Shown: positions 1 to 64,000 of the stretch, piece after piece | How the letters are laid out: each line of letters begins with the position of its first letter | Numbering within the stretch: position 1 is the stretch's first letter | Sequence record: MN850614.1 | DNA length: 64,000 bases | From: Escherichia phage adrianh | Strand: one strand, 5' to 3' | Program-made: the position numbers and the translations under genes | The notes under the pieces: generated by a model | What the model was told of the DNA's origin: nothing | Seen by the model: the letters and a program-made list of their open reading frames with translations, nothing else | Database searches by the model: none

Positions 1-264
1 TAGTGTATTTTTCAGAACTCTACACACTACTCTGGTGGTGGTGGTGGTAGTATTGGTGTAGGACCGGGTTACACCGATGCTAACGGTGCTCACACCCACT
101 CTGTAAGTGGTACTGCCGCTTCTGCTGGTAACCATGCTCACAGTGTAGGTATCGGTGCTCACACTCATACAGTTAGTGGTAACACTGGTGGTACAGGTTC
201 TGGTTCAGCATTTAGTGTTACTAACCAGTTCTACAAGTTAATGGCTTGGGTAAGAACTGCTTAA
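1..264 (+). CDS. Tail fibre protein, C-terminal fragment (5' end outside window)
   Basis: Open frame running in from the window edge to a TAA at 262-264; Gly-rich translation with repeated HxH motifs (GAHTHSVSG, GNHAHSVG, GAHTHTVSG) typical of tail-fibre distal domains. Confidence 0.5.
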
Positions 265-343
265 TCCCTTGTTGACTGATTGTTAAGATGGTGTTAATAT
301 TCTTTATGGGTATTCTCACCATCTTGGCTGATGAGGTGATTAA

Positions 344-538
344 ATGCCTACAATCCTAGCAATTCTTCTAAAAAATCTAGGTAGCTTCTTCTGGAAACTC
401 ATTTTATCCCTTCTAAGTGAATACATGATTGAGAAAGTGTTCTTTAAGCTTGCAAGATACCTTGCGAGTAAAACAGACACACCTATTGATGATGAGTTCG
501 TAGATAACTTAGAAAAAGCTTTTAAGGGGGAGAAATAA
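344..538 (+). CDS. Small hydrophobic protein (possible membrane protein)
   Basis: 64 aa ORF with RBS GAGGTG about 6 nt upstream of ATG; hydrophobic N-terminus. Confidence 0.5.
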   Translation: MPTILAILLKNLGSFFWKLILSLLSEYMIEKVFFKLARYLASKTDTPIDDEFVDNLEKAFKGEK

Positions 539-910
539 ATGAAGTGGCTAGAGGAAGCTTTTAAAAATAATATTGGTGCAATTGTAGTTGGTATTTTTAG
601 TGTTATTGGGATGTATACCACTATGCAAGTTTCAAGTGGTAAGCAAGAAGTGTCTGTCACAACAAAGTTACAGCAGCTAGATAATTATTCCAAAAGTAAC
701 TATTCAGCTATTCGTGATTTACAGTCTGACATGAGACTGATTCAGCTAGGGATGGAGAACCAGAAAGTTCAGTTAGAGAATGTTAAGGGTGAAAACGCAA
801 AACTTACCAAAACTCTTGATAAATTCTCTGACAGTGTGAACAATCTGGCTCAATCAGTATCAGCCTTGCAAGCTATTACTGAGAAGAACACAAAGAATAC
901 TGAAAAATAA
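539..910 (+). CDS. Membrane-anchored coiled-coil protein
   Basis: 123 aa; strong RBS AAGGGGGAG; N-terminal hydrophobic segment then heptad-rich region; terminator follows. Confidence 0.55.
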   Translation: MKWLEEAFKNNIGAIVVGIFSVIGMYTTMQVSSGKQEVSVTTKLQQLDNYSKSNYSAIRDLQSDMRLIQLGMENQKVQLENVKGENAKLTKTLDKFSDSVNNLAQSVSALQAITEKNTKNTEK

Positions 911-916
911 AATTTT

Positions 917-946
917 AAGGCTCCTTTTTACGGGAGCCTTTTTTGT
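917..946. terminator. Rho-independent terminator between convergent genes
   Basis: GGCTCC / GGGAGCC hairpin followed by TTTTTT; lies between the stop at 910 (+) and the stop at 948 (-). Confidence 0.7.
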
Positions 947-947
947 T

Positions 948-1847
948 TTACTTGCCTACTGACAAAGGCGCTTCAATCTTTCCTGCATGTTGGTAGTTGT
1001 TAATGCCACCGATAAAGTCACTTGCAGTAAGATGTTTAAGGTCACTTAGGGTGTTAAGCTGTACACCAATCTCAAAAGTAGGTGCATGGAACTCTTCATT
1101 GTTCATCAGTTCATAAACCTGCTTCATATGGTTCTGGTAAATCTGAGTGTCTCCAAAGACACCTATCAAGTATCGTGGAGTGTATCCAGTCATCTTACAA
1201 AGAACTTCTAAGATGAAGCCATAAGACGCAATATTAAACGGAAGCCCTAGAAAGGTGTCTACAGAACGTTGATACCATTGTAAGTCAACTTCACCCTCGT
1301 TAGTGATATAAATCTGAAACAGAACATGACAAGGTGCTAAAGCCATCGAGTTGGCTGCAATATCTGCTGCATTCCAAGCATTAACAAGCATGTAACGGTC
1401 TGTGATATCACCTTTCATCTTCGTTACTAAGGTCTCTAACTGGTCTACAACACAACCGTTATGACCTTCAAAGTTTCTCCACTGAACCCCGTAGATTCTA
1501 CCACCTGCATCTTCTAACCAGTCTTGTTCAGAAGAATAGTTAGAGCTTAACCAACGTTTAAAATCATCTGACCAGATAGTCCAGCGTTCCCCATCATTTT
1601 CACCCCAAGTACGGTAGCGGAGTTCACCAAGTTTATTCTCACCATTCAGGAACCATAAAGCCTCCCCAATGACTTGCCGCGTAAACACCTGTTTAGATGT
1701 TAAGAGTGGGAAACCAGTTCTCATATCAAAACGAAATTGTGGTGGAGCAAATGCAGAGATAACATCTCCAGTTCGTGTAGTACGCAGTTCACCAACTGAT
1801 AAAACATGGTTCAGGATATTTTTGTAGCTTGTATCTGCTTGTGACAT
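948..1847 (-). CDS. thyA: Thymidylate synthase
   Basis: 299 aa; ThyA-like translation throughout; uninterrupted (no intron). Confidence 0.85.
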   Translation of the reverse strand: MSQADTSYKNILNHVLSVGELRTTRTGDVISAFAPPQFRFDMRTGFPLLTSKQVFTRQVIGEALWFLNGENKLGELRYRTWGENDGERWTIWSDDFKRWLSSNYSSEQDWLEDAGGRIYGVQWRNFEGHNGCVVDQLETLVTKMKGDITDRYMLVNAWNAADIAANSMALAPCHVLFQIYITNEGEVDLQWYQRSVDTFLGLPFNIASYGFILEVLCKMTGYTPRYLIGVFGDTQIYQNHMKQVYELMNNEEFHAPTFEIGVQLNTLSDLKHLTASDFIGGINNYQHAGKIEAPLSVGK

Positions 1848-1848
1848 A

Positions 1849-2394
1849 TTAAAAGTACCCTTTTACTTGTGGAACATAGATTTCAAAAGTTGCTTTACCA
1901 TCCTCTGATGGTTTTGACTGTACCTTTGTAAACACACGGTTATCATACAGTTTATCGAAGAAGTTTTCAAAAGGTAAATACACAGTGGCCTCTTCAGTGA
2001 CTTTATGGAAAACTGTATGGAAAACTACACCAGCATACGGCAAAGCATCGACAAGAACACCTGCACCACCAATTACAAAGACATCTTCATCAATAGAGCT
2101 ATCAAGATACTTCAAAAATGCTCCAAAGGATTCTTTACTGGCCTTAGCATACATTACATTATCTTTGTCAAAGTCTATGCCTAAGTATGGTACAGAATTT
2201 GTTAAGATGAGGTTTGCACGTTCTGGTAAAGGTTTACTACCCAGAGTCTTAAAAGTCTCATTACCCATGACTACTAAGTTATTTTTAGTGAGTCTCTTAA
2301 ACTCTTGCATGTCCTGTTTATGTCGAGGCCACGGCATACCAGTTGGAGTACCAAATTCACCGTTTTCACCACTTGCAAATATTAGCTTAATCAT
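1849..2394 (-). CDS. folA: Dihydrofolate reductase
   Basis: 181 aa; N-terminal DHFR pattern (MPW...FK..T...V.MG..T..S.G..PLP.R.N.IL); adjacent to thyA as in many phages. Confidence 0.8.
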   Translation of the reverse strand: MIKLIFASGENGEFGTPTGMPWPRHKQDMQEFKRLTKNNLVVMGNETFKTLGSKPLPERANLILTNSVPYLGIDFDKDNVMYAKASKESFGAFLKYLDSSIDEDVFVIGGAGVLVDALPYAGVVFHTVFHKVTEEATVYLPFENFFDKLYDNRVFTKVQSKPSEDGKATFEIYVPQVKGYF

Positions 2395-2651
2395 TTTGTA
2401 AACCCTTTCTTAATGAACCAGTTGATGACACTCTTCACAACTTTACTACGATGGTAGATAAAATGTGGAGAGGGTTGGTATGAACCATAAGCCCAGAAAG
2501 CGATAATTTCATTACACCCTGTGCATCGGGTACTTTCTTCAGCAATATGACCGTTGACTATTTCACTTACCTCACCTTGTAAGTCTGTACACCCACAATG
2601 TGGACAACGTATAGGCGTTCCATCAGACTCATAGCAGTGTTCAATTTTCAT
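2391..2651 (-). CDS. Small zinc-ribbon protein
   Basis: 86 aa with CPHCGC ... CTGC cysteine pairs. Confidence 0.45.
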   Translation of the reverse strand: MKIEHCYESDGTPIRCPHCGCTDLQGEVSEIVNGHIAEESTRCTGCNEIIAFWAYGSYQPSPHFIYHRSKVVKSVINWFIKKGFTK

Positions 2652-3167
2652 TTATTTAACCTCAAAAACTGGTTCAAGAACCAATATAAAGTCTACACAG
2701 TCATCTTCTTCATCCAGAATACCATCAAAGTTCTTAGGAACGAAGTCGAAGAGGCTCATAACAAAACAGTCAGAAGTAACCCTTATAGTACCTCCCATAT
2801 TCTCTACAGTTAGTACTGTACGACTTTCTTTTACCTCCCTCAGAAGATTACTCACAAAGTCATCTAAGAAGTACTTCATCAGTGACTTAAAACCTTTAGG
2901 GTAATCTGTACCAGAGTATGTTTCAATCTGGGGAACAAGCTTAACATTTATACTAGTCTTTGCTAAGAACGTGCTAGAGAACATACTATCAGGCAACTTG
3001 CAAACAGTCTTTCCAGTACCTTCATGTTCAATCTCAACAAAACCAGCTTCGTCGCCACATGTAACTATTTTAAAAGATGCTTCATTCTCATACTGTGAAG
3101 CCATAAACTTTTTAAGCATCTCTTTAAGGAAATCTGCATGAGCATCTTGTAAGAAGATATCAATCAT
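2652..3167 (-). CDS. Hypothetical protein
   Basis: 171 aa ORF packed in the minus-strand operon. Confidence 0.5.
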   Translation of the reverse strand: MIDIFLQDAHADFLKEMLKKFMASQYENEASFKIVTCGDEAGFVEIEHEGTGKTVCKLPDSMFSSTFLAKTSINVKLVPQIETYSGTDYPKGFKSLMKYFLDDFVSNLLREVKESRTVLTVENMGGTIRVTSDCFVMSLFDFVPKNFDGILDEEDDCVDFILVLEPVFEVK

Positions 3168-3180
3168 AGTTAATCACCTA

Positions 3181-3540
3181 TTATGGGAACAGACACTTAA
3201 TGTCATCGTTTTTGAAAACGAAACTTGTGTAATTGTGACCGTCAACATCCAGCCAAACAGCCTGAACATCTACACCATCAAGATTGTGGTAAAGCTCTTT
3301 GATGAAGTGGTCTTTCACAATCTGACTGCTAGTTGTTTCCAGCTTAATGTTTGAGATTGCTGAACCTACAGCCATATAACCCATGACACGTTTCTTCTCA
3401 GTATGCTTAATCTTACCATCTTTGTAAGCCATAATGAGATTGGAAAGAATCTTTACACCGTAATACTTTTCAAGGTGAGTAGGTACACCATAAAAGCCTA
3501 ATGCGAAGTTTTCAGAGTGGATAATGTTTTCACGTTTCAT
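3181..3540 (-). CDS. Hypothetical protein
   Basis: 119 aa ORF. Confidence 0.45.
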   Translation of the reverse strand: MKRENIIHSENFALGFYGVPTHLEKYYGVKILSNLIMAYKDGKIKHTEKKRVMGYMAVGSAISNIKLETTSSQIVKDHFIKELYHNLDGVDVQAVWLDVDGHNYTSFVFKNDDIKCLFP

Positions 3541-3541
3541 A

Positions 3542-3871
3542 TTAATCTGCCAGCCTTAAGTTAAAATTAACACCAAATTTTTCGCATACTTCCAACATAA
3601 ACTCAAGAGAGACATTACCAGTGAGATTGATTATGTTGGATACACGAGCCTGAGAGATACCACAAATTTTAGCAACTTGCTCTTGAGAAAGACCTCTGGA
3701 TTTAATCTCTCTCTTAAAACGATGTGCAACGAAATCTCTCATTTCGTCTACATCCATTGGACAAATATAACTCTCCATTTCAGCTTCTCTGTCAGCCTCC
3801 CAATTATCTTGTGGGGCATAAGGGTCAAAAGCTTCATTCATCTTTCTTCTTCCGTTTGCGTGAAGTATCAA
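3542..3871 (-). CDS. HTH DNA-binding protein (XRE/Cro-like)
   Basis: 109 aa; C-terminal helix-turn-helix-like segment LSQEQVAKICGISQARVSNI. Confidence 0.5.
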   Translation of the reverse strand: MILHANGRRKMNEAFDPYAPQDNWEADREAEMESYICPMDVDEMRDFVAHRFKREIKSRGLSQEQVAKICGISQARVSNIINLTGNVSLEFMLEVCEKFGVNFNLRLAD

Positions 3872-4046
3872 TCAATGAATCTATGTTTGTAGCCCTAACC
3901 TTTTCACGTTCATCGTTAAGATAATCATCAAGAGCCTTTTCAATCTGTGAATCATCTTGACAGATAACTGTAAAGACTGTAAAGCCATCTGTATCGTCAA
4001 TTATCTTACCATAACCGCTTCTGGGATGTAACTTTTTAAGAGCCAT
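3834..4046 (-). CDS. Hypothetical small protein
   Basis: 70 aa ORF; lysine-rich C-terminus. Confidence 0.35.
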   Translation of the reverse strand: MALKKLHPRSGYGKIIDDTDGFTVFTVICQDDSQIEKALDDYLNDEREKVRATNIDSLIDTSRKRKKKDE

Positions 4047-4047
4047 A

Positions 4048-4431
4048 TCAAATACCTGTGCAGCTTCTGTTTTCTAAGAAATACTCAACACCGTACATAG
4101 CTTTTTGCATCAAATCTTCTTTAAACTGGATACGATGATTAAGCATAGCTTGTACATCAATATCATCATGGTGTTTCTCTTTAATATTTGCAGATTGCAG
4201 GAAATACTCTGCAAGAACGCGATATTGATAGTCAGTCACCTTATCAGTCATCTCTGTCAAAGACTCTTCAGAGATTGGTTTAAGTAGCTCACCATTAGCT
4301 AGAGCAACACCTTTTACAATCTGGCAAGTATCTTCTGGAACACCTGACAAGTCCACATTTGGAAGTTCTGTTGCATTGACTGGTAAATTCATTGCCATAA
4401 CCATTGCAGCAGCTAATAAAATCTTTTTCAT
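4048..4431 (-). CDS. Secreted/periplasmic protein
   Basis: 127 aa; N-terminal signal-peptide-like MKKILLAAAMVMAMNLPVNA. Confidence 0.5.
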   Translation of the reverse strand: MKKILLAAAMVMAMNLPVNATELPNVDLSGVPEDTCQIVKGVALANGELLKPISEESLTEMTDKVTDYQYRVLAEYFLQSANIKEKHHDDIDVQAMLNHRIQFKEDLMQKAMYGVEYFLENRSCTGI

Positions 4432-4640
4432 AATGACCTCAAAGTTATATTAAATTTTGTATTACGTTGAGTATAAAAATAAGCTATAACACCTGACTTG
4501 TCAACAGATTTTATAGCTTATTTGGCAGATTTTTTATAAGGCTACTGCCATCCTTCCATACATTACCTAACCAAGCCGAACATCACACAACCAGACCGAG
4601 CCGCACCCCGCCTTATTAAAAGACCCTGTTTAAAGACCTT

Positions 4641-4666
4641 TTAAAAAGGAGCCTCCGAAGAGGCTG
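4641..4666 (-). terminator. Rho-independent terminator (minus strand)
   Basis: GAGCCTC-CGAA-GAGGCT hairpin; on the minus strand it is followed by a T-run (plus-strand AAAAA at 4643-4647). Confidence 0.55.
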
Positions 4667-4676
4667 CCTAGTCAAC

Positions 4677-5117
4677 TTAGAAAGGTTTTCTACGTTGCTT
4701 GTTAATGTTAGCTTTCATAGCAGCTAAATGGTTTTGCTGTTCAATTAGTCGTGAACGTTCTTGATGGCTAAGTGCCATAGTGTTCACATTCTCAATTGCT
4801 TGAGTGGCTTGCTTTAAAGCTCGACCAATCTTACCAGACATTTTACGTTTTGCAATAGTTGCTTGATGTTTAGGCTCAACCACACGATAACCAACACCCA
4901 TTGAAGCAACCAGATAAATCTTCTCTTCTTTAAGAAGCTTTTCAATAAACTTCTCAAGTCGGTTTAGTCGTGTAAGTGCATAAGCCTTCATTTCATCTTC
5001 GTACTTAACAATGTCACCTTGATAAGTTGGCTTCACAATACCTAAGAAGGTATCCATCTCAGGATGTGATACAGTGTCACCGTAACTAAACTTTGCTGCT
5101 AATGCTTTTGTATTCAT
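4677..5117 (-). CDS. Hypothetical protein
   Basis: 146 aa ORF. Confidence 0.5.
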   Translation of the reverse strand: MNTKALAAKFSYGDTVSHPEMDTFLGIVKPTYQGDIVKYEDEMKAYALTRLNRLEKFIEKLLKEEKIYLVASMGVGYRVVEPKHQATIAKRKMSGKIGRALKQATQAIENVNTMALSHQERSRLIEQQNHLAAMKANINKQRRKPF

Positions 5118-5119
5118 AA

Positions 5120-5725
<606 letters not shown>

Positions 5726-6133
5726 TTAGTTGATTATTAAGTTGTTTGTAAAGAACCCTCAACAGAAGACTCTTTAGAAACTTGGTAGATTTTTAACGTG
5801 GCTACTACCATCCACCCATACCTTACCTTACATTACCCGACCTCACAGAACACTACCGTACCAAACCGTACCGGGCTACACATCACTTAAAAACCCTCTT
5901 AGAAGACTCTTAAGTGATGCTGGTGAGTACCCGTTGGTTTATGATGCTCAGTATACTCACCAAATTTTCTATGTCAACAACTTTTATAAAAAAGTTCTGA
6001 TAGCTATATGCGTCACGAAACAAAAGATTGTAAACAAGACACCCATTGCAAAAGATGTGTCCAAAAGCTTACTTGTGATGTAAGACAATACAAAGACAAC
6101 CAGTATAAACAAAATGACTGTACTGAACATAGT

Positions 6134-7237
6134 TTACTCATAATCCCTAATAACTAGCCCGACAGGGAACTGTAAAGAACCCTTACGAGTCATCTTCTGG
6201 AACTGAACCGTTAAAGGCTTCCCGATAAACTCTTCAGGATGTTCAGCAAGATACTGTTTCTTCTCATGAGTAGTCTTCCATGAGACATCTACAAAGACGT
6301 TAGGAAGAGTCTCTACAACGAACTTACCATGACCACGCTTATCGGTCTTGACACCAGTCACTTTAAACTCTTCAGTGTGCATCTTCTTGTGCTTAATCAA
6401 GAAGTATGAACGGTGACAACACTCATAGAAGGAGTCTTCAGAGATTGAACGGTACATTGCACCTTCAAACTTAGCTTCAACCCACTTATCGTGAGCTTCA
6501 TCAAACTCTTCCCAAGAATTTACACGACGAGACTTAACAGGAACAACTTTACAGCCGTCTCTAAAGTCATTCAATGGTGAAGTCTCAATAATATCTCTAC
6601 GCTCAGGCCACGTCTTAGTACTGTCACAGATATCGTACCAGTAAAACTTGAGCAAGTGTCTGTCAGGATTGTCTTCATTTTTAATCATGGAGACGATATC
6701 TTCTAAGTCCCACCCATGAGCATAAATCTCTCCATCAAATTCATCAACATCTTTGTGGAGCCTTAACATTGCCATAATGTCAGGTATTAGTTCAGTAGGG
6801 ATTTTGTAAACAGTATTCTCACGAGAATATGCTGTAAATACACTGCCAATACTCAAGTGCCTTGAAATCCTACAACGGACACCATCAAGTTTCGGTTGAG
6901 CATCAGCAGGGAACTTCAGATACTTTGCATGGCTAACCTTTGCAGCATCATGAGCAAGCTGTACACCTACCTTCTCAGTATTCTGTGCAGAATCTTTTGT
7001 GTAAGCATAACCTTTGCGGTCAACTTGCTTTTTATACTTAGCAGCAACTTCAAAGAGAGCTTGCTGTTCAGCATTACGCTCATTCTTTTTACCGATGTTT
7101 TTAGGTTCTGCTGTATACTCTTCAAACATCATCTTGCCATTTTCTTTACCGTAGGTTGTAATAACTTTGTCACCTACAGCAACGCATGACCAAACGTTGA
7201 AAGAGCCGTCTTTATTTTGTTTGTATAGAATTGTCAT
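6134..7237 (-). CDS. ATP-dependent DNA ligase
   Basis: 367 aa; adenylation motif I KLDGVRC (KxDG). Confidence 0.8.
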   Translation of the reverse strand: MTILYKQNKDGSFNVWSCVAVGDKVITTYGKENGKMMFEEYTAEPKNIGKKNERNAEQQALFEVAAKYKKQVDRKGYAYTKDSAQNTEKVGVQLAHDAAKVSHAKYLKFPADAQPKLDGVRCRISRHLSIGSVFTAYSRENTVYKIPTELIPDIMAMLRLHKDVDEFDGEIYAHGWDLEDIVSMIKNEDNPDRHLLKFYWYDICDSTKTWPERRDIIETSPLNDFRDGCKVVPVKSRRVNSWEEFDEAHDKWVEAKFEGAMYRSISEDSFYECCHRSYFLIKHKKMHTEEFKVTGVKTDKRGHGKFVVETLPNVFVDVSWKTTHEKKQYLAEHPEEFIGKPLTVQFQKMTRKGSLQFPVGLVIRDYE

Positions 7238-7242
7238 TCAAA

Positions 7243-7767
7243 TTACCTTAGCATGTGTGATTTTACTGGAATAAAGATACCAAATTGTGAGACTGCTAAA
7301 CCAGATAGTGACATACACTGTTCAGGTAAGTACACAAAAGCCCCTGTGTAGAAGTCTATAAAAGAACCATCATCTTGTTTGCAGGCTAGTTTTCCATAAC
7401 CATAGTTGTACAACTTTAATGAACCATCCTCATACTTTGAGTAGTTCTTGAACTGAACATTAAAAGCATATTCAGAGAACCTTGTGTACAGGTCATAAAG
7501 CAATCCAATACTGTCGTCGACTATTGCTACACCAAACTTTTTACAAATATCCACATAGTTTTTGTATAATTTATTATGATTTTCAGGTGTTGCAAAGTTT
7601 GTATACCAATGTTCTAAGATAGATAACTTAATTGGCTGATTTTTAGAATATTCTAATACCTTCATGTCATACCAAGATTTCCTAAGTCTGACATCATCTA
7701 GCCTTAAATTTTGAGACACTTCGCGGAAGTTTTTGATGATTATATTTCTGCGCCTGTTGTCAATCAT
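7243..7767 (-). CDS. Hypothetical protein
   Basis: Start moved to the internal ATG (MIDNRRRN) because it has RBS AGAGGA upstream and removes the overlap with the gene at 7770-7961. Confidence 0.45.
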   Translation of the reverse strand: MIDNRRRNIIIKNFREVSQNLRLDDVRLRKSWYDMKVLEYSKNQPIKLSILEHWYTNFATPENHNKLYKNYVDICKKFGVAIVDDSIGLLYDLYTRFSEYAFNVQFKNYSKYEDGSLKLYNYGYGKLACKQDDGSFIDFYTGAFVYLPEQCMSLSGLAVSQFGIFIPVKSHMLR

Positions 7768-7769
7768 AA

Positions 7770-7961
7770 TCAATCCTCTGAGTGATACCAAGTGTTGCAA
7801 GCATTACATGCGTAAAGCTCTAAGTCATTTTTATCTGGTTTATGAAAACAGTTCGCTCCGCAGTGGCAACGAAATGGCTTTCCACCAACTGTCAGGACGA
7901 AGGACTGAATCTTTCCATCAGGAGTTCGTACAGCATTTTTATGCTTATCTTCTTTGTTCAT
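7770..7961 (-). CDS. Small zinc-finger protein
   Basis: 63 aa with CHC ... CNAC cysteine/histidine pattern. Confidence 0.45.
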   Translation of the reverse strand: MNKEDKHKNAVRTPDGKIQSFVLTVGGKPFRCHCGANCFHKPDKNDLELYACNACNTWYHSED

Positions 7962-8164
7962 TTCCTCTTGCCACCAATTTCTACGTCAATAACTTGAACA
8001 TCACCAGCAACATCAAACTTATGAATGATGCTTTCCACAGTGTAAGTCCAATCCTCAATGCGAACCAACTCACCTTCTCGTGGGACGATTGGATTACGTT
8101 GAGCTACCGTTGTAGTGGAGTGAACAACATCATAACGATAGATATAGTTTACTAATACTTCCAT
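7958..8164 (-). CDS. Hypothetical small protein
   Basis: Start set at the internal ATG (MEVLVNY) preceded by RBS GAGGT, which removes the overlap with the lipoprotein ORF. Confidence 0.4.
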   Translation of the reverse strand: MEVLVNYIYRYDVVHSTTTVAQRNPIVPREGELVRIEDWTYTVESIIHKFDVAGDVQVIDVEIGGKRK

Positions 8165-8174
8165 CGTTAAAACC

Positions 8175-8432
8175 TCACTCAATAACCGTAGTATGTGATT
8201 GACCATTTTTGCCATAGCTATAAGATGTTGTTGTTTGAGAGTTTGGGCATCTGACAACAACAATATCTCTGCTTATAGCATCACCATTGAGTTTGTAGAT
8301 TTTGCAGTCTTGCATCTCTGGAGGGAGGCTGTAAGAAGCATCTTTGTTTTCATAAGATGGGTTGCAGCCAGCCAGAAAAATTACTCCAAGTGCAACCATT
8401 GCTTTCACACAACTCTTAACCTTATTGTTCAC
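8175..8432 (-). CDS. Small lipoprotein
   Basis: 85 aa; signal peptide ending in lipobox-like LAGC. Confidence 0.5.
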   Translation of the reverse strand: MNNKVKSCVKAMVALGVIFLAGCNPSYENKDASYSLPPEMQDCKIYKLNGDAISRDIVVVRCPNSQTTTSYSYGKNGQSHTTVIE

Positions 8433-8564
8433 GATAGTCTACCTCTCTGTATGTTTTTAAATAGTGAGTGATGAGTTCTGGTAATTCACTACGTTTAACG
8501 TTTGAACGAAGAAGTGTCCAGTCAAAACCTTTACCAACCCTTCCCCAGAGACTGTACATTTTCT

Positions 8565-8798
8565 TCATAGCAACTCCAGAATATCAATACGTTCGCCTTT
8601 GAGTACTCCAGTACGGTCTTTTGCAATCTTACCGTCAACGATAAGGATGTGTGTAGACCTTAAAGCATCGTTGTTAAAGGTTTTTACGAACTTGCTAGGC
8701 ATGACTACAATGGACATCTCCTGAATTAACTCTGGAGTGTAGCAGTTATCATGAAGTTGCTGAATAACGTCTGCAAGTGTCATTTTTGGTGTCTCCAA
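8565..8798 (-). CDS. Hypothetical protein
   Basis: 77 aa ORF. Confidence 0.4.
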   Translation of the reverse strand: METPKMTLADVIQQLHDNCYTPELIQEMSIVVMPSKFVKTFNNDALRSTHILIVDGKIAKDRTGVLKGERIDILELL

Positions 8799-8989
8799 TA
8801 CTCAATATCAATAAGTTCTTGTGCAATACTTTTCAGATTACCTTTCAAGAAAACCTTCTCAGAACCTGAAAGAGATGAATTGTCAATTAACCTGCTCATC
8901 CTCTCAAACAACTTCTGTTTACGGTTCTTGATAGTTTCCTTTGAAGCACCTTTCATCATCGCTGCATGGGTTCTTCCACGGTGGCTCAT
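8780..8989 (-). CDS. Hypothetical protein
   Basis: 69 aa ORF. Confidence 0.35.
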   Translation of the reverse strand: MSHRGRTHAAMMKGASKETIKNRKQKLFERMSRLIDNSSLSGSEKVFLKGNLKSIAQELIDIEYWRHQK

Positions 8990-9040
8990 AATCCCTCCTA
9001 TATAAGATATTGTATAAGGTACTCTTCCATGAGCACCTTG

Positions 9041-9592
9041 TCAAGATAGTTTTGCAAACTCTCCGTGGAGTTTAATAGCAGCTTCACAGTAAGCTTTATG
9101 GGCTTCTTCTGGTGTGTCAAACATACCAAGATGATAGTTTTTACCTTGTAAACGTATCATTGCTCGAAACCTTTTACTTATCTTCTGTACACCTTTTGGC
9201 AACCCAGATGGGGACTCTCTTGACCGATTGCAAGAGTTTTGTGAAGCTGTACAAACCCTTAAATTCAAGTACCTATTGTCCCAACCGTCCCCATTCTTAT
9301 GGTCAACCTGTAAGGTTTTATCAGGTAGATATCCATCCATATACAAGATAACTAAACGATTTGCTTGGTAACCCCTTCCATCAATCAGCAACTGAACTGA
9401 CTTGTGTCCATCAGTATTTGTTCTGTAGTTTCCAGCCCTCTTACCTCCAAATCTAGAGTTAAAGTTTGCATTACCTTCTCTAAACTTCCAAGTAAAGACC
9501 CCTGTTTCGGGGTCGTAGTCCAATAGCCCCTTAAGACGAATTTCTGTAATCATTTCAACACCATCAATGCACTTCCAACCAGCTCTTACCAA
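9041..9592 (-). mobile_element. HNH homing endonuclease gene (183 aa)
   Basis: HNH-type motif (QVDHKNGDGWDNRYLNLRVCTASQN); N-terminal segment YDPETGVFTWK shared with the second HNH ORF at 19132; sits immediately downstream of the polymerase gene. Confidence 0.7.
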
Positions 9593-12293
9593 CCTTACCT
9601 GTGCCAGTTACAAGCGTCTCACTCTTCAAACCTAAATTCTTAGATGCCTGACCATACATCCAGTCAGTTATGGCTTTAACTTCTTGAGTCATACTTTCTG
9701 GGCACTCCCAACTGTTTTCATCGTGGTATGCCAGCAAAAGCCTAGCACCAATTGCTGGTTTTCGTCCATTTAATTTTGTCAACCCTTCTTCACATGCTCT
9801 TCTACAAGCAAGGTTAATTGCCTCGTTCTGAATCTGACTTTCCGAACCCATGAGCAAATAATTCAATAACTTATGTGGAGATTTACACCACAACCAAGCT
9901 CCAGCAACCTTTACAAAACCCCCTTTAGAGATTGCAGCAGTCTTACCAAACACCTCTTCAAGTGCCTTTTTAGTTGCTTTGTAGTCAGCTTCCAAGTCAT
10001 CTAACAGCTTCTTAATTTTAGGCAAACGAATAAAGTAGGTCTGTTTAGTCAGTGCACCTTCCTGAGTAGTTGCAGCTTTAATTGTCTTAGCAAACTTCTC
10101 ATCACCTGCACCGAACAGCAGTGCATAGATACCATTCTTAGCTTTCTTACGACCCTTGCTAATCTCATGGAGAAGGTTCTCATCCTGAGTAGCTCGACAA
10201 GTCAAGATATCCTGCTCATCATTCAAGCTAAAGTAAATACTGTTCAGTGTGTGTGCATCAGTCCCTGAATAGACAACGTAAAGGTCGTTCTCAGAGTCAT
10301 AGCGAAGGTACTTATCAATCTCTGGGTTGAGGTACTCATCAAAGTGTTTGCAGTAATAGCGTCCATCTTCTTGACGAATAAACTCAATCTCTTCTTTACC
10401 TTGCGTTACCGCTTTGGTGAAGTCTTTGTCACCCATAAAGTTACAAAGAAGAACTAGCTGGGCTGAGTTCATGTCTACAGAGACAACGTTAGTACCTTCT
10501 TCACAAATCCACACTGCCCTCATTGGTTCCCCATAGACAGCAGCACCAGACGGTACGTTTACAATACCATACTGTGTCATACGTCCAGTTGAAGTACCAA
10601 ATACCATTGCACCAGCACTAAGGCGACCATCAGGACGAATCTGGTTCAACCAACCTTTTTCATCATCCTTTGAGTTCTCAATAGTTCTGCGTCGGTGCAT
10701 CAAAGTATAGTACTTAGCAATCTTCTGTCCAAGTTCACCTTCAATCGTATCATAAGATGACTCAGTAAGCTTTGGTGAAGTACGGATTAAGCAAGGTTCA
10801 AGCAAATCTGTGTATTTCTTCACAGACCAATTATGCTCAATGTACTGTACACCTTCGTGCTCAACATAGCTCAAACCACACCGCTCAACCATTTCCTGCC
10901 ACTTAGGATGTTTTGTAATCATCTTTTTATTGTCTTTGAAACGACAAACTTTGACAGGGCGACCGTCTGAGTCTTTCTTGTAGTTCCAGTCATCTGGAAT
11001 CCAACCAACTGATTTCAAGTAGTCTTTAACAACTGCTACCTGAGTCATACGAGAAACTTCAAACTCAATTGGTGTATATGGTGCATCAATCAAACCTGTG
11101 TAGCGACTTGACTCAAGTTCAAAGTGGTTAACAACGTGGCTGTTATAGTACTTCACAGTTTTGACTGTTTTTACTGGCTTCCAGTCTTTGCATTTCTTAC
11201 CAATCTTTGCATTCAACTCATTGCAAATTGCACGAGCATCCTTCATTGCTACAAAACCTTCCTTGTACTCTTCACCAGTTACAGAGTTGGTTGGTGTATA
11301 GCAATTCCTTTTTTCAATGTTAAAAATCTTTGTAGTTGGCTTACCAAATGGTTTGATTTCATAAGTCTGCATCTCACCATTACGTACCTGCTGACGGTAC
11401 TTTGTCTTAGGGTACTTGGTAATTCTCTTCAGTCCATCTGCATGACCAAATGTTTCAACATACTCATTCCAAGCCCTTGCAAACTCTTCTCCAGTGACTT
11501 TACCTTTGGTCTTAATAGTTGGAGGAAGATGTGGTTCAACCTCTGAAGCAAGCTCATTAGTCAACTTGTCAAGTTCCTTTACATGGAACTCCATAAGCTC
11601 TTTATCAGCTTTCCAACCATTGATAGCTTGCTGGCTCATCCAGAAAGATGTCTCTTTAGCTCGCATGTAAGTCTCATAAGTGTCTATACCACACTTCTTA
11701 AGCTTGAGATACTCGTTATCAAGTGCCCGTTTAGTTTTGGCATTAATACGGATATCTTCTACAACACGAGTGAAGATTTCTGCATTCCACACACCCCAAT
11801 GTTCAATCTCTGGTTTACGGACACCAACACGAGCACCCCATGCAGCCAAACCATGAGCACCTTTATAACCCTTTGGGGTTGGCCTATCCATCCACTGAAC
11901 ACGAGACTGGATAAGAGAGTCCTGAAAGAAATTACTCCACGGTTTACACTTTGGATTATCAAAGTTCCATAAATCAGGTGCAATGTGATTGAAAACCCAC
12001 CAGTCATAACCGAGACCATTATGGATGCAAAGACGTTTTGCCTTTAACGCAAATTCAACACCTTCACGTAAACCACCTTTGATGTACTTAGTGTACTTGT
12101 GACCGAGGATAGGCTCATCTGTAAAGACCCATACAGGTGGCTCTTCATCGTCAGATTTATAGTCTGCAAAGGCCATTACGTGAACTTTAGTGAACTCAAG
12201 GAGTAAACCATCAGTTTCTGTATCACCAACCAAATGTAAGTTTTTAAAATCTACGTTTTCCATTTTTACTCCCTCTAAAATCATTAACCTCAT
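9564..12293 (-). CDS. DNA polymerase, family A, with 3'-5' exonuclease domain
   Basis: 909 aa; exo motif VGDTETDG; motif A-like SVDMNSAQLVLL; motif B RKKAKNGIYALLFGAG; motif C YHDE; uninterrupted. Confidence 0.85.
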   Translation of the reverse strand: MRLMILEGVKMENVDFKNLHLVGDTETDGLLLEFTKVHVMAFADYKSDDEEPPVWVFTDEPILGHKYTKYIKGGLREGVEFALKAKRLCIHNGLGYDWWVFNHIAPDLWNFDNPKCKPWSNFFQDSLIQSRVQWMDRPTPKGYKGAHGLAAWGARVGVRKPEIEHWGVWNAEIFTRVVEDIRINAKTKRALDNEYLKLKKCGIDTYETYMRAKETSFWMSQQAINGWKADKELMEFHVKELDKLTNELASEVEPHLPPTIKTKGKVTGEEFARAWNEYVETFGHADGLKRITKYPKTKYRQQVRNGEMQTYEIKPFGKPTTKIFNIEKRNCYTPTNSVTGEEYKEGFVAMKDARAICNELNAKIGKKCKDWKPVKTVKTVKYYNSHVVNHFELESSRYTGLIDAPYTPIEFEVSRMTQVAVVKDYLKSVGWIPDDWNYKKDSDGRPVKVCRFKDNKKMITKHPKWQEMVERCGLSYVEHEGVQYIEHNWSVKKYTDLLEPCLIRTSPKLTESSYDTIEGELGQKIAKYYTLMHRRRTIENSKDDEKGWLNQIRPDGRLSAGAMVFGTSTGRMTQYGIVNVPSGAAVYGEPMRAVWICEEGTNVVSVDMNSAQLVLLCNFMGDKDFTKAVTQGKEEIEFIRQEDGRYYCKHFDEYLNPEIDKYLRYDSENDLYVVYSGTDAHTLNSIYFSLNDEQDILTCRATQDENLLHEISKGRKKAKNGIYALLFGAGDEKFAKTIKAATTQEGALTKQTYFIRLPKIKKLLDDLEADYKATKKALEEVFGKTAAISKGGFVKVAGAWLWCKSPHKLLNYLLMGSESQIQNEAINLACRRACEEGLTKLNGRKPAIGARLLLAYHDENSWECPESMTQEVKAITDWMYGQASKNLGLKSETLVTGTGKVGKSWLEVH

Positions 12294-12323
12294 ACATTAC
12301 TGCAAAAAATTATAAAAAGCAAG

Positions 12324-12352
12324 TTGACAATGTACTTGACAAGGTGTTAATC
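12324..12352 (+). promoter_or_regulatory. Sigma70-like promoter in divergent intergenic region
   Basis: TTGACA, 17-nt spacer, TTAATC; contains the ACTTGACAAGGTG motif also present near 28085 and 58190. Confidence 0.45.
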
Positions 12353-12520
12353 TTTGCGAAGTGGGTTTTTACTTAAAAGGTTACTTAACAGTTTAACTAT
12401 ACAGATACTTTAAAACTCTTAAAAGATTATTTAATAGCTTTTAAAAAGCTTTAAAGTATAACGTATAGAATACGTTAAGATAAAAGATTAAAACTTAATA
12501 GTTACTTAAAAGAGGCTTAC

Positions 12521-12943
12521 ATGCAGAAAATGTTTGTTCACCCAGACATAGCTGACTTTGTTAGAGCTTTGCAGAAGTTGGAAGAACTTGACATTGCTGC
12601 TCAACGGGAATATGCTCACCATCACAGGAGAATGGTTGATATACAACATGAAATAGAGTTATCTGAAAACTATGAAGATGACTTAAAATGCTCTGTGTTT
12701 GAGCATATGAAAGATGTTGCTACAGCGAGACGTAAAGCTAAAGACACAGTTGCTTTACTAGATTCTCTTAAAAAGAGGTTGCAAAGTGGTACAGACCTGT
12801 GTAATCTAGCGTCACTGATTAACGATGTTGAAACTTCTTGGGATAGGCACTATTATCCACGTTCTGAAAAGACACTTGACTTTTCTTCATCCGAAAACTT
12901 AAAATGTTCTAGAAAGAAACTTAACCAACTGAGAGAGAAATAA
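12521..12943 (+). CDS. Hypothetical protein
   Basis: 140 aa ORF, first gene of the plus-strand block. Confidence 0.5.
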   Translation: MQKMFVHPDIADFVRALQKLEELDIAAQREYAHHHRRMVDIQHEIELSENYEDDLKCSVFEHMKDVATARRKAKDTVALLDSLKKRLQSGTDLCNLASLINDVETSWDRHYYPRSEKTLDFSSSENLKCSRKKLNQLREK

Positions 12944-12944
12944 T

Positions 12945-13745
12945 ATGAATACCGATGTAGAAAAGATGCTTGAAGAAAAAGGTATTGACGAAGCATTTTT
13001 AATCAATGCCGTAGAAAGCATGGCTATGATTCTTCGTGGTAATAACTACACAGAACAGTTTATGCCTGCAAGCTATAACTTGCCTAAAGACAAGTCTGAT
13101 AACGGTGCTTTTGCAGAACAGGTTAATATGATGTTGACAGACACTACACTTGCTCTGGCATCTATTGCGGTTGGTGTTGATGCACTTGCTGAGTTCATTT
13201 TTTATGAAATGCAAAAGAATGACTATATCAGAATGTCAGATGAAGATAAGGAGTTGTTGCTGACTAAGGACACTGATTTCATTATTGATATGCTTATCTC
13301 ATCAACGAGTGCTGTTATGGCTGTTCTTGAGAAGCGCATGGAAGAGAAACTTTCACGATATGAAAAACTTGATTGGGGCGTAGAAGAATTAAACCCACGA
13401 ATCAAAGAGATTATCCAGCAAACTAAAGAGTCTTTGGAAGAAGCTGTTGAGAATGACTCTGTAGCTGACATCGAACCACTTCAGGTGAAAGTTGCACTGA
13501 TGATTCCAGCTATCTCTACGATGATGAATATCGTTGCACTAATCCAACTTTCACAGATGATGGGTATGAGTATTGAGTTCATTGAGGAGATGACTGGTGG
13601 TGTCAGTCTGCAAGCAATCAATGATGTTTTGGTGAACATTGGTGCTTCAATCATTGAAGAGAAACTACGCATTAACTTTGGTGATGATTTTGTGAAGCAA
13701 ATCTCAGCTATGGCTGAAAAAGAGTCTGCTGAGCAACTGCACTAA
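12945..13745 (+). CDS. Hypothetical protein
   Basis: 266 aa ORF. Confidence 0.55.
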   Translation: MNTDVEKMLEEKGIDEAFLINAVESMAMILRGNNYTEQFMPASYNLPKDKSDNGAFAEQVNMMLTDTTLALASIAVGVDALAEFIFYEMQKNDYIRMSDEDKELLLTKDTDFIIDMLISSTSAVMAVLEKRMEEKLSRYEKLDWGVEELNPRIKEIIQQTKESLEEAVENDSVADIEPLQVKVALMIPAISTMMNIVALIQLSQMMGMSIEFIEEMTGGVSLQAINDVLVNIGASIIEEKLRINFGDDFVKQISAMAEKESAEQLH

Positions 13746-13763
13746 ATCTTTATAAATCTTAAA

Positions 13764-13788
13764 AGCCTCCTTAGTTGGGGGCTTTTTA
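13764..13788 (+). terminator. Rho-independent terminator
   Basis: AGCCTCC / GGGGGCT hairpin followed by TTTTT. Confidence 0.6.
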
Positions 13789-13806
13789 GTAATTAAGGGA
13801 GATAAA

Positions 13807-14550
13807 ATGAGTAATATTATCGCATTTACTGGAAAGGCACGTTCTGGAAAAGACACCTCATGTTCTATTGTGAAGAACATCTTAGAGGATGAGTACGGCT
13901 ACAATGTTGCTGTAATGGCCTTTGCAGACAACCTTAAACTGTCTGCATCAAAGATATTTGACCTGACTTGGAATGACCTGTATGGTGAAACTAAAGAGAC
14001 TCCACAGGTATTTGACTTATCATATCCTGAACTGATGTTTAAAGTTACGGAAGCTATGGAGTTCACCTTCAGAGATGAACGTTACCATATGGACTTCAAG
14101 CTTATGTCAGAGTTAACCGGACGATTAATCATGGAGCTTAAGAAGGTTGCTAAACCGACTCTATTGACACGTCTGGGGTTTAGCAAAAAGTATAAATTCT
14201 CATCAAGACAAATTCAACAGGTTTGGGGCACTGAAGTTGTCCGTAAAGTAATGGGCGACAAGTTCTGGTCTAAAGACCTTGAAAAAAGAATGGTTAGATT
14301 CCATGAAATGTGCTCACTTAGAAATCAATATGGTTTTGTATTAATCAGTGATTTAAGATTTGACTCTGAAGCTGAATGGCTGAGTAGATTTGCACACCAA
14401 ACTATTGAAGTAAAAAGAGACAATGTGGACAAAGTTTCATCACATGTTTCAGAAAATGGGATTTCTACAAAATATGAGCGTGACATTATTCATAATAATG
14501 GTACTCTTGCAGACCTTGAGAACAAGCTAAGAGCCATCATTAAAGTTTAA
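13807..14550 (+). CDS. Deoxynucleoside monophosphate kinase
   Basis: 247 aa; N-terminal P-loop IIAFTGKARSGKDT resembling phage dNMP kinases. Confidence 0.6.
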   Translation: MSNIIAFTGKARSGKDTSCSIVKNILEDEYGYNVAVMAFADNLKLSASKIFDLTWNDLYGETKETPQVFDLSYPELMFKVTEAMEFTFRDERYHMDFKLMSELTGRLIMELKKVAKPTLLTRLGFSKKYKFSSRQIQQVWGTEVVRKVMGDKFWSKDLEKRMVRFHEMCSLRNQYGFVLISDLRFDSEAEWLSRFAHQTIEVKRDNVDKVSSHVSENGISTKYERDIIHNNGTLADLENKLRAIIKV

Positions 14551-14558
14551 AAGAGAGA

Positions 14559-14759
14559 ATGAAGATGAGAGTAAAAGACAATTTTAAAGTTATTGACCAC
14601 CGTTTAGTGGAACTCTCATCTCTTTCCAATGAGGTAATGATTGAACGTCTTAAGAGAGTTGAATCACGAAGGAAAGAGATTGCAGATGAAATTCATGAAC
14701 TGGACAAGATTGAAAATGGATTGAAGGCAGAACTACAACGAAGAGGTGCTAATGTCTAA
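14559..14759 (+). CDS. Hypothetical small protein
   Basis: 66 aa ORF. Confidence 0.4.
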   Translation: MKMRVKDNFKVIDHRLVELSSLSNEVMIERLKRVESRRKEIADEIHELDKIENGLKAELQRRGANV

Positions 14760-16737
14760 AGGTCGTAAATTGAAAGAGGCTGGTCAGTTTGTTGGTCATT
14801 GTGCATGTCCACGTTGTGGTTCATCAGATGCTGGTTCAATCTATCATCATGACGATGATTCTTATTCGATGACTTGCTTTAGTTGTAAGAAAGGTTTCCC
14901 AGAGTGGGATTTTGATAAAGGACAAATCGTGAGCACTTATTCTACTGGTTCAGACAATAAAAACCGTACTTTCCGTGGAATGGATTTAGACGATGTAAAA
15001 GAAAACCTAGAAGCAATGGACTTGAAAGACAGGAAGATTCCTGCAAAAGTTCTTGAGCGTTTGGGTATTAAGGTTGACATTGACAGTGATGGTGAAATTG
15101 ACGCACATTTCTACCCAACTTACAAACGTAATGAAGATGGTAAGCTAGAACATGTTGGCTACCGTGTTCGTCACCGTTACCCAGAAGACCATCCAAAAGA
15201 GCACCTACGTGGTAAGCTAAAAGACTTTTCTGGTGGTGTTGGAGACATTAAAGGTGAACTGGCAATGTTTGGTTCATGGATTGCTCCAGAAGGTGGTAAC
15301 CGTCTATTCATCTGGGAAGGTGAGATGGAATGTGCGACAGCAATCTACATGACCTCTTTGGCGATTAAAGATAAGTCTCGTCGTAAGAATTACTGTCACG
15401 TATCTGTCCCATCAGGTGCAAACATTAAGTCTATCAAAGACAACTATCAGTACATCACATCATTTGATGAGATTTACTTGTGCTTTGATAACGATGAAGC
15501 AGGTGCTAAAGCTACCAAAGAGGCTGCTGGCATTCTCCCTATCGAGAAGGTTCGTTTATTCCAGTATCCAGAAGGTGTAAAAGACCTTAACGAATGGTGG
15601 ACAAAGTTCTATAAAGAGAAAGATACAGTTCTGGAAGGATTTAAGCAGCGTATCTACAATGCACCTCGTTACTGTCCTGCTGGTATCAAGAACTTCGCAG
15701 ATGGTTTTGAGGCAATGAAGAATCGTGGTCAGATTCCATTGATTCCTTTCCCAGAATCATTCGGAGATTTGAACAGACTGACTTATGGTGGTTATGGACT
15801 AGGTGAGATTACAACTCTGGCAGCACCATCTTCAGTGGGTAAATCAGCATACACTCGTGAAATGATTTACACAGCTTGGAAAGAAACCGATTACAATATT
15901 GGTGTAATTCCTGTAGAAGATACCTATGAAGAGTTGATGGAGATGCTCTGTGCAATCCACCTGAGCAAGCAGATTTCTGAGATTCCTTATGACGAACGTG
16001 ATTGGGATGAATTGAAGGGAGCGCACGCAGAACTATCTAAAGGTCGTCGTATCCACATCGTAGACCATCAAGGGGCAATTGACCAAGATAACTTACTGGA
16101 GTTTGTTGACTATCTTGTTAATAGCTTAGACTGTAAGATTATTATTCTTGACCCTATTACGTTGGCTCTGTCACGTTCAGATACGGATGAAGAGGAAGTT
16201 TTGTCTGAGCTATTGCGTCGTTGCAAACGCTACCAGTATGCACAATTGAACGTCTGTCACGTTCGTAAGAGTGCAGGTGGTCAGAAGGCTAACTCTGAAG
16301 GTGGGGATATCTCTGAAGAGGATATTAAAGGCTCTGGTGCGTATTTCCAGATTTCTATGAACAACATTCTGTTAATGCGTAACAAGGTTGACCCAGACCC
16401 TGTTAAGAAAAACTTGACAAAAATCAAGCTAACTAAATGTCGTCGTCACGGTAAGTCAACGGGTATTGCTGGTCATACTTGGTACAATCCAGATACAGGA
16501 CGCCTCATCAAAGCATCTGGTTGCGGAGTTGACATTGATGGTGCAGCAGAAAATATTCGCCAACAGTTTGGTATTGGTGAAGCTGAAGACCATTACGATG
16601 ACTCTTTGCCACATTATGAGGATGAAGTGTTTGACCGTGAGACTGGTGAAGTCTATACTGAAGAGCAGCGCCAAAGCTCAACGATTCCACCTGTATTAAG
16701 TGAGGATGCAGATGACTGCCCATTCGAAACTGAGTGA
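14746..16737 (+). CDS. Primase-helicase (zinc finger, TOPRIM, DnaB-like helicase)
   Basis: 663 aa; N-terminal zinc ribbon CPRCGSSDAG ... CFSCKKGF; Walker A GKS in the C-terminal half. Confidence 0.8.
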   Translation: MLMSKGRKLKEAGQFVGHCACPRCGSSDAGSIYHHDDDSYSMTCFSCKKGFPEWDFDKGQIVSTYSTGSDNKNRTFRGMDLDDVKENLEAMDLKDRKIPAKVLERLGIKVDIDSDGEIDAHFYPTYKRNEDGKLEHVGYRVRHRYPEDHPKEHLRGKLKDFSGGVGDIKGELAMFGSWIAPEGGNRLFIWEGEMECATAIYMTSLAIKDKSRRKNYCHVSVPSGANIKSIKDNYQYITSFDEIYLCFDNDEAGAKATKEAAGILPIEKVRLFQYPEGVKDLNEWWTKFYKEKDTVLEGFKQRIYNAPRYCPAGIKNFADGFEAMKNRGQIPLIPFPESFGDLNRLTYGGYGLGEITTLAAPSSVGKSAYTREMIYTAWKETDYNIGVIPVEDTYEELMEMLCAIHLSKQISEIPYDERDWDELKGAHAELSKGRRIHIVDHQGAIDQDNLLEFVDYLVNSLDCKIIILDPITLALSRSDTDEEEVLSELLRRCKRYQYAQLNVCHVRKSAGGQKANSEGGDISEEDIKGSGAYFQISMNNILLMRNKVDPDPVKKNLTKIKLTKCRRHGKSTGIAGHTWYNPDTGRLIKASGCGVDIDGAAENIRQQFGIGEAEDHYDDSLPHYEDEVFDRETGEVYTEEQRQSSTIPPVLSEDADDCPFETE

Positions 16738-16993
16738 TAGTTATAAAAGAGAGGGGTTCACACCCTTCTTTGAAGAAAAAAGTTTAAATAAATTTCAGGA
16801 AGAGTGTTTGACAAAGATTGATAGATTCTATAGAATGCTCCTCATGAAATGCGATGGAGAGGTTGAGATAAAAGAAGATTTTCACCAGAGCATGATTACA
16901 GTCATCATTGCGCTGCCTCAGCATAATATTAGTTGGCTGTTTATAATTAAAGAAAATGTGTTTGAATATCAAGTATATCGGAGAATATCATGA
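16712..16993 (+). CDS. Hypothetical protein
   Basis: ORF overlapping the helicase 3' end; ATG at 16712 has GAGGA upstream; weak. Confidence 0.3.
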   Translation: MTAHSKLSDSYKREGFTPFFEEKSLNKFQEECLTKIDRFYRMLLMKCDGEVEIKEDFHQSMITVIIALPQHNISWLFIIKENVFEYQVYRRIS

Positions 16994-17139
16994 AACACTC
17001 TAAAGCATTTGAAAAAGTTTTTGGGGATTCCTTAAAAGCCACTGCTGGAAAACCAGCAAAATACTATGAAGAAAAACGTGTAAGAACTGGAAAAACTGCA
17101 CGTAAAGCAGCTTCTAAAGATAAGCACAACTTCCAGTAA
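16990..17139 (+). CDS. Small basic protein (49 aa), not in the ORF track
   Basis: ATG at 16990 with GGAG upstream; 49 Lys-rich codons; below the 60-aa cutoff. Confidence 0.3.
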   Translation: MKHSKAFEKVFGDSLKATAGKPAKYYEEKRVRTGKTARKAASKDKHNFQ

Positions 17140-17211
17140 TTAGTATTTGACAATAGAGTATCAACAAATTAGAATTGGTACTCTTCATAAATTGAGATAG
17201 AGGTCTAAATA

Positions 17212-18069
17212 ATGTCTAAAGTTGTTAAAATGAAAGCTCCGGTAGAGAAGTACAACGGTACTGAACGTCAAACTCTGCGTTACCTGCTGAAAGATGTCTG
17301 GTTTTATTACCTGAACACTTCACCACGTCCGGGAAAAGGTAAGTCTATTGATAAAAAATTCCCAGGAAAAGATTGTAACTACAGCGTATCAATTCTGGCA
17401 GAAGACGGTAACAAGCTCTTTAAAGAGTTTACTAAGTCTAAGAAAAATCCAGAAGGCTGGGATAAAGTTACTACTGAAGCAGTTGACGCAGATGACTTTG
17501 AAGAGAAGTTTGGTTGTAAGCCACCTTTTGAAGCAGACACTTACTACATCTTGAAAGTAAGTCGTGCAGCAGCTTATAAAGATGGTGCTGTATGGACAGC
17601 TAAACAGTCATTCCCTGTAATGCTGATTGAAGAAGTAAATGGTAAGCGTGTAGCTGTTAAGCAGCCGATGAAGAAAATCAAAGCTCAAGCATCTGATAAA
17701 CATGAAGATGACAAGAACTATGATGTAATTCATCCAGATATCGCAGTTGGTAATGGTTCTTTTGGTAGTGTGATTCTTTCTACTCACTTCTACACTTTTG
17801 AGAACAATGTTCTGACAAAACCTATTCAGGAACAGTTTATCATTGATACTCTTGTACCTTACACTGGTGGTAACGGTGCTAATGGTGAACCTGAACTTGA
17901 TGAAGATGAACTGGCTATGCTTGGTCTTGATGGTGTTGAAGATAACGGTGAAATCACTGAAGAAGACGCAACAGACCATAAACCTTCGAATGCTTCTGAT
18001 GATGGTGATGATGAAGATTTGCCAGACCCAGATGACGAAGAAGATGAAGACTTCGATACAGAAGATTAA
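17212..18069 (+). CDS. Putative ssDNA-binding protein with acidic C-terminal tail
   Basis: 285 aa; C-terminus is a long Asp/Glu run ending DEDFDTED, as in phage SSBs; position between helicase and nuclease. Confidence 0.4.
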   Translation: MSKVVKMKAPVEKYNGTERQTLRYLLKDVWFYYLNTSPRPGKGKSIDKKFPGKDCNYSVSILAEDGNKLFKEFTKSKKNPEGWDKVTTEAVDADDFEEKFGCKPPFEADTYYILKVSRAAAYKDGAVWTAKQSFPVMLIEEVNGKRVAVKQPMKKIKAQASDKHEDDKNYDVIHPDIAVGNGSFGSVILSTHFYTFENNVLTKPIQEQFIIDTLVPYTGGNGANGEPELDEDELAMLGLDGVEDNGEITEEDATDHKPSNASDDGDDEDLPDPDDEEDEDFDTED

Positions 18070-18087
18070 TCTCTAAAAGTTACTTTA

Positions 18088-18116
18088 AAGCCCTGTACTC
18101 AGTATGGGGCTTTTTC
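18088..18116 (+). terminator. Rho-independent terminator
   Basis: GCCC ... GGGGC hairpin followed by TTTTT. Confidence 0.55.
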
Positions 18117-18131
18117 ATATGGAGAGCCATA

Positions 18132-19178
18132 ATGGAGAAGTACACATTAACAAAACTTCCCGATTCAGTTACACATGTCTTTATTGACTCTGACAGTATT
18201 GCCTATAAAGGTGCTTGTGTAGTTGAGAAAGCAAAGTATAAATATGTCAATAAACTCACAGCAGAAGAGTCTGAGCCATTTGATAATGCGAAAGATGCCG
18301 CAAGATGGTTAGCAGACCAGAGAATCTTTGTGGAAGAGCTTGGTCTGACATTTGATGAAGATGAATGGGAAAGACAGACTTGGAAAGAAGCTAAGAGTGA
18401 AAAAGAAGCTATCATGGCTACTCAACAGGTTCTTCAGGAATGGCTTAAGGTTGTTGGTAAAGATAGAACTTGGGTGGGTTATTTAACAGAGAAAGGTGTG
18501 CATAAACATAAAGACATTAAAGGTCTTGAGCACCAATATCAAGGCAACCGTAAAGATGCTGTCACACCAACACACTTAGTTGCTTGTCGCGAGTATCTTC
18601 TGTCAAGGCCAGAGTTCAAGCTAATTCTTGATGGATTCGAAGCTGACTCTATCGTTATTGCTAAAGCTGAAAAGATGGGTAAAAAGGCTGCCTTGATGAG
18701 TATTGATAAAGACCTTCGCCAAGCTGAAGGGACTTACTGCATTGATATGACCTATGAAAAGTCACCTTTGATTTTCATTGCTGATAACAACGTTGGTGAA
18801 ATTTGGGATTGCCCAATAAAATCGACACCCAAAGCTAAGAAGACAGTTGGGGTAGGTTTTAAATTTCTTTGCTATCAAGCCGTGGCTGGTGATAATGCGG
18901 ATAATTATTTCGGTTTAAAGGGTGTTGGTAAGGTTACTATAATGAAAGCCCTTGAAGGTAAAACCACTTACAAAGAGTGTCTTGATGCAATTTATGAGCT
19001 TTATGCTAAGAAAGAGTCATACACTTATGTCTCGTGGGATGGTCAAACAATTACCAGAACACCTTTAGAGTTAATGCAGCAACACTTTTTCTTAGCTTAT
19101 CAGGAAAGAAATAAGAAAGACGATTTCACTTTTGATAAGTATGGATGGACACCAAATGTTAACCCAACAAACTCTTAA
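18132..19178 (+). CDS. 5'-3' exonuclease / flap endonuclease
   Basis: 348 aa; helix-hairpin-helix segment AGDNADNYFGLKGVGKVT typical of FEN/RNase H family. Confidence 0.6.
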   Translation: MEKYTLTKLPDSVTHVFIDSDSIAYKGACVVEKAKYKYVNKLTAEESEPFDNAKDAARWLADQRIFVEELGLTFDEDEWERQTWKEAKSEKEAIMATQQVLQEWLKVVGKDRTWVGYLTEKGVHKHKDIKGLEHQYQGNRKDAVTPTHLVACREYLLSRPEFKLILDGFEADSIVIAKAEKMGKKAALMSIDKDLRQAEGTYCIDMTYEKSPLIFIADNNVGEIWDCPIKSTPKAKKTVGVGFKFLCYQAVAGDNADNYFGLKGVGKVTIMKALEGKTTYKECLDAIYELYAKKESYTYVSWDGQTITRTPLELMQQHFFLAYQERNKKDDFTFDKYGWTPNVNPTNS

Positions 19179-19656
19179 AGAATACCTGCACTATGACCCC
19201 GAAACAGGGGTCTTTACTTGGTTAGTTAATAGAAAAGGTAAGGCCAAAGCTGGCTCAGTAGCGGGTCTTAAACATCATAGTGGTTATATCTACATAAAAC
19301 TCTTCGGGAAAAGATATGCAGCACACAGACTGGCATTCTTGTATATGAAAGGATACCTACCAAAATTTGTTGACCATAAGAATGGTATCAGGCACGACAA
19401 CTGGTTCGACAATTTGAGAGAGTGTAGCAGGTCAGATAATAACTGTAATGCAGCCAAAAGAAGAGATAATAAATCTGGTGTGAAGGGTGTATATTACCAT
19501 AAGCAAAGAGGTAGATGGGCTGCACAAGTCAAGCATAATAAAGTTTGCTATCATCTAGGTTTATTTGACTCTATCGCTGAGGCTGAATTAGTTGTCAAAA
19601 AGAAAAGAGAAGAACTCCATAAAGAGTTTACAAATCACGGAGAAGCTTATGAATGA
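19132..19656 (+). mobile_element. HNH homing endonuclease gene (174 aa)
   Basis: N-terminal YDPETGVFTWL segment shared with the ORF at 9041; HNH-like FVDHKNGIRHDNWFDNLRECSRSDNNCN. Confidence 0.65.
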
Positions 19657-20153
19657 GAAAAATAAAAGGTTTTGGCAATTGTCCTGAATATGGACATTGG
19701 GTTTCACTATGTGGTGAAGTTGACCCAGCAAAGCACTTTGGTTTTGTCTACCTAGTGTACTGCAAAAAGACTGGACAGTACTATTTGGGTAAGAAGCAGC
19801 TTAACAGTGTGACCAAAAGAAAAGTTGCTGGGAAGACTCGGAAGAAGGTAGTCACTAAGGAGAGTGATTGGATGACTTACGAGACTTCTTCTGAGTATAT
19901 TAAAAAAGATATTGATAGCTTTGGAAAAGAATTTTTTGACTTTTACATTATTCAAACCTACTACACAAAAGGTGGCCTAGTCTATGGTGAAGCAAACCTT
20001 CAACATAAATTCGATGTAATGACAAAAAGGATTGACTCGAAGCTCAGACTCTTCTACAATGCCAATATTGCAGCAATTAAGTTTATTACTAAAGAAACTT
20101 ATGAAGATGCTGAAAAAAGAATCCATAAGGTAATGAAAGCAAATTGTGCTTGA
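19653..20153 (+). mobile_element. GIY-YIG-like endonuclease gene (166 aa)
   Basis: FVYLVYCKKTGQYYLGKK matches the GIY...YIG spacing. Confidence 0.4.
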
Positions 20154-20159
20154 TAACTA

Positions 20160-20423
20160 TTGAGAGAGAATAAAATGTTTAACAAAAGTAAAGCTGTGAG
20201 TCATGTAGCAAAAGTTGACAGCAAGATTGAAGAACTTGAGCGCATCCTTGCAAATGCTAGAGAGTCAATAATTAAAGAAGTTGAAGCTGTTGAGTCTCAA
20301 ATGCAGCACCTAATGCTTAAACGTCAAGAGCTACGTGAACATCTAGAATATATTGAAACACGAGAGCTAAAGGTTAACAAATATTTTAAGGAGTCCGAAT
20401 GTTTAACTCAAGAGAATCAGTAA
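20160..20423 (+). CDS. Hypothetical coiled-coil protein
   Basis: 87 aa. Confidence 0.4.
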   Translation: MRENKMFNKSKAVSHVAKVDSKIEELERILANARESIIKEVEAVESQMQHLMLKRQELREHLEYIETRELKVNKYFKESECLTQENQ

Positions 20424-21154
20424 AAAACTGGAACCTTCGTTGTGGAAACACTCAAAAGCAACCTTACAGTGATGAGTATTGGGAATCTTTAAAATCTCAA
20501 TCTCTGTGTATGCTTGAAGAAGCAAAAGAGCTTGTAAAAGCAATTGAAGAGAAAGACCCCATTGAGACACTGGATGCTCAGGCAGATTTGCAATATGTCC
20601 TTGACGGCTTGATTTATCTGTCACAACATGACCATAACGGTGCTATGAAAGCTGTTTGCCGTAATAATGACCTGAAGTACACAGATGACTATGAAGAAGC
20701 TTTAAAACGTCTTGCAGACATTGAAAAGCGTACTGGTCAAGAGTGTATTATCAGAATGTCAGTAGTTGATGGTAAAGAGTGGTATGCTATTGTTCGTGCA
20801 GCCGATGGGAAGATTATGAAGCAATCAAATCTCCCTAAAGTACAGCTTGGTGAATACATTGTAGAACTTGAAAGCCAAGAACTTTTTGTGGTAGTATCTG
20901 AGACATGCGTTATCTGCAAAGGTATTGTAGGTAGCTTAAAGGATTTGGGTGTAGATGGTTTTGTAGAAGTTAATCCAATTACCTCTAAAGCAGATAAAGA
21001 CTTCTGTAAAGAGAACGGACTATGGATTGCAGATATTGTCTACTATGATGGTGAGCAGTTCCATGTAACCTCATACCCGAAACTGAATTATGATGCTAAT
21101 AACCTGAAGTGCTGGTTAAAAGGGGTTGGTTATAATGGATTCACAGAACATTAA
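20399..21154 (+). CDS. Hypothetical protein (possible all-alpha NTP pyrophosphohydrolase fold, weak)
   Basis: 251 aa; strong RBS AAGGAG; EEAKELV ... DAQADLQYVLDGL is only weakly MazG-like. Confidence 0.5.
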   Translation: MFNSRESVKNWNLRCGNTQKQPYSDEYWESLKSQSLCMLEEAKELVKAIEEKDPIETLDAQADLQYVLDGLIYLSQHDHNGAMKAVCRNNDLKYTDDYEEALKRLADIEKRTGQECIIRMSVVDGKEWYAIVRAADGKIMKQSNLPKVQLGEYIVELESQELFVVVSETCVICKGIVGSLKDLGVDGFVEVNPITSKADKDFCKENGLWIADIVYYDGEQFHVTSYPKLNYDANNLKCWLKGVGYNGFTEH

Positions 21155-21458
21155 TAAAGAGGGTGTGGCTCAGAAGAGCCACTTCTCAAACTACAATATT
21201 TCTATGACGGTGTTTATGAATGACCCGTTACTAGAAAAATATGGTGAGACTCCAGATACACTTCTGGACAATGAACAAGTTTTAAAAGCAGTCCTGTACA
21301 AATACGGTATTGATATTGAGAAAGAGTATTCTTTTGAAATCTGCCAACACAGAAACACTTTTGGTAAAGTTGTGATGGCTCCACTCTTTATGGGCGTAGA
21401 AAGGACTGACTATGGCTGGTTGTATCTGAAAAGAAACTTGGAGAAATACCGTGTCTAA
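21135..21458 (+). CDS. Hypothetical protein
   Basis: ATG at 21135 preferred over the TTG at 21126 because of RBS spacing. Confidence 0.4.
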   Translation: MDSQNINKEGVAQKSHFSNYNISMTVFMNDPLLEKYGETPDTLLDNEQVLKAVLYKYGIDIEKEYSFEICQHRNTFGKVVMAPLFMGVERTDYGWLYLKRNLEKYRV

Positions 21459-21786
21459 AGCAAAAAAGCTATCTTATGATGACATTATCTCAGGTGCTAA
21501 GTTAGGTGTTGATAGTATCGGACAAGATGTTAAGCACGGAGACACAGTCATGTACTGTGATGACCGAAGAGGTAGAAGTGCAATCTTGTTTGGAAGAATT
21601 GTTTGCAAGATGAGAGGTAATTACGTTGTTGCAGACATGGATGTGAACGTTACACAAAAACTTGAAACAATTATGGATGCTAGCGCACCATCATGGTTCC
21701 TAAATTGTATGCACACCTCGTCAGTCACAAAAGTAAGTGATAAGTTTTACGATATGTGGCAGAATGAGCAAATTTTCAAGATTTAA
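21451..21786 (+). CDS. Hypothetical protein
   Basis: 111 aa; GTG start with GGAGAAA upstream. Confidence 0.4.
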   Translation: MSKAKKLSYDDIISGAKLGVDSIGQDVKHGDTVMYCDDRRGRSAILFGRIVCKMRGNYVVADMDVNVTQKLETIMDASAPSWFLNCMHTSSVTKVSDKFYDMWQNEQIFKI

Positions 21787-21791
21787 ACTAT

Positions 21792-21815
21792 GGAGCCTCT
21801 TCGGAGGCTCTTTTC
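21792..21815 (+). terminator. Rho-independent terminator
   Basis: GAGCCTC-TTCG-GAGGCTC hairpin followed by TTTT. Confidence 0.65.
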
Positions 21816-21832
21816 ATCTGTAGGATTCAAAA

Positions 21833-24067
21833 ATGATTAAGACAATTAAAAAATCAAACGGTACAGTAGTAAGCTTTGACCCAGAAAGACTGAATAAGTG
21901 GGCATCATGGGCAGATAAACGTGGGGTTATCTGGTCAGAAGTCACTATGGAAGCCATGAAACGTGTCTATGAGGGTTGCACTACAAAAGAGATGCACCAA
22001 GCCATGATTGATGTTTGTGTTGATAAACAAACTCAAGAGTACTCAGATATGGCTGGACGACTGCTTTTGGGTATTATCTACAAAGAAGCCTTTGGAGGCT
22101 TTACTAAGGTTCCTACGCTGGTTACCTTCGTTAAAAATATGGAGAGAGCAGGACTTTGGGAGAAGATGGATTATTCACAGGAAGAGCTTGAATACCTGCA
22201 AGGTTACATCGTACACTCAAAAGATATCTCTTACGGTTATGCAGTCTTGAAACAGTTCAGAGACAAGTATGGTATCCGTGATATTAAAACGGGAAGACTT
22301 TTTGAGTCACCACAATTTATGTTTATGGGTATGGCTATGAAAGCTTTTGAGAAGCAACCAAAGCACCGTAGACTGCAAGATGTTATCAAGCTGTACACTT
22401 ATCTATCTGACCTGAAGATTAATGCTCCCACACCTTATTTAAACGGTTTAAGAGCTACTAAATCAGGTTATGCGTCATGCTGTTTGATTAAGGCGAATGA
22501 TACTGCTGAATCTCTAGGTATTGCTGCAAAGGTTGCCTATGACATGACCACAAAGCAAGCTGGTATTGGGATGCTGATGGAGACTCGCACTATTGGTGAT
22601 GGCATCCGTCAAAATACTATTGAACACATGGGTAAGCTGCCTTATTATAAGCTCGTACGTTCATCTGTAGAGGCAAACAAACAGAAGAGTCGTGGTGGTT
22701 CAGCTAATAACTTCTACACTGCTCTAGACCCGCAGATTGAAGATTTACTGCGTTTGAAGCACCCTACAACGGTTCCTTCTAAACGTATTAATGAGATGGA
22801 CTACTCATTCGGCACAAACGATTATTTCTGGCAGTGTGTTCAGTATGATACAGATTGGTTGCTATTCTCTTACAAAGATGCACCAAAACTCTATGACATG
22901 TTCTACACAGCATCTGCTGATGAGTTTGCTATGGCAGTTGGTCACGCAGTACATACAGGAGTTAAGCACAGACGAGTAAAGGCTCGTGAAATTGCTAAGC
23001 TGTTTATTCAACAGCGTTATGCTACAGGTCGTGTGTATCCATTCTTCACTAACAATGCAAACACACATACACCATTTAAAGAACCATTGAAGATGTCAAA
23101 TCTTTGTATGGAAATTGTATTGCCAGTGTATGGTTTTGAGAAAGAGACAGACCTTTACAGAGACGATGCTGTGAAAGAGGATGGTGAGGTGGCTCTTTGC
23201 TTCCTAGCTAGTTTGGTTGCAGGGAGAATTTCAGAAGATGAATACGCTGACGTTGCTTATTATGCTCTTGCAATGGTTGACTCCGTTATTGACCTTATGG
23301 ATTATCCGTATCCGTCGATGCGTAACCATGTTCAGAAGCGTCGTTCTGTTGGGATTGGCCTTACAAATGTGGCTCATTACCTTGCGAAGAACTACGTGAA
23401 CTACTCTTCACGAGCAGGTAAAACGAAACTTCATGAACTTGCAGAGATGCACTCTTACTATCTGCATGAAGCCTCTCTGAGACTTGCTAAAGAGCGTGGC
23501 GTTCCAGAGTACATGAAGTTCACTAAGTATCCTGAAGGCTGGGTTCCTCCAAAGACAGCTAACAAGGAGATTGATGAAAAGCATGATGCAAAACTACGAT
23601 ATGATTGGGATGACTTAGCACAACGTATCAAAGAAAATGGTGGAATCCGAAACTCTGTATTAGAAGCTTACATGCCTAATGAGAGTTCTTCACTAGCAAC
23701 TAATACGACAAACGGCTTGTACCCAATTCGTGACTTTATTTTAACTAAAAAGTCTGCAACCGGTAACGTACTGTTTATTGTTCCAGATTATGAAGAACTG
23801 AAGTATGTCTATGAAATTGCTTGGGATATTGACACCTTTGATATGATTGATTGTTATGCAATTGTTCAAAAGTTCACTGGTCAGGCTATCTCTTCAGACT
23901 TCTATGTTGACTATGCAAAGTCTAAGAAGGTATCATTGGCTCAAGCTTTGAAGTACATGATTTATGCCAACTCGGTAGGTATGAAAACCATGTACTACCT
24001 TAACAGTCGCATTGGTGTAGGTAAATCTGCACTGCAAGATGCTTATTGCGAGGGTTGTGGTGTTTAG
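21833..24067 (+). CDS. nrdA: Ribonucleotide reductase class Ia, alpha subunit
   Basis: 744 aa; active-site region SNLCMEIV; C-terminal CEGCG. Confidence 0.9.
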   Translation: MIKTIKKSNGTVVSFDPERLNKWASWADKRGVIWSEVTMEAMKRVYEGCTTKEMHQAMIDVCVDKQTQEYSDMAGRLLLGIIYKEAFGGFTKVPTLVTFVKNMERAGLWEKMDYSQEELEYLQGYIVHSKDISYGYAVLKQFRDKYGIRDIKTGRLFESPQFMFMGMAMKAFEKQPKHRRLQDVIKLYTYLSDLKINAPTPYLNGLRATKSGYASCCLIKANDTAESLGIAAKVAYDMTTKQAGIGMLMETRTIGDGIRQNTIEHMGKLPYYKLVRSSVEANKQKSRGGSANNFYTALDPQIEDLLRLKHPTTVPSKRINEMDYSFGTNDYFWQCVQYDTDWLLFSYKDAPKLYDMFYTASADEFAMAVGHAVHTGVKHRRVKAREIAKLFIQQRYATGRVYPFFTNNANTHTPFKEPLKMSNLCMEIVLPVYGFEKETDLYRDDAVKEDGEVALCFLASLVAGRISEDEYADVAYYALAMVDSVIDLMDYPYPSMRNHVQKRRSVGIGLTNVAHYLAKNYVNYSSRAGKTKLHELAEMHSYYLHEASLRLAKERGVPEYMKFTKYPEGWVPPKTANKEIDEKHDAKLRYDWDDLAQRIKENGGIRNSVLEAYMPNESSSLATNTTNGLYPIRDFILTKKSATGNVLFIVPDYEELKYVYEIAWDIDTFDMIDCYAIVQKFTGQAISSDFYVDYAKSKKVSLAQALKYMIYANSVGMKTMYYLNSRIGVGKSALQDAYCEGCGV

Positions 24068-24122
24068 TTTTAATAACTATGAGGGTCGTAAAAGACCCTC
24101 TAAAAATAACTTTGGAGAGACC

Positions 24123-24380
24123 ATGAAAGATTTAATAGAAAAACATGAGCGACCTATATACTTGCTCCACAAGCCTCGGAAAACGATGTACTATGTGAGT
24201 AGCACAGACATGATGATAAAACAAAAGGATGACTCATGGGTTGCTGGTATCTCTTACATCTCTACAGCAGATGGTAAAATCTACGCAAGACCTTATGAGA
24301 TGTTCAATGAAGAAAATTGGGAAGTTTTAGACAGAAAACAAGCCTTAGAAATGATAAAGAAAGGAGAAATCACACTATGA
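24123..24380 (+). CDS. Hypothetical protein between nrdA and nrdB
   Basis: ATG at 24123 with GGAGAG RBS just after a GAGGGTC/GACCCTC hairpin; stop overlaps the nrdB start (ATGA). Confidence 0.45.
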   Translation: MKDLIEKHERPIYLLHKPRKTMYYVSSTDMMIKQKDDSWVAGISYISTADGKIYARPYEMFNEENWEVLDRKQALEMIKKGEITL

Positions 24381-25450
24381 TTAACCAGCACCCAATCTTT
24401 TTAGGTGGTGAGAGAAAAACTTTTGACTCACTTAATAAGCACTACCCAAAAATCTTTGAACTTTATAAACAACAAAAAGCACAAGACTGGTCAGAAGATG
24501 AGTTCCCTTTTGAGCAATCACGTCTTGATTTTGAGAGTGTGCCAGCATCAATGTCAGGTGTAATGCTTGAGATTCTTAAGTGGCAGTGGGAAGCAGATAC
24601 CCAAGTTGCTAAGAGCTTGGCATTCGCCTTTGCACCATTCATCTCTGATGATATTTATGCAACTGCAATTATGAAGCAGTCTGAGATTGAAAACCTACAT
24701 GCTCTAACTTACTCGGAGATTGTAAGGCAATGTATTAAAAATCCTGAAACAATCTTAGATGAGATTAACCAGAATGTTGCTGTGCAAGACCGATTAAAAA
24801 CTGTGAATCGTGTTCTTGAAGAATTACTGGATGAAGGTATAAACTATCGTCTGAGTTATGTGCGTGACTCACTTCTGGACAAAGACCCTTTACACTTCCA
24901 TAAAGTGATTCTGAAAGGTCTATTTGCAGTGACTGCACTGGAAGGAATATCTTTTATGGCATCCTTTGCATGTACTTTTGCACTTGATGCTCAAGATAAA
25001 TTTCAAGGTATTGCTCAAGCTGTCCAGAAAATTATGCTTGACGAAATCCTTCACACTAAAATTGATATTGAAGTTTTAAAAGAAACTTTAAGAGATGATG
25101 AGTGGCAAAAAGCTTTCCAACAAATTCTTCCAGAGATTAAAGTAATCTTAGATGAAGTAGTTGAAAGTGAAGAGAAATGGTCGTATTATATCTTCTCCGA
25201 AGGACGTGCTGTAGTTGGGTTAAATACAAAGCTTCTTCATGAGTGGGTTTACTATAATGCTGCCCCACTGTATGATATGTTTGGCATTCCCAGAGATTTT
25301 GTAGCTCCTAAAGAACCACCTTTGAAGTATATGATTAAGAAGATGGAAATTGATAAAGAGCAGAATGCTAATCAGGAGCAACAGAACGGTGCGTACCTGT
25401 TGAATACTGTTGTAGACGATTTGAATAGTGGATTTTTAGAGGTTCCTTAA
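24377..25450 (+). CDS. nrdB: Ribonucleotide reductase class Ia, beta subunit
   Basis: Start set at ATG 24377 with strong RBS AAGGAGAAA; position after nrdA. Confidence 0.8.
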   Translation: MINQHPIFLGGERKTFDSLNKHYPKIFELYKQQKAQDWSEDEFPFEQSRLDFESVPASMSGVMLEILKWQWEADTQVAKSLAFAFAPFISDDIYATAIMKQSEIENLHALTYSEIVRQCIKNPETILDEINQNVAVQDRLKTVNRVLEELLDEGINYRLSYVRDSLLDKDPLHFHKVILKGLFAVTALEGISFMASFACTFALDAQDKFQGIAQAVQKIMLDEILHTKIDIEVLKETLRDDEWQKAFQQILPEIKVILDEVVESEEKWSYYIFSEGRAVVGLNTKLLHEWVYYNAAPLYDMFGIPRDFVAPKEPPLKYMIKKMEIDKEQNANQEQQNGAYLLNTVVDDLNSGFLEVP

Positions 25451-25692
25451 TGACTTATGTAATTTACTCCAAAACTGGATGCCCTCAGTGTGAGACTGCA
25501 AAGAATTTTGCAAAAGCTCGTGGTATTGACCACGTTGTGAGAATGTTAGGGCAGGATTATGAGCTATCAGACCTGATGGATATTGCACAGATGCCAGTTC
25601 GTCAGATGCCATTCATCATGAAAACTGATGGACAAAACCTAAAACCTGTTGGTACGCTACAGAATTTTATGGCAGAGGTGAATAATGCTTAA
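25450..25692 (+). CDS. Glutaredoxin/thioredoxin-like protein
   Basis: 80 aa; CPQC redox motif near the N-terminus. Confidence 0.65.
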   Translation: MTYVIYSKTGCPQCETAKNFAKARGIDHVVRMLGQDYELSDLMDIAQMPVRQMPFIMKTDGQNLKPVGTLQNFMAEVNNA

Positions 25693-25891
25693 ACGCCTTT
25701 GGGAAGGTTTGGTTGTTGATGCACCAGCTATTGTGATTGGTATGCTTATTGTTAACCTATTTACTGACTTTGAACAAGGTTCATTGTTTGGAGCCATGTT
25801 ACTATGGGTTATCTTTGAAATATTAGAGATACAGTTAGGTATCACTGAAAAACTAAGAGAACTCTTTGCGAAGTTTTCTAAAAAGATTTAA
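25685..25891 (+). CDS. Small membrane protein
   Basis: 68 aa, hydrophobic; RBS GAGGTG. Confidence 0.45.
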   Translation: MLKRLWEGLVVDAPAIVIGMLIVNLFTDFEQGSLFGAMLLWVIFEILEIQLGITEKLRELFAKFSKKI

Positions 25892-25897
25892 AATGAA

Positions 25898-25921
25898 AGG
25901 GTCTCTTCGGAGACCTTTTTA
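25898..25921 (+). terminator. Rho-independent terminator
   Basis: GGTCTC-TTCG-GAGACC hairpin followed by TTTTT. Confidence 0.65.
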
Positions 25922-25939
25922 GCATGTAAAGGGGCAATA

Positions 25940-28084
25940 ATGAACAAAGTACAGATTATTAAAAAGAATGGCTCACTCGAAGAACCTGATATCAAAAAAG
26001 TTTTAGCAGCAGTCACAAAGTCAGCTAATAGGGTTGGGTATAAAGAACTTCCACCAGATGTTACCCAAGCTCTTGAGTCAGCATTTATGAGGATTCTGGT
26101 AAAATCTACTAAGCAGAATAATTTACTCATTTCAGTAAATGATATTCACAGTATTGTTGAAGGTGCTTTGGCAGAAGTCAATCACGAGATTTATGAGTCT
26201 TACTCAACATATAGAAATTACCGTAAAGAGGTTGCTCAAAATTGGGATGAACTCTACCAGAAGACCAAAGATACACTCTTCTTAGGTGACCGAGAAAACG
26301 CTAATTTTGACAGCAGTTTAATTTCTACAAAAGGCTCAATTATTCGTGGTTACCTGACTAAAGAAATCTTTAAACAGTACCACCTAACACCAGAGGAACT
26401 TGAAGCCATTGAAAAAGGGTTTATCTATATCCATGATTTAAGAGACCTGATTTTTGGTGGTATCAACTGTTGCTTGTTTGACATTGGTAAAGTGCTGAAA
26501 GGTGGCTTTGAAATGTCTGGCATTGAATACTGTGAACCGAAGTCTGTACTGTCAGCCTTACAGGTTATTGGTGATGTAGTTCTTTCAGCAACTGCACAGC
26601 AATTTGGTGGCTTTACTTTAGCAGAGATTGATAAGGTACTTGTACCGTATGCTAAGAAGTCTCTACGTTACCATGCTGAAAAAGCAACAGCTTATGGTAT
26701 TCCTAAAGAACATTACCACAACTATGTCATGGAGCAGCTACAGATTGAATTAACTCAAGGTTTTCAGTCTCTTGAAATGAAGCTCAATACTGTGCCTTGT
26801 AGCCGTGGTGATTTTGCATTCACAACTTTGACATTCGGGTTACTTGACTCAGATATGTCTAATGAAGATAACCGACTGCAATACATGATTGCAAGCACTC
26901 TCCTAGATGTTCGTATGAATGGACAAGGTAAGAGCAAGAAGCCTGTTGTATTCCCTAAACTGGTTTATATTTATGACCAGAAGAGACATAATGAGAATAT
27001 CTGTCAAGGCCACCTGTACAGTAAAGCTATTGAGTGTTGCTCTAAAGCAATGTATCCAGATTTCTTAAGTGTGTCTGGTCATGGTGCTGTAGCTGAAGCT
27101 TTTGAGCGTTCTGGTAAGGTAATTTCCCCGATGGGTTGTAGAGCCTTCTTATCACCATATCTTAACGAGAATGGGGAAGAGTTCTATGTAGGTCGTGCTA
27201 ACATTGGTGCTGTGTCTTTGAACTTACCAATGATTTACCAGTATTCTAAAGAGAATGGTTTAGATTTCTGGAAAGAGCTTGATAAGTACCTAGAGATGAT
27301 TCGCAGCTTCCACAAGAAACGCTACGAAATGATTGCTAATATGCCAGCAAGTTCTAACCCTCTTGCATTCACACAAGGTGGTCTGTACAAAGGAACTAAG
27401 AAACCTACTGACAAGGTTGGTTGGGATATCGTGAAGTCCTTCACAGCTTCTTTTGGGGTTACTGCTCTTGATGAGCTGTCTGTTCTTGCTGAAGGTAAAC
27501 GACTTCATGAAGTTGGAAGCTATAGTTTTGCATACGATGTTCTGGCATACATTAACATGAAAACTGAAGAGTTTAAGAATGAAGATGGCTTCTTGTATGC
27601 GGTATATGGCACTCCAGCAGAGTCATTATGTGGAACTCAGCTAAAACAATTCAGAGATATGTTTGGCGTTATCAAAGGTGTCTCTGACAAGGAATACTTT
27701 ACAAACAGTTTCCATATGAATGTTGCAGCAGACATCTCACCATTTGAGAAGCAGGACTTAGAAGAGCCATTCTTCCATATCTGTAGAGGTGGTAGAATCC
27801 AGTATGTCAGAGTAGCTAACCCAGAAAACTTACCAGCACTTAAAAGCTGTATTACAAGAGGGATGTTGAAAGGTTTCTATCAGGGACTTAACTTTGACTT
27901 AGCAATCTGTGAACATTGTGGTAACAGACCAAAGGCTGATGTTGAAGAATGTGAGGTTTGCCATTCACATGACATCTCTGTGATTAACAGGGTGTGCGGA
28001 TATCTGGGATGGACTAAGATTAAAGGTGAATCCCGAATGAATGATGCAAAAATCGCTGAGATTCGTGACAGGATTTCTATGTAA
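25940..28084 (+). CDS. nrdD: Anaerobic ribonucleotide reductase (class III)
   Basis: 714 aa; C-terminal glycyl-radical motif RVCGYLG; zinc ribbon CEHCG ... CEVCH. Confidence 0.9.
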   Translation: MNKVQIIKKNGSLEEPDIKKVLAAVTKSANRVGYKELPPDVTQALESAFMRILVKSTKQNNLLISVNDIHSIVEGALAEVNHEIYESYSTYRNYRKEVAQNWDELYQKTKDTLFLGDRENANFDSSLISTKGSIIRGYLTKEIFKQYHLTPEELEAIEKGFIYIHDLRDLIFGGINCCLFDIGKVLKGGFEMSGIEYCEPKSVLSALQVIGDVVLSATAQQFGGFTLAEIDKVLVPYAKKSLRYHAEKATAYGIPKEHYHNYVMEQLQIELTQGFQSLEMKLNTVPCSRGDFAFTTLTFGLLDSDMSNEDNRLQYMIASTLLDVRMNGQGKSKKPVVFPKLVYIYDQKRHNENICQGHLYSKAIECCSKAMYPDFLSVSGHGAVAEAFERSGKVISPMGCRAFLSPYLNENGEEFYVGRANIGAVSLNLPMIYQYSKENGLDFWKELDKYLEMIRSFHKKRYEMIANMPASSNPLAFTQGGLYKGTKKPTDKVGWDIVKSFTASFGVTALDELSVLAEGKRLHEVGSYSFAYDVLAYINMKTEEFKNEDGFLYAVYGTPAESLCGTQLKQFRDMFGVIKGVSDKEYFTNSFHMNVAADISPFEKQDLEEPFFHICRGGRIQYVRVANPENLPALKSCITRGMLKGFYQGLNFDLAICEHCGNRPKADVEECEVCHSHDISVINRVCGYLGWTKIKGESRMNDAKIAEIRDRISM

Positions 28085-28093
28085 AACTTGACA

Positions 28094-28135
28094 AGGTGAT
28101 GTGGGTCTTGATAGGCTTACATCACCTTTTTTATT
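28094..28135 (+). terminator. Rho-independent terminator after nrdD
   Basis: 9-bp stem AGGTGATGT / ACATCACCT followed by TTTTTT. Confidence 0.6.
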
Positions 28136-28238
28136 GGATGTCAGACATGGCAGAGAGTATTATCGGTTTGTTCATAGGTTCTGTCTTACTAGGATTCTTT
28201 TTAGGACTTTCTTATTGTGAATTGAGAGATAAGTTAAA

Positions 28239-28439
28239 ATGTTTAAAATATCAAAAACGTTGATATACATACTCCACATTCTAATCTTCTTCTTTGGGGT
28301 TAGTGTTATGGTATGGGGTTTTTCAGACCCACAATGGAGTTTATCATATCACGGACAAATGGATTTATGGTCATGCTTCAAACCATTTTTAGGGTTAGCT
28401 ATAGCATTCAGTGCATTACCAACTAGGGTGAAATTATGA
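28239..28439 (+). CDS. Small membrane protein
   Basis: 66 aa, hydrophobic. Confidence 0.35.
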   Translation: MFKISKTLIYILHILIFFFGVSVMVWGFSDPQWSLSYHGQMDLWSCFKPFLGLAIAFSALPTRVKL

Positions 28440-28831
28440 TTAAGTTGAACCAAAAACAGTTAGAGTGGGTTAAAGACTACGCCTCAGAGTGTGGCTCTTG
28501 CGAAAAGAATCACGTAAAATACTCAACATTCCATACAGTCTTCACATTGTACATCAGCGACAATGTTCTAAGCGACTCCGTAGAAGACGGTGTAGCGTTG
28601 CCTAATGAGTTACTTGATAAATTAGCTGTAGTCACTGGAACTTGGTCTGAAGAAGATGGTCATGAATTATCTGATGATGTTGTCTTCTACACCCTTGAAA
28701 ACATCATGAATCCAGAGTACATTATGCTAATGACTTGCGCGCAAGACTGTGTTCCATTACAAGACTTTATTAAAGAACACTGTGAAGAGTTTATTACTAA
28801 ACAGGTTCCTTGTGAGGTGGTGTTTGAATGA
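28436..28831 (+). CDS. Hypothetical protein
   Basis: 131 aa. Confidence 0.45.
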   Translation: MIKLNQKQLEWVKDYASECGSCEKNHVKYSTFHTVFTLYISDNVLSDSVEDGVALPNELLDKLAVVTGTWSEEDGHELSDDVVFYTLENIMNPEYIMLMTCAQDCVPLQDFIKEHCEEFITKQVPCEVVFE

Positions 28832-28890
28832 GTAAAACAATTCGAAGAAAAGGTTTAAAGAACATTTATATTTATTGGTGAGGTAAATAG

Positions 28891-29376
28891 ATGAATTACA
28901 TGGAGATTAGACCATTTGACACAGCTAATGGTGAAGGGGTTCGTGTAAGCCTCTTCGTAGCTGGTTGTAAGCATCACTGTGAAGGCTGCTTTAACAGGGA
29001 GTCTTGGAAGTTTAATGCTGGTAAAGAGTTTACCTATGCAAACCTCTACGGCATCATTAAGTTAATGGATGATAATGCTATCAGTGGGCTGTCAATACTT
29101 GGTGGGGAGCCTCTGGATGACAGAAACATTCAAGAGGTCACCAACATATGCAAGCGTATTAAAACTGTTTATCCAGAAAAGTCTATATGGCTTTGGACAG
29201 GTTTTCAACTGCACGAAAAAATCCACTTAGATGTGATGAAATATGTTGACGTGGTGATTGATGGTAAGTATGATTCGTCTAAACCAACAGTTAAACCATA
29301 TCGTGGTTCTGATAACCAAAACCTCTGGAGAAAAGAGTATGGGTGGCAAGGCGATTGTCAATGGCGAGCAGAATGA
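28891..29376 (+). CDS. nrdG: Anaerobic RNR activating enzyme (radical SAM)
   Basis: 161 aa; cysteine cluster CKHHCEGC near the N-terminus. Confidence 0.8.
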   Translation: MNYMEIRPFDTANGEGVRVSLFVAGCKHHCEGCFNRESWKFNAGKEFTYANLYGIIKLMDDNAISGLSILGGEPLDDRNIQEVTNICKRIKTVYPEKSIWLWTGFQLHEKIHLDVMKYVDVVIDGKYDSSKPTVKPYRGSDNQNLWRKEYGWQGDCQWRAE

Positions 29377-29614
29377 TTATTCTGGCAAGTGGACTTATGA
29401 CATCAACAAGTTAGATGCCTGGATTATTTATACAAGAGAAAAATTTGGTGCACATCCATTATGTGCTCTTGCAACGATTGTAAAGAATGTCACCTTTGCC
29501 ATACACGAGTCAGATAAATTTGGAGACTTCTACAGGATTCAAAACATCAGAGAAGGTGTAACTCCAATCGGTATCACTGAAGAAGAACTCCATAAGTTCT
29601 GTATTAAACTTTAA
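29339..29614 (+). CDS. Hypothetical protein (start uncertain; ORF opens at 29258)
   Basis: ORF overlaps the nrdG 3' end; internal ATG at 29339 chosen. Confidence 0.35.
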   Translation: MGGKAIVNGEQNDYSGKWTYDINKLDAWIIYTREKFGAHPLCALATIVKNVTFAIHESDKFGDFYRIQNIREGVTPIGITEEELHKFCIKL

Positions 29615-29629
29615 TGAGAGAGACTAAAA

Positions 29630-29896
29630 ATGGGAATTTTAGGTAATATGAAGGCTGGCTTCTTGAAGGCACTGGCAAAAGCAGCAGCAATCATTTCTAT
29701 GACTGGAAAGCAGGTCGGTGTAGATGCTTCAGCGGTTGCACAGGTTCTTACAAGCCAAATTGAACAGCAGCCTTACATCTACGTAGGACGTGGTAAAGGT
29801 GGTAAGAAACAAGCTCACCACCAGTCTGGTGCAGCAGCTATTAAACGAGCAGCTAAGAAAGCTCGTAACCGTAAACGTAATAAGAAGGTTAAATAA
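29630..29896 (+). CDS. Hypothetical protein with basic C-terminus
   Basis: 88 aa; C-terminal KKARNRKRNKKVK. Confidence 0.4.
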   Translation: MGILGNMKAGFLKALAKAAAIISMTGKQVGVDASAVAQVLTSQIEQQPYIYVGRGKGGKKQAHHQSGAAAIKRAAKKARNRKRNKKVK

Positions 29897-29898
29897 TC

Positions 29899-30219
29899 AT
29901 GAGCAAAGTATATAACACTCGCAAATTACAGATTTTCGTACTGTGCCAGTTTATGGCTAAAGAATATAACTTCTACTATTGCGGCACAGGTTTTATTAGC
30001 GATGATGATGGTTCATACCTACCATTTAAAGAAGCTGTGAAGCTCTTTAATGAAGAGAAAAACTCTAAGAAAGATATTGAAAAGGTCAAGCTAACCTATA
30101 GCAAGAAAGATAAGAAGATTATCTGCCTAGATAACTTTGTAAAAGTTACTGGAGAAGCAAAAGAGTTTATGGATGAGAGTGAGATTTCATTCACAAGCAT
30201 CTTGAAAGTAGCTCAGTAA
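29899..30219 (+). CDS. Hypothetical protein
   Basis: 106 aa. Confidence 0.4.
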   Translation: MSKVYNTRKLQIFVLCQFMAKEYNFYYCGTGFISDDDGSYLPFKEAVKLFNEEKNSKKDIEKVKLTYSKKDKKIICLDNFVKVTGEAKEFMDESEISFTSILKVAQ

Positions 30220-30232
30220 ACAGATACTATAA

Positions 30233-30260
30233 GGGAACCTTTACAGTTCCCTTTTTATTT
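30233..30260 (+). terminator. Rho-independent terminator
   Basis: GGGAAC ... GTTCCC hairpin followed by TTTTT. Confidence 0.6.
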
Positions 30261-30270
30261 TGGAGATGAT

Positions 30271-30786
30271 ATGTATCTGTCAAACCTAAAACGTTCTGCT
30301 GCAATGTCAGTGTTAAGACTTAGCTTTGAGGAACGTCAAGAGTTCATTGACTCCCACCAATACGACCCCTCAAACTCCAATCACATGATTCTCTGGAATC
30401 GTGAAAGTACTCGTGAAAGAGTACTATTCCGTTATTACCCACACTACACTATAGATAACCTGTATGAATGTTTTGTTGTGAAGAACACCATTGCAGTGCT
30501 CAATAAGCTTTGTAGATACACAGGTAGTCAATCCTTCACATTAGGCCACCACAAACCTGTTACAAAGGGTGGTGAGCATCACTGTGCAAACTGGTTTATC
30601 CAAACTAAATCTGATAATCAGAAGCAAGGAGATAGCCTTCTAAACATCCCTAAGATGACCTATGAAGAGCAAGAGAAATATATCAAAAATAATATGCCAG
30701 ATGTGCTTGACAACAACTATACAGATTTGGCAATATCTCTCCTGTTAAAGTTTGAGACAGTTTATAGGGCAACTTACAATGGCTAA
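30271..30786 (+). CDS. HNH-like nuclease (His-Me finger)
   Basis: 171 aa; GHHKPVTKGGEHHCANW resembles an HNH core. Confidence 0.4.
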   Translation: MYLSNLKRSAAMSVLRLSFEERQEFIDSHQYDPSNSNHMILWNRESTRERVLFRYYPHYTIDNLYECFVVKNTIAVLNKLCRYTGSQSFTLGHHKPVTKGGEHHCANWFIQTKSDNQKQGDSLLNIPKMTYEEQEKYIKNNMPDVLDNNYTDLAISLLLKFETVYRATYNG

Positions 30787-31057
30787 AGAGAAGTGGGAGA
30801 TTTTACCACTAGTCAGTGAGGGTGGTAATGGCTGTGAAATGTACATGATACGTGGGCATGTTCCAGAACCAATTGCACTTGAGATGGTAAACAATTTTAC
30901 AGATGGCTCTTACAAAGATTTAGGAGAACCAACTGTCAAGCAACAATGGGTTAAACCTGTACCAGACAGCACAGGTAACTGTAGTGTACTTTATCACGTT
31001 GTAGACCCTGCAAAATGCAAATCTGCAATGGCAGTAACAAACGTAACTTTTGATTGA
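30779..31057 (+). CDS. Hypothetical protein
   Basis: Start at ATG 30779 overlapping the upstream stop. Confidence 0.4.
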   Translation: MAKEKWEILPLVSEGGNGCEMYMIRGHVPEPIALEMVNNFTDGSYKDLGEPTVKQQWVKPVPDSTGNCSVLYHVVDPAKCKSAMAVTNVTFD

Positions 31058-31067
31058 GAGAAAAACT

Positions 31068-31949
31068 ATGAAGACATCTATTCGTGTTATAATTCATTCA
31101 CCGACAAAAGGGTCTCATGAAGAAGAGTTTAACATCATCCAGTTCCCTTCTGGTGAGATTGGTGGACACTTTTCACAAGAGCTTGTTGATTTTACTGCTT
31201 ATGCAGCATCATCTATCAACAATGTGATTATGATTGTAAAAGGTTATGATAAGGACACATTGTTTGCTGTGGCACTCGCTAAAGAAGCAATTGATGATTT
31301 AATTCCTCATGATTATGCCTTAAAGACTGTCATCTTTTACTACTTACCAAATGCACGATATGACCGTCACATGTTTAAAGGTGATGCAGCAGCTTTGAAG
31401 GTTTTTGCTAAACAGGTTAATGCAATGGGGTTTGGTGCAGTATGTGCAGTTGACCCTCACAGCTATGTACCAGATAACCTGTTTGACTGCTTCCAAAGTA
31501 TTCCTCAAAATGAAATTGCAGTCCACTATGCAAATGACCCACTGGTTGATTACTTAGTAGCCCCAGATGCAGGTGCTGCTAAGAAGATTGCAGAGACTGC
31601 TAAAGAGGTGGATAAACCATATATCACAATGTCTAAGGTGCGCAACCTTAAAACTGGTGAAATTACTGGTATGCGAATCCTTGATGATGTTGATTTGACC
31701 GATAAAACTGTTATGATTCTCGACGACATCTGTGATGGCGGTCGAACCTTCATAGAAGCAGCTAAACATCTTCGTGAAGCAGGTGCAAAACGTGTGGAAC
31801 TCTATGTAACACATGGTATCTTCTCTAAAGGGGTTGAAAACCTTCTTGACAATGGTATTGACCACATCTACACTACAAACTCTTTAGGGGAAGCTAAAGA
31901 CCGTGGTTTAACACATTATGGTCAAGTTACTGTAGCAAACCTTGATTAA
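31068..31949 (+). CDS. Ribose-phosphate pyrophosphokinase family protein (PRPP-synthetase-like)
   Basis: PRPP-synthetase-like segment MILDDICDGGRTFIEAAKHLREAGAKRVELYVTHGIFS; start placed at ATG 31068 with GAGAGAAAA RBS. Confidence 0.8.
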   Translation: MKTSIRVIIHSPTKGSHEEEFNIIQFPSGEIGGHFSQELVDFTAYAASSINNVIMIVKGYDKDTLFAVALAKEAIDDLIPHDYALKTVIFYYLPNARYDRHMFKGDAAALKVFAKQVNAMGFGAVCAVDPHSYVPDNLFDCFQSIPQNEIAVHYANDPLVDYLVAPDAGAAKKIAETAKEVDKPYITMSKVRNLKTGEITGMRILDDVDLTDKTVMILDDICDGGRTFIEAAKHLREAGAKRVELYVTHGIFSKGVENLLDNGIDHIYTTNSLGEAKDRGLTHYGQVTVANLD

Positions 31950-31957
31950 AACTTTAT

Positions 31958-31981
31958 AGGGGGCTTTCAAGCCCCATTTTG
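31958..31981 (+). terminator. Terminator-like hairpin
   Basis: GGGGC-TTTCAA-GCCCC hairpin followed by ATTTT. Confidence 0.45.
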
Positions 31982-31995
31982 AGAGAGATTAAAAG

Positions 31996-33777
31996 ATGAC
32001 TAAATCACTTTATGCAGTACCAGCAGGTTTAAACGCAGATGCTTACAAATCTGGTCATGTTTACCAGTACCCTAGTGCAACAGATTACTTGATGTTTAAC
32101 CTGACACCACGTAGTGATAAATGGTTTAACAGCCCTTTAGCAATTGATGGTGTAGTGGCTTTTGGTATTCAACGTTTTGTTAAAGATTACTTAATAGACC
32201 ACTGGAACGCCACCTTCTTTGAACGTGACAAAAAAGAAGCAATTGATGAAATCTTAGAAGTCATGAACGGTGTTCTGGGTAAAGATGCTATTGGTCGAGA
32301 ACATTGGGAAGCACTTCACGACTTAGGTTATCTACCAGTTGAAGTATACGCTGTAGAAGAAGGTACAGTTGTCCCTATGCGTGTTCCAATGATTGTATTC
32401 CAGAACACTGTTTCAGGTTTCCATTGGGTAGCGGGATATCTGGAAGATGCTTTCTCTGCTGAGATTTGGAAGGCTTGTACCATTGCAACTATTGCATTGC
32501 ACTACAAACGTATCTGTAAGAAGTGGTCTGACCTTACTTGTGACAACGACTTGCATTTACCTTATCAGTGCCATGACTTTGCTATGCGTGGTATGTCCGG
32601 CTTTACCGATGACGCATTTAACGCTGTAGGTCACTTAACCAGCTTTAAAGGGACTGATAGCTTCCCTGCTGTGTATACAGCTAAACGCATCTATGGGCAG
32701 TCCTATCCAATTTCCGATATTGGTGGTTCTGTACCAGCCACTGAACACTCTGTCATGTGTGCAAACATTGCTTGGGAAGGTGGGAATGAGTTAATTGAAG
32801 AAGAAAGACGCTTTAAAGGTGAGTTACAAACCTTCCGTCGTTTCTTAACAGAAACTTACCCAACTGGTATTGTAAGTATTGTTTCAGACACTTATAATTT
32901 CTGGAGAACTGTATCAGTGATACTCCCAGAACTCCGTAAAGAGATTATGGAACGTGATGGCAAACTGGTAATTCGTCCTGACTCTGGCGACCCTGTACAT
33001 ATTGTCACAGGTTATAAAGCAATCCACTTAGAGTGTGCTAAAAAGGCTTATTACGAACACCTAAGCAAGCTTGAAGCCAGCGACACAATGTTGAATACTG
33101 TTCTGAACATGAAGCTTGAAAACATCAACTACGGCATTGCTGGGTGGCTACTGTCAGAAGGTTACGAAATGGTTGTTGACAGAGAAGACTTTGAAGTTGC
33201 TGATACAGTGATGTTGAAAAATGCTTATATGGTTGGTTCTGCAAACGTTGTAACACGTCCTGTAGCAGAGATTGATGGAGCTATCAAGACACTGTATAAC
33301 ATCTTTGGGGGAACTATCAACTCTAAAGGTTTTAAAGTACTGGATGAGCACATCGGACTTATTTATGGTGACTCTATCACGTTGGAACGTGCAAACGAAA
33401 TCTTGAAGCGTTTGTATGAAATGGGTTTTGCAAGCTCTAACGTAGTGTTTGGTGTAGGCTCTTACACTTACCAGTACATGACTCGTGACACCTTTGCATT
33501 TGCTGTCAAAGCAACTCTTGCAAGCATTGGTGGTAAAGAGATTATGCTTGCAAAAGACCCTAAAACAGATAGTGGTGTTAAGAAATCTGCCTTTGGTGGT
33601 GTAGCACCTATGTGGGATGGTGATAAGCTGAAAGCTGTAGATGGCTATGGATTCCAGAGTTTTGCAGATGTACTTGACCACCAAGCTTGTGCTTTACGTT
33701 TAGTCTTTAGCGACTCTGAGCAGTTCGGTTATACAACTCTTGGAGATATTCGAAATAATATTGACAAGCAGCTTTAA
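31996..33777 (+). CDS. Nicotinamide phosphoribosyltransferase family protein (NAMPT-like)
   Basis: 593 aa; NAMPT-like motifs NADAYKSGHVYQYP, CHDFAMRGMSG, FKGTDS, VSDTYN, IRPDSGDP. Confidence 0.85.
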   Translation: MTKSLYAVPAGLNADAYKSGHVYQYPSATDYLMFNLTPRSDKWFNSPLAIDGVVAFGIQRFVKDYLIDHWNATFFERDKKEAIDEILEVMNGVLGKDAIGREHWEALHDLGYLPVEVYAVEEGTVVPMRVPMIVFQNTVSGFHWVAGYLEDAFSAEIWKACTIATIALHYKRICKKWSDLTCDNDLHLPYQCHDFAMRGMSGFTDDAFNAVGHLTSFKGTDSFPAVYTAKRIYGQSYPISDIGGSVPATEHSVMCANIAWEGGNELIEEERRFKGELQTFRRFLTETYPTGIVSIVSDTYNFWRTVSVILPELRKEIMERDGKLVIRPDSGDPVHIVTGYKAIHLECAKKAYYEHLSKLEASDTMLNTVLNMKLENINYGIAGWLLSEGYEMVVDREDFEVADTVMLKNAYMVGSANVVTRPVAEIDGAIKTLYNIFGGTINSKGFKVLDEHIGLIYGDSITLERANEILKRLYEMGFASSNVVFGVGSYTYQYMTRDTFAFAVKATLASIGGKEIMLAKDPKTDSGVKKSAFGGVAPMWDGDKLKAVDGYGFQSFADVLDHQACALRLVFSDSEQFGYTTLGDIRNNIDKQL

Positions 33778-33791
33778 AAGTATATGATAAG

Positions 33792-33814
33792 AGGCTCCTA
33801 CGGGAGCCTTTTTA
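33792..33814 (+). terminator. Rho-independent terminator
   Basis: GGCTCC / GGAGCC hairpin followed by TTTTT. Confidence 0.6.
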
Positions 33815-33830
33815 ATTTCTGGAGAATGCT

Positions 33831-34175
33831 ATGGACAACCTTTCCATATGGTTTAACAAGAAACCTGTACAACCGAAATACTTACAAGTTGCCTATACAG
33901 ACATCCTTGAAGTTCTCGGTAAAGAAAAGTTTGAAAAGTTTTGTGAAGGCATCTACAATCATCACTGCCAATTTGCTACAAAAGAATGTATGTTTGTCAT
34001 AGAACAGTTCTTTGGCAGAGACCCAGATGACTACGAAGAGATTAGCTTTGTAATGAAATACATGATAGAGTATATTGAAAATCGTGGATTCGAAGTTAAT
34101 CCTGAATTTTATGAGCACGAGGGTGTACCTTTAGCAAAAGGTTTTGATGGAATACTTGTTAGCTGGACTTGGTGA
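33831..34175 (+). CDS. Hypothetical protein
   Basis: 114 aa. Confidence 0.45.
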   Translation: MDNLSIWFNKKPVQPKYLQVAYTDILEVLGKEKFEKFCEGIYNHHCQFATKECMFVIEQFFGRDPDDYEEISFVMKYMIEYIENRGFEVNPEFYEHEGVPLAKGFDGILVSWTW

Positions 34176-34516
34176 AAATTATGAAAATCAAAGAAATGAA
34201 CATCAATATTGTCTTAGAAGAACGCTGGGAGAACATCAAGAAGCCTGAAAATGGTCATAAGTTCCTCAACAAAATCTTAGTAGCAGCTAAAGAGGAACTG
34301 ACTGGCAAGGTTGCAGCGGCAATCACAATAAAGGTGTGTGTGAAAGGTCTTCCAGACAATCACCAATTTGCACTTGACGAGTTTAAAGAAAGCTTCTACA
34401 ATCCAAACAAACAGATGCTTGAAAGTAACTTTGCAGTATCTACAAGTATCGTCCATGACAGAAGCTTTATCCTTTACAAGAATATGAGAGGTGAGTTATG
34501 CAAGCATATTGGATAG
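34169..34516 (+). CDS. Hypothetical protein
   Basis: 115 aa. Confidence 0.45.
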   Translation: MVKIMKIKEMNINIVLEERWENIKKPENGHKFLNKILVAAKEELTGKVAAAITIKVCVKGLPDNHQFALDEFKESFYNPNKQMLESNFAVSTSIVHDRSFILYKNMRGELCKHIG

Positions 34517-34674
34517 AAATTTTACTGTCACTTGGTAGTGTAGCAGTGTTCGTATACCTTCTTTGCAAGTACTACGCAGAGCACAAAAAATGTGACTTCT
34601 GTAATGGGGAAGGTTATACAAGAGTAGGCTGTTGCCCTATATGTGGTGGTTCTGGTAAAATGTTTAATAAGTAA
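34498..34674 (+). CDS. Small membrane protein with CxxC zinc ribbon (58 aa), not in the ORF track
   Basis: ATG at 34498 with GAGAGGTGAG upstream; hydrophobic N-terminus then CDFCNG ... CPICGG. Confidence 0.4.
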   Translation: MQAYWIEILLSLGSVAVFVYLLCKYYAEHKKCDFCNGEGYTRVGCCPICGGSGKMFNK

Positions 34675-34702
34675 TTTAACAGCAAACTAAGAGGAAAGTA
34701 TT

Positions 34703-37069
34703 ATGCGCATGGTAAATGACCACGCAGAAGTGATTAAGAGTTCAACTTCTTTAGAGACGTCTCAAGCACAGATTACAATGACACCCGAAATGTTCAGCCT
34801 TTTGAGTTCTGGTGTATACACCTTTAAAGAAAGGGCAGTTATTCGTGAACTGTCATGTAACGCAGTAGATGCTCAGAAAGAGGCTGGAAAAGAGAACATT
34901 CCGTTCCATGTGCATTTACCTACTCGTTTTGAGCCTTACTTTGAAGTTCGTGATTTTGGAACTGGATTGACTCATGATAAAGTTATGAGTTTGTATCTAA
35001 ACTACGGGGCTTCTACGAAGAATGACTCTAATGACTACATTGGTGCAATGGGTATCGGCTCAAAATCCCCATTTGCAATTGCTCAGTCATTCACAGTGTC
35101 CAGTTATGTTGATGGTGTTGTTAATAAGTACTCTGTTTATCTTGAGAATGGTATTCCTCAAGTAACTAAGCTGACCACCAACCCAACAAAAGAACCTAAT
35201 GGTTTAGCTGTACGTGTAGCAGTTGCTGACCATCGTATCTCAAAGTTCTTTGAAGAGGCTGGTCACGTATACTCATACTTTGCTGTAAAACCGGAAAGTA
35301 ATATCGAGTATGACGATGTATTGTCAGATATGAACGTCATTGCCCGTGAAGAAGGTGTTTATGATGCCATGATTCATAAGCAAAGCTGGCGTTCTAGTGG
35401 TAACAGGACAGAGTTTAATGTAGTGATGGGTAACATTGCCTACCCTGTTAACATGGAAGCATTACTTGGTGATGATTTCTTCAAAGTCTTGCCAGAATTT
35501 TTCCGTAGGAGCGTAGACCTTGTAAACATCTATATGCCTATTGGTTCAGTTGCTATTGCAGCTTCTCGTGAAGCATTGCAGATGAATGATACAACAAAAA
35601 ATGTTATCATTGAGGCTACTAAAAAGATAACTGAAGCAATTACAAAGGATGTTATCAAGAAAGTTAACAACCAACCTACACTCATGGATGCTGCACAGGC
35701 TTATGCTGAGTTACGTTTGAACTCACGAGAGATGTTTAATGCTGTGTGTCCAAAGCTAGAGTGGGGAGGCATTAAGCTTGATTCTCTGGAAGAAGAATTA
35801 CTAAACATTCGTCGTGGGATTATCTACGCAGAAGACGGCTCAGTCATTTATGAACGTGACGGTAAAGGTAATATCAAGGTTGATAGGAACGGGAACAATA
35901 TCCCTAAAGTGGATTATCTTTATAATCCAGTTGCTTATGTCAAGTTCAACTCTTTAGAGAGTAAGATTCGTGCAACAGCACTTTCCTACACTCAAGAGGC
36001 AAGTATGTTCAATATCTTTGGTGCAATGCGTAAAAGCCAAATTGAACAGTTTTTGTTCGTGATTAATGACCGTCGTAATAAAAATGGCACTGAGAAGACT
36101 GTAGGCCGCAATCAGATTCTGCGTGGTGCATGTCGAGACTACGCTAACGAGTCAAGCCTGTTCCACAGATACAATGGTATTGTGTTTGTATTCTCGACTG
36201 AAAAAGAGTTAGATGATTTAATCAATCTACACAAGCTTGATAAAAGTTTGTTAAAGATTGTGAAGATGTCTGATAAGGAACACCATTATCAGCGTAAAGA
36301 AGCTGTGAGGGGTGTTGTAAAACTCTGGAAAGCTGTTCCATCAGAAACTAAAGCTTCATACACAGAGGTGTCAGAAGACCTAGATACAATTGAAGAACCC
36401 CAGCTTTATATCAAGGCAGTAGGCGACACAGTTGATGGTGAATGTTTTTGCTCATCCCCAGAAGATGTAGCTAAAACAATTGCTAATGTTATAGGAAAAA
36501 CAGTCTATGTTTTCCGAAAAGCAAATTGGAAAAAGATACCAGAAGACTGGATTGAAGTAGATGAGAAGCTATTGAATGACAGCTTAACTGATGTTCACTG
36601 GATTAATCATAACAGGTATATGACACGTATCTATATGAATGGTGTCCTTGACCTTACAAGTAGTTGGATTATTGCCAGAAACTTTACGTTTAATAACAAG
36701 AAGATTTCTCGCGGGTATTGCTATTCACGAGATACAAACAAAACCATCTTCTTAGAAGGTAATGAGAATGCTGTTGAGGCAATGTTTGGTAAGATTCAGT
36801 ATGTGGCTGCACCGTTTGCATACACTTACACTATCAGTGTTCTTCAGGATTTGAAGTCATGCCTTGACAATGATACAAAACTGTACAAAAAGATTAAGAA
36901 AGCGGGTGACCGCATGGTTATCAAACTGACAAACTATCTTTCAAAAAGAAAACAAGAAAACTTCTTGCTTTCTCATTTAGATTGGAATAAAGTGTCACCC
37001 ATCGAAGTGAGTAAGTTCTTAGGTTTTGATGTGAAGTGTGTTCCAGAAGGAACTACAATTTACGATTAA
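34703..37069 (+). CDS. rIIA-like protein (GHKL/HSP90-type ATPase N-terminal domain)
   Basis: 788 aa; ATPase boxes ELSCNAVDA and DFGTGL ... GAMGIGSKS; paired with the following gene. Confidence 0.5.
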   Translation: MRMVNDHAEVIKSSTSLETSQAQITMTPEMFSLLSSGVYTFKERAVIRELSCNAVDAQKEAGKENIPFHVHLPTRFEPYFEVRDFGTGLTHDKVMSLYLNYGASTKNDSNDYIGAMGIGSKSPFAIAQSFTVSSYVDGVVNKYSVYLENGIPQVTKLTTNPTKEPNGLAVRVAVADHRISKFFEEAGHVYSYFAVKPESNIEYDDVLSDMNVIAREEGVYDAMIHKQSWRSSGNRTEFNVVMGNIAYPVNMEALLGDDFFKVLPEFFRRSVDLVNIYMPIGSVAIAASREALQMNDTTKNVIIEATKKITEAITKDVIKKVNNQPTLMDAAQAYAELRLNSREMFNAVCPKLEWGGIKLDSLEEELLNIRRGIIYAEDGSVIYERDGKGNIKVDRNGNNIPKVDYLYNPVAYVKFNSLESKIRATALSYTQEASMFNIFGAMRKSQIEQFLFVINDRRNKNGTEKTVGRNQILRGACRDYANESSLFHRYNGIVFVFSTEKELDDLINLHKLDKSLLKIVKMSDKEHHYQRKEAVRGVVKLWKAVPSETKASYTEVSEDLDTIEEPQLYIKAVGDTVDGECFCSSPEDVAKTIANVIGKTVYVFRKANWKKIPEDWIEVDEKLLNDSLTDVHWINHNRYMTRIYMNGVLDLTSSWIIARNFTFNNKKISRGYCYSRDTNKTIFLEGNENAVEAMFGKIQYVAAPFAYTYTISVLQDLKSCLDNDTKLYKKIKKAGDRMVIKLTNYLSKRKQENFLLSHLDWNKVSPIEVSKFLGFDVKCVPEGTTIYD

Positions 37070-37074
37070 AGTGT

Positions 37075-37104
37075 TTGACAAGGGGCTTCGAAGCCCCTTA
37101 GAAT
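37075..37104 (+). promoter_or_regulatory. Promoter-like element with palindromic spacer
   Basis: TTGACA, spacer formed by palindrome AGGGGCTTCGAAGCCCC, then TAGAAT; could equally be a weak terminator for the upstream gene. Confidence 0.35.
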
Positions 37105-37148
37105 AGCCTTACAAAATGATTTATTAACTAACAAGAGAGAGTAATAAG

Positions 37149-38258
37149 ATGACTACTAAAACTAAAGCACAGATTGACGCAGAAATTTACGAACTGGTTA
37201 AAGAAGGTAAGCTGACTAAAACAGCTATTGCACAGAAGTTCAATACTTCAACCCGTTCAGTTGGTCGTGCTGTAGAGCGTCATGAAGCAACCTTAAAAGG
37301 TAAGAAAAAGGTAGCTTCTAAACCAGCTACGAAGACTTTGAAGCAAGTTGCTAAATCAGTTAAAAAGAAAGCTGACAAACCAGTTGAAAAGGTTGTTAAA
37401 GAGCCTGTACAGAAAGCTCCGGTAAATAAACTGCATGAAGCTATGCAGAATGGCAACCAGATTGAGTACATGATTACTGGCGACTCTGTTATCATGACTT
37501 TCGGTGCAGATTCTGAAATCGTTGAATCTACCCATCCGAACTACAAAGAAATCGTGATGGCTGTTGTATCCGGTGAGTATAAGAAAGCTTTCGAACTGAT
37601 GAACATTCGTAAGTCTATCGAAAACTTCACTCAGGGTGCTATCACCATCAAAGGTGACAAGTTATTCTATGGTGCTGTTGAGATGCGTTCTACTCTGGTT
37701 GACCGTATTCTTCACATGATGAAGACTGGAGATAAGGGTTTTGAACGCCTTGTGATGTTCTTCGAAAAACTGATGGAAAACCCATCTAAAGACTCTGTAG
37801 AACAACTTTGGGGATTCGTATCTCACCTTGATGTTGAAATTGATGAAGAAGGCTACATCATTGGTTGGAAGAAAGTCTCTACTCATGAAGGCAAGCTGGT
37901 TGACTCCCACACCTACAGAGTACCTAATGATTTGGGTAACATTGTAGAAATGCCACGTTGGATGGTTGATAATAACCGTAACGTGACTTGCTCTCAGGGT
38001 CTTCACGTTGGTGCTTGGGATTATGTTCGTTGCTTCTCAGGTGATACAATCCTGAAGGTTCGTGTCCATCCACGAGATGTTGTATCTGTTCCAACTGATT
38101 ACAACGATATGAAGATGCGTTCGTCTCGTTATGAAGTTGCAGCAATCGTTGATAATCAACGTAAAGTGCTGAAAGAATGGGATGGCAAGACTGAAGCTTT
38201 GCATGTCATCGTTGGCACTGCTGGTGAACTAATCTCCCAACGTAAACGTGAAATCTAA
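37149..38258 (+). CDS. rIIB-like protein
   Basis: 369 aa immediately downstream of the rIIA-like gene; assignment by position and size only. Confidence 0.4.
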   Translation: MTTKTKAQIDAEIYELVKEGKLTKTAIAQKFNTSTRSVGRAVERHEATLKGKKKVASKPATKTLKQVAKSVKKKADKPVEKVVKEPVQKAPVNKLHEAMQNGNQIEYMITGDSVIMTFGADSEIVESTHPNYKEIVMAVVSGEYKKAFELMNIRKSIENFTQGAITIKGDKLFYGAVEMRSTLVDRILHMMKTGDKGFERLVMFFEKLMENPSKDSVEQLWGFVSHLDVEIDEEGYIIGWKKVSTHEGKLVDSHTYRVPNDLGNIVEMPRWMVDNNRNVTCSQGLHVGAWDYVRCFSGDTILKVRVHPRDVVSVPTDYNDMKMRSSRYEVAAIVDNQRKVLKEWDGKTEALHVIVGTAGELISQRKREI

Positions 38259-38274
38259 TAAGTAATTTCTTAAA

Positions 38275-38298
38275 AGGCTGCTTCGGCGGCCTTTTTTA
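38275..38298 (+). terminator. Rho-independent terminator
   Basis: GGCTGC-TTCG-GCGGCC hairpin followed by TTTTTT. Confidence 0.65.
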
Positions 38299-38358
38299 TT
38301 TGTATTTTGTGCAGAGTGCTGTATAATTGTTGTCACGATAAACTAAACAGGAGAACCA

Positions 38359-38907
38359 ATGAAGAAATTGATTCTAGGTTTGTGCTTAATGTTTACAGCA
38401 CACTTATCTTATGCAGTTGACTGCCCAGAGCTATCAATTAGCCAAAAAGTAAACATGTTAAAAGCTTACCAGTATGGTGAGAATAACATGGGTAAAGGTT
38501 GGGGTATCACTCTAGCTGCTATAGCCTTACAAGAGTCAGAGTTAGGTCTGAAGGTAGAGAATAAAAAGACACATGATTATGGTATCTTCCAGAATCACTT
38601 GAAGACTGTTGTAAAGCGTAACAAAATCAGTCCTAATGTGGCTAAAAAGAAACTCTTAAAAGACTTTGACTATGCTGCTAAGGAAACTCACAAAGAGCTT
38701 GAGTTTTGGACAAAGGTGCATGGTCAGCCAAAGTCAAAGAAGACTTTACAAAAAGTCTTAGCATCATATAATGCTGGGTATTCGTACAGAATCCCTAAAG
38801 CTAAGAAATATTCTCAAGATGTTTATAACAATATGAAAGTAATTGCTCAATGTGAATTTGCAACAAACATTTCTAAGGTAAACCATGAAAAAATTAAGAA
38901 AGTCTGA
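38359..38907 (+). CDS. Secreted lytic-transglycosylase-like protein
   Basis: 182 aa; signal peptide MKKLILGLCLMFTAHLSYA; LQESELG ... DYGIFQ resembles the SLT catalytic region. Confidence 0.5.
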   Translation: MKKLILGLCLMFTAHLSYAVDCPELSISQKVNMLKAYQYGENNMGKGWGITLAAIALQESELGLKVENKKTHDYGIFQNHLKTVVKRNKISPNVAKKKLLKDFDYAAKETHKELEFWTKVHGQPKSKKTLQKVLASYNAGYSYRIPKAKKYSQDVYNNMKVIAQCEFATNISKVNHEKIKKV

Positions 38908-39580
38908 TGAAGTATTGTGCCATGCTTATGACTTACATCCTCATGAGTTAGTTCTTGATTCCTGTGTATGGACTCCAGAACAGTGCAGGGATTTTGAAGA
39001 CACCGCAAGAGAAGTTGTATGTTCACTTGAAGAGTTCCACACATCAGAGCCAATTGTGAATGTTGTAGATAAAGAGACTGGACAAACTATAGGTGTAAGT
39101 CGTGATAGCTTAGTCATAGTCAATAAAGACCTTGTAGAAAAAGGTAACCTCATCTTAGCAGATATTGATGGTGTTCTTACAAATTTTAATCACGAAGATT
39201 GCTCAACGGAATTGACTGATGGGTCATTCTCACAGTACACTAATCTTCTTGACTCTGTAAGAGCAAAACCAACGTATGTCTTTAGTATTATTGATGCAAT
39301 TGCTAATCATGCTGCCATTGGACTCTTGACAGCGAGAGGTGAATCTCAGAGAATACCTACTGAGATGTTTTTAAGGCACAATATAGAGCATGATTACTTG
39401 CTTTTTATGCGTGGTTTTGGAACTAACTCTATAAGTGCAGAAAGTTTGAAAGTGAGGATGATTCAGTCTTGCATTCTTCCTTACTTTAATATAGTATGTT
39501 TTATAGAAGATACAGAGAAGAATGTTCAGAAGGTAAACAGAATCCTTCCACACATTAAAACCATGTTAGTTAAACACTGA
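38885..39580 (+). CDS. HAD-family hydrolase-like protein
   Basis: 231 aa; ILADIDGVL resembles HAD motif I (DxDG). Confidence 0.35.
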   Translation: MKKLRKSDEVLCHAYDLHPHELVLDSCVWTPEQCRDFEDTAREVVCSLEEFHTSEPIVNVVDKETGQTIGVSRDSLVIVNKDLVEKGNLILADIDGVLTNFNHEDCSTELTDGSFSQYTNLLDSVRAKPTYVFSIIDAIANHAAIGLLTARGESQRIPTEMFLRHNIEHDYLLFMRGFGTNSISAESLKVRMIQSCILPYFNIVCFIEDTEKNVQKVNRILPHIKTMLVKH

Positions 39581-39589
39581 GAGAAACTT

Positions 39590-40054
39590 ATGAACAATAT
39601 CATTACGGTAGCACTGGACGTTACAGCAAACAAATCTGAAGTAGTTCGTAACATTATCAAGAGCAACTTTGAAGGTAAAATCTTCCGTGCTGTCAATGTA
39701 AAAGCAGACGGTAACATCCGGGAGTATCGTGCTCTTCTGAATGTTAAGAAACACGTAAAAGGTGCTGGTTCAACGACTGCACACAAAGAAAACCTGATGA
39801 CTATCTATGATATGGGTATGGCTTCAGAGTTAGGTACTGAAGGTATCGTTAAAGAAGGTGCTCCGTATCGCTCTTTCAATCTGGAAACTGCTCTTATGCT
39901 TTCCTTTACAAGTGGTTCTAAAACAACTACTTATCTCTTTACTGATGCTGCAACGGTATCTGCTATCAAGGATAGCACTGTCAAAGCTGGGGTAGCTGCT
40001 GCTGCAAAAGCTTCTTCGATGGCTGCAAATGTCCTTGCTAAAGTCCTCGGTTAA
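39590..40054 (+). CDS. Hypothetical protein
   Basis: 154 aa. Confidence 0.5.
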   Translation: MNNIITVALDVTANKSEVVRNIIKSNFEGKIFRAVNVKADGNIREYRALLNVKKHVKGAGSTTAHKENLMTIYDMGMASELGTEGIVKEGAPYRSFNLETALMLSFTSGSKTTTYLFTDAATVSAIKDSTVKAGVAAAAKASSMAANVLAKVLG

Positions 40055-40065
40055 GGTTAAGATAC

Positions 40066-40089
40066 AGGCTCCTTCGGGAGCCTTTTTCA
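40066..40089 (+). terminator. Rho-independent terminator
   Basis: AGGCTCC-TTCG-GGAGCCT hairpin followed by TTTTT. Confidence 0.65.
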
Positions 40090-40106
40090 TTTCAGGAGAT
40101 TGTTAA

Positions 40107-40454
40107 ATGACATTTAAAGAGTTCTGTCAAGCTACTTTCATAATTGTTTTCTTAGTTGGGGCAGGTGTCTGGGGAGGATACTCTTACAGAGACTATCAAG
40201 TTGCTGAAGCTGAGCTAAATAATGAGAAACTAATAAGTGTTGCCAAAGATGCTTATCAGGAAGGTTTAGCCACACTGAGCACCAATTACAAAAATGATTT
40301 GAAAGATGTGCTTGCTAAGAATAAGCATACAAAAGAGGTACTAACGTATGAAAAGACTAAGCCAGAGTTTTATAATGTTTGTGTTACTGATAATTATGTC
40401 AGGGTGTTCAACGAACAAAGTGAGCAGTACATTCAAAAACTCCCAAGTAAGTGA
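40107..40454 (+). CDS. i-spanin-like protein (N-terminal TM, coiled coil)
   Basis: 115 aa; single N-terminal hydrophobic helix then charged helical region. Confidence 0.4.
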   Translation: MTFKEFCQATFIIVFLVGAGVWGGYSYRDYQVAEAELNNEKLISVAKDAYQEGLATLSTNYKNDLKDVLAKNKHTKEVLTYEKTKPEFYNVCVTDNYVRVFNEQSEQYIQKLPSK

Positions 40455-40617
40455 GAGTGATAAGTACACTCAAGAAGAATCACGGTATATCATCAAAGGC
40501 AACACAGGTAGTGATGTAGCAGCAGCACTTGAGTTCTACCGTGACGGATTTTACCAGTGTACAATCAAAGCTAATAACCTTATTGACATGATTTTATTAG
40601 GGAATAAGCAGCAATGA
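40348..40617 (+). CDS. o-spanin-like lipoprotein overlapping the upstream gene in another frame
   Basis: 89 aa; signal peptide with lipobox-like IMSGC; starts inside the 3' part of the previous ORF, as in Rz/Rz1 pairs. Confidence 0.4.
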   Translation: MKRLSQSFIMFVLLIIMSGCSTNKVSSTFKNSQVSESDKYTQEESRYIIKGNTGSDVAAALEFYRDGFYQCTIKANNLIDMILLGNKQQ

Positions 40618-40883
40618 CAGAGAACGAAGATACTTTCTATGTAGAAGGGTACTTACTGCTACCACGACCAAAAGAAACTTATATGCGGGTTGATTTCTCA
40701 CCAACCATTATGGATAACGTGATGTGTCATATCTTTATGCAAGGTGTCACAGCACAACTTAAGCATGTTGGTAAAGAGTGCAAAATAAAGGTTGACACTC
40801 ATCCAGAAATCAAAGAGAATCACTACACATGGTTCTTACCAGACTCTAAAGAAATCTTAGCAGTTCTTAAAACGAGGAAGTAG
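40614..40883 (+). CDS. Hypothetical protein
   Basis: 89 aa. Confidence 0.4.
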   Translation: MTENEDTFYVEGYLLLPRPKETYMRVDFSPTIMDNVMCHIFMQGVTAQLKHVGKECKIKVDTHPEIKENHYTWFLPDSKEILAVLKTRK

Positions 40884-40885
40884 CT

Positions 40886-41212
40886 ATGCAGATTAATGGA
40901 AGAGACTTTGTAGCCGTTTACTATGATAACGATAAAGAAGTTGGTGTAGCACAGGTAACCTATGGCAATGGTAAGTGGCTATATGGAACAATCGCAGTAG
41001 TAGGAACAAGAAGTGATACAAAAACTTTTAAAGATTGTGTTGACCTTCTTGAAGAATCCATCCACAATCATTGGTGTCTGATATGGATGACTGACAATGA
41101 AGTGATGGAACGTTTCAAAAAGATTGATATCAACATAGACAGCATTGAGCATGTTGACTTGTATGAACTGACTGAGAAGGTAAATTATGAAAGTAATTCT
41201 AGCCAGAGATAA
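40886..41212 (+). CDS. Hypothetical protein
   Basis: 108 aa. Confidence 0.4.
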   Translation: MQINGRDFVAVYYDNDKEVGVAQVTYGNGKWLYGTIAVVGTRSDTKTFKDCVDLLEESIHNHWCLIWMTDNEVMERFKKIDINIDSIEHVDLYELTEKVNYESNSSQR

Positions 41213-41414
41213 AAAGACACGGAAAATTATCCGGTCAGCAGTATTTATTGGAAGAAATGAAGTGATTCCTTTTACAGCAAATGATGTGATAGTCTACAGG
41301 AAAAAATTAGCATTCAGTTATTGCTTACGTGGCTTTATCTCCCAGCCATTAGAAGATTTTAAAAATCGTTGTGGTAAAGGCATCATCATTCAAGAGGCAA
41401 TTATTCATGGCTGA
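41187..41414 (+). CDS. Hypothetical protein
   Basis: 75 aa. Confidence 0.35.
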   Translation: MKVILARDKKTRKIIRSAVFIGRNEVIPFTANDVIVYRKKLAFSYCLRGFISQPLEDFKNRCGKGIIIQEAIIHG

Positions 41415-41607
41415 CTTCTGCAAAGACTGTGCTATCGAGATGTTTGGACGTGATACAGGTGATTTAAAAGGTCTTATCACTGAAGATGACTTTAAAGCTG
41501 GCTATGCAATGCCAGTAATCTGTGAAGGTTGTGGATGTATCTGGGTAGACCACGAAGGACAGCGTGTAAAACCTTCAGAAGATAAAGAATCTTGGGAGAG
41601 ATGCTAA
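41371..41607 (+). CDS. Hypothetical small cysteine-rich protein
   Basis: 78 aa; CKDC ... CEGCGC. Confidence 0.35.
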   Translation: MVKASSFKRQLFMADFCKDCAIEMFGRDTGDLKGLITEDDFKAGYAMPVICEGCGCIWVDHEGQRVKPSEDKESWERC

Positions 41608-42393
41608 ATGGGTATTGTAAAAATCATCAATGGTGATATCTTTGCAGCATTTGATAAAGGTAAGTTTGATGTCATCGGTCACGGTTGCAACTGTATGAAC
41701 TTAATGGGCGCAGGTATCGCTGACAAGATTTCCAAACTTTACCCAAAAGCATATGAGACCGACACAGAAGTTTATATGTATGCAGGTGGTATAGGACACA
41801 AACCCTGTGAAAATTTACTGGGTAATTTCTCTGTAGCACGTTTAAAACAAGGTCGTATAGCTAACCTTTACACTCAGCTTAAGACTGGTAAAGATGCCCG
41901 ATACAGTGCTTTAGAGTCATCTTTGAAGCAGCTTAACAGATACTGTGAAGTCAATCAGTTGAAGAAAGTAGGGTTACCTATGATTGGTGCAGGTATCGGT
42001 GGGCTAGACCCTCAAGCCGTCACAGTTATCATTAATCAGGTGATGAAGAGTGTAGATGTGTATCTATATGTCTATGAAGGAGAGATGTACCACAAGTTAT
42101 GCTCAGGTTGGAAGAACTACTGTGAACCAGAATACTTTGCAGGTGTAGCAGTGTTCACGGATAATGCAGTTACCCTCTTCAGACGAAGAAAGGGTAAGAT
42201 ACATCAAAGTAACCCTCCGGTTGAAAAGATGTCTCTAAGTAACGCTCTAGTTACCCACCTGTCGAAGAGCAATCACAGAATTGCAGTAACATTTGGCAGT
42301 GATGCAGATGCTTATATCTATGCAAGAACTGATGAGGATATCGAGTTAATCTTCTCTTCACCAGAGCTTACCTTCTTAGACGCAAAGAACTAA
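41608..42393 (+). CDS. Macro-domain protein (ADP-ribose binding/processing)
   Basis: 261 aa; N-terminal macro-domain-like segment INGDIF ... GHGCNCMNLMGAGIA. Confidence 0.55.
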   Translation: MGIVKIINGDIFAAFDKGKFDVIGHGCNCMNLMGAGIADKISKLYPKAYETDTEVYMYAGGIGHKPCENLLGNFSVARLKQGRIANLYTQLKTGKDARYSALESSLKQLNRYCEVNQLKKVGLPMIGAGIGGLDPQAVTVIINQVMKSVDVYLYVYEGEMYHKLCSGWKNYCEPEYFAGVAVFTDNAVTLFRRRKGKIHQSNPPVEKMSLSNALVTHLSKSNHRIAVTFGSDADAYIYARTDEDIELIFSSPELTFLDAKN

Positions 42394-42461
42394 GAAACTT
42401 CGTAGTATATTCACAATAGACTAAGCCTTTCTTATCTGGTAAATTTTTCAGGTAAGGAGGG

Positions 42462-42650
42462 TTTTTTCATTTCAGATTTGTGCAGGTAGAGTTCTGTAGA
42501 GAAATCTATAGAGAAAATTTTGAACTCCAAAGAGAAAATTCATTTTCAAACTGTGCAGGTAATCTCCAAAGGGTTTTTTTCATTTTCAAAACGTGCAGAG
42601 AAAAATCAGGTCGGGCAAGAAAAATCATTTTAGAATTGTGCAGGTAGGTG
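42462..42650 (+). repeat. Four direct repeats, consensus TCATTTYMRA-N-TGTGCAGGTA
   Basis: Copies at about 42462, 42536, 42574 and 42620 in an ORF-free stretch after the macro-domain gene. Confidence 0.6.
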
Positions 42651-42902
42651 GGTACATGTGGGGATGTCGCCATTTCTCACAAGGCTACCACATCTAAAAA
42701 TAAAAGTCAACAGAAAAATTTGTAGCGGATTGAAAAATAATTCTTGATTGTAGTTCTGTTTTGTGGTAGTCGCGCGCACCCGTTTCATTACAATCTTTGC
42801 AAAAAATATTTTTAAAATTCCTATTGACTCTTTGAGTATGGTTATCTAATATTTGCATCAGACGGGCAATCAAGCCCACTTCCTAAACTGGAGAATCTAA
42901 AA

Positions 42903-43109
42903 ATGCTTTACAGTCGCGAATTGATGGTTACAACTAACATTAACACAAAGGCAAAACGTTTTTACATGCAAATCTGTGGCGTATGGTCTAGAATATCAGA
43001 GACTGACTATTGCAACTATGTAGAAACGGCTATAAACTCTAATTGCTACCTTACAAGAAATACAAGAAAGTACATAAGACAGACAGCAATTTATTACTAC
43101 GATAAATAA
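42903..43109 (+). CDS. Hypothetical small protein
   Basis: 68 aa ORF with AGGAGAATC... GGAGAA-like RBS upstream; low support. Confidence 0.3.
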   Translation: MLYSRELMVTTNINTKAKRFYMQICGVWSRISETDYCNYVETAINSNCYLTRNTRKYIRQTAIYYYDK

Positions 43110-43197
43110 AGTACTTTACAAGGGGCTTATAGTTCGATAAAGTAAGCCCCAGATAAAGAGCTTTACCAAATTAACCCTTAAACTAGGAGATTCAAAA
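43109..43197 (+). promoter_or_regulatory. Type A cassette, copy 1 (promoter-like, stem-loop, RBS)
   Basis: AAGTACTTTACAAGGGGCTTATAGTTCGATAAAGTAAGCCCCAGATAAAGAGCTTTACC ... GGAGA ... ATG; TTTACA-N17-TAAAGT with GGGGCTTA/TAAGCCCC stem. Confidence 0.55.
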
Positions 43198-43581
43198 ATG
43201 GCATATCGTGCACCGAAATTCATCAACAAAGACAACTTTCGCAAAGTACTGGAGAAGTCACTTGATGAGAATTTTAAAGGCAACATTATTGTTGTTCACG
43301 CATTCAATTTTAAGTATGATGTAAACGGGAATAGAATCAACCATTACACGGCAACCATGTTAGACGGTACACTATCAAGTGAAAAAGCCGTACTGAATGC
43401 ACTAGCAGGACGCGGAAAAGTATTAGTAAGATGTGATAAGCGACGTTATCAGGGTGGCGCATATGGTTATGATGATGCTGTTTATCATCTTGAAAATATG
43501 GGCTATAAAGTAGAAAAAGCTGGAGTATCGCAAATCATCGGGAGCGATGGTTATGTAACAATCTTCAAAATTAACGAATAA
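43198..43581 (+). CDS. Hypothetical protein (small-gene array 1)
   Basis: 127 aa; starts Met-Ala directly after cassette A. Confidence 0.55.
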   Translation: MAYRAPKFINKDNFRKVLEKSLDENFKGNIIVVHAFNFKYDVNGNRINHYTATMLDGTLSSEKAVLNALAGRGKVLVRCDKRRYQGGAYGYDDAVYHLENMGYKVEKAGVSQIIGSDGYVTIFKINE

Positions 43582-43667
43582 AGTACTTTACAAGGGGCTT
43601 ATAGTTCGATAAAGTAAGCCCCAGATAAAGAGCTTTACCACTAAATCCTAAATTGGAGAACTTAAAA
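43581..43667 (+). promoter_or_regulatory. Type A cassette, copy 2
   Basis: Near-identical to copy 1. Confidence 0.55.
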
Positions 43668-43901
43668 ATGGCTATTATCAAAAACGTTGTAATTGCTGCA
43701 AAAACTCGTGATGACGCTCGCGTTATGGCTAAAAAGTTATGCGGGAAAGTGGTTGACAATGGGAAAAAATCTGCTGTAAGATGGGGCGTAAAGGTTGATA
43801 AACATTTAACCTTAAAACGTAGTTCAAACAACCTTTTTAAAGGTGTAAAATCACTCGGTAAAGTGAATGTTTTCACTAAAAAGGTTATAAAATGCACTTA
43901 G
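43668..43901 (+). CDS. Hypothetical protein (small-gene array 2)
   Basis: Start set to the ATG at 43668 (the ORF track begins at a TTG inside the cassette). Confidence 0.5.
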   Translation: MAIIKNVVIAAKTRDDARVMAKKLCGKVVDNGKKSAVRWGVKVDKHLTLKRSSNNLFKGVKSLGKVNVFTKKVIKCT

Positions 43902-43925
43902 CATTAACTGGAAATTTAATCTGAT

Positions 43926-44012
43926 AAAGTACTTTACATGGGGTTTAAAAGTTGATATCTTAAGCCCCAGATAAAGAGCTTTACCACTCAATCCTAAACT
44001 GGAGATTCAAAA
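43926..44012 (+). promoter_or_regulatory. Type A cassette, copy 3 (variant)
   Basis: Variant stem GGGGTTTA/TAAGCCCC (a C-to-T change that still pairs as G-U). Confidence 0.5.
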
Positions 44013-44525
44013 ATGAAAACTGTAGACGCTACTTTTGAAGTTGTAAAAGAAAAATTCACCATTATCTATGAAGCGGTAAATTGCTTTGAAGCAAGCCATA
44101 ATCTTGATAATTGGAAGTTTACAGATGACCATCAAGGCGGTGTGACTATTAAAAATCCTAACTGTCAGCGTAACGATTTTAAATATGCAATTCCTTTAAA
44201 TTATAGCCTTAAGCAGCTTTCTAGTGACTATGCAAAACAAGGCCGGGAAAACCCATCAAAAGAGGCTTATATCAGCTTACAGGAAGAACTAGAAAGAGAT
44301 TTAGAGGCTTCAGAGTACAACCTTGCCGCGAAAGTTGTGGATGCAAACGGTAACACGGTTTTAGAAAGTTTTTATCTTGGTTATGCTTTCGATTGGTGCT
44401 ATCGTGACGGCGATGATTTAGAGGATAGACTAAAAGAAGAGGTGAGCAATTCAGACGCAGAAACTGAAGTATTAGAACGTTTGGAATCGTTGAAAGACTC
44501 AGTGATGAATATCTTTAAGAACTAA
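44013..44525 (+). CDS. Hypothetical acidic protein (small-gene array 3)
   Basis: 170 aa. Confidence 0.55.
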   Translation: MKTVDATFEVVKEKFTIIYEAVNCFEASHNLDNWKFTDDHQGGVTIKNPNCQRNDFKYAIPLNYSLKQLSSDYAKQGRENPSKEAYISLQEELERDLEASEYNLAAKVVDANGNTVLESFYLGYAFDWCYRDGDDLEDRLKEEVSNSDAETEVLERLESLKDSVMNIFKN

Positions 44526-44529
44526 ATAG

Positions 44530-44617
44530 ATTTCTTTACACGGGGCTAACAAGCTGATATGATAGCCCCAGATAAAGAGATTTATCAAATAAAGCCCTTA
44601 AACTAGGAGATTCTAAA
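44530..44617 (+). promoter_or_regulatory. Type A cassette, copy 4 (variant)
   Basis: Stem GGGGCTA/TAGCCCC with a different loop sequence; flanks conserved. Confidence 0.5.
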
Positions 44618-44914
44618 ATGAAATTATCGAATAAAGTTCGTGAAAATCTGAGCAAATTACTCAACAAAATTGATTTCATTGAAACATCAAGAAATAGTCA
44701 TGATGTTATGGAATGGTTACACGGCAAAATAAAAGGCCGTCGTGTAGTGATTTGTTTATGGAATAGTTGCAGGGAGTATAAAAAACCTGTATTGCAAGTA
44801 AATATTTATGATGATACTTTTAAAAGTCCTGTAAAGTCTAAAAGTGATTTATTAGAATCCTATGAGATAACTTTAAATGGCAAAGTATCACGTAAAGAGG
44901 AAACACCATGTTAA
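44618..44914 (+). CDS. Hypothetical protein (small-gene array 4)
   Basis: 98 aa. Confidence 0.5.
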   Translation: MKLSNKVRENLSKLLNKIDFIETSRNSHDVMEWLHGKIKGRRVVICLWNSCREYKKPVLQVNIYDDTFKSPVKSKSDLLESYEITLNGKVSRKEETPC

Positions 44915-45240
44915 TGACTGGTATCACTGCAATCATTGCCATTTTCGCGCTATATAAGGCATATAAAGCCTATAATCTAGCAAATAAGGCAATCACACAG
45001 CAGGTTAGCAATAACCTTGTAGAAAGCTTTCTAGGGCGCCTCAGTGATGAGCAAATAAAGCGGCTAGAGATGAGCTTCAGATATAAAGCGAAAACCTATC
45101 AGATAAGTGACATCTTCAAAGATGATTTTCAGTTAGTGGATGATTATAACTCTCTGATAAATGCTTTAAATATTAGTGACTTAAAAGACTATTACGCTGT
45201 AATTGTCCAAGAATTGAACAAACGAAAAAATTCCTCTTGA
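44908..45240 (+). CDS. Hypothetical membrane protein (small-gene array 5)
   Basis: 110 aa; N-terminal hydrophobic helix; start overlaps upstream stop. Confidence 0.5.
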   Translation: MLMTGITAIIAIFALYKAYKAYNLANKAITQQVSNNLVESFLGRLSDEQIKRLEMSFRYKAKTYQISDIFKDDFQLVDDYNSLINALNISDLKDYYAVIVQELNKRKNSS

Positions 45241-45328
45241 TTTTGGTTTTTAAAACAAGTAAATTACTAATCAACGGGAGGTAATAACCTCCCCACTAAG
45301 TAAAATCCTTAAACTAGGAGCTTTTAAA
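45236..45328 (+). promoter_or_regulatory. Type B cassette, copy 1
   Basis: CTTGATTTTGGTTTTTAAAACAAGTAAATTACTAATCAACGGGAGG-loop-CCTCCCC ACTAA ... AGGAG ... ATG. Confidence 0.55.
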
Positions 45329-45601
45329 ATGTACACTACTAACAACGGTCGCACCTTAAACGTAACCCTACGCCACTACATGAACGGCGTAATGCACTTC
45401 GAGGATTTACAAGCCGAACAACATATCTTAGATTGGCAACTTGCAGGACTACAAAAAACTGCTACAGGATACGGGAAAAAGATTCCAACCAGTTGGAAAG
45501 TATACTACGAAGGCCGTTTGCGCAGAATTTATCAGGATGTGCAAAGCAATAGCGCATTGAGTTACATCATAGTAAAAGGTAAAAAGCTGCATTTAGTATA
45601 A
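45329..45601 (+). CDS. Hypothetical protein (small-gene array 6)
   Basis: 90 aa. Confidence 0.5.
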   Translation: MYTTNNGRTLNVTLRHYMNGVMHFEDLQAEQHILDWQLAGLQKTATGYGKKIPTSWKVYYEGRLRRIYQDVQSNSALSYIIVKGKKLHLV

Positions 45602-45687
45602 AGTACTTTACAAGGGGCTTATAGTTCGATAAAGTAAGCCCCAGATAAAGAGCTTTACCACTAAATCCTAAATTGGAGAACTTAAAA
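45601..45687 (+). promoter_or_regulatory. Type A cassette, copy 5
   Basis: Near-identical to copy 1. Confidence 0.55.
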
Positions 45688-46092
45688 ATGGCTATTAATA
45701 ATCGCGAGTTATCAATCTTAAAAGCACGTTTGACCGTTAACCGGATTAATGTTATTACGTCATCAGCACCGGACGAAACATTGCACAACATTATTGGGAA
45801 GATTCAAAGCGTTATCTTAGACGTTGAAAACGTAAAAAACTCATTGGCTGACGTTGCAGCAGGTATCACGCTAGACGGTGCACAATATGAAATGACCGAC
45901 ATGTTAGGCAAATCTAAGGTAATGAATAAAGAGCTTGATTTGAAAATGTTTCGGTTTGCTGTTAAAGTGTGGCTATCTGTCGAGTATGACGCTAACTTTG
46001 CAATCGCTGACTTTTTCGCCACTTGGTTACAACGTAATTTGACAAATCATGATTTTCGTGGTATCTGTGATGCAATTTATGCAGAACTCTAA
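45688..46092 (+). CDS. Hypothetical protein (small-gene array 7)
   Basis: Start set to ATG 45688 (the ORF track begins at a TTG inside the cassette). Confidence 0.5.
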   Translation: MAINNRELSILKARLTVNRINVITSSAPDETLHNIIGKIQSVILDVENVKNSLADVAAGITLDGAQYEMTDMLGKSKVMNKELDLKMFRFAVKVWLSVEYDANFAIADFFATWLQRNLTNHDFRGICDAIYAEL

Positions 46093-46098
46093 AAATTT

Positions 46099-46193
46099 AT
46101 CTTGATTTTGGTTTTTAAAACAAGTAAATTACTAATCAACGGGAGGTAATAGCCTCCCCACTAAACAAAGTCCTTAAACTAGGAGATTCAAAA
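46099..46193 (+). promoter_or_regulatory. Type B cassette, copy 2
   Basis: Same sequence as type B copy 1, including the upstream CTTGATTTTGGTTTTTAAAA. Confidence 0.55.
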
Positions 46194-46397
46194 ATGGCTA
46201 TTATTAACGGTTTAACCATTGAAACTACACACATCAAAGATATTAAAGTCGGTGATGTAGTTCTCTTTCACGGCGTAGAAAAAACCGTCACGGCGAAAGA
46301 TATTACAGAGGACTCCTTCATGGGTAGGTCACTCTTCGGTGATTCTTATTGCTTAGGTTACCGTGCAGTTTTAAAAGTTGTAAAAAATAACCGATAA
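46194..46397 (+). CDS. Hypothetical protein (small-gene array 8)
   Basis: 67 aa. Confidence 0.45.
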   Translation: MAIINGLTIETTHIKDIKVGDVVLFHGVEKTVTAKDITEDSFMGRSLFGDSYCLGYRAVLKVVKNNR

Positions 46398-46482
46398 AGT
46401 ACTTTACAAGGGGCTTATAGTTCGATAAAGTAAGCCCCAGATAAAGAGCTTTACCACTAAATCCTAAATTGGAGATTCTAAA
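46397..46482 (+). promoter_or_regulatory. Type A cassette, copy 6
   Basis: Near-identical to copy 1. Confidence 0.55.
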
Positions 46483-47025
46483 ATGAAATGCTTTCACGGT
46501 ACTACCCAAGAAAATTTCCTCAACCTGATTAATAACGGTGACAAGCCATCAGGTGCATGGAATTGTTCGGATATGGACGGCAATTTTTACGTGTACCCAG
46601 AAAATAAAATCTATGGCGACGATGAGGAAGAGATAATCTCTGAAGGTATCCAGCAAGCGTTAGGTAATGCCACTATTACGGCCGCTTTCCAGATGAAAAC
46701 CCAAAATATTGTTATCTTAGAACTTGATATCCCAGAGGATGACCTAAATGACGATTATTCTTGTGATAATATGTCTGGCGTAGCAAGTTTTACAGAATAC
46801 TTCGATTTAAATTGGATTAAAAAGGTTTACGTAACAGAGTTTAACGCTATGTATTCGCCTTTTTGTCTTCCTTCATTGGATAACCCAAATTTAAATTATC
46901 TTGATGAGTCTCTGGAGCTTCTTGCTAAAAGTGTCCAACAGTCGGACAGTATTCAGGTTTTTTGTGACATCATGGACACACTAACGGGAAACATCGCAGA
47001 AGAGGATTTAAAGAGCTTTTTCTAA
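46483..47025 (+). CDS. Hypothetical acidic protein (small-gene array 9)
   Basis: 180 aa. Confidence 0.55.
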   Translation: MKCFHGTTQENFLNLINNGDKPSGAWNCSDMDGNFYVYPENKIYGDDEEEIISEGIQQALGNATITAAFQMKTQNIVILELDIPEDDLNDDYSCDNMSGVASFTEYFDLNWIKKVYVTEFNAMYSPFCLPSLDNPNLNYLDESLELLAKSVQQSDSIQVFCDIMDTLTGNIAEEDLKSFF

Positions 47026-47057
47026 AAACCTATGCAATCACCTTATAAACACTGATT

Positions 47058-47078
47058 AGCCCCTCACAGGGGCTTTTA
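47058..47078 (+). terminator. Rho-independent terminator
   Basis: AGCCCCT-CACA-GGGGCT hairpin followed by TTTT. Confidence 0.55.
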
Positions 47079-47091
47079 AGAGGCTTAAATC

Positions 47092-47325
47092 ATGCTTACA
47101 ACCGTTTATCTTATCCTTTCTATTTGTAATGGTCATTCATGTGATTTTAAAGGGCTTGAGGAGTTTACAGGAAGTAAAGAAAATGCTGTTCAGGTCTGTC
47201 AGATAGCAAGGCAAGACTACCCCGCCAGTGATGACATACAATGTTACTTTAAGACAGAAGATGAAGATGGTATCTATTTCGATAGTGTAGACGGTCAATA
47301 TGAAATAATTATAGAAAAAGACTAG
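47092..47325 (+). CDS. Hypothetical protein (small-gene array 10)
   Basis: 77 aa; the one array gene without a cassette. Confidence 0.4.
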   Translation: MLTTVYLILSICNGHSCDFKGLEEFTGSKENAVQVCQIARQDYPASDDIQCYFKTEDEDGIYFDSVDGQYEIIIEKD

Positions 47326-47339
47326 ACAAGCCTGATAAA

Positions 47340-47415
47340 AATCTGTAAATTACTAATCAACGGGGAGGGAATGACCTTCCCCACTAAACAAAATCCTAAA
47401 CTGGAGATTCAAAAA
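47340..47415 (+). promoter_or_regulatory. Type B cassette, copy 3 (variant stem)
   Basis: GGGGAGGGAATGACCTTCCCC stem-loop variant; flanks conserved. Confidence 0.5.
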
Positions 47416-47757
47416 ATGGCTTATGTAACCGTAATTACTGATAAAGAGGGTTCATCTTGGTCAACTCAGGTTAGTGATAAGATGTCGCCTATGCAGTGCC
47501 TAAAATACTTTGAACAGTGGAACAAAGGCGAGGACACAAGCCCCTTTCAAGTGATGCAGATTATCCATGTAGACAATGAAGGGAAGAAAACGACTTTAAA
47601 CAGCGAGTTCTATGCAACCCGATTTGAAACGAGATGTAAAACGATGAAGTTATTACGTGAATCCGGTTATGCCCATATCGCCGCGTTAATCTGGGATGAC
47701 CTGCTAAAAAGTCAGCGTATCAGCTATGTAAAACCTGAAAAAATATTCATCAGTTAA
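47416..47757 (+). CDS. Hypothetical protein (small-gene array 11)
   Basis: Start set to ATG 47416 (MAYVTV) directly after the cassette. Confidence 0.5.
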   Translation: MAYVTVITDKEGSSWSTQVSDKMSPMQCLKYFEQWNKGEDTSPFQVMQIIHVDNEGKKTTLNSEFYATRFETRCKTMKLLRESGYAHIAALIWDDLLKSQRISYVKPEKIFIS

Positions 47758-47789
47758 TCAATAACTTACAAAAAACTTTCAAAAAAGTA

Positions 47790-47818
47790 TTGACAACGCC
47801 CCTTGACATTGGTAGATT
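47790..47818 (+). promoter_or_regulatory. Sigma70-like promoter
   Basis: TTGACA, 17-nt spacer, TAGATT. Confidence 0.45.
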
Positions 47819-47902
47819 TGTTCGAGGGGGTTTATCTAAAAGGGATTAACTTAAAAGATTCTTTATAGATAAACTTAAAAAATTGCTTGCAATCAGATAT
47901 CA

Positions 47903-47978
47903 AAACAAGTAAATTACTAATCAACGGGAGGTAATAGCCTCCCCACTAAACAAAGTCCTTAAACTAGGAGATTCAAAA
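47903..47978 (+). promoter_or_regulatory. Type B cassette, copy 4
   Basis: GGGAGGTAATAGCCTCCCC hairpin with conserved flanks. Confidence 0.55.
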
Positions 47979-48509
47979 ATGAACAAATTTCAAGCTATCA
48001 ACTACATTCGCTCAAATGCTGTAATGTCTAAGCCTGTTAAAGATACCTATGAATTTCGCTGCAATGGGGTACACTTTGCAACCATCACTAAATCAGAAAA
48101 CGGGGCTTATTACGTTCATCGTCGTAATGTTGCAACCGTTGTAGTCTCTCACTTTATGCAAGCTGTAGCAGAGTTATTACCGCTATTCTTAGGGATTTAC
48201 TTGGATGAGTGTAAAAACGTTCACAACCACGTTAAAAACCTTTTAAACGGTTATAAAATGGCTTATGAACGTTCTATCAAGTCCTTAAACAAGTTCTATA
48301 AAGCCCCTGTAAATACTGTTTCAATGGCCTACGCTGCAAATGGTGAAAGAGTAAACCTATCCGATGTGGAAGATATCGAGCTTTACGACCATCGGCCTAA
48401 CGGTTACTCTCAGACACTCGGTGAAGGTTTAACGTTCAATATCAAGAACTTAGAAAAAACTTTAAAAGATATTGAAAAAGATATTGACGAGACAATCAAA
48501 AATCTGTAA
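47979..48509 (+). CDS. Hypothetical protein (small-gene array 12)
   Basis: 176 aa. Confidence 0.55.
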   Translation: MNKFQAINYIRSNAVMSKPVKDTYEFRCNGVHFATITKSENGAYYVHRRNVATVVVSHFMQAVAELLPLFLGIYLDECKNVHNHVKNLLNGYKMAYERSIKSLNKFYKAPVNTVSMAYAANGERVNLSDVEDIELYDHRPNGYSQTLGEGLTFNIKNLEKTLKDIEKDIDETIKNL

Positions 48510-48573
48510 ATTACTAATCAACGGGAGGTAATAGCCTCCCCACTAAACAAAGTCCTAAACTGGAGTTATCAAG
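48500..48573 (+). promoter_or_regulatory. Type B cassette, copy 5
   Basis: Overlaps the stop of the upstream gene; hairpin conserved. Confidence 0.5.
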
Positions 48574-48837
48574 ATGGAAAACGTAGAATTAACCACACTT
48601 TTACAAATTGCAACCGACAAAGAAGATGTAGCATTATTCCACCGTATCGAAAGTGATTTGTTCAATGGTGAAATCATCAAAGAATCTTATGAAGTTGTCG
48701 GATTCAAAGATGGTAAAGCGTTTGGCTTTTTTGACCTCGACAAAGGCAACGCGGTTGCAAAATATGATGTTTTATCTTGTGAGATTCTTACAAAATACAA
48801 CGAAAAAAGGCTTGCAACATACGCCAACATGCAGTAA
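48574..48837 (+). CDS. Hypothetical protein (small-gene array 13)
   Basis: 87 aa. Confidence 0.5.
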   Translation: MENVELTTLLQIATDKEDVALFHRIESDLFNGEIIKESYEVVGFKDGKAFGFFDLDKGNAVAKYDVLSCEILTKYNEKRLATYANMQ

Positions 48838-48903
48838 ATTACTAATCAACGGGAGGCGACAACCTCCCCACTAAATAAAACCCTTAAACTAGGAGATTCA
48901 AAA
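48832..48903 (+). promoter_or_regulatory. Type B cassette, copy 6 (loop variant)
   Basis: Stem GGGAGG/CCTCCC kept while the loop changes to CGACAA. Confidence 0.5.
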
Positions 48904-49152
48904 ATGGCAACTATCCGCGCTACTGTTAACGAGTTCGGTTTTTCCTCTCTGGATGTTAAATTTGACATTGTAGGCACTGATAACGCCTTTGAAATGGTGA
49001 AAGGTCTTATCAGTCAGACCATCAAAGGCTATAATCCTTCTAAGGAGTTCTGGGAGGAAACAAAACAGGAAGTTCTTAAGGATGGTTACACTTATCACTA
49101 TTGGGGAGAAAAAATCGTCTCCCTGTACTACGACAAACAAGATTATAACTAA
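48904..49152 (+). CDS. Hypothetical protein (small-gene array 14)
   Basis: 82 aa. Confidence 0.5.
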   Translation: MATIRATVNEFGFSSLDVKFDIVGTDNAFEMVKGLISQTIKGYNPSKEFWEETKQEVLKDGYTYHYWGEKIVSLYYDKQDYN

Positions 49153-49191
49153 TCGGCGCAGCGGGGCTAAATAGCCCCAGATACCTTTACA

Positions 49192-49217
49192 GCCCCTTTC
49201 CCATAGGGGCTTTTTTA
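49192..49217 (+). terminator. Rho-independent terminator closing the plus-strand block
   Basis: GCCCCT-TTCCCAT-AGGGGC hairpin followed by TTTTTT. Confidence 0.65.
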
Positions 49218-49219
49218 CG

Positions 49220-50780
49220 TCTATCCAATCCTCATACAACCCCTTTCCCTTTCCTTTCCAGAATCTTATCAGACCTTAAAAAGCAATAACTTTACAGCCT
49301 TTTACTAAGTCAATTAATTGGCCTTATTAATAAGCCCTTAAACATAAGCCAATAACCCCAGAAAGGGGGCAACCCATTTAAACGCCATATAAAGCCCTAT
49401 AACGGCCTTTTTAACCTAACTTAAGGGATTGCATTACCTCACCCTTAAAAGCCCTTTATAAAGCTTCACAGAGCCTTAAAAGAATCTTATAAGGGTGTAA
49501 GCTTTATTATCTCGTTAGCTATCTTGTGAACTACTAAACAACCCCCTTGATAGTAACTGAAAAGTATGTTATAGGGGCTTTAAAGTTACTTTGAAGTATC
49601 TTAAGAGTTACGTAAATGCTAGCCCCCTTAACATTCTCTTAACAATTTCTTAACAATCCCTACATAGTTATGCTTTTAAGGCACTTGTTAGCAACTTGTT
49701 AGCCCCTTGTTAAATCTCTGTTAAGACCACGTAAAAGCCTTGTAAGAGTCTTTGACATAGCCTTTAAAGCTTCTGTAAAGCCTTATAAAGAGGTGTCTGT
49801 ACAGTTGGGGTGTAACTACTAGTGAGAGACTTAAAAGAGCTTACAAGGAGCTATAGAGAGCTTTTAAGAGGTATGTTTAAGGAATCACTAAGAAAGGAAA
49901 GGGAACGATAAGAAAAGAGTAGTGACCATGTTAATAGCTTGTTAAAAAGATTAAACACTTGTTAGAAACTTGTTAATTATCTTAACAAAATAACTCTTTA
50001 AAATTAACTTGTTAGCTCTTGTTAGTCATCTGTTAAGCCTCTGTAAAGACTATTCAGCACTTGTTAATTGGTATTGTTACCAATCCCTAGAAAACTGTTA
50101 AGCCCTTGTCAGTTCTGTTAAGAAACTGTTAAGACCTTTGAAGAGTTGTTAAGAAGATGTGAGAACTGTTAAGAGATTGTTAAGGATATTTTAAAATTTT
50201 GCAAAGGGGATGTTACAGGGATGTTAAGGGCTACCAAGCAGATATACATCCTCTACAGATATTTTTCAGTTCCTTCAAAGACCCTAAAAAAAAAATGACT
50301 TGACAGTCTTATTTTATAAAAATTTTAAAATTCTGAATAATTACCTAGACAGTCTTTTAAAAATACAGGTAGAAACAGGCTTATAAGATACCTTGTTAGT
50401 ACCGTGTTAGACCTTGTGAGATAAGGTCTGTGAAGATATTCCTGTTAAGTTTGTTAAAACAGCCTATATAGAGGCTTAGTAATACCTAGTGAACACCTAT
50501 AGAGGGTAACATAGCTAACCTAGAGATTAAGAGGTGTATAGGAGCTTCTAAGAGTGTGTAGAGAGATGGTTAAGGTGATTGTATAGGTTGTTAAGAAGGC
50601 TTGTTAGAAGAGTGTTTAGAAGGCTTGTTAGAGGGCTAGTTAGAAGGGTTATACAGAGGGGCTATTAAGACCACTAGATAGTTACTAAGATACTATATAG
50701 TACTATATAACTATATATAGAGAGTAAGATTAAGAAGGTTGTTAAGAAGGGTAGATATTTTATTCACATATGATGGTGAC
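49220..50780. repeat. ORF-free region dense in short direct repeats (iteron-like)
   Basis: No ORF of 60 aa or more on either strand over about 1.6 kb; 49220-49520 rich in AGCC(C/T)TTWWAA-type motifs; 49520-50700 carries more than 25 copies of YTGTTARG; AT-rich ACTATATA repeats at about 50690-50725. Confidence 0.6.
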
Positions 50781-50854
50781 CCAGAGGTTGGGACAACCGA
50801 TAAAATTTTATAAAAATTAAAAAGCCCCCCAATTAAGGAGGCTCTTAAGATATT

Positions 50855-51460
50855 TTAAATGAGTGTTTCCAGAACTGTCTTCAGTGATGACTTGGTTGTC
50901 TGATAAAAATGAGTGAAGCCATTGTTGTTATCAAACACCTGCATCATGATACCATCTCCCTTGATTGGGTACACTCGGATATCATAGTGAAACCCATTAA
51001 AGACAGCAGAACCACTACAGAATGAACTAAAATCATCTACTGAGATGTACTCTTCATGACCTGTGATTTTTATACAAACACCTTTACTCGGTCTCTTAGG
51101 GTTGATATCTTCCATCACAGACATATTCTGTCCACCAAGAGATACCATAGTGACCACTTTACGGTTCTTCTGTCTGAAGTACATTTTAACTTTCTGCAAG
51201 GTGTCTTCATAGAACGGATAAGACTTCTCTACAAAGATTCCTTCAAGTGGCTCTTTACCGTTTACAATACCTCTGGTATGTCGTACTGAGAAGATAAGTT
51301 GCTCTAGCAGGTCAAGGCTTTCTTCGGATAGTGCTTCCCTAATATCATTCCAATCAAGTACTAGGTAGTTACCTTCAACATCTTTTAAGTTATCTTTTTC
51401 CATATCTATCACACCATTATCGTAAAACTTGGTAAGCTGGGACTGCAAACTTGTTGCCAT
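50855..51460 (-). CDS. Hypothetical protein
   Basis: 201 aa, last gene of the minus-strand operon. Confidence 0.55.
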   Translation of the reverse strand: MATSLQSQLTKFYDNGVIDMEKDNLKDVEGNYLVLDWNDIREALSEESLDLLEQLIFSVRHTRGIVNGKEPLEGIFVEKSYPFYEDTLQKVKMYFRQKNRKVVTMVSLGGQNMSVMEDINPKRPSKGVCIKITGHEEYISVDDFSSFCSGSAVFNGFHYDIRVYPIKGDGIMMQVFDNNNGFTHFYQTTKSSLKTVLETLI

Positions 51461-51881
51461 TGTTCTTAATGAGGTCTTCTTCTGTTACTAAGAATGTAAT
51501 CCCACATAAGTGTGTGTAGTGGCTATCATACTCAAATATTTTAAGTAAGTATTTACCATCGTGATAAACAGATTCTACTACACCTTTTGCAACAATCTTT
51601 CCAGTCTTGAAATCTTTAAGAGGGTATACATTACCAACTTTAGGAACTGTTTTCATCTCAGATTCTTTTAGCTTCTCACCAGCTTCTACATCACCTAGTA
51701 AGTGAGAACTTTCAAACGCTACATATTGCATATAAGCCTCTGAGCATTCCCAGATAAAACAATGTACAAGAACCTTAGCAGCATGTCTTGAACAATTCAA
51801 CTTATCACAAATCTCTTTGTACATTTCGTCTTTAGTTGAGTTATCAAGCATTGCTTTTTGAACGACTTCTTTAATTTTCAT
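51417..51881 (-). CDS. Hypothetical protein
   Basis: 154 aa. Confidence 0.5.
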   Translation of the reverse strand: MKIKEVVQKAMLDNSTKDEMYKEICDKLNCSRHAAKVLVHCFIWECSEAYMQYVAFESSHLLGDVEAGEKLKESEMKTVPKVGNVYPLKDFKTGKIVAKGVVESVYHDGKYLLKIFEYDSHYTHLCGITFLVTEEDLIKNNGNKFAVPAYQVLR

Positions 51882-51933
51882 TTCGCTACCTTCTAAGTTT
51901 CTACAAAGGGGCTATCAAGTAACCCCTAAGTTA

Positions 51934-52158
51934 TTACTCAGACTTTTCAGTCTTCTTATCGGATTTCTTACTAGTCTTCTTCTCAGCTTTCTGCTCAGGT
52001 TCCTTCTCAGAAGTTGCCTTGATAACCATATCAAGAAGCTCTGATAAGTCACTCTTCAGCAAAGTAACAGGCTGCTCATTGTAGAAGTTTTTGTCAAGAT
52101 AGACTTTGAACTCTTCAATAGATGGAAATCCAAAAATTGGTACAGGTGTTTTAATCAT
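51934..52158 (-). CDS. Hypothetical small charged protein
   Basis: 74 aa with Lys/Glu-rich C-terminus. Confidence 0.4.
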   Translation of the reverse strand: MIKTPVPIFGFPSIEEFKVYLDKNFYNEQPVTLLKSDLSELLDMVIKATSEKEPEQKAEKKTSKKSDKKTEKSE

Positions 52159-52234
52159 TACTTAGTCTCTCCATAGGCATCTTTTAAGATTGCCTTGTTA
52201 ATCATTTCAGCTATTGCAAAACGAACACATACAG

Positions 52235-52768
52235 CTATAATTGTAGGTTGCATTCTTTACTTACCTCTTCAAGTTTAACCTCAGAGTCCTTAAGTCGTTT
52301 CTTATGAACTCTGAATCTTACTAGTGAGATGATAATACCAGCTAAAGGAACAGCATACAAGTACCAGATATCGTGTATCTTTGTAGTAATCTGTGTAATT
52401 GTCAAATCTTGAGCTATGCAGCTAATTGCTGATACTGCCAGTAACATCGCTAAGAAGAATGCCAGTACCATAACAATACTCAGGCAGCCTCTGGCATGGT
52501 GTTCATGCTTAATGCACTTATTCTTTTCGTCAACAACTCTGTTGTAGTCATTTGCAAAGTCTCTGTAGAAAGCTTTCAGGTATTCTTGAGTGTAGCCTTC
52601 AAAGCAACCTGTGCCATACCAATAATCACCACCAAAATGTGCTATGATACCGGTATCTCCATTTGGTTTCGTCACTCTTAAAGAAGTGTGATGGCGAGTA
52701 TCCTGAAAATCTATCTTGTATCTTTCTTCGTAAATCATTTTCCAACCCCTCTCAATCGTTTGTTCCAC
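52235..52768 (-). CDS. Membrane protein (two predicted TM helices)
   Basis: 177 aa; hydrophobic stretches LSIVMVLAFFLAMLLAVSAI and YLYAVPLAGIIISLV. Confidence 0.5.
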   Translation of the reverse strand: MEQTIERGWKMIYEERYKIDFQDTRHHTSLRVTKPNGDTGIIAHFGGDYWYGTGCFEGYTQEYLKAFYRDFANDYNRVVDEKNKCIKHEHHARGCLSIVMVLAFFLAMLLAVSAISCIAQDLTITQITTKIHDIWYLYAVPLAGIIISLVRFRVHKKRLKDSEVKLEEVSKECNLQL

Positions 52769-52953
52769 TCAAGGTCAACAAGTCTTTGCAGGACTTTCCC
52801 TCTAGGTGTTACGCCTTTTAAATCTGCATCATAGCAACGGTAAAAGTCACCCTCAGCGTGTTTACCGTAGCATTTTCTGATATTCTGGCTTCTACGATAC
52901 TGTTCTAACAGGGATAGTTTGTAGTAATCTTCAACTGTAGTTAACTTTTTCAT
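52735..52953 (-). CDS. Hypothetical protein
   Basis: 72 aa. Confidence 0.35.
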   Translation of the reverse strand: MKKLTTVEDYYKLSLLEQYRRSQNIRKCYGKHAEGDFYRCYDADLKGVTPRGKVLQRLVDLEWNKRLRGVGK

Positions 52954-53495
52954 TCTTTCACCATAGCGTTTCTGAACTGGCGTTGTGTTTCTCTTGTAAT
53001 TTCGTTTGGAGTAAACCCTGCTTTCAGCATATCTCTGAAAAGAACTTCTAAGTAATCTCGCTCAATAATGTAAATGGCATTCTTAGTAGATGCTTGAAGT
53101 TCTATTAAGTCACTACTAATCTCTTCGCACTTACTGGTAAGTTCTGTGTCAGTCTTCTTAAAAACTGGCATAGTATGTTTGTGGTGGCCTTTATTAGTCT
53201 CTACTAAAAACTCTAGAAAATCTTCAGAGTCCTTTAGAGCAATCCCTATAAAGTTTTTGTAAGCACCTGTGAAAGATAAGGAATCAATCTCAGCAGTTGA
53301 GTATACAGTCCCTGCACACAGTCTTGCAGAAGTACTAAATGTGTGGTTTGGTGTTGTGTCAAAGTCTAAGTTCTTCAGTGGTCGGAAATAAACTGTACCA
53401 TTGTGTGAGATGTGTGTTACAACAGCCTCAACACTCTTTGAAGGATTCTGTTTAACATACAAAATAATTTTATCGTGTTCTTTTACTTTAGCCAT
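52950..53495 (-). CDS. Hypothetical protein
   Basis: 181 aa. Confidence 0.5.
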   Translation of the reverse strand: MAKVKEHDKIILYVKQNPSKSVEAVVTHISHNGTVYFRPLKNLDFDTTPNHTFSTSARLCAGTVYSTAEIDSLSFTGAYKNFIGIALKDSEDFLEFLVETNKGHHKHTMPVFKKTDTELTSKCEEISSDLIELQASTKNAIYIIERDYLEVLFRDMLKAGFTPNEITRETQRQFRNAMVKE

Positions 53496-53567
53496 ATCTA
53501 CTCTCCAGAAACTAAAAAGGGAACTACCTCTCGATAGCTCCCATCATAATCAATATTGTATACTCGG

Positions 53568-54149
53568 TCAAGAGTATTTTTTAGGCAGTAATGCACTGCG
53601 TTTGTTACTCTCTTCACTCAATAGTGCAATGAAGTCATCACTTTTACCTTTCCACGGGCTGAATGAAGGGATATGTTCGCGGATAGCCTCAATCACTGTT
53701 TTAAGTGCTGTGTTCTTCATCCACCAGTCAGAATCTGCTGATGCCACCACGTAGTATCCACCGTCATCAGTTAAAATTGGCTCTGAAATACATGGTGAAA
53801 TTAAAGTGGTAATGATTGAACCATTGTTCATGTAATATGTGCGCTTCATAACTTTTTCAAGAAGTTTGTGAAGGTCACCAAACAGTGTTACAAGTTCTTT
53901 GTGGTCGATGTCTTTTTCGAGGCTTGCTCGGTACTTCAATAGTGCAGCATCAACCTCTCTGTCATTAAACTTGAAATATTGAACTTCATCAACAAGGCAA
54001 ACACTGATGTTGTTAACATTCATAGTCAGCTTGCAAACTTTTGCAGGGGAGTTGATGCTTGGTTGAAAAAGTGCAACACACCCTTCAATATTTCCAAAGT
54101 GTTGTACAAGTGTTACTTGTGGAATGATATCCTGTTGCTCTTCGGACAT
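53568..54149 (-). CDS. Hypothetical protein
   Basis: 193 aa. Confidence 0.5.
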   Translation of the reverse strand: MSEEQQDIIPQVTLVQHFGNIEGCVALFQPSINSPAKVCKLTMNVNNISVCLVDEVQYFKFNDREVDAALLKYRASLEKDIDHKELVTLFGDLHKLLEKVMKRTYYMNNGSIITTLISPCISEPILTDDGGYYVVASADSDWWMKNTALKTVIEAIREHIPSFSPWKGKSDDFIALLSEESNKRSALLPKKYS

Positions 54150-54493
54150 TACAGTTTCCTCATTAAATACTTTTTAAGTTGTGTGTTAGGTTTCTCAAAA
54201 ACTTCTATAGAAGATATCTTGACAGCTTCACCACGCATACCTGTATGTTTGAATATATAATACTCTAACATTCCTATGTACTTTGCTGGTAAATCATATT
54301 TGACATACACCGTCACAGAATCTTCAAATTCGACAACCTTTGTACCATCTTTGTAGTTAAACTCTTTAGGATGGTTGTAGTTGTCTATGTCGTACATTAA
54401 AAAGAGTCTTTTACGTTGTAAGTCAAGCTTATTTGTTAAAGACTCTTTGATATCTGAGAAGTTTTTGTACACTGTGACATGGAGCTTACTCAT
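54149..54493 (-). CDS. Hypothetical protein
   Basis: 114 aa; start overlaps the downstream gene. Confidence 0.5.
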   Translation of the reverse strand: MSKLHVTVYKNFSDIKESLTNKLDLQRKRLFLMYDIDNYNHPKEFNYKDGTKVVEFEDSVTVYVKYDLPAKYIGMLEYYIFKHTGMRGEAVKISSIEVFEKPNTQLKKYLMRKL

Positions 54494-54779
54494 CGTTAAA
54501 CTCTCTGACGAAGAAATAGTTGACTTTGTTATTACCTACCATAAGGTCAAAGCAGGTATTCTCAAAAGGTTTGTTGTAGGCATCATATGAAACATATGGG
54601 TCAGCTACTTGCTTAGTGCTTAACTTCTTACTTGATGGGTTTAAGAGGCCACCATACAGCTTCTTGATAGACTCTTCTACAACAGACCAGATGATTTCGT
54701 CAGTAATTTCTTCGTACAGGTCAAGTTCACGCTCTAGTGAGAAGTCACAAATAGGGAAAATAACCTGTACTTTACTCAT
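54486..54779 (-). CDS. Hypothetical protein
   Basis: 97 aa. Confidence 0.45.
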   Translation of the reverse strand: MSKVQVIFPICDFSLERELDLYEEITDEIIWSVVEESIKKLYGGLLNPSSKKLSTKQVADPYVSYDAYNKPFENTCFDLMVGNNKVNYFFVREFNDE

Positions 54780-55174
54780 TAGCGAATGACCTGTGTTACC
54801 TGAATAGCTTCAGTTACTGACAAATCACCAACCGTTTCTTCTTTGACGAAGGTGAAGGTAAGTTCAACAGGCTCTTGTTCTTCCTGCTCAACCGGAATAC
54901 CGTTAAGCTCATCAAAGATTGATTGAGTTGTCCAGTCTTCTCCACCATCTGGGTAGTGGATTGCGTAAAGTGGAAACTCTAAATTATACCAAGCAAAAAC
55001 AGGGCAACCATCTGCATCATCTCGACATCTGTGGAGATATGTGTTTGTACCTTCAAAATGCAAATGGAGATTACCATTCTTCTCAAATAGAAGAGCATCT
55101 TGCAGGTCTAGTTCCTCATTTTCGCTGTAACGGCTGACATCAACCTTAACATGGATATGACTGTTATTATTCAT
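54779..55174 (-). CDS. Hypothetical acidic protein
   Basis: 131 aa. Confidence 0.5.
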   Translation of the reverse strand: MNNNSHIHVKVDVSRYSENEELDLQDALLFEKNGNLHLHFEGTNTYLHRCRDDADGCPVFAWYNLEFPLYAIHYPDGGEDWTTQSIFDELNGIPVEQEEQEPVELTFTFVKEETVGDLSVTEAIQVTQVIR

Positions 55175-55565
55175 AAAAACCTCTCTCTGCTTGTTCGATT
55201 TTTGCTCTTAAAATTTCGCAATGTTGTAAATGGTAGTTAGCTTCTTGTTCATGTGTTGCTAACTGCCTTTCAAGAACAGTTTTATAATAACCTGCAAGTT
55301 GCTCTTTTGTCAACGGGTGTTCTGAAATAATATCGAGTCCACTTTCGCCAAGAGGGTTGAATTGTCCATGCTCATTGACATTGTAAGTCTCAAACTTGAA
55401 CAGGCCATTGTTCACAGACTCAATAGGTGACAGTTCAACAAGCTCTACAGTAAACCGTGTATACACCTTGTCGCCTCTTGAAACCACATTGTTTCCGACA
55501 ATGCGTACAAGCGAACCATTGCGAGTGTACTTAAAAGTCCCAAAGTCACTAGCCCAAAGCTTCAT
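55167..55565 (-). CDS. Hypothetical protein
   Basis: 132 aa. Confidence 0.5.
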   Translation of the reverse strand: MKLWASDFGTFKYTRNGSLVRIVGNNVVSRGDKVYTRFTVELVELSPIESVNNGLFKFETYNVNEHGQFNPLGESGLDIISEHPLTKEQLAGYYKTVLERQLATHEQEANYHLQHCEILRAKIEQAERGFYE

Positions 55566-55583
55566 AGTTTTCTCCTTAGAAAA

Positions 55584-55607
55584 TAAAAAAGGCTCCCGAA
55601 GGAGCCT
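55584..55607 (-). terminator. Rho-independent terminator (minus strand)
   Basis: GGCTCC-CGAA-GGAGCC hairpin; T-run follows on the minus strand. Confidence 0.65.
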
Positions 55608-55616
55608 ATGAAGATA

Positions 55617-56081
55617 TTACTTTGGATATACACTGTCAAGATAAATGTCAGCTTCCATTCTACGTCTGTTTTTCAGACCGTTTGATGTGACCTTCTTACC
55701 TTTGACTGTAACCTTGTTCCACCACTGCATAGCTTCTGCGCAACCTACCTTATTACCAGCATTGTGGCGCTTGATAAATGTAGAATCCTGCATAGCTGTG
55801 ATGCCGATGTTGTATGTTTCACTTACAAGTGCATCAAACTCGTTCTGAGAAGTTGGAACCTTGATAGCTTTGTTCACTGCTGTAACAAACTTTTCAACAT
55901 CTGCGAGAAGATAATGTTCAGCTTGTTCAGCAGTAATTATCATACCCATCTTAACAGGTTTTCCGTCAATACGGATTGTACCATACCCGATTGTAGGGAT
56001 TCCGGCAGAGTCTTCGTAAGCCTCTAACTTCAGACCTTCAAAGAACTTAATAGCTTCTAAACCTTTTCTTGAGAGTTGCAT
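55617..56081 (-). CDS. Phage lysozyme (GH24 muramidase, endolysin)
   Basis: 154 aa; FEGLKLEAYEDSAGIPTIGYG resembles the T4/lambda lysozyme catalytic region. Confidence 0.8.
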   Translation of the reverse strand: MQLSRKGLEAIKFFEGLKLEAYEDSAGIPTIGYGTIRIDGKPVKMGMIITAEQAEHYLLADVEKFVTAVNKAIKVPTSQNEFDALVSETYNIGITAMQDSTFIKRHNAGNKVGCAEAMQWWNKVTVKGKKVTSNGLKNRRRMEADIYLDSVYPK

Positions 56082-56713
56082 TATGCCTCCCCTGCTGGGT
56101 TAACTGTAACTGTTGCCGCATTAGATGTTACAGAGCCACCTGCGCCAGTCACTACACAGGTGTAGCTTCCTGCATCAGCAGCGGTTGCACCTTCTTTGGT
56201 GTAAGTTGCAGCAGTTGCGTCTGGGATGACTTCCTCACCTTTCTTCCACTGATAACCTGTCGCACCTGTTGCCACAACATTCAGTGTTAAGGTCTCACCT
56301 TCAGTGATTTCTTGATTGGTTGGTTGCTGAGTGATTGATGGTGGCTTGATAGCATCCTTCAACTTAGCATTCAACATTGAGAACGGTTTAACTCTTGCCA
56401 GCCATTCACAATAAACTGTATCAACGTCTTTACCATTGATAATTGCATATTGTAAGTCCATGAAGAAGTCAGACGTTCTCATTTGAGCACCAACGCTGTA
56501 AAGCAACTCATCACTAAATGGAACTTTGTAGTCTGGTTTGTAGTCAAACTTCTTAACTTCTGCAATATCAGCTTCAGGCCAATACGAACTATAGGTAAGT
56601 GGTAAAATAGCCTCTTGATATGTTCTAAAATCATATCTCTTACCAGCCTTTACGTTCGCAACGAAGCCCTTCACAAACTCTTTGAAGTCTGGGTAAGTCT
56701 TTGCTTTAATCAT
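56081..56713 (-). CDS. Protein with C-terminal Ig-like domain
   Basis: 210 aa; C-terminal Thr/Gly/Ala-rich beta-strand-like region (TLTLNVVATGATGYQW ... YTCVVTGAGG); N-terminal part paralogous to the next ORF. Confidence 0.5.
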   Translation of the reverse strand: MIKAKTYPDFKEFVKGFVANVKAGKRYDFRTYQEAILPLTYSSYWPEADIAEVKKFDYKPDYKVPFSDELLYSVGAQMRTSDFFMDLQYAIINGKDVDTVYCEWLARVKPFSMLNAKLKDAIKPPSITQQPTNQEITEGETLTLNVVATGATGYQWKKGEEVIPDATAATYTKEGATAADAGSYTCVVTGAGGSVTSNAATVTVNPAGEA

Positions 56714-57081
56714 TTCTTTTTAGCCTCTAAATGTGCGTTTAGTCTAAAATAACCTTTGTGATGCGGAGATACATCACCAACAACAATACCTTTAACCTTA
56801 TAGCCTTTACCAATTACATACTGGATATCCATAAGGAATCTTCCAAGTCCAACAATATGGAACATTGGATATAATAGGTTCTCAGAATCTGGAATATTGA
56901 TTTCAGGTTTGTAGGTACGCTGTTCGATTGTTGGTGTAATATCTTCTTCAGGCCATTTGCTGAGTCTCCATGTCAAAGGTGTTGGGATAACATCATTAAG
57001 GTTGTACCTTTCACCATTTTGCACGGAATTGATATAGGATTGTAGGAAGCAATAAAAGTCTTTTGCACTCTTAGCTTTCAT
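56710..57081 (-). CDS. Paralog of the N-terminal domain of the 56081-56713 protein
   Basis: 123 aa; shared KAK..(D)F..F...(Y/F)...V..G.RY and FLMD(L/I)QY(A/V)I. Confidence 0.5.
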   Translation of the reverse strand: MKAKSAKDFYCFLQSYINSVQNGERYNLNDVIPTPLTWRLSKWPEEDITPTIEQRTYKPEINIPDSENLLYPMFHIVGLGRFLMDIQYVIGKGYKVKGIVVGDVSPHHKGYFRLNAHLEAKKK

Positions 57082-57128
57082 TAAGTATCCTTATAAATAG
57101 TTAAAGGGGCATCAGCCCCTATTCACAC

Positions 57129-57719
57129 TTAAGCTTTGGTCTTAAGTAGGTTCTTAAGTTTTTTAAGATTCATACTCTCATCAAACTTAAAACCAAATCC
57201 ATTGACATAATCAATGAACTCGGATTTCTTACTGAGTGACAATGCGTAACTCATATCAAAGTTCTTACTTATTTCTGCGTCTGGACTAGAGTTCACATCA
57301 AATGAAATTTCTGTAGGCTCTTGCTTACTTTTTCTCATATTATCAACCAGCAAACATGTATAGTTTGCTGGATAGAAATTTACACTACCATCAACGTAGC
57401 TGTACTTATTATTATGAATAAGGTTGGAAAATACCTTAAGGAATGTTTCTGAGTCGTGGCAAACAAGTTTGAATTGGCTGCTCTCTCCAAGCGCAACTAA
57501 TGAGTACGGACTTTCACTATCAAAGTCATAATTTGGATTCGATGCCGTCACTGTTACACGCATCAAGTTATTAGCAATAGTCTTCTGTTTAAAAGAATTT
57601 TGAACATAGTGAAGACCCCTCTCACACTGATTGACTAGCTCTTTAAGTAGGTCATTTGCATATGGTGAGTTAATTGATACAGAGCCATCACTATTGTAAT
57701 TAAAACTTACTGTTAACAT
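57129..57719 (-). CDS. Hypothetical protein
   Basis: 196 aa. Confidence 0.5.
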   Translation of the reverse strand: MLTVSFNYNSDGSVSINSPYANDLLKELVNQCERGLHYVQNSFKQKTIANNLMRVTVTASNPNYDFDSESPYSLVALGESSQFKLVCHDSETFLKVFSNLIHNNKYSYVDGSVNFYPANYTCLLVDNMRKSKQEPTEISFDVNSSPDAEISKNFDMSYALSLSKKSEFIDYVNGFGFKFDESMNLKKLKNLLKTKA

Positions 57720-57946
57720 TTTTCAGTTCTCCTGCGATTTATAATTTTGCTGCAATAGAGAAACGAAGTAAACTCACTGGAAGAAACCACTAAGTGTTGT
57801 TCACTAGATTGAGCCATTGCCCTGAAATACATTCCAGTCAAAGCATCATAGTGACTATTCTTTCCAATTGAGGTTATATAGCCATGACTCTTTGCAGTTT
57901 GATATAAATCTATAATATCTGCGATTTCTAATTGGGAACTACACAT
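57713..57946 (-). CDS. Hypothetical protein
   Basis: 77 aa. Confidence 0.4.
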   Translation of the reverse strand: MCSSQLEIADIIDLYQTAKSHGYITSIGKNSHYDALTGMYFRAMAQSSEQHLVVSSSEFTSFLYCSKIINRRRTEKC

Positions 57947-63996: not shown

Positions 63997-64000
63997 ATGC

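What the first reader, a model, noticed from the sequence alone, without database searches (positions are those of the whole stretch)
9041..20153. Several endonuclease genes of the homing type within the replication module
Two HNH ORFs (9041-9592 and 19132-19656) share an N-terminal YDPETGVFTW segment and HNH core, and a GIY-YIG-like ORF (19653-20153) follows. One abuts the 3' end of the DNA polymerase gene, the others follow the flap endonuclease. A further HNH-like ORF lies at 30271-30786. Free-standing homing endonucleases mark sites of marker exclusion and mosaicism in phages.
Basis: partly seen in the sequence, partly recalled or inferred. Interest (0 to 1): 0.4.

Follow-up and report, generated by a model that had tools for sequence, protein, structure and literature searches.

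The report
Homing endonuclease genes in FelixO1-like phage
This stretch of a Felix O1-like phage genome carries two selfish "homing" nuclease genes, next to the DNA polymerase and exonuclease genes, that come and go between related phages, while the two other nuclease-like genes flagged are fixed family genes; all of this is ordinary and already described for this phage group.

Summary
The window is a Felixounavirus (Felix O1-like myovirus). All four ORFs exist. Profile searches confirm HNH_3 plus AP2 in ORFs 9041-9592(-) and 19132-19656(+), and a SegE-type GIY-YIG domain in 19653-20153(+).

The two HNH-AP2 genes behave as free-standing homing endonuclease genes. The window-type alleles occur in only about 25 and 34 of roughly 300 relatives. 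Other relatives carry a different allele or nothing at the same junction. The insertions have precise boundaries (9045-9567 and 19143-19647). Identity to endonuclease-free relatives falls from 97-100% to 69-77% in the adjoining ends of the polymerase and exonuclease genes.

The GIY-YIG gene is not sporadic. It is single-copy and syntenic in essentially all Ounavirinae, including Erwinia phages. It is under purifying selection (dN/dS 0.05-0.2) and has no DNA-binding extension.

ORF 30271-30786 is also conserved and single-copy. It has a conserved H..N..N motif in a predicted beta-beta-alpha unit, but no significant profile or fold match.

Homing endonucleases in Felix O1 have been reported since 2010, so novelty is low.

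Side result: about 97 relatives carry a group I intron in polymerase motif B. The window has the empty site.

The parts
9041..9553 (-). HNH1: free-standing HNH_3 (+AP2-like) homing endonuclease gene just downstream of the DNA polymerase gene. Probable ATG start is 9553 (170 aa); the maximal ORF runs to the TTG at 9592.
   Evidence: Pfam HNH_3 E 6e-12, AP2 26.6 bits below cut-off. phrog_99 E 4e-60. Start context read. Window-type allele at >=90% aa identity in only 25 phage records, all others <60%. Absent in wV8, KhF2 and AYO145A; a different allele in FelixO1 and GEC_vB_B1.
9045..9567 (.). Extent of the HNH1 insertion relative to the endonuclease-free phage wV8, which has 10 nt in its place.
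   Evidence: blastn breakpoints.
9564..12293 (-). Family A DNA polymerase gene, uninterrupted (909 aa).
   Evidence: PF00476 E 6e-15. Annotated DNA polymerase in relatives.
9601..10500 (.). Mosaic 3' part of the polymerase gene that travels with the downstream HNH allele.
   Evidence: Per 100 nt: 69-82% identity to wV8 over 9601-9900 against 95-100% further upstream. 53-82% identity to FelixO1 over 9601-10500 against 94-100% further upstream. 96-100% identity to Mushroom, which has the same HNH allele, over 9601-10000.
10117..10123 (-). Empty insertion site of a group I intron present in relatives. It lies in polymerase motif B (codons for GIYALLFGAG).
   Evidence: Mushroom has 316 nt and GEC_vB_B1 has 810 nt inserted here. 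Rfam Intron_gpI 62.3 bits in Mushroom. No intron anywhere in the window. Junction read.
18132..19178 (+). 5'-3' exonuclease / exodeoxyribonuclease gene, the upstream neighbour of HNH2.
   Evidence: Annotation in relatives. Weak 5_3_exonuc hit. Weak match to Taq DNA polymerase, chain residues 180-214.
18532..19131 (.). Tract of the exonuclease gene where identity to the endonuclease-free allele declines towards the HNH2 insertion.
   Evidence: Window vs Alf5 per 100 nt: 94-100% before 18532, then 84, 87, 83, 77, 76, 74%.
19156..19656 (+). HNH2: free-standing HNH_3 + AP2 homing endonuclease gene. Probable ATG start is 19156 (166 aa), inside the last 23 nt of the exonuclease gene. Its TGA stop overlaps the ATG of the next gene.
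   Evidence: Pfam HNH_3 E 1e-12, AP2 33.8 bits. phrog_99 E 3e-76. 100% identical protein in phage fjerdesal. >=90% identity in 34 records, rest <60%. dN/dS 0.12 vs FelixO1 ORF106. Junctions.
19143..19647 (.). Extent of the HNH2 insertion relative to the endonuclease-free phage Alf5, which has 14 nt in its place.
   Evidence: blastn breakpoints, alignment. Most relatives span 1728 nt instead of 2222 nt here.
19653..20153 (+). GIY-YIG (SegE-type) nuclease-domain gene. It has the catalytic domain only and is conserved and syntenic across Ounavirinae. It does not behave as a mobile element.
   Evidence: PF19835 E 1e-26, residues 22-139 of 166. >=60% aa identity in about 296 records, one copy each. 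Same exonuclease-GIY-MazG order in Erwinia phage Prophecy. dN/dS 0.05-0.21; 60% aa identity to Prophecy against 55% for the exonuclease and 39% for MazG.
30271..30786 (+). Conserved 171-aa gene (phrog_3500) with an HNH-like H..N..N motif. It lies among nucleotide-metabolism genes and is not sporadic.
   Evidence: phrog_3500 E 2e-91, phrog_2214 HNH E 8e-5, no Pfam nuclease hit. 225/259 relatives cover >=80% of the site. Single copy also in Erwinia phages and 146-150 kb myoviruses. Invariant H93, G100, G101, N107. Model pLDDT 91.8 with strands 89-93 and 108-112 and helix 113-119. Fold searches not significant.

Best explanation
The window comes from a Felix O1-like phage (Felixounavirus).

Two of the flagged genes, 9041-9553(-) and 19156-19656(+), are free-standing homing endonuclease genes of the HNH_3 + AP2 type. 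Each sits in the short junction after an essential replication gene: the DNA polymerase gene and the 5'-3' exonuclease gene. Each is probably translated by coupling to that upstream gene.

Inferred mechanism. In a mixed infection with a relative that lacks the gene, or carries another allele, the enzyme nicks or cuts the relative's DNA near the junction, most likely in the 3' part of the polymerase or exonuclease gene. Recombinational repair then uses the endonuclease-carrying genome as template and copies the endonuclease gene together with some hundreds of bases of flank. That leaves the observed local mosaics. The carrier's own diverged flank protects it from being cut.

The GIY-YIG gene (19653-20153) and ORF 30271-30786 have nuclease-type motifs but are fixed, single-copy, vertically inherited genes of the subfamily. 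They are best read as resident nucleases of unknown role, possibly domesticated, and not as mobile elements.

What is shown: domains, distribution, insertion boundaries, flank mosaicism and purifying selection. What is inferred: cleavage, target position, translational coupling, and any role of the two fixed genes.
For: Identity of the window: 275 phage records match, nearly all Felixounavirus, best 96.9%.

Domains. The two HNH proteins are paralogous (41% identity).

Sporadic distribution:
- Site survey with 600-nt flanks. HNH1 site: 302 records match, only 32 cover >=80%. HNH2 site: 301 match, 91 cover >=80%, and most span 1728 nt instead of 2222 nt.
- tblastn. The window-type HNH1 is >=90% identical in 25 records and HNH2 in 34. 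Almost everything else is <60%, with many phages carrying several copies (2406 places in 1590 records; 4559 places in 2818 records).

Precise boundaries against Alf5 and wV8.

Identity gradients toward both insertion sites.

Intact catalytic D-H...N...N motifs in both HNH ORFs (translations). HNH2 dN/dS 0.12.

GIY-YIG gene: present in about 296 records, one copy each. Synteny kept in an Erwinia phage. dN/dS 0.05-0.21, and it diverges no faster than its neighbours. The domain fills residues 22-139 of 166, whereas a 270-aa homologue carries a long C-terminal extension.

ORF 30271-30786.

Literature:
- Six HNH homing endonuclease copies reported in Felix O1 (PMC3185647).
- Variable endonuclease content among Felixounaviruses (PMC4837284, PMC9951933).
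- HNH+AP2 homing endonucleases commonly lie next to polymerase genes (PMC10448857).
- Free-standing endonuclease homing with co-conversion of flanks in T4 (PMC2988022).
Against: No cleavage, nicking or inheritance data exist for these proteins. The target sites are inferred only from where identity drops.

HNH1's AP2 match is below the Pfam cut-off. Its dN/dS against Mushroom is 0.6, based on few changes, so it could be under relaxed constraint.

Local identity troughs can also arise from ordinary recombination with divergent relatives without endonuclease action.

The presence counts include duplicate and near-identical records, so they are not independent events.

For the GIY-YIG gene, fixation does not prove loss of homing activity. 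The structural model was of moderate quality and fold search was not significant.
Confidence: 0.8

Rival explanations
1. All four ORFs, including the GIY-YIG gene and ORF 30271-30786, are mobile homing endonuclease genes. The two conserved ones would simply have swept to fixation.
For: The GIY-YIG domain belongs to the SegE family. Distant homologues with C-terminal extensions exist (P0010). Some relatives annotate both genes as homing endonucleases. ORF 30271-30786 is replaced by methylase genes in GEP101 and SP4 SHa-2019 and deleted in BPS17L1, so its site is not entirely static.
Against: Both genes are single-copy, at one position, in nearly all relatives across genera. The GIY-YIG gene shows strong purifying selection and divergence that tracks its neighbours. 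It has no DNA-binding extension. Neither gene shows the bimodal identity distribution seen for the two HNH genes (against 60, 61).
Confidence: 0.08
2. The two HNH-AP2 proteins are kept mainly because they help the phage, and their mobility is incidental. Possible roles are excluding co-infecting relatives, nicking DNA for replication or recombination, or regulating neighbouring genes.
For: HNH2 is under purifying selection (dN/dS 0.12). Both sit in operons of replication genes with overlapping start and stop codons. A recent report describes a phage homing endonuclease that helps immune evasion (PMC13096335, abstract seen).
Against: Most close relatives do without either gene or use very different alleles. 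That argues against a needed function. The distribution and flank mosaics are what selfish homing predicts.
Confidence: 0.1
3. The HNH ORFs are inactive remnants. The presence/absence pattern and mosaics reflect ordinary illegitimate and homologous recombination at gene junctions, not endonuclease activity.
For: HNH1 against Mushroom has dN/dS 0.6. HNH1's AP2 match is sub-threshold. No biochemical data exist.
Against: Both ORFs are full length with intact HNH motifs. HNH2 is 100% identical in another isolate and has dN/dS 0.12. Identity falls progressively toward exactly the two insertion sites.
Confidence: 0.07

Closest known systems
Felix O1 ORF95, ORF106 and ORF107 (NC_005282; Whichard et al. 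2010, PMC3185647)
   Same: Same three positions: after the polymerase, after the exonuclease, and then the GIY-YIG gene. ORF106 is 94% identical to HNH2 and ORF107 is 94% identical to the GIY-YIG ORF. Felix O1 was reported to carry six HNH homing endonuclease copies.
   Different: ORF95 is a different allele at the polymerase site. It is 47% identical to HNH1 and shares only the C-terminal ~26 residues (TPEEAHKAYCEAAIKLHGEFAKLS) and the 3' DNA. RefSeq labels ORF107 'NAD synthetase', which the Pfam hit does not support.
Free-standing Seg (GIY-YIG) and Mob (HNH) homing endonucleases of phage T4 (Edgell, Gibb and Belfort 2010, PMC2988022)
   Same: Endonuclease genes lie between conserved genes. 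They are sporadic among relatives. Flanking markers are co-converted, giving marker exclusion.
   Different: The HNH genes here have the HNH_3 + AP2 architecture. PMC10448857 states that T4 lacks its ICP1-like, AP2-associated 'IPA-HNH' class; whether the present ORFs belong to that class was not tested. No cleavage data exist for them. The SegE-like gene here is fixed and lacks a DNA-binding part, unlike T4 Seg proteins (the latter from general knowledge of that family).
HNH + AP2 homing endonucleases of phages, cyanobacteria and protists (reviewed in Barth et al. 2023, PMC10448857)
   Same: N-terminal HNH nuclease with a C-terminal AP2 DNA-binding domain. Frequently located next to DNA polymerase genes (29% of neighbourhoods in that survey). 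Domain shuffling between alleles.
   Different: That paper's ICP1-type 'IPA-HNH' domains are too divergent for the Pfam HNH_3 profile. The ORFs here match HNH_3 directly.
T4 mobE / I-TevIII trans-homing (PMC2790892)
   Same: In relatives, a free-standing HNH gene lies about 550 nt from a group I intron site in the same essential gene, and many of those introns have no endonuclease ORF.
   Different: The window has no intron. Among 27 records with the window-type HNH1, 11 have the intron and 16 do not, against about 97 of about 300 overall. No strong association supports cooperative mobility.

Membership tests
HNH_3 + AP2 free-standing homing endonucleases | HNH_3 (beta-beta-alpha-metal) nuclease domain with catalytic His/Asn residues | tested here: met
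   PF13392 E 6e-12 (HNH1) and 1e-12 (HNH2), both well above the 24.8-bit cut-off. The motifs VDHKNG..DN..NLR are visible.
HNH_3 + AP2 free-standing homing endonucleases | C-terminal AP2-type DNA-binding domain | tested here: inconclusive
   HNH2 scores 33.8 bits against a cut-off of 33.3, so it is met. HNH1 scores 26.6 bits, below the cut-off, though it aligns with HNH2 across this region.
HNH_3 + AP2 free-standing homing endonucleases | Sporadic presence at a fixed junction among close relatives, with clean empty sites | tested here: met
HNH_3 + AP2 free-standing homing endonucleases | Flanking sequence mosaicism consistent with co-conversion | tested here: met
   Identity gradients toward both sites. 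This is consistent with homing but not proof of it.
HNH_3 + AP2 free-standing homing endonucleases | Site-specific nicking or cleavage of the endonuclease-free allele and biased inheritance in crosses | not testable with these tools
   Needs enzyme assays and phage crosses.
Seg-type GIY-YIG homing endonucleases | GIY-YIG catalytic domain | tested here: met
   PF19835 E 1e-26. Invariant G30, F31, Y33, Y44, G46, E113, N115 and N136 among homologues. The structure-based check was not significant.
Seg-type GIY-YIG homing endonucleases | Separate DNA-binding region that gives site specificity | tested here: not met
   The protein is 166 aa and the domain covers residues 22-139. No other Pfam hit at E<1. 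A 270-aa homologue, P0010, has a long C-terminal extension that the Ounavirinae proteins lack.
Seg-type GIY-YIG homing endonucleases | Sporadic distribution among close relatives | tested here: not met
   One copy at the same place in about 296 records, including Erwinia phages. dN/dS 0.05-0.21.
HNH nucleases (ORF 30271-30786) | Significant profile match to an HNH family | tested here: inconclusive
   No Pfam hit. phrog_2214 'HNH endonuclease' E 8e-5 over residues 59-124. A profile of the family against PDB gives the Gme HNH nuclease 4h9d only at E 1.2.
HNH nucleases (ORF 30271-30786) | Conserved His...Asn...Asn/His on a beta-beta-alpha unit | tested here: inconclusive
HNH nucleases (ORF 30271-30786) | Sporadic distribution, needed for the label 'homing' | tested here: not met
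   225 of 259 relatives cover >=80% of the site. One copy per genome in several myovirus groups.
Group I intron in the DNA polymerase gene | Intron RNA present in the window | tested here: not met
   The Rfam scan of the whole window finds only 17 tRNA genes. The polymerase ORF is continuous. Relatives carry the intron.

The most novel reading that the evidence does not exclude
This reading has two parts.

First, the two junctions act as docking sites where successive HNH-AP2 alleles replace one another by recombination inside the endonuclease gene. Alleles at one site keep the same site-specific 5' and 3' ends, and a shared ~75-nt block around YDPETGVFTW, but have unrelated middles. Under this reading, specificity modules are swapped in place.

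Second, the adjacent SegE-like GIY-YIG gene is a domesticated nuclease without a DNA-binding domain. It is fixed in all Ounavirinae and has relatives in T4-like cyanophages, and it would have a resident function that is still unknown.
Probability: 0.35. Interest if true: 0.35.

Novelty: already known. Interest (0 to 1): 0.15.

Why it matters
It matters little beyond annotation.

It confirms that the polymerase and exonuclease junctions of Felix O1-like phages are hot spots of endonuclease-driven mosaicism. That is useful when choosing marker genes for phylogeny or when engineering these therapy and diagnostic phages.

It separates truly mobile endonuclease genes from two fixed nuclease-like genes that are often mislabelled 'NAD synthetase', 'homing endonuclease' or 'hypothetical'.

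It shows that the split polymerase genes of many relatives are explained by a group I intron in motif B.

Tried and rejected
1. Conserved RNA/DNA hairpin. Both HNH genes encode DPETGV with the perfect 18-nt palindrome GACCCCGAAACAGGGGTC. In 120 IMG/VR matches encoding DPETGVFTW there were 76 different codon versions. The exact palindrome occurred in only 11, all on Felixounavirus contigs. I attribute it to shared ancestry or gene conversion, not to a family-wide structure.

2. Cooperative homing of HNH1 with the polymerase intron. The intron is present in 11 of 27 genomes with the window-type HNH1, against about 97 of about 300 overall. There is no clear association.

3. Extra endonuclease remnants in the window. 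A weak tblastn hit at 25759-25887(-) lies inside a plus-strand gene of phrog_4532. The ORFs at 28096-28831, where NS7 has a homing endonuclease, are small membrane or unknown proteins. Neither is a remnant.

4. PDB sequence searches. These gave only a weak I-HmuI match for HNH2 (E 0.027) and nothing for the GIY-YIG ORF. Hits of ORF 30271-30786 to protein A repeats come from one short motif summed over repeats, and I treat them as spurious.

6. Homologue searches. The large protein searches returned few, closely related homologues, so deep profiles could not be built.

Full report
WHAT THE WINDOW IS

A 12-kb query spanning the finding matches 275 phage records at 80-97% identity. Nearly all are Felixounavirus (Felix O1-like myoviruses of Salmonella, Escherichia and Shigella). 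The best matches are Salmonella phages GEC_vB_NS7 and Mushroom at 96.5-96.9%. GC content is about 39% throughout.

Gene order matches Felix O1:
- On the minus strand: DNA ligase, small genes, an HNH gene, DNA polymerase.
- On the plus strand: dNMP kinase, primase/helicase, exonuclease, an HNH gene, a GIY-YIG gene, MazG, the ribonucleotide reductase genes, prs and NAMPT.

CHECK OF THE OBSERVATION

All four ORFs exist at the stated coordinates.

- ORF 9041-9592(-): HNH_3 at E 6e-12. The AP2 match is 26.6 bits, below the 33.3 cut-off.
- ORF 19132-19656(+): HNH_3 at E 1e-12 and AP2 at 33.8 bits.
- ORF 19653-20153(+): SegE_GIY-YIG at E 1e-26.
- PHROGs agrees: phrog_99 'HNH endonuclease' at E 4e-60 and 3e-76.

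The two HNH proteins are 41% identical over 177 residues (E 2e-34) and share YDPETGVFTW.

The polymerase ORF 9564-12293(-) is family A. The exonuclease assignment of 18132-19178 rests mainly on annotation in relatives. Here Pfam 5_3_exonuc scores 21 bits against a cut-off of 40, and Taq DNA polymerase (chain residues 180-214) matches at E 0.0017.

The mechanical TTG starts are probably too long:
- An ATG at 9553 lies 10 nt after the polymerase stop codon.
- An ATG at 19156 lies inside the last 23 nt of the exonuclease gene.
- The HNH2 stop codon overlaps the ATG of the GIY-YIG gene.

The fourth ORF, 30271-30786, has no Pfam nuclease hit. It matches phrog_3500 (unknown function) and, weakly, phrog_2214 'HNH endonuclease' (E 8e-5).

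ARE THEY SPORADIC?

I searched each gene with 600 nt of flank on either side against 50,697 phage records.

Polymerase junction (HNH1):
- 302 records match but only 32 cover at least 80% of the query.
- The rest carry a different endonuclease allele of similar length (for example Felix O1 ORF95 and GEC_vB_B1) or nothing (wV8, KhF2, AYO145A, Moogle, Mordin, Sf14, Sf15).

Exonuclease junction (HNH2):
- 301 records match and 91 cover at least 80%.
- Most span 1728 nt instead of 2222 nt, which means the HNH gene is missing while the GIY-YIG gene is present.
- Some, such as garuso, have a divergent allele.

Insertion boundaries from blastn breakpoints:
- HNH2 is window 19143-19647 relative to Alf5, which has 14 nt there.
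- HNH1 is window 9045-9567 relative to wV8, which has 10 nt there.

Protein-level distribution is bimodal:
- HNH1 is at least 90% identical in 25 records and below 60% in the other 1565.
- HNH2 is at least 90% identical in 34 records, 60-90% in 8, and below 60% in 2776.
- Many phages (T5-like, T7-like, T1-like and others) hold several copies.
- One isolate, fjerdesal, encodes a 100% identical HNH2.

The counts include duplicate records, so they describe prevalence and not independent events.

MOSAICISM AROUND THE TWO GENES

Identity was computed in 100-nt steps.

Exonuclease site, window against endonuclease-free Alf5:
- 94-100% up to 18531.
- Then 84, 87, 83, 77, 76 and 74% across the last 600 nt of the exonuclease gene.
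- After the insertion, 58% and 86% in the first 200 nt of the GIY-YIG gene.
- Then 95-100% for the next 1.3 kb.

Polymerase site:
- Against wV8 (no endonuclease): 95-100% in the polymerase gene, falling to 69-82% in its last 300 nt.
- Against Felix O1 (other allele): 94-100% upstream of 10500, falling to 53-82% over 9601-10500.
- Against Mushroom (same allele): 96-100% over 9601-10000.

The 3' part of each neighbouring essential gene therefore travels with the endonuclease allele. This is the pattern expected from co-conversion during homing, as described for T4 free-standing endonucleases (PMC2988022) and for nuclease genes at boundaries of exchange between phages (PMC10448857). It does not prove endonuclease action.

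HNH2 shows purifying selection (dN/dS 0.12 against Felix O1 ORF106). HNH1 against Mushroom gives 0.6, but on very few changes.

ALLELES ARE MODULAR

Different alleles at the polymerase site (window HNH1, Felix O1 ORF95, GEC_vB_B1) share an identical C-terminal TPEEAHKAYCEAAIKLHGEFAKLS and the matching 3' DNA. Otherwise they are only 47-48% identical.

Alleles at the exonuclease site (window HNH2 and garuso) share MLTQQxLKEYLHYDPETGVFTW and KKREELHKEFxNHGEAYE. Overall they are 56% identical.

This suggests replacement of the middle of the gene in place. It is in line with the domain shuffling described for phage endonuclease genes (PMC10448857).

THE GIY-YIG GENE IS NOT SPORADIC

- tblastn finds it at 60% identity or more in about 296 records, essentially every Ounavirinae genome (813 places in 810 records).
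- More distant homologues (27-36% identity) occur in T4-like cyanophages, usually mislabelled 'NAD synthetase'. I looked at gene context in only one of these.
- In Erwinia phage Prophecy the order primase/helicase, hypothetical gene, exonuclease, GIY-YIG, hypothetical gene, MazG is the same as in the window minus HNH2.
- Its protein is 60% identical to the Prophecy orthologue. The figures for the neighbouring genes are 55% for the exonuclease and 39% for MazG.
- dN/dS against close relatives is 0.05-0.21.
- The domain fills residues 22-139 of 166, and nothing else is detected. One 270-aa metagenomic homologue has a long C-terminal extension that the Ounavirinae proteins lack.

Its function is unknown. 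The structural model was only moderate (pLDDT 74), and Foldseek placed the I-TevI catalytic domain at E about 3.

ORF 30271-30786

- The site is covered at 80% or more in 225 of 259 relatives, including Mooglevirus-type phages at 74% DNA identity.
- The protein is single-copy in Erwinia phages (44-52% identity) and in 146-150 kb myoviruses (38-42%).
- An exhaustive HMMER search of 1.8 billion representatives found only 16.
- Their alignment shows FTLGH(H/W)xPxxKGGxHxxxNWxIQxxxxNxxxGD. H93, G100, G101 and N107 are invariant. P96, H103, W108, Q111 and N116 are nearly so. From general knowledge, this has the layout of an HNH motif.
- The AlphaFold model (pLDDT 91.8) puts it on two strands and a helix, residues 89-119.

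'HNH-like' is therefore plausible but unproven, and 'homing' is not supported. In GEP101 and SP4 SHa-2019 the gene is replaced by methylase genes.

THE POLYMERASE INTRON IN RELATIVES

Many relatives annotate two polymerase genes. In Mushroom the gap is a group I intron (Rfam 62.3 bits against a gathering score of 50). It is inserted at window 10117/10123.

From the sequence I infer a 311-nt intron:
- Exon 1 ends ...GGCATTTATGCGT.
- Exon 2 begins TATTGTTCGG.
- P1 pairs AUGCGU with GGCGCAU and ends in a U.G pair.
- The last intron base is G.
- The spliced product encodes GIYALLFGAG, identical to the window protein. From general knowledge of T7 polymerase, this lies in motif B of family A polymerases.

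The intron sequence is found in about 97 records, in three forms:
- 316 nt.
- 273 nt.
- About 806 nt, carrying an 'endonuclease VII'-type ORF.

The Mushroom genome paper noted a 383-bp gap without calling it an intron (PMC4392139). Another paper reported 'two introns' in phage SPJ41 without detail (PMC9951933).

The window has no intron anywhere. Among 27 records with the window-type HNH1, 11 have the intron and 16 do not. That gives no sign of linked mobility such as T4 mobE/I-TevIII (PMC2790892).

COMPARISON WITH WHAT IS KNOWN, AND VERDICT

- Felix O1 was reported in 2010 to carry six HNH homing endonuclease copies (PMC3185647).
- Later papers note variable endonuclease content among Felixounaviruses (PMC4837284, PMC8300805, PMC9951933).
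- The HNH+AP2 architecture and its preference for polymerase neighbourhoods are described (PMC10448857).
- The window's genes correspond to known loci: the Felix O1 ORF95 site, ORF106 and ORF107.

It is already known, and interest is low.

Noticed in passing
window 10117-10123 (empty site); L001 3119-3434; L003 3108-3917: Relatives carry a group I intron in motif B of the DNA polymerase gene. About 97 phage records have it, in three forms: 316 nt, 273 nt, and about 806 nt with an endonuclease VII-type ORF. The Mushroom paper described this only as a 383-bp gap between two polymerase genes. The inferred splice junction restores GIYALLFGAG. The window is intron-free.
   Followed up: yes
window 19195-19212 (+) and 9497-9514 (-): Both HNH genes encode DPETGV with the same perfect 18-nt palindrome, GACCCCGAAACAGGGGTC. 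It lies inside a ~75-nt block that is 81% identical between the two otherwise diverged genes. The exact palindrome was found only in Felixounavirus copies (11 of 120 metagenomic matches). It therefore looks like shared ancestry or gene conversion, not a conserved structure.
   Followed up: yes
window 9041-9146 and 19156-19224 / 19594-19656; L002, L003, L007: Different HNH alleles at one junction share the same site-specific 5' and/or 3' ends but have unrelated middles. This suggests allele replacement by recombination inside the endonuclease gene.
   Followed up: partly
window 7243-7800 (-), insertion 7239-7774: A 174-185-aa ORF beside the DNA ligase gene (adjoining its start) is absent from NS7, Mushroom and Felix O1. 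It has no Pfam or PHROG hit. It occurs in only 15 phage records, 4 of them at >=95% identity. It is a sporadic accessory gene of unknown function.
   Followed up: partly
window 27137, 28084-28870, 31949-31995; L004 6693-7433, 8389-8946, 11950-12441: The close relative GEC_vB_NS7 has three further endonuclease genes that the window lacks: one inside nrdD, one after nrdD, and one between prs and NAMPT. The window's nrdD (25940-28084) is intact, and prs and NAMPT are 46 nt apart.
   Followed up: partly
window 30271-30786; phages GEP101 (PQ036202) and SP4 SHa-2019 (MW321605): In a few relatives the conserved HNH-like ORF is replaced by DNA methylase genes. In BPS17L1 the site is shortened.
   Followed up: no
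window 30304-30381 (ORF residues 12-37): The N-terminal segment LSFEERQEFIDSHQYDPSNS resembles the repeat [20 protein letters not shown] of staphylococcal protein A. Each repeat matches only weakly on its own, and the low whole-sequence E-value comes from summing the repeats. This is probably a chance resemblance between short helical motifs.
   Followed up: no
window 19653-20153 and homologues: This GIY-YIG family (phrog_447) is widely annotated as 'NAD synthetase' in RefSeq phage records, including cyanophages. The only Pfam hit is SegE_GIY-YIG, so the label looks like a propagated misannotation.
   Followed up: partly
window 60374-63993: A cluster of 17 tRNA genes detected by Rfam on the plus strand, as expected for Felix O1-like phages.
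   Followed up: no
phage records GU169904 (Staphylococcus phage SA1), MG065668 and MG065656 (Campylobacter phages A126, C3): Records named for unrelated hosts contain sequence related to the window's genes. SA1 and A126 are 94-95% identical to Felixounavirus genes; the C3 match is only 42%. The near-identical matches in SA1 and A126 suggest mixed or mislabelled database entries.
   Followed up: no

What the first reader, a model, noticed from the sequence alone, without database searches (positions are those of the whole stretch)
31068..33777. Adjacent PRPP-synthetase-like and NAMPT-like genes: candidate NAD+ reconstitution pathway
A ribose-phosphate pyrophosphokinase homolog (DDICDGGRT motif) sits directly upstream of a nicotinamide phosphoribosyltransferase homolog (ATDSYK-like, FKGTDS, VSDTYN, IRPDSGDP). 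This pair matches the reported phage NAD+ reconstitution pathway in which a PRPP-synthetase homolog pyrophosphorylates ADP-ribose and a NAMPT homolog joins it to nicotinamide, countering NAD+-depleting host defences. No NMN adenylyltransferase is seen, which argues against the classical NAMPT/NMNAT salvage route.
Basis: partly seen in the sequence, partly recalled or inferred. Interest (0 to 1): 0.75.

Follow-up and report, generated by a model that had tools for sequence, protein, structure and literature searches.

The report
Known phage NAD+ rebuilding operon (NARP1)

Summary

The window is a Felixounavirus genome, 95-96% nt identical to wV8-like phages and colinear with phage Bas63 (JohannRWettstein). 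Bas63 genes 79-80 are the operon in which Osterman et al. discovered NAD+ reconstitution pathway 1 (NARP1). The window's proteins are their syntenic orthologues: Namat 98% and Adps 78% identical.

- The wV8 proteins, which share the window's Adps allele type, are listed in that paper's Adps and Namat tables.
- The Adps catalytic lysine is present (K190, matching SpβL1 K162).
- The Namat catalytic residues are present.
- The Namat-specific adenine-clamp motif GSxΦxΦxΦTRD is present (G488-D498), as is the Bas63-type K42-W43 loop.
- No NMN adenylyltransferase was found.

No enzymology was done on this allele.

Side observations:
- The 5' 500 nt of adps is a sharply bounded mosaic segment.
- Namat carries an Ounavirinae-specific ~85-aa inserted mini-domain with no known fold match.
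- Relatives carry an HNH homing endonuclease between the two genes.
- A Macro-domain protein homologous to the NARP1-associated phosphatase Adpp lies unlinked, 7.8 kb downstream.

The parts
31068..31949 (+). adps: ADP-ribose pyrophosphate synthetase (PRPP-synthetase homologue), 293 aa
   Evidence: 78% identical (228/293) to Bas63_0079, with the C-terminal 113 aa 94-98% and the N-terminal 180 aa 55-75% identical. 99.3% identical to phage HMD-P10. PHROG 619 E 7.9e-97. It scores higher against validated or validated-type Adps than against a canonical enzyme: 100 bits to SpβL1 Adps, 119 bits to the Quinn (Gary-type) Adps, 60 bits to E. coli Prs. K190 aligns with SpβL1 K162. It falls far below the cut-offs of all NCBIfam Prs equivalog models.
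31960..31975 (+). Intergenic stem-loop GGGGCT-TTCA-AGCCCC followed by ATTTTG, between adps and namat
   Evidence: RNAfold gives -12.7 kcal/mol for the intergenic segment. The stem is conserved in Bas63 with a different loop (TGAA). In relatives that carry an HNH endonuclease gene at this position the hairpin is absent. Its function (attenuator or RNA stabiliser) is inferred only.
31996..33777 (+). namat: nicotinamide ADP-ribose transferase (NAMPT homologue), 593 aa
   Evidence: 98% identical (581/593) to Bas63_0080. Best solved relative is the SpβL1 Namat crystal structure 9w5w/9w5x, E 5e-128. The AF2 model (pLDDT 93) superposes on 9w5x with TM 0.95. Catalytic and binding residues are conserved: D15, Y17, F195, R198, D221, H251, R327, D329. 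The SCH motif G488-SYTYQYMTR-D498 and the SCL K42-W43 are present.
33789..33812 (+). Intrinsic-terminator-like hairpin closing the operon
   Evidence: 10-bp stem with 5 GC pairs and a T-run; RNAfold -16.6 kcal/mol.
30231..30253 (+). Upstream terminator-like hairpin; the nearest upstream transcription boundary
   Evidence: Between this hairpin and adps lie two small genes of unknown function: 30271-30786 (PHROG 3500) and 30779-31057 (PHROG 4726). They overlap each other by 8 nt, and the second ends 10 nt before adps. They may therefore be co-transcribed with adps (inference).

Best explanation
The two genes are the NARP1 anti-defence operon of a Felixounavirus. When a host NADase defence (SIR2-HerA/Nezha, type I Thoeris, DSR2, SEFIR, Kongming and similar) cleaves NAD+ into ADP-ribose and nicotinamide, the pathway runs in two steps:

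1. Adps (31068-31949) uses ATP to put a pyrophosphate on the free ribose of ADP-ribose, giving ADPR-PP.
2. Namat (31996-33777) displaces that pyrophosphate with nicotinamide, giving NAD+ directly without an NMN intermediate.

What is shown here: orthology and synteny with the experimentally validated Bas63 operon, and conservation of the validated catalytic and specificity residues. What is inferred: that this allele has the same activities and the same phenotype.
For: Genus and synteny:
- The window is a Felixounavirus, 95-96% nt identical to wV8-like phages, with 256 phage records carrying the region. It is colinear with Bas63 positions 22787-85605.
- Bas63 genes 79-80 sit in the same position, between the nrdG block and rIIA.

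Published function of the Bas63 operon:
- Deleting genes 79-80 gave about 20-fold fewer plaques on SIR2-HerA.
- The deletion abolished NAD+ restoration and ADPR-PP (m/z 720.010) formation.
- The phenotype was independent of host pncC and nadR.

Identity to validated proteins:
- Namat is 98% and Adps 78% identical to the Bas63 proteins.
- The wV8 Adps, which has the same N-terminal allele type as the window, and the wV8 Namat are listed in Osterman's Tables S1/S2 as Namat-associated Adps and Adps-associated Namat.

Conserved residues:
- Adps K190 corresponds to SpβL1 K162, whose K162A mutant is inactive.
- Namat R327 corresponds to R306, D221 to D215, F195 to F189, and the catalytic His is H251.
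- The Lys-Trp SCL is identical to that of Bas63.

Other support:
- The closest structure is SpβL1 Namat, TM 0.95.
- Adps fails all canonical Prs equivalog cut-offs, for example 103 bits against a cut-off of 296. No Pribosyltran_N domain is detected, and the ribose-5-phosphate loop reads DGGRT instead of DTGGT.
- No NMNAT was found.
Against: - No biochemistry or genetics exists for this exact allele.
- The N-terminal ~165 aa of Adps is only 55-75% identical to the Bas63 protein, which was tested in vivo. The in vitro enzymology was done on SpβL1 proteins, which are 31-35% (Adps) and 47% (Namat) identical to the window's.
- Namat-type enzymes still make NMN from PRPP in vitro when ADPR-PP is absent, so some classical NAMPT activity in vivo is not excluded.
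- About 23 kb of this phage genome lies outside the window. In Bas63 that part holds structural genes.
Confidence: 0.93

Rival explanations
1. Classical salvage. Protein 1 is a true PRPP synthetase and protein 2 a true NAMPT, together making NMN that a host enzyme (NadR) or PncC-dependent route turns into NAD+.
For: Database names and Pfam/NCBIfam domains point this way. Namat enzymes can make NMN from PRPP in vitro.
Against: - The orthologous Bas63 operon works in a ΔpncC ΔnadR host and produces ADPR-PP in vivo.
- SpβL1 Adps gave no product in the canonical Prs-type control reaction but did pyrophosphorylate ADP-ribose.
- The window's Adps is far below the Prs equivalog cut-offs.
- Namat carries the adenine clamp, which canonical NAMPT lacks according to the published comparison.
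Confidence: 0.04
2. NARP2-type pathway: NAMPT plus a phage NMN adenylyltransferase encoded elsewhere in the genome.
For: About 23 kb of the genome was not seen, and NAMPT homologues do occur in NARP2 phages.
Against: - No NMNAT-type domain appears in any scanned window ORF, nor in the full annotation of colinear Bas63.
- No phage in the published survey carries both NARP1 and NARP2, and NARP2 Nampt genes are not Adps-associated.
- The unseen part corresponds to the structural module.
Confidence: 0.01
3. General nucleotide-precursor supply: extra PRPP for phage DNA synthesis, suggested by the neighbouring nrd genes, with no role against defence.
For: The operon lies in the nucleotide-metabolism block nrdA/B/D/G.
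Against: In Bas63 the operon's metabolites appear only when an NADase defence is active, and its deletion phenotype shows up on the defence-carrying host.
Confidence: 0.02

Closest known systems
NARP1 operon of Escherichia phage JohannRWettstein (Bas63), genes bas63_0079/0080 (Osterman et al., 'Phages reconstitute NAD+ to counter bacterial immunity', bioRxiv 10.1101/2024.02.11.579819)
   Same: Same genus, same genomic position and same gene order. Protein lengths are identical (293 and 593 aa). Namat is 98% identical, including both lineage-specific insertions and the K-W selectivity loop. The Adps C-terminal domain is 94-98% identical. The intergenic stem is conserved.
   Different: The first ~500 nt of adps is a different allele, 61-73% nt identity against ~95% in the flanks. 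The window carries the wV8-type N-terminal domain, whereas Bas63 and Felix O1 carry the other type.
NARP1 of Bacillus phage SPbetaL1: the biochemically characterised Adps and Namat, with Namat crystal structures 9w5w/9w5x (NAR 2026, PMC12774641)
   Same: Adps followed by Namat in one operon. The catalytic Lys, the Namat catalytic core, the SCH motif and the overall fold (TM 0.95) are all conserved.
   Different: Only 31-35% (Adps) and 47% (Namat) identical. In SPbetaL1 the SCL stacking residue is Arg40; here it is Lys42-Trp43. S190 is replaced by A196 and A362 by S460. The window's Namat has two insertions (about residues 258-272 and 340-427) that SPbetaL1 lacks.
NARP1-AP of Vibrio phage Gary/Quinn (Adps-Adpp-Namat; bioRxiv 10.64898/2026.01.28.702374)
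   Same: Core Adps (38% identical) and Namat. The window also encodes a homologue of the Macro-domain phosphatase Adpp, 28-29% identical over the whole Adpp.
   Different: Here the Macro gene is not in the operon. It lies 7.8 kb and about 15 genes downstream and carries an extra ~95-aa C-terminal region. No Felixounavirus appears in that paper's table of NARP1-associated Macro genes.
NARP2 / KVP40 NadV-NatV and canonical NAMPT (human, Xanthomonas, H. ducreyi NadV 9ke8)
   Same: NAMPT fold and nicotinamide/ribose-phosphate catalytic core.
   Different: No NMNAT partner. The gene is Adps-associated. It carries the aromatic adenine clamp motif, which according to the published comparison is absent from NAMPT.

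Membership tests
NARP1 (Adps + Namat) | Adps is a PRPP-synthetase homologue that falls with phage Adps rather than canonical Prs | tested here: met
   78% identical to Bas63 Adps. PHROG 619 E 8e-97. BLASTP gives 119 and 100 bits to the Quinn (Gary-type) and SpβL1 Adps against 60 bits to E. coli Prs. The same allele type (wV8) is listed in Osterman Table S1. No full phylogeny was built here.
NARP1 (Adps + Namat) | A Namat homologue lies within ten genes of adps | tested here: met
   It is the next gene, 46 nt downstream on the same strand.
NARP1 (Adps + Namat) | Adps active-site lysine (SpβL1 K162; the K162A mutant is inactive) | tested here: met
   K190 in MSKVRN aligns with K162 in GHKQRN.
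NARP1 (Adps + Namat) | Namat catalytic core (SpβL1 F189, R192, D215, catalytic His, R306, D308) | tested here: met
   F195, R198, D221, H251, R327 and D329 are invariant in the alignment.
NARP1 (Namat versus Nampt) | [quoted passage not shown] | tested here: met
   G488-S-Y-T-Y-Q-Y-M-T-R-D498, with Y490 and Y494.
NARP1 (Namat versus Nampt) | Selectivity-clamp loop: third residue Arg, Lys or Tyr, with a stacking residue following | tested here: met
   S40-D41-K42-W43, identical to Bas63 Namat, which was modelled with NAD+ in PMC12774641.
NARP1 (Adps + Namat) | Enzymatic activities: ADPR + ATP gives ADPR-PP; ADPR-PP + nicotinamide gives NAD+ | not testable with these tools
   Shown for the SpβL1 proteins in vitro and for the Bas63 operon in vivo. 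Not shown for this allele.
NARP1 (Adps + Namat) | Rescues the phage from NAD+-depleting defence | not testable with these tools
   Shown for the Bas63 Δ79-80 mutant on SIR2-HerA.
Canonical class I PRPP synthetase (Prs) | Reaches the curated equivalog scores, has the N-terminal Pribosyltran_N domain and has the DTxGT ribose-5-phosphate loop | tested here: not met
   NCBIfam equivalog and subfamily scores are 44-103 bits against cut-offs of 296-536; only the broad TIGR01251 model is just passed, 120 against 113. Pfam finds no Pribosyltran_N. The loop reads D-G-G-R-T, against D-T-G-G-T in E. coli.
NARP2 (Nampt + Nmnat) | An NMN adenylyltransferase encoded in the same genome | tested here: not met
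   No such domain appears in 37 scanned window ORFs or in the Bas63 annotation. About 23 kb of this genome was not seen.
NARP1-AP (extended with the Adpp phosphatase) | A Macro-domain gene within two genes of the operon | tested here: not met
   Five upstream neighbours and three downstream neighbours have no Macro domain. A Macro protein exists, but 7.8 kb away at 41608-42393.
RyDEP-extended NARP1 | A RyR-domain glycosidase gene inside the operon | tested here: not met
   None of the neighbours scanned matches a RyR-type domain.

The most novel reading that the evidence does not exclude
Felixounaviruses may run the extended, aRES-resistant version of the pathway (NARP1-AP) in trans. The unlinked 261-aa Macro-domain protein at 41608-42393 is a full-length homologue of the ADPR-1''-phosphate phosphatase Adpp. 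It could convert ADPR-1''P into the ADP-ribose that Adps needs. The published survey would have missed it because it looked only within two genes of the operon. Related minor possibilities: the swapped N-terminal Adps domain and the Ounavirinae-specific 85-aa Namat mini-domain may be adaptations to still unknown host counter-measures.
Probability: 0.15. Interest if true: 0.45.

Novelty: already known. Interest (0 to 1): 0.15.

Why it matters
NARP1 explains how about 4% of sequenced phages survive the many bacterial defences that kill by NAD+ depletion, through two enzymatic reactions unknown before 2024. Finding it here adds no new biology, because this genus is where the pathway was discovered and the window's allele type is already catalogued. 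It does confirm that a reader working from raw sequence can recognise the system. It also suggests that this phage should plate on hosts carrying SIR2-HerA, type I Thoeris, DSR2 or Kongming. The side observations (two Adps N-terminal alleles, the Namat insertion domain, the unlinked Adpp-like Macro gene) are small, testable extensions.

Tried and rejected
- **Accessory genes near the operon.** I looked for known NARP1 accessory genes next to the operon. Pfam and PHROG scans of five upstream and three downstream neighbours found no Macro and no RyR domain; all are families of unknown function.
- **NMNAT.** I looked for an NMNAT in 37 further ORFs and found none.
- **Macro protein as an anti-DarT enzyme.** The window's Macro protein matches the PADLOC DarG model at 2e-13. 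The bona fide operon-embedded Adpp-type protein of phage Quinn matches the same model equally well, at 6e-12. This match therefore does not discriminate between the two functions.
- **Specificity of the Macro-NARP1 link.** This was not supported. The family occurs in 2786 phage records, including T4-like phages, and those proteins are more similar to Adpp than the Felixounavirus one is.
- **Adps structure.** No paper or PDB entry with an Adps structure was found, so substrate-pocket residues could not be checked against a structure.
- **Locating Bas63.** The accession was found by stepping through the alphabetically ordered BASEL accessions.
Full report
**1. What is in the sequence**

Two same-strand ORFs occupy the stated interval. 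The first runs 31068-31949. Its ATG at 31068 gives 293 aa, the same length and start as the annotated Bas63 gene; the mechanical ORF list begins at an upstream TTG at 31050. The second runs 31996-33777 and encodes 593 aa.

All quoted motifs are present. Protein 1 has DDICDGGRT at residues 219-227. Protein 2 has ADAYK (14-18), FKGTDS (217-222), VSDTYN (296-301) and IRPDSGDP (326-333).

Profile searches confirm the families:
- Protein 1: Pfam Pribosyltran and Pribosyl_synth, TIGR01251 at 7.7e-35, PHROG 619 at 7.9e-97.
- Protein 2: Pfam NAPRTase/NAMPT_N, NF006629 at 1.4e-140, PHROG 448 at 1.2e-201.

**2. Where the window comes from**

Megablast of 31000-33800 finds 256 phage records, almost all Felixounavirus. 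The best hits are 95-96% identical: SLAM_phiST56, PK6, Shy and wV8. The whole window is colinear with Escherichia phage JohannRWettstein (Bas63, MZ501086), positions 22787-85605, at about 89-96% identity over most segments, with a few indels.

In both genomes the pair lies after the nrdA/B/D/G block and five small genes of unknown function, and before three small genes and rIIA/rIIB.

**3. Why this settles the interpretation**

Bas63 genes 79-80 are the operon in which Osterman et al. discovered NAD+ reconstitution pathway 1. Their findings were:
- Deleting the operon gave about 20-fold fewer plaques on SIR2-HerA and abolished NAD+ recovery.
- The deletion removed two infection-specific metabolites, ADPR-PP (m/z 720.010) and ADPR-cP.
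- The phenotype persisted in a ΔpncC ΔnadR host, which excludes an NMN route.
- With the SpβL1 homologues, Adps converted ADPR plus ATP to ADPR-PP.
- Namat converted ADPR-PP plus nicotinamide to NAD+ and preferred ADPR-PP over PRPP.
- The K162A (Adps) and R306G (Namat) mutants were inactive.

The window's Namat is 581/593 (98%) identical to Bas63_0080 and its Adps 228/293 (78%) identical to Bas63_0079. The paper's supplementary tables list the wV8 Adps as a Namat-associated Adps homologue; it begins MKTSIRVTVHSPTKG..., the same allele type as the window. The wV8 and Felix O1 Namat are listed as Adps-associated.

**4. Residue-level checks**

I fetched SpβL1 (OQ921341) and aligned its proteins with those of the window.
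- **Adps:** K190 (MSKVRN) aligns with SpβL1 K162. The F-x-x-G-E segment (F26, G29, E30) is invariant across the Adps sequences and E. coli Prs. From general knowledge of class I Prs this corresponds to the ATP-binding flag region.
- **Namat, nicotinamide and ribose-phosphate core:** D15, Y17, F195, R198, D221, A248, H251, R327, D329 and G458-D459 match the SpβL1 residues described in PMC12774641. Two conservative differences are S190 to A196 and A362 to S460.
- **Namat, selectivity-clamp helix:** the Namat-specific signature GSxΦxΦxΦTRD is present as G488-SYTYQYMTR-D498, with the adenine-stacking aromatics Y490 and Y494.
- **Namat, selectivity-clamp loop:** it reads S40-D41-K42-W43. This is the Lys-then-stacking-residue variant the authors describe for Bas63.

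An AlphaFold2 model built on 36 homologues (pLDDT 93, pTM 0.91) has the SpβL1 Namat crystal structures as its best PDB matches (TM 0.95 on the target). These rank ahead of H. ducreyi NadV and mammalian NAMPT.

**5. Not a canonical Prs, not NARP2**

Adps scores 44-103 bits against NCBIfam Prs equivalog and subfamily models whose cut-offs are 296-536. It only just passes the broad TIGR01251 model. Pfam finds no Pribosyltran_N domain. The ribose-5-phosphate loop reads DGGRT where E. coli Prs has DTGGT.

By BLASTP, Adps scores 119 bits against the Quinn (Gary-type) Adps, 100 bits against SpβL1 Adps and 60 bits against E. coli Prs.

Pfam scans of 37 other window ORFs, including nearly all unassigned ORFs of 130 aa or more, found no NMN adenylyltransferase. 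The complete Bas63 annotation has none either. The roughly 23 kb of this genome outside the window corresponds to the structural module. According to the published survey, no phage carries both NARP1 and NARP2.

**6. Anatomy of the locus**

- A terminator-like hairpin lies at 30231-30253.
- Two small genes of unknown function follow, at 30271-30786 and 30779-31057. They overlap each other by 8 nt, and the second ends 10 nt before adps.
- adps and namat come next, then a strong terminator-like hairpin at 33789-33812.
- Both genes are preceded by a GAGAGA-type ribosome-binding sequence.
- The 46-nt spacer between adps and namat holds a 6-bp GC-rich stem-loop at 31960-31975 followed by ATTTTG. 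Bas63 conserves the stem but has a different loop. Whether it attenuates transcription or stabilises the RNA is not known.

**7. Mechanism**

Shown by orthology and residue conservation; the activities themselves are inferred for this allele. A host NADase defence produces ADP-ribose and nicotinamide. Adps transfers pyrophosphate from ATP to the 1'' position of ADP-ribose. Namat then couples nicotinamide to ADPR-PP, releasing pyrophosphate and regenerating NAD+. Because the substrates exist only after NAD+ has been cleaved, the pathway is silent in defence-free cells.

I put 0.93 on this explanation. The rivals are classical PRPP/NMN salvage, NARP2 and general PRPP supply, and together they get about 0.07.

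**8. Novelty**

Already known. The family, the mechanism, the genus and even the allele type are in the literature.

**9. Things seen on the way**

(a) *Mosaic adps.* Nucleotide identity to Bas63 drops from about 95% to 61-73% exactly at the adps start codon and recovers near 31560. The N-terminal ~165 aa is therefore a swapped allele. At least 154 phage records carry an Adps 90% or more identical to the window's and 94 carry one 60-80% identical. The latter group mixes other Ounavirinae genera with Felixounaviruses that have the Bas63-type N-terminal allele, such as KEP2; Felix O1 also has that allele.

(c) *Homing endonuclease.* Many relatives carry a ~490-nt HNH endonuclease gene precisely between adps and namat, replacing the hairpin.

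(d) *Unlinked Macro-domain protein.* ORF 41608-42393 (261 aa, Bas63_0095 'putative phosphatase') has a Macro domain (PF01661, 6.9e-8). It is 28-29% identical over the full length of the Adpp phosphatase of Vibrio phages Gary and Quinn, with pairwise E of 5e-14 and 1e-14. That enzyme sits inside their NARP1 operons and converts ADPR-1''P, the product of the aRES defence, into ADPR. No Felixounavirus is in that study's table, which looked only within two genes of the operon. However, this Macro family occurs in 2786 phage records, including T4-like phages, whose proteins are closer to Adpp than the Felixounavirus one is. A functional link to NARP1 is therefore only a hypothesis, at about 0.15.

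(e) *Trigger and antidote together.* The phage also encodes a dNMP kinase at 13807-14550 (PF21448). This is the class of phage enzyme that triggers the NAD+-depleting Kongming system, which NARP1 neutralises.

Noticed in passing
window 31062-31560 (5' part of adps): Nucleotide identity to Bas63 falls from ~95% to 61-73% exactly at the adps start codon and recovers at about 31560. The N-terminal ~165 aa of Adps is a swapped allele. wV8 and the window carry one type; Bas63 and Felix O1 carry the other.
   Followed up: partly
[not shown]
   Followed up: yes
window 41608-42393 (+): A 261-aa Macro-domain protein (PF01661 7e-8; nearest solved relatives are OARD1/TARG1-type macro domains; also matches the PADLOC DarG model), homologous at 28-29% identity to the NARP1-associated ADPR-1''P phosphatase Adpp of Vibrio phages Gary and Quinn. 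It is unlinked to the operon (7.8 kb downstream) and has an extra ~95-aa C-terminal region. The family is widespread in phages, including T4-like phages.
   Followed up: partly
window 31950-31995; locus L007 (PP886228) 1459-1950: Many Felixounavirus relatives carry an HNH homing endonuclease gene inserted exactly between adps and namat, replacing the intergenic hairpin present in the window and in Bas63.
   Followed up: partly
window 13807-14550 (+): A deoxynucleotide monophosphate kinase (PF21448, 2e-21). This is the type of phage enzyme reported to trigger the NAD+-depleting Kongming defence, which NARP1 counteracts, so trigger and antidote are in the same genome.
   Followed up: no
window 19132-20153; 4597-5879; 27137: Mobile-element differences from Bas63. 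The window has an HNH+AP2 endonuclease (19132-19656), lying in a short insertion relative to Bas63, next to a SegE-type GIY-YIG endonuclease (19653-20153). It also has a 1.3-kb insert (4597-5879) with two ORFs of unknown function. The nrdD intron and homing endonuclease of Bas63 are absent from the window.
   Followed up: partly
window 30271-30786 (+): The 171-aa protein two genes upstream of adps (PHROG 3500, unknown function) has a weak HNH-endonuclease-like match (PHROG 2214, 8e-5, residues 59-124). It may be co-transcribed with the operon.
   Followed up: no
search results: Records labelled 'Campylobacter phage A132' and 'Staphylococcus phage SA1' carry this Felixounavirus operon at ~93% identity. 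Their host labels look inconsistent with the sequence.
   Followed up: no
proteins P0068-P0119 (alignment A3): Chromosomal 496-aa homologues in Klebsiella, Cronobacter, Phytobacter, Kosakonia and Erwinia (~47% identical) carry the Namat-type GS[YF]TYQY[NH]TRD motif. This fits the reported bacterial NARP1 homologues. Their neighbourhoods were not examined.
   Followed up: no

Follow-up and report, generated by a model that had tools for sequence, protein, structure and literature searches.

In Bas63 (Escherichia phage JohannRWettstein), previous work showed that deletion of either rIIA or rIIB (g84/g85) lowers plating on QatABCD hosts 10^4- to 10^5-fold and that the defect can be complemented (PhageMaP, bioRxiv 10.1101/2024.10.10.617714). 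Knockdown of rII by CRISPRi-ART in SUSP1, N4, T4, MM02, and EdH4 indicated that these genes matter only in the presence of lambda RexAB, and SUSP1, an Ounavirinae phage, became sensitive to RexAB upon knockdown (PMC11879866). HIDEN-SEQ is an additional literature source on the T4 rII phenotype. According to the literature, rIIA and rIIB are also characteristic of the genus Felixounavirus, in which the pair has been annotated since the Felix O1 genome. Finding it again in a member of this genus is real but ordinary, and the locus itself adds little: it is the expected rII pair, and relatives that are almost identical have both annotation and functional tests of it.

We analyzed a 64,000-nucleotide stretch (the window) of Escherichia phage adrianh (MN850614.1), whose genome belongs to Felixounavirus, a genus of Felix O1-like myoviruses with E. 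coli and Salmonella as hosts. Both open reading frames were recovered at exactly the following coordinates, with rIIA immediately 5′ of rIIB and a gap of 79 nt between them:

34703 to 37069, + strand: rIIA gene, 788 aa, identified from the open reading frame, phrog_612, BLASTP against T4, and likeness to Bas63
37149 to 38258, + strand: rIIB gene, 369 aa, identified from the open reading frame, phrog_609, BLASTP against T4, and identity to Alf5

The Bas63 counterparts (bas63_0084/bas63_0085) are 98% (rIIA) and 88% (rIIB) identical to the window proteins, and the window rIIB has 100% identity with its vB_EcoM_Alf5 counterpart and 96% with that of Felix O1. Genus and gene order are common to all of these phages, which differ from the window only in allelic differences, mostly in the rIIB linker, residues 241 to 270, and the C-terminal tail. 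SUSP1 (Ounavirinae, Mooglevirus/Suspvirus) shares the subfamily and the synteny, with 84.9% identity for rIIB and 62.9% for rIIA; it diverges in the C-terminal half of rIIA, which is just 52% identical. The preliminary description had proposed an accessory, anti-exclusion role for the pair, a proposal supported by the Bas63 deletions and the SUSP1 knockdown, both of orthologues. By analogy with these relatives, the locus is very probably (roughly 0.9) the rIIA-rIIB counter-defense operon of Felixounavirus, whose two products would jointly prevent abortive-infection systems of the host or a prophage from killing the infected cell ahead of progeny production, and would be dispensable on hosts without such systems. 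Evidence that the two proteins act as a unit comes from their co-essentiality in Bas63 and from their near-equal numbers in 50,697 phage records (rIIA in 2,925, rIIB in 2,907, co-occurring in about 2,900). Phage RB43 carries a natural rIIA-rIIB fusion coding sequence of 1,049 aa.

The identity of the two proteins, first proposed from the sequence alone, was borne out by profile searches and direct comparison with T4. rIIA matched phrog_612 ("RIIA") at E = 1e-188 (residues 1 to 770 against profile positions 1 to 716 of 725) and rIIB matched phrog_609 ("RIIB") at E = 3e-88; T4 rIIA and rIIB fall in the identical two families, T4 rIIA in phrog_612 at E = 9e-250. Direct BLASTP gave 32% identity to T4 rIIA over residues 24 to 317 (E = 8e-37) and 35% identity to T4 rIIB over the full length (331 columns, E = 5e-61). 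A scan of Pfam-A returned nothing significant for either protein, the rIIA match to HATPase_c reaching 13 bits only; models for rIIA and rIIB were absent from the copy scanned, PF26926 appearing only as a precomputed label on rIIB homologues. A Pfam-type check alone would therefore look negative, whereas the PHROGs and the direct T4 comparison settle the identity and confirm, at the level of sequence homology, that the open reading frames are true rIIA and rIIB homologues. The Pfam result could also be taken to mean that the upstream protein comes from another GHKL group (MutL/MORC, histidine kinases, or topoisomerase subunits) and was labeled rIIA through an artifact of annotation. This is vanishingly improbable: the full-length match to the PHROG that holds T4 rIIA and the BLASTP match to T4 rIIA exclude it, and the PDB profile search with rIIA returned neither MutL, GyrB/topoisomerase, MORC, nor histidine kinase up to an E value of 10.

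Besides PHROG families, the window pair shares with T4 the gene order and orientation, the GHKL motifs, the SREAL loop, and the rIIB helix-turn-helix (HTH) and conserved core. It differs in genome backbone and replication genes, in the C-terminal half of rIIA, which could not be aligned with T4 rIIA by BLASTP, and in a lysine-rich rIIB linker that T4 rIIB lacks.

Both genes are preceded by a good Shine-Dalgarno site, and the following features were located around the pair:

34498 to 34674, + strand: 58-aa open reading frame adjoining rIIA upstream (phrog_3931, E = 8e-33), equivalent to bas63_0083, "putative membrane protein"
34689 to 34695, + strand: Shine-Dalgarno sequence AAGAGGA of rIIA, 7 nt before the ATG
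37075 to 37104, + strand: promoter-like element in the rIIA-rIIB spacer, TTGACA-N18-TAGAAT, with 11 of 12 consensus matches
38272 to 38301, + strand: intrinsic-terminator-like hairpin and T-run directly 3′ of the rIIB stop codon

The pair is predicted to form one transcription unit, closed by its own putative terminator at 38272 to 38301. The element between the genes is a putative promoter by consensus match only, and its spacer contains a perfect hairpin, GGGGCTTCGAAGCCCC (37082 to 37097). The 58-aa product has an N-terminal transmembrane helix (KD19 hydropathy 2.11) and two CxxCxGxG motifs of the DnaJ zinc-finger type, with a weak DnaJ match (E = 0.005). Its gene is syntenic in those Felixounavirus and Mooglevirus-like loci whose retrieved DNA reaches that far and is possibly cotranscribed with rIIA; it is a candidate member of the module. 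T4 differs here too, since its rIIA.1 lacks cysteines and on inspection bears no obvious likeness to the 58-aa protein. As a universal rII partner the 58-aa protein was rejected; it is missing from the distant locus L035.

An alternative role for the pair would be in lysis timing (lysis inhibition), exerted together with adjoining lysis genes. PHROG and GenBank product names ("RIIA/RIIB lysis inhibitor") favor such a role, as do the genes just downstream of rIIB, which encode an SLT-like secreted protein (38359 to 38907) and the i- and o-spanins (about 40107 to 40617). However, a strong predicted terminator separates rIIB from these genes, and rII loss in five phages and in Bas63 had no effect unless a defense system was present. 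In T4, the rapid lysis of rII mutants varies with the host and the prophages it carries, and rI, rIII, and the holin are needed for true lysis inhibition. Against this evidence, a lysis-timing function for the window pair appears improbable.

The preliminary description had further argued that an rII pair in a genome with replication genes of another style indicates mosaic ancestry. Its reading of those genes largely stood: a family-A polymerase gene lies at 9564 to 12293 (− strand) and a Toprim plus DnaB primase-helicase fusion at 14746 to 16737 (+ strand). The product at 17212 to 18069 does carry the acidic tail noted earlier (...DDEEDEDFDTED), but no library gave it an SSB identity. A recent horizontal acquisition of the pair from a T4-type phage would be in keeping with a replication module (PolA and primase-helicase) unlike that of T4 and with the definition of rII in T4 first. 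Nevertheless, identity to the T4 proteins is just 32 to 35%, and signs of recent transfer sought in GC, GC3, and codon usage of the rII genes were absent, the values matching those of the replication genes. Wherever the retrieved DNA reaches, rII synteny is fixed across the 33 related loci compared, other Ounavirinae genera included, and the order of rIIA then rIIB is kept in all related loci whose retrieved DNA includes rIIA. Records with rII genes span many replication styles and many lineages other than T4, among them N4-like podoviruses, rV5-like, ViI-like, Streptomyces, Rhizobium, and jumbo phages. Given these observations, and the status of the pair as a genus-characteristic feature, the claim of mosaic ancestry is not supported. 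Recent transfer from a T4-type phage is effectively refuted by composition, synteny, and distribution and has very little probability left; the pair is an old resident of the lineage, not a recent graft. In a check for diversifying selection, codon-difference ratios were low (0.20 for rIIA, 0.35 for rIIB), and nonsynonymous differences exceeded synonymous ones only in the disordered rIIB linker, a pattern that fits relaxed constraint there rather than a clear arms-race signal.

Within rIIA, two segments were delimited:

34757 to 35287, + strand: GHKL (Bergerat-fold) ATPase domain of rIIA, about residues 19 to 195, from motif alignment and hhalign with HtpG
35561 to 35581, + strand: AASREALQ codons of rIIA (residues 287 to 293), with the SRExLQ loop at residues 288 to 293

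The GHKL boxes claimed for rIIA from the sequence were confirmed, and their residues do not vary across 71 homologues (N box E49/N53/D56, G1 box D84/G86/G88, G2 box G114/G117/G119), and they line up with T4 rIIA in the BLASTP alignment. R289 and E290 are also invariant in this family alignment, whereas the C-terminal half (residues ~331 to 788) varies between lineages. Invariance therefore extends to the catalytic Glu, the Mg-binding Asn, the adenine-binding Asp, the glycine boxes, and the Arg-containing SRExLQ loop. With the Bergerat motifs and R289/E290 intact, rIIA is probably ATPase competent.

The closest likeness of this domain is to the Hsp90 chaperones (HtpG, TRAP1, Hsp82), with which it shares the Hsp90-type signature helix LYsnK..iRELscNAvDa. 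Four independent routes converge on this likeness. In a PDB profile search with rIIA, 27 of the 29 rows were Hsp90-family proteins. hhalign paired rIIA residues 30 to 176 with residues 16 to 182 of E. coli HtpG (probability 95%, E = 2.5e-8). The best NCBIfam match was "HSP90 family protein" (NF010683), at 42.6 bits far below the cutoff of 455. Finally, the best 50 Foldseek matches of the rIIA AF2 model (pLDDT 87.6) against the PDB were all Hsp90, with alignments covering 580 to 750 columns at low TM-scores of 0.3 to 0.49. Single-sequence PDB searches with rIIA and rIIB returned no relatives. Sequence-level significance is confined to the N-domain: the hhalign alignment ends at rIIA residue 176, and sequence-level matches gave no sign of an Hsp90 C-terminal dimerization domain. 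Aligned with HtpG, the AASREALQ segment falls in register with the loop NVSREILQ (R336), and the invariant SRExLQ resembles the catalytic-arginine loop of the Hsp90 middle domain. The local (Smith-Waterman) alignment score of the SRE region alone reaches only z~4, with one shuffle scoring higher, so homology to the middle domain is putative. Because rIIA falls below the NF010683 cutoff and lacks a sequence-level match to Hsp90 beyond the N-domain, it resembles Hsp90 and is not a member of the Hsp90 family. It is also unlike these chaperones in pairing with a dedicated partner, rIIB, in counter-defense. In the literature searched we found neither a report of rIIA likeness to Hsp90/HtpG nor any work since 2024 on the structure or mechanism of rII, and the Hsp90-specific likeness, including the SRExLQ loop, seems to be unreported there.

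The AF2 model of rIIB (pLDDT 86.6) comprises a three-helix HTH (residues 6 to 49), a disordered lysine-rich linker (residues ~51 to 93) with a net charge of +11, an alpha/beta middle domain (94 to 224), and a beta-rich C-terminal domain (237 to 366). The HTH helices (6 to 19, 24 to 30, and 35 to 49; pLDDT about 95) matched the DNA-binding domains of DeoR, KorA, RcsB, and DosR in Foldseek with probabilities of 0.9 to 0.99, and the region gave a weak Pfam HTH match. Foldseek matches to the PDB were limited to this HTH of ~45 residues, the middle and C-terminal domains having no solved neighbor, and a search of BFVD returned solely other rIIB proteins. Residues F204, G235, K241, C281, G284, H286, and P308 are invariant among homologues. 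For rIIB, too, the combination of HTH, lysine-rich linker, and a core whose fold lacks a solved relative seems unreported in the literature searched.

The site of rII action may be DNA and not the membrane. In that case rIIB would bind DNA through its HTH, perhaps as a transcription factor, and rIIA would be a GHKL clamp associated with DNA; this clamp would either control phage transcription or shield intermediates of replication or recombination by which Abi sensors are triggered. The likeness of the rIIB HTH to bona fide DNA-binding domains, the histone-tail-like character of its linker, and the recognized HTH Pfam domains in some rIIB homologues favor such a role, and Iyer et al. 2021 classed rIIB as a specific transcription factor. 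No transmembrane helix was predicted in either protein (maximum KD19 of 1.29 for rIIA and 0.78 for rIIB). On the other hand, the rIIA GHKL domain is nearest to Hsp90 chaperones and not to the DNA-handling MutL, GyrB, and MORC, the basic linker would be equally able to bind anionic lipids, and the T4 literature describes the rII proteins as membrane associated. A role on DNA appears rather unlikely on this evidence and is a variant of the chaperone-like mechanism set out below rather than a strict alternative.

We tentatively propose, as a possibility and no stronger, that rIIA throughout its family, T4 included, is a diverged Hsp90-type ATPase built of an N-domain and a middle-domain-like segment with the SRExLQ loop. 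Together with rIIB it would form a chaperone-like clamp that neutralizes systems as unrelated as RexAB and QatABCD by remodeling or sequestering sensors, triggers, or effectors, as opposed to a passive "membrane integrity protector." In the mechanism proposed for the operon, rIIA would be the ATP-driven, Hsp90-like GHKL clamp and rIIB its partner, whose HTH and strongly basic disordered linker may anchor the complex on DNA or at the anionic inner membrane, while the conserved rIIB-specific core would make contact with the defense system or its trigger. ATP-dependent remodeling or sequestration would then prevent the firing of sensors like RexA or QatA, or would block effectors. The upstream membrane-anchored, DnaJ-zinc-finger-like miniprotein could be a lineage-specific cofactor. 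Because rIIB is so conserved, other defenses use it as an infection signal, as when T6 RIIB triggers a Lysobacter gasdermin system (10.1101/2023.05.28.542683). For the roughly 70-year-old question of the rII mechanism, the Hsp90-type signature, the arginine loop, and the rIIB HTH and basic linker offer concrete point mutants and assays for the ATP-driven remodeling model.

Around the locus, the gene order is NAMPT, small open reading frames, rIIA, rIIB, the SLT-like gene, and PNK. The rII pair adjoins the PRPP-synthetase/NAMPT genes of NAD salvage, with which it makes up a small anti-defense cluster of practical relevance, since these phages are used in biocontrol.

Open reading frames in the window placed two adjacent genes at exactly the coordinates of the preliminary description, which had called them an rIIA/rIIB-like pair. 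The locus and its flanks are laid out as follows:

34498-34674, + strand: 58-aa ORF (phrog_3931, unknown function), 28 nt upstream of rIIA
34703-37069, + strand: rIIA, 788 aa
37075-37104, + strand: near-consensus promoter-like TTGACA-N18-TAGAAT inside the rIIA-rIIB spacer
37149-38258, + strand: rIIB, 369 aa
38272-38301, + strand: strong intrinsic-terminator-like hairpin with T-run, 3′ of the rIIB stop codon
38359-38907, + strand: gene after the rII terminator; 182 aa, signal-peptide-like N terminus, weak SLT lytic-transglycosylase match
~40107-40617: i- and o-spanin genes, after the 38359-38907 gene

In PHROGs profile searches, rIIA gave a full-length match to phrog_612, the RIIA family (E = 1e-188), and rIIB matched the RIIB family phrog_609 (E = 3e-88); T4 rIIA and rIIB (from NC_000866) were assigned to the same two families. 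By direct BLASTP, T4 rIIB was 35% identical to the window protein over all of its length (E = 5e-61) and T4 rIIA was 32% identical across residues 24 to 317 (E = 8e-37), with no BLASTP alignment between the C-terminal half of rIIA and T4 rIIA. The Bergerat-fold residues (E49/N53/D56, D84/G86/G88, and G114/G117/G119) were invariant in the rIIA alignment (n = 71 homologues). Given these profile, T4, and invariant-residue results, the original identification of the pair was correct. The local Pfam copy held no significant match for either protein, so a Pfam-only check is misleading and yields a falsely negative outcome.

The rII region shares 94 to 98% nucleotide identity with the genomes of ~200 Felixounavirus phages from E. 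coli, Salmonella, and Shigella. rIIB matches its vB_EcoM_Alf5 counterpart at 100% identity and its Felix O1 counterpart at 96%; the GenBank record of Felix O1 annotates rIIA and rIIB as ORF1 and ORF4. Bas63 (JohannRWettstein) shares the gene order of the window, and its bas63_0084 (rIIA) and bas63_0085 (rIIB) are 98% and 88% identical to the window proteins, compared with 62.9% and 84.9% for rIIA and rIIB of the Ounavirinae phage SUSP1. The Alf5 announcement described the RIIA and RIIB genes as "a characteristic feature of Felixo1virus phages" (PMC5477317).

The preliminary description had proposed mosaic ancestry, setting the pair against three replication genes of another style. Two of these were found as named, and the third in part:

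9564-12293, − strand: family-A DNA polymerase
14746-16737, + strand: Toprim+DnaB primase-helicase
17212-18069, + strand: 285-aa protein with a very acidic C-terminal end (PDPDDEEDEDFDTED)

The last is presumably the protein described as an acidic-tail SSB. Its tail is indeed strongly acidic, but the SSB label is only putative: its sole match was phrog_3877 (unknown function), no NCBIfam model matched, and none of the libraries searched recognized an SSB. Mosaic ancestry was not borne out. By tblastn, rIIA occurred in 2,925 and rIIB in 2,907 of 50,697 phage records, with near-identical host-genus distributions. These records include T4-like, rV5-like, and ViI-like phages, N4-like podoviruses, jumbo phages, and phages of Streptomyces, Rhizobium, Caulobacter, and Vibrio; the pair is thus not bound to a T4 style of replication. 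The order NAMPT, orf115, orf58, rIIA, rIIB, SLT-like gene, PNK was kept, as far as the compared DNA extends, in 33 related loci: 30 from IMG/VR together with those of garuso, Bas63, and Felix O1. Mooglevirus-type genomes and a single relative at greater distance are among them. Both genes (GC, 0.39 to 0.41; GC3, 0.36 to 0.37) share GC, GC3, and codon usage with the polymerase, primase-helicase, and ribonucleotide reductase genes. Since identity to T4 is only 32 to 35%, the pair is an old resident of this lineage.

We next consider rIIA, whose resemblance is to Hsp90 in particular and not to GHKL proteins in general. In a profile search of PDB sequences, nearly all matches were Hsp90-family proteins (TRAP1, E = 2e-5; HtpG, E = 6e-3). 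The same search gave no MutL, GyrB, MORC, or kinase match at E ≤ 10. Alignment by hhalign paired rIIA residues 30 to 176 with E. coli HtpG residues 16 to 182 (95% probability, E = 2.5e-8), and the best NCBIfam match was "HSP90 family protein" (E = 2.8e-11, with a score that falls far short of the family cutoff), followed by the Hsp90-like sacsin domain. These three sequence-based routes thus agree in suggesting Hsp90 likeness. A confident AlphaFold2 model built from the 71 homologues (mean pLDDT, 87.6) had only Hsp90-family chaperones (TRAP1, HtpG, Hsc82, and GRP94) as its best 50 PDB neighbors (E ~1e-15; alignments of 580 to 750 columns), with low TM-scores (0.3 to 0.49), as would be expected for differing domain orientations.

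In its consensus LYsnKirAviRELscNAvDa, rIIA parallels the signature helix of Hsp90. Family-invariant R289 and E290 lie within the motif AASREALQ (aa 287-293), in register with HtpG NVSREILQ and T4 rIIA APSREALS. This invariant SRExLQ loop resembles the Hsp90 loop in which the catalytic arginine of the middle domain lies (HtpG R336; yeast Hsp82 R380). Middle-domain homology to Hsp90 is nonetheless unproven, because the local alignment to HtpG scored only ~4 SD over shuffles. T4 rIIA shares both the Hsp90 likeness and the SRExLQ-type loop. No mention linking rIIA specifically to Hsp90 or HtpG was found in the searchable literature, and the Hsp90-type reading offers a lead, modest but applying to the whole family, on a long-standing open question.

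The rIIB model (pLDDT, 86.6) resolved into four segments:

residues 6-49: three-helix HTH, like the DNA-binding domains of DeoR, KorA, RcsB, and DosR (probability, 0.9 to 0.99)
~residues 51-93 (window 37299-37427): lysine-rich disordered linker, net charge +11, pI 10.4
residues 94-224: alpha/beta middle domain
residues 237-366: beta-rich C-terminal domain

Structure searches found no solved neighbor for the middle and C-terminal domains, which matched only other rIIB proteins in a viral structure library. No transmembrane helix was predicted in rIIA or rIIB. The linker, with 14 K+R per 43 residues, has a basic tract that T4 rIIB lacks, and in the distant related locus L035 (rIIB at 4989-6350) it is swapped for a ~85-residue insertion. 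Among 19 Felixounavirus alleles, the nonsynonymous/synonymous codon-difference ratio was 0.20 for rIIA and 0.35 for rIIB. The GHKL domain (rIIA aa 1-150) and rIIB aa 151-240 and 271-330 were near-invariant; rIIB changes were concentrated at linker aa 61-90 and at aa 241-270, the former being the sole segment with nonsynonymous exceeding synonymous differences within the genus. This pattern is more like that of a disordered tether under relaxed constraint than a clear case of positive selection. Within the genus rIIB varies more than rIIA, whereas between genera rIIB is better conserved.

The proposal that the pair forms an accessory anti-exclusion module is well supported by experiments on orthologues. 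Deletion of Bas63 g84 or g85 lowered plating 10^4- to 10^5-fold on QatABCD-expressing cells, and complementation largely rescued it (PhageMaP; bioRxiv 10.1101/2024.10.10.617714). Knockdown of rIIA or rIIB by CRISPRi-ART in T4, MM02, EdH4, SUSP1, and N4 was harmless without RexAB and reduced plating when lambda RexAB was expressed (PMC11879866); HIDEN-SEQ reproduced the T4 result. T6 RIIB alone triggers a Lysobacter gasdermin/CARD defense. The pair and its anti-exclusion role, both correctly read, had been recognized earlier and have experimental documentation in near-identical phages. The PhageMaP preprint ascribes to g84/g85 "high sequence homology (>80%)" to T4 RIIA/B, whereas for the window proteins, near-identical to those of Bas63, identity to T4 is just 32% over the N-terminal 300 aa of rIIA and 35% for rIIB.

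rIIA and rIIB are co-essential in Bas63 (bioRxiv 10.1101/2024.10.10.617714), co-occur almost perfectly across phage records (tblastn), and are naturally fused in RB43 (AY967407 1-3150; a single 1,049-aa protein), which supports their action as one functional unit. This fusion explains why the phrog_609 ("RIIB") profile spans 1,055 positions and matches both window proteins, including the rIIA N terminus. In the best-supported model that we infer, an ATP-driven Hsp90-like rIIA clamp would partner with rIIB, whose HTH and basic linker would anchor the complex on DNA or anionic membrane and whose conserved core would contact the defense system or its trigger.

Good ribosome-binding sites precede rIIA (AAGAGGA, 7 nt 5′ of the ATG) and the rIIB ATG (AGAGAG). 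Within the 79-nt spacer, a perfect 16-nt palindromic GC hairpin (GGGGCTTCGAAGCCCC) lies exactly between the −35-like TTGACA and −10-like TAGAAT; it may serve as an attenuator, as a processing site, or as an internal, regulated promoter for rIIB.

Directly upstream of the rII unit are ribose-phosphate pyrophosphokinase and nicotinamide phosphoribosyltransferase (NAD salvage) genes (31050-33777, +). Bas63 g79 and g80 counter Sir2-HerA (bioRxiv 10.1101/2024.10.10.617714), and g80 is the counterpart of the window NAMPT gene; ~31 to 38.3 kb is thus a small anti-defense gene cluster. The 58-aa ORF (bas63_0083) encodes a protein with a transmembrane helix at its N terminus and a pair of DnaJ zinc-finger-type CxxCxGxG motifs (CDFCNGEG and CPICGGSG). 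It is syntenic across Felixounavirus and Mooglevirus-type genomes, keeps its four cysteines in SUSP1, is unannotated in garuso, and is absent from L035. The adjacency of this apparently chaperone-themed ORF to Hsp90-like rIIA is suggestive. Downstream, the product of the 38359-38907 gene is a "putative lysin" in the garuso annotation and is likened in the old Felix O1 record to the 20.7-kDa protein of the T4 "vs-regB intergenic region."

Follow-up and report, generated by a model that had tools for sequence, protein, structure and literature searches.

Dispersed lysis genes of a Felix O1-like Escherichia phage and an accompanying predicted secreted lytic transglycosylase of the Vs.1 family

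The lysis genes of phage T4 are scattered, and the same layout has been stated for the Felix O1-like phages Meda, Moogle, Mushroom and Felix O1. The lysis proteins of T4 include the GH24 lysozyme E, the class III holin T (218 aa, one transmembrane segment and a periplasmic domain), whose gene t lies 3' of tail-fibre genes 37 and 38, and the spanins PseT.3 and PseT.2. The T4 spanins represent the separated class, while Rz/Rz1 of phage lambda is of the embedded class and LysB/LysC of phage P2 of the overlapped class. T4, although already equipped with a GH24 endolysin, also encodes Vs.1 (NP_049725), a further predicted wall enzyme. EtgA of EPEC, and likewise IpgF, IagB, VirB1 and P19, are specialised small periplasmic lytic transglycosylases; the EtgA-type enzymes are recruited by a secretion machine and open the wall for it.

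Here we analyse a 64,000-nucleotide stretch of Escherichia phage adrianh (MN850614.1), the whole of which we call the window. It derives from a Felix O1-like myophage (Felixounavirus), is 98% identical in DNA to Escherichia phage humlepung, and has the gene order of that phage unchanged. A preliminary description of the interval 38359-56081 had drawn attention to four open reading frames, namely a signal-peptide-bearing transglycosylase-like protein, an overlapping spanin-like pair and a GH24 lysozyme on the opposite strand, all of which are present at the positions listed below, and it had raised the possibility of an unusual split lysis cassette. The split is real, but it is not unusual, since such scattering is the documented norm in Felix O1-like phages and T4. 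We consider it highly probable that the interval holds an ordinary, dispersed T4-style lysis set of a Felix O1-like myophage together with one accessory enzyme. The earlier observation is correct, yet it is not new: the endolysin is structure-solved, a survey already includes the spanins, and several genome papers describe the scattering. The features of the interval and its 5' context are as follows.

34703-38258, plus strand: rIIA (34703-37069) and rIIB (37149-38258), annotated as in humlepung and directly 5' of the transglycosylase gene; context only
38272-38295, plus strand: terminator-like hairpin in the gap between rIIB and the transglycosylase gene; 10-bp stem with 5 GC pairs, T-run
38359-38907, plus strand: predicted secreted lytic transglycosylase of the Vs.1 family, 182 aa, with GH23/SLT fold; signal peptide, Glu59, Cys22/Cys165
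40066-40083, plus strand: terminator-like hairpin at the boundary between the transglycosylase-kinase-orf5 unit and the spanin unit
40107-40454, plus strand: i-spanin, 115 aa; N-terminal transmembrane segment (about residues 8-24), invariant periplasmic Cys92
40348-40617, plus strand: o-spanin, 89 aa, predicted outer-membrane lipoprotein precursor; lipobox MSGC (Cys20), Ser at +2, invariant Cys71
55590-55607, minus strand: terminator-like hairpin directly 3' of the endolysin gene
55617-56081, minus strand: soluble GH24 endolysin (LysF1 / T4 E type); Glu15, Asp24, Thr30, no N-terminal membrane segment

The rIIB product matches phrog_609 (RIIB, 3e-88), and the hairpin at 38272-38295 is a terminator in the annotation of phage Meda.

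The GH24 assignment of the lysozyme is borne out by Pfam Phage_lysozyme (4.8e-40; 137 bits, cut-off 22.3). The enzyme is about 95% identical to LysF1 of phage FAHEc1 (PDB 7M5I; E 2.3e-96), from which it is only a handful of substitutions removed (7 differences over 154 aligned residues), and the two share the Glu-x8-Asp-x5-Thr triad (E15/D24/T30). Similarly, it aligns with T4 lysozyme E across this triad, and both lack a SAR segment, but the identity between them is about 21%. A search for a SAR or signal segment in the endolysin found none, hydropathy reaching no more than 0.67 within residues 1-60, and we therefore infer that the protein is cytoplasmic and holin-dependent. The LysF1 paper, in which the crystal structure and activity are published, also concludes that the enzyme is soluble, has no SAR segment and depends on a holin. 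This LysF1-type GH24 muramidase would accumulate in the cytoplasm, and a holin would give it access to the wall.

The spanin genes carry the signals expected of an i-/o-spanin pair. The i-spanin matches phrog_1152 ("Rz-like spanin", 9e-42) and is annotated as such in humlepung, Meda and Mushroom; its hydropathy peaks at 2.14 over residues 7-21, and the hydrophobic segment recurs in an Erwinia phage as well as in a relative at 53% identity. The o-spanin matches phrog_4180 (1e-50) and phrog_456 ("Rz-like spanin", 2e-4). Its lipobox cysteine is followed by Ser and not by Asp at +2 (outer-membrane sorting); among relatives the lipobox ends in SGC, SAC or ASC, and the orthologue in an Erwinia phage, a member of another genus, retains both the lipobox (TASC) and the second cysteine. 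Likewise, relatives down to 53-74% identity and the Erwinia phage conserve the cysteine of the lipobox as well as the periplasmic ones (i-spanin C92, o-spanin C71). Lipobox and signal-peptide calls, here and below, were made by rule-based inspection plus conservation. The transmembrane segment, the lipobox and the PHROG matches thus uphold the earlier reading of the pair, but not its description of the lipoprotein gene as embedded: the genes have 107 nt in common, the o-spanin is read in the +1 frame, and its last 163 nt lie past the end of the i-spanin gene, which makes the architecture overlapped. The spanin survey of Kongari et al. (2018) places the JH2/Felix01 family, to which this pair belongs, under "Overlapped".

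As in P2 LysB/LysC, a type II inner-membrane protein is paired with an outer-membrane lipoprotein whose +1-frame gene outruns the i-spanin stop. In contrast, the pair has no sequence similarity to T4 PseT.3/PseT.2, and whereas lambda Rz1 contains 10 prolines in 40 mature residues, the o-spanin here contains 0. The presence of one periplasmic cysteine per subunit distinguishes this pair from the P2, lambda and T4 spanins. By analogy with lambda Rz/Rz1 and P2 LysB/LysC, we propose that the i-spanin would be anchored in the inner membrane and the o-spanin lipid-anchored in the outer membrane, and that the two-component complex would disrupt the outer membrane after wall degradation; the conserved cysteine of each subunit would be available for homodimer disulfides. 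A pooled knockdown screen, whose readout is not outer-membrane disruption, scored every one of the SUSP1 spanin orthologues and T4 spanins as "Not Fit".

What of the holin? None had been identified in the preliminary description, but open reading frames labelled holin in close relatives lie outside the interval it covered, at 539-910 and 63355-63912. Three genes have to be considered.

344-538, plus strand: 64-aa protein, possible holin or partner; hydrophobic N-terminus, acidic charged C-tail; abuts 539-910; phrog_402
539-910, plus strand: database-annotated putative holin, 123 aa; one N-terminal transmembrane segment (hydropathy), coiled-coil C-terminal domain; phrog_4038
63355-63912, plus strand: DUF7338 protein, 185 aa, alternative "holin" label; one N-terminal transmembrane segment; Pfam DUF7338 4.5e-61

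The gene at 539-910 is the last one after the tail-fibre genes, a position like that of T4 gene t, and its product resembles holin T in having one N-terminal transmembrane segment and a soluble C-terminal domain, although it is shorter (123 versus 218 aa). Records that call it holin or putative holin include those of humlepung, VSe11, Moogle, Sf13/15/17 and Mordin. The DUF7338 protein is labelled holin in Mushroom, JLBYU32 and ESCO45, is also conserved in T4-like phages, and has no similarity to T4 holin T. Across database records, then, the label sits on two different genes, and none of the searches we ran returned a holin-family match for either of them. In a CRISPRi-ART screen of SUSP1 the orthologue of 539-910 was "Not Fit" but that of its upstream neighbour at 344-538 (agp027) was "Fit"; the holin assignment therefore stays putative. 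The strongest candidates lie at the end of the tail-fibre operon: 539-910, possibly together with 344-538.

With regard to the protein encoded at 38359-38907, both the domain call and the signal call made earlier were accurate. Its N-terminus comprises MKK, 17 uncharged residues and a cleavage site between SYA and V, the predicted signal peptide being residues 1-19, and the same pattern, with AXA-type cleavage sites, recurs across full-length homologues. Fold matching found a goose-lysozyme-like / lytic-transglycosylase fold, and profile matches align the E-S motif of the protein with those of EtgA and goose lysozyme. In an alignment of 15 homologues the predicted catalytic residue, Glu59, is invariant and Ser60 is conserved in at least 90%; Q78, Y137, N138 and G140 do not vary either, G75 and S136 hardly do, and the G-x-x-Q and (A/S)-Y-N-x-G motifs are thus present. 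Cys22 and Cys165 form a conserved pair. Pfam SLT (PF01464) scores 19.2 bits on this protein, under the gathering threshold of 21.3, and is carried by more distant homologues. The family has no conserved second acidic residue, which favours a transglycosylase mechanism, non-hydrolytic and yielding 1,6-anhydroMurNAc products, over that of a lysozyme. EtgA, a small periplasmic enzyme of this kind, differs in that its Asp D60 (title of PDB 4xp8) is not conserved in the Vs.1 family and in that EtgA-type enzymes serve a secretion machine, whereas the protein described here has no known partner.

T4 Vs.1 is a full-length homologue of equal length (32% identity; BLASTP E 2e-16, residues 1-155). It shares the N-terminal signal peptide as well as the Q-E-S (catalytic) and YN-x-G motifs, and it is assigned to phrog_600, which the protein in the window matches at 1e-57. 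However, the Cys22/Cys165 pair is missing from the aligned T4 sequence, and the genomic neighbours are regB and vs in T4 but rIIB and polynucleotide kinase here. Over 2,100 phage records contain a member of the Vs.1 family; these are large virulent myophages with endolysins of their own, including Felix O1-like, T4-like, Vi1-like, Aeromonas, Vibrio and Acinetobacter phages. Members in Mushroom, Marshall, mistaenkt, ChubbyThor and slur04 are labelled RegB-like endoribonuclease, a reading to which we attach virtually no credence: the case for it consists only of such labels, and against them stand the lytic-transglycosylase fold, the lack of similarity to T4 RegB (E 19) and the clear homology to vs.1, the neighbour of regB in T4. 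The T4 gene was formerly named "protein in vs-regB intergenic region", which is the probable seed of the mislabelling.

What, then, does the transglycosylase do? We suggest, tentatively, that from mid-infection it nicks or thins the sacculus of its host cell, an accessory activity that would prepare the wall so that lysis is fast and complete. The protein, the orthologue of T4 Vs.1, most likely leaves the cytoplasm through Sec, loses its signal peptide after Ala19 and forms a Cys22-Cys165 disulfide in the periplasm. There it would work as a small lytic transglycosylase of the GH23 type whose only catalytic acid is Glu59; it would be neither endolysin nor virion enzyme. By RT-PCR, Felix O1 ORF3 (the transglycosylase orthologue), ORF6 (i-spanin) and ORF35 (lysin) each reach maximal expression at 25 min. 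Overexpressed periplasmic lytic transglycosylases weaken the wall of E. coli: the culture at first lyses and shows larger, spherical cells, and then recovers, which fits wall conditioning without wholesale early lysis. In a knockdown screen, T4 vs.1 was "Semi-Fit" (score 0.81, p 0.099); the SUSP1 orthologue was "Not Fit" (score 1.02, p 0.28), which counts against an accessory role in lysis.

Could the protein instead be a second, holin-independent endolysin, Sec-exported and inactive until the membrane is depolarised, within a true dual-lysin system? T4 e mutants fail to lyse though vs.1 is intact, which argues that the T4 orthologue is unable to replace the endolysin. The GH23 fold and signal peptide, the expression stage shared with lysin and i-spanin in Felix O1, the "Semi-Fit" outcome in T4 and the position of the gene about 1.2 kb 5' of the spanins, a spacing kept in an Erwinia Ounavirinae phage, all speak for such a system. 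We nevertheless regard it as unlikely, given the "Not Fit" SUSP1 orthologue, an N-terminus of the cleavable type with a conserved AXA site rather than a Gly/Ala-rich SAR anchor, and the absence of linkage to lysis genes outside Ounavirinae (T4, phage Marshall). 

A further proposal is that the protein acts in the periplasm to exclude superinfecting or competing phages by altering the wall or the site at which incoming phages penetrate. Its predicted location and the placement of the gene in an early/middle transcription unit beside rIIA/rIIB agree with this, and the occurrence of the family in phages already possessing endolysins suggests a role distinct from lysis. A wall-cutting enzyme, however, should ease penetration and not hinder it, and the T4 exclusion proteins Imm and Sp are, to our knowledge, unrelated to it; an exclusion function is thus rather improbable. 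Finally, the preliminary description had considered a virion-borne entry enzyme. Many phages have virion-associated transglycosylases, and phi29 gp13, T7 gp16 and phiKZ gp144 are among the lower-scoring fold matches, but a Sec signal peptide would take the protein out of the cytoplasm, where virions assemble, the gene lies among early/middle genes outside the structural module, and Felix O1 ORF3 is not among 17 proteomically identified structural proteins. Because the protein is predicted to be exported and virion proteomics of Felix O1 did not detect its orthologue, an entry role is very improbable.

Although the locus offers little new biology, it belongs to a tractable group of phages used for Salmonella and E. 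coli biocontrol, and two practical points of annotation follow from it: Vs.1 homologues are often mislabelled "RegB endoribonuclease" despite their lytic-transglycosylase fold, and o-spanin starts are often miscalled, with loss of the signal peptide. More speculatively, and with considerable doubt on our part, the Vs.1 family could have a conserved function of its own, apart from endolysis and entry alike, and the true holin of Felix O1-like phages could be the unannotated 64-aa gene at 344-538 in place of either gene that now bears the label. Such a function may be a programmed thinning of the sacculus that enables the spanin complex or the swelling cell to function, or it may lie in controlling competitors or signalling by wall fragments. 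The part played by the secreted transglycosylase in infection, and which gene is the holin, are directly testable in Felix O1-like phages.

How does Escherichia phage adrianh, a Felix O1-like phage, organize the genes that lyse its host? There is strong support for a soluble GH24 endolysin at 55617-56081, for an overlapped two-component spanin and, at 38359-38907, for a member of the Vs.1 family that has a GH23 fold and carries a secretory signal.

Lysis-related features of the window
38359-38907 (+): Vs.1-family transglycosylase-like ORF, a real reading frame with a good ribosome-binding site (AGGAG)
40107-40454 (+): i-spanin, with a hydrophobic N-terminal segment; phrog_1152 'Rz-like spanin' (9e-42)
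40348-40617 (+): o-spanin, N-terminus MKRLSQSFIMFVLLIIMSGC, with a lipobox in which Cys20 is followed by Ser
55617-56081 (-): endolysin; Pfam Phage_lysozyme, 4.8e-40
55590-55607 (-): strong hairpin terminator directly 3' of the endolysin gene
539-910 (+): putative holin, 123 aa, with one N-terminal TM segment and a coiled-coil domain
63355-63912 (+): DUF7338 protein, alternative putative holin, 185 aa, in the tRNA cluster

All of the lysis features in the window are previously known or annotated in close relatives. Over a 3-kb stretch around the flagged genes, Escherichia phage humlepung is 98.2% identical to adrianh, and the same stretch matched 258 phage records, which with few exceptions belong to Felix O1-like phages (Felixounavirus, Ounavirinae); a search with the endolysin region yields the same relatives. 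Gene order is common to adrianh, humlepung, Meda, Mushroom and Felix O1, and given this near-identity each lysis ORF has a near-identical deposited counterpart. The split layout that the preliminary description thought possibly unusual is real but ordinary for the group: according to the Felix O1 paper, that phage lacks a holin-lysin cassette, the Moogle genome note describes lysis genes 'scattered around the genome', and the Mushroom genome note describes 'a T4-like lysis system'. No useful NCBIfam match came up for the transglycosylase, for either spanin or for any holin candidate.

The minus-strand lysozyme gene proposed earlier is borne out by its Pfam match and by the ~95% identity of its product to PDB 7M5I (LysF1 of phage FAHEc1). 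The structure and activity of LysF1 are published, with the triad Glu15/Asp24/Thr30, and the paper states that it has no SAR segment. Because the endolysin is soluble, it must depend on a holin. One base of its ATG also belongs to the TAA stop codon of the Ig-domain tail-protein gene that lies upstream (56079-56083, -), and this shared base together with the hairpin terminator that follows suggests that the endolysin gene is co-transcribed, as it appears from sequence, with this virion structural gene.

The TM segment and the lipoprotein signal claimed for the spanin pair were both found, whereas the term 'embedded' was wrong. Read in the +1 frame, the o-spanin gene shares 107 nt with the i-spanin gene and extends 163 nt further; the pair thus belongs to the overlapped class, like the P2 spanins and unlike the embedded spanins of lambda. 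Since Ser follows the lipobox Cys20, the o-spanin is expected to be sorted to the outer membrane. The lipobox Cys and C71 of the o-spanin and the periplasmic Cys92 of the i-spanin are kept in relatives, and an Erwinia phage of another genus, checked by hand, has the same three Cys residues and the overlapped arrangement. This conservation across genera excludes chance as an explanation for the pair. Wider homologue searches with the adrianh spanins returned close relatives only. The humlepung, Meda and Mushroom records annotate the pair as i-/o-spanin, and a spanin survey catalogues it as the JH2/Felix01 family under 'Overlapped'. We note that in many database entries the o-spanin starts at Met17 (MSGC...) or later, so that the lipoprotein signal peptide is lost; among clusters P0030-P0043, one late-start cluster has 303 members, and in the humlepung record the start is Met10.

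The T4 spanin genes pseT.2 and pseT.3 adjoin pseT, and the adrianh spanin genes likewise adjoin a PseT-like kinase gene, with homologues of T4 Vs.1 and of the macro-domain protein Tk.4 in the same block. Sequence comparison of the adrianh spanins with PseT.3/PseT.2 found no similarity. The block (38359-42393, +) groups homologues of several T4 genes that are scattered in the T4 genome; it lies downstream of rIIA/rIIB and is split by three hairpin terminators (38272, 40066 and 42423), and its tk.4-like protein (41608-42393, +) has an additional C-terminal half of ~120 aa.

What is the basis for the transglycosylase assignment? The N-terminus consists of MKK and 17 uncharged residues and ends SYA/VD, a typical signal-peptidase-I substrate as judged from sequence; inspection found no lipobox and no long Gly/Ala-rich anchor. 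Similarly, all aligned full-length homologues have 1-2 basic residues, an uncharged run of 15-21 residues and small residues at -3/-1. The Pfam SLT score is 19.2 bits, just under the cut-off of 21.3, and the protein falls in phrog_600 (1e-57), which PHROGs labels 'unknown'. In an alignment of 15 homologues with identities as low as 30%, Glu59, Gly63, Gln78, Tyr137, Asn138, Gly140 and Tyr151 are invariant and Ser60 almost so; these residues make up the signatures E-S, Q and Y-N-x-G by which family-1 lytic transglycosylases are recognized. A PDB search with the single sequence gave no match, EtgA (7e-4) and goose lysozyme (7e-3) being reached only by a profile of the homologue alignment. The earlier claim of a secreted transglycosylase-like protein stands on its signal peptide, the conserved motifs, these profile matches and the presence of PF01464 in distant homologues.

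T4 Vs.1 is 32% identical to the adrianh protein from end to end (E 2e-16); the signal peptides and the Q-E-S motifs of the two line up, and Vs.1 is likewise assigned to phrog_600. A tblastn search places the family in 2,127 phage records, and T4-like, Vi1-like, Aeromonas, Vibrio and Acinetobacter myophages are among them. A marginal SLT similarity of vs.1 has been on record since 2006; our literature search on vs.1 function found this note and the CRISPRi-ART screen only. The Felix O1 record names ORF3, the orthologue, 'hypothetical 20.7 kD protein in vs-regB intergenic region', an old name for T4 Vs.1. Some Vs.1 homologues (KP143762, KF669653, MN850587, OL615013, LN881729) are labelled 'RegB endoribonuclease' or 'endoribonuclease'. 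The adrianh protein has no similarity to T4 RegB, and we therefore reject this identity and regard the label as annotation drift, probably from the old name. Linkage of the transglycosylase and spanin genes is kept within Ounavirinae and absent in T4 and Ackermannviridae, and for this reason we did not use their proximity as a functional clue.

Which protein is the holin? The preliminary description identified none, but two candidates lie in the window, outside the interval that it gave. The 539-910 gene is the last after the tail-fibre genes; its humlepung counterpart, which is 100% identical, bears the label 'holin', as do those in many other records. For the DUF7338 protein this label appears in the Mushroom record and in a small number of others, and comparison with T4 holin T found no similarity. 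DUF7338 is also conserved among T4-like phages, which possess their own holin, and is thus the weaker candidate. Immediately upstream of 539-910, 344-538 (+; its stop abuts the ATG of 539-910) encodes a functionally unannotated 64-aa protein (phrog_402) whose N-terminus is hydrophobic and whose C-tail is charged and very acidic; Erwinia, RB49/JSE-like, Vibrio and Aeromonas phages have homologues of it as well. CRISPRi-ART, a genome-wide knockdown screen of T4 and SUSP1 (Ounavirinae), covered the relevant orthologues.

CRISPRi-ART results for lysis-related genes
T4 vs.1: Semi-Fit, score 0.81, p 0.099
SUSP1 agp083 (transglycosylase orthologue): Not Fit, score 1.02, p 0.28
SUSP1 agp086 (i-spanin orthologue): Not Fit, score -0.54, p 0.72
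SUSP1 agp087 (o-spanin orthologue): Not Fit, score -1.38, p 0.92
SUSP1 agp124 (lysozyme): Not Fit, score 0.82, p 0.14
SUSP1 agp028 (annotated putative holin): Not Fit, score 0.20, p 0.60
SUSP1 agp027 (64-aa gene immediately upstream of agp028): Fit, score 2.27, p 0.0007
SUSP1 agp134 (DUF7338): Semi-Fit, score 1.24, p 0.087

The screen also missed T4 e, and its negative results are accordingly weak evidence. The data point to 344-538, whose product could be the real holin or a partner of 539-910, without settling the matter.

Conserved, unannotated small membrane proteins with holin-like topologies are also encoded at 25685-25891 (+), 28096-28439 (+), 52235-52768 (-) and 5984-6130 (-); among them, a 68-aa protein (phrog_4532) has two TM segments and ends in a charged C-terminus, two adjacent ones fall in 'membrane protein' PHROGs, and a 177-aa protein has two TM segments near its C-terminus. 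Elsewhere, 8175-8432 (-) encodes a predicted 85-aa lipoprotein (MNNKVKSCVKAMVALGVIFLAGC..., lipobox LAGC, phrog_902) that could act in receptor blocking or superinfection exclusion. Many Felixounavirus records label 58339-58710 (+) 'D-alanyl-D-alanine carboxypeptidase', which if true would make it a third wall enzyme; its Pfam match is DUF5681 only, and we reject the label.

Finally, what does the transglycosylase do? The preliminary description had suggested a part in entry, but a virion enzyme is very unlikely given the export signal, a gene outside the structural module and absence from the Felix O1 virion proteome. The protein is also unlikely to be a self-sufficient endolysin, since T4 e mutants fail to lyse although vs.1 is present. 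It may have a superinfection-related role. Our favoured guess is an accessory wall-conditioning enzyme. Overexpression of periplasmic lytic transglycosylases weakens the E. coli wall, causing initial lysis and larger spherical cells followed by recovery of the culture, which fits such a role. The Felix O1 genes ORF3, ORF6 (i-spanin) and ORF35 (lysin) all reach their peak at 25 min. We propose that the transglycosylase would be exported from mid-infection and would then cut glycan strands in the periplasm, while the endolysin would be held in the cytoplasm until the action of a holin whose gene probably lies at the end of the tail-fibre operon; with the wall degraded, the spanin would fuse or disrupt the outer membrane.
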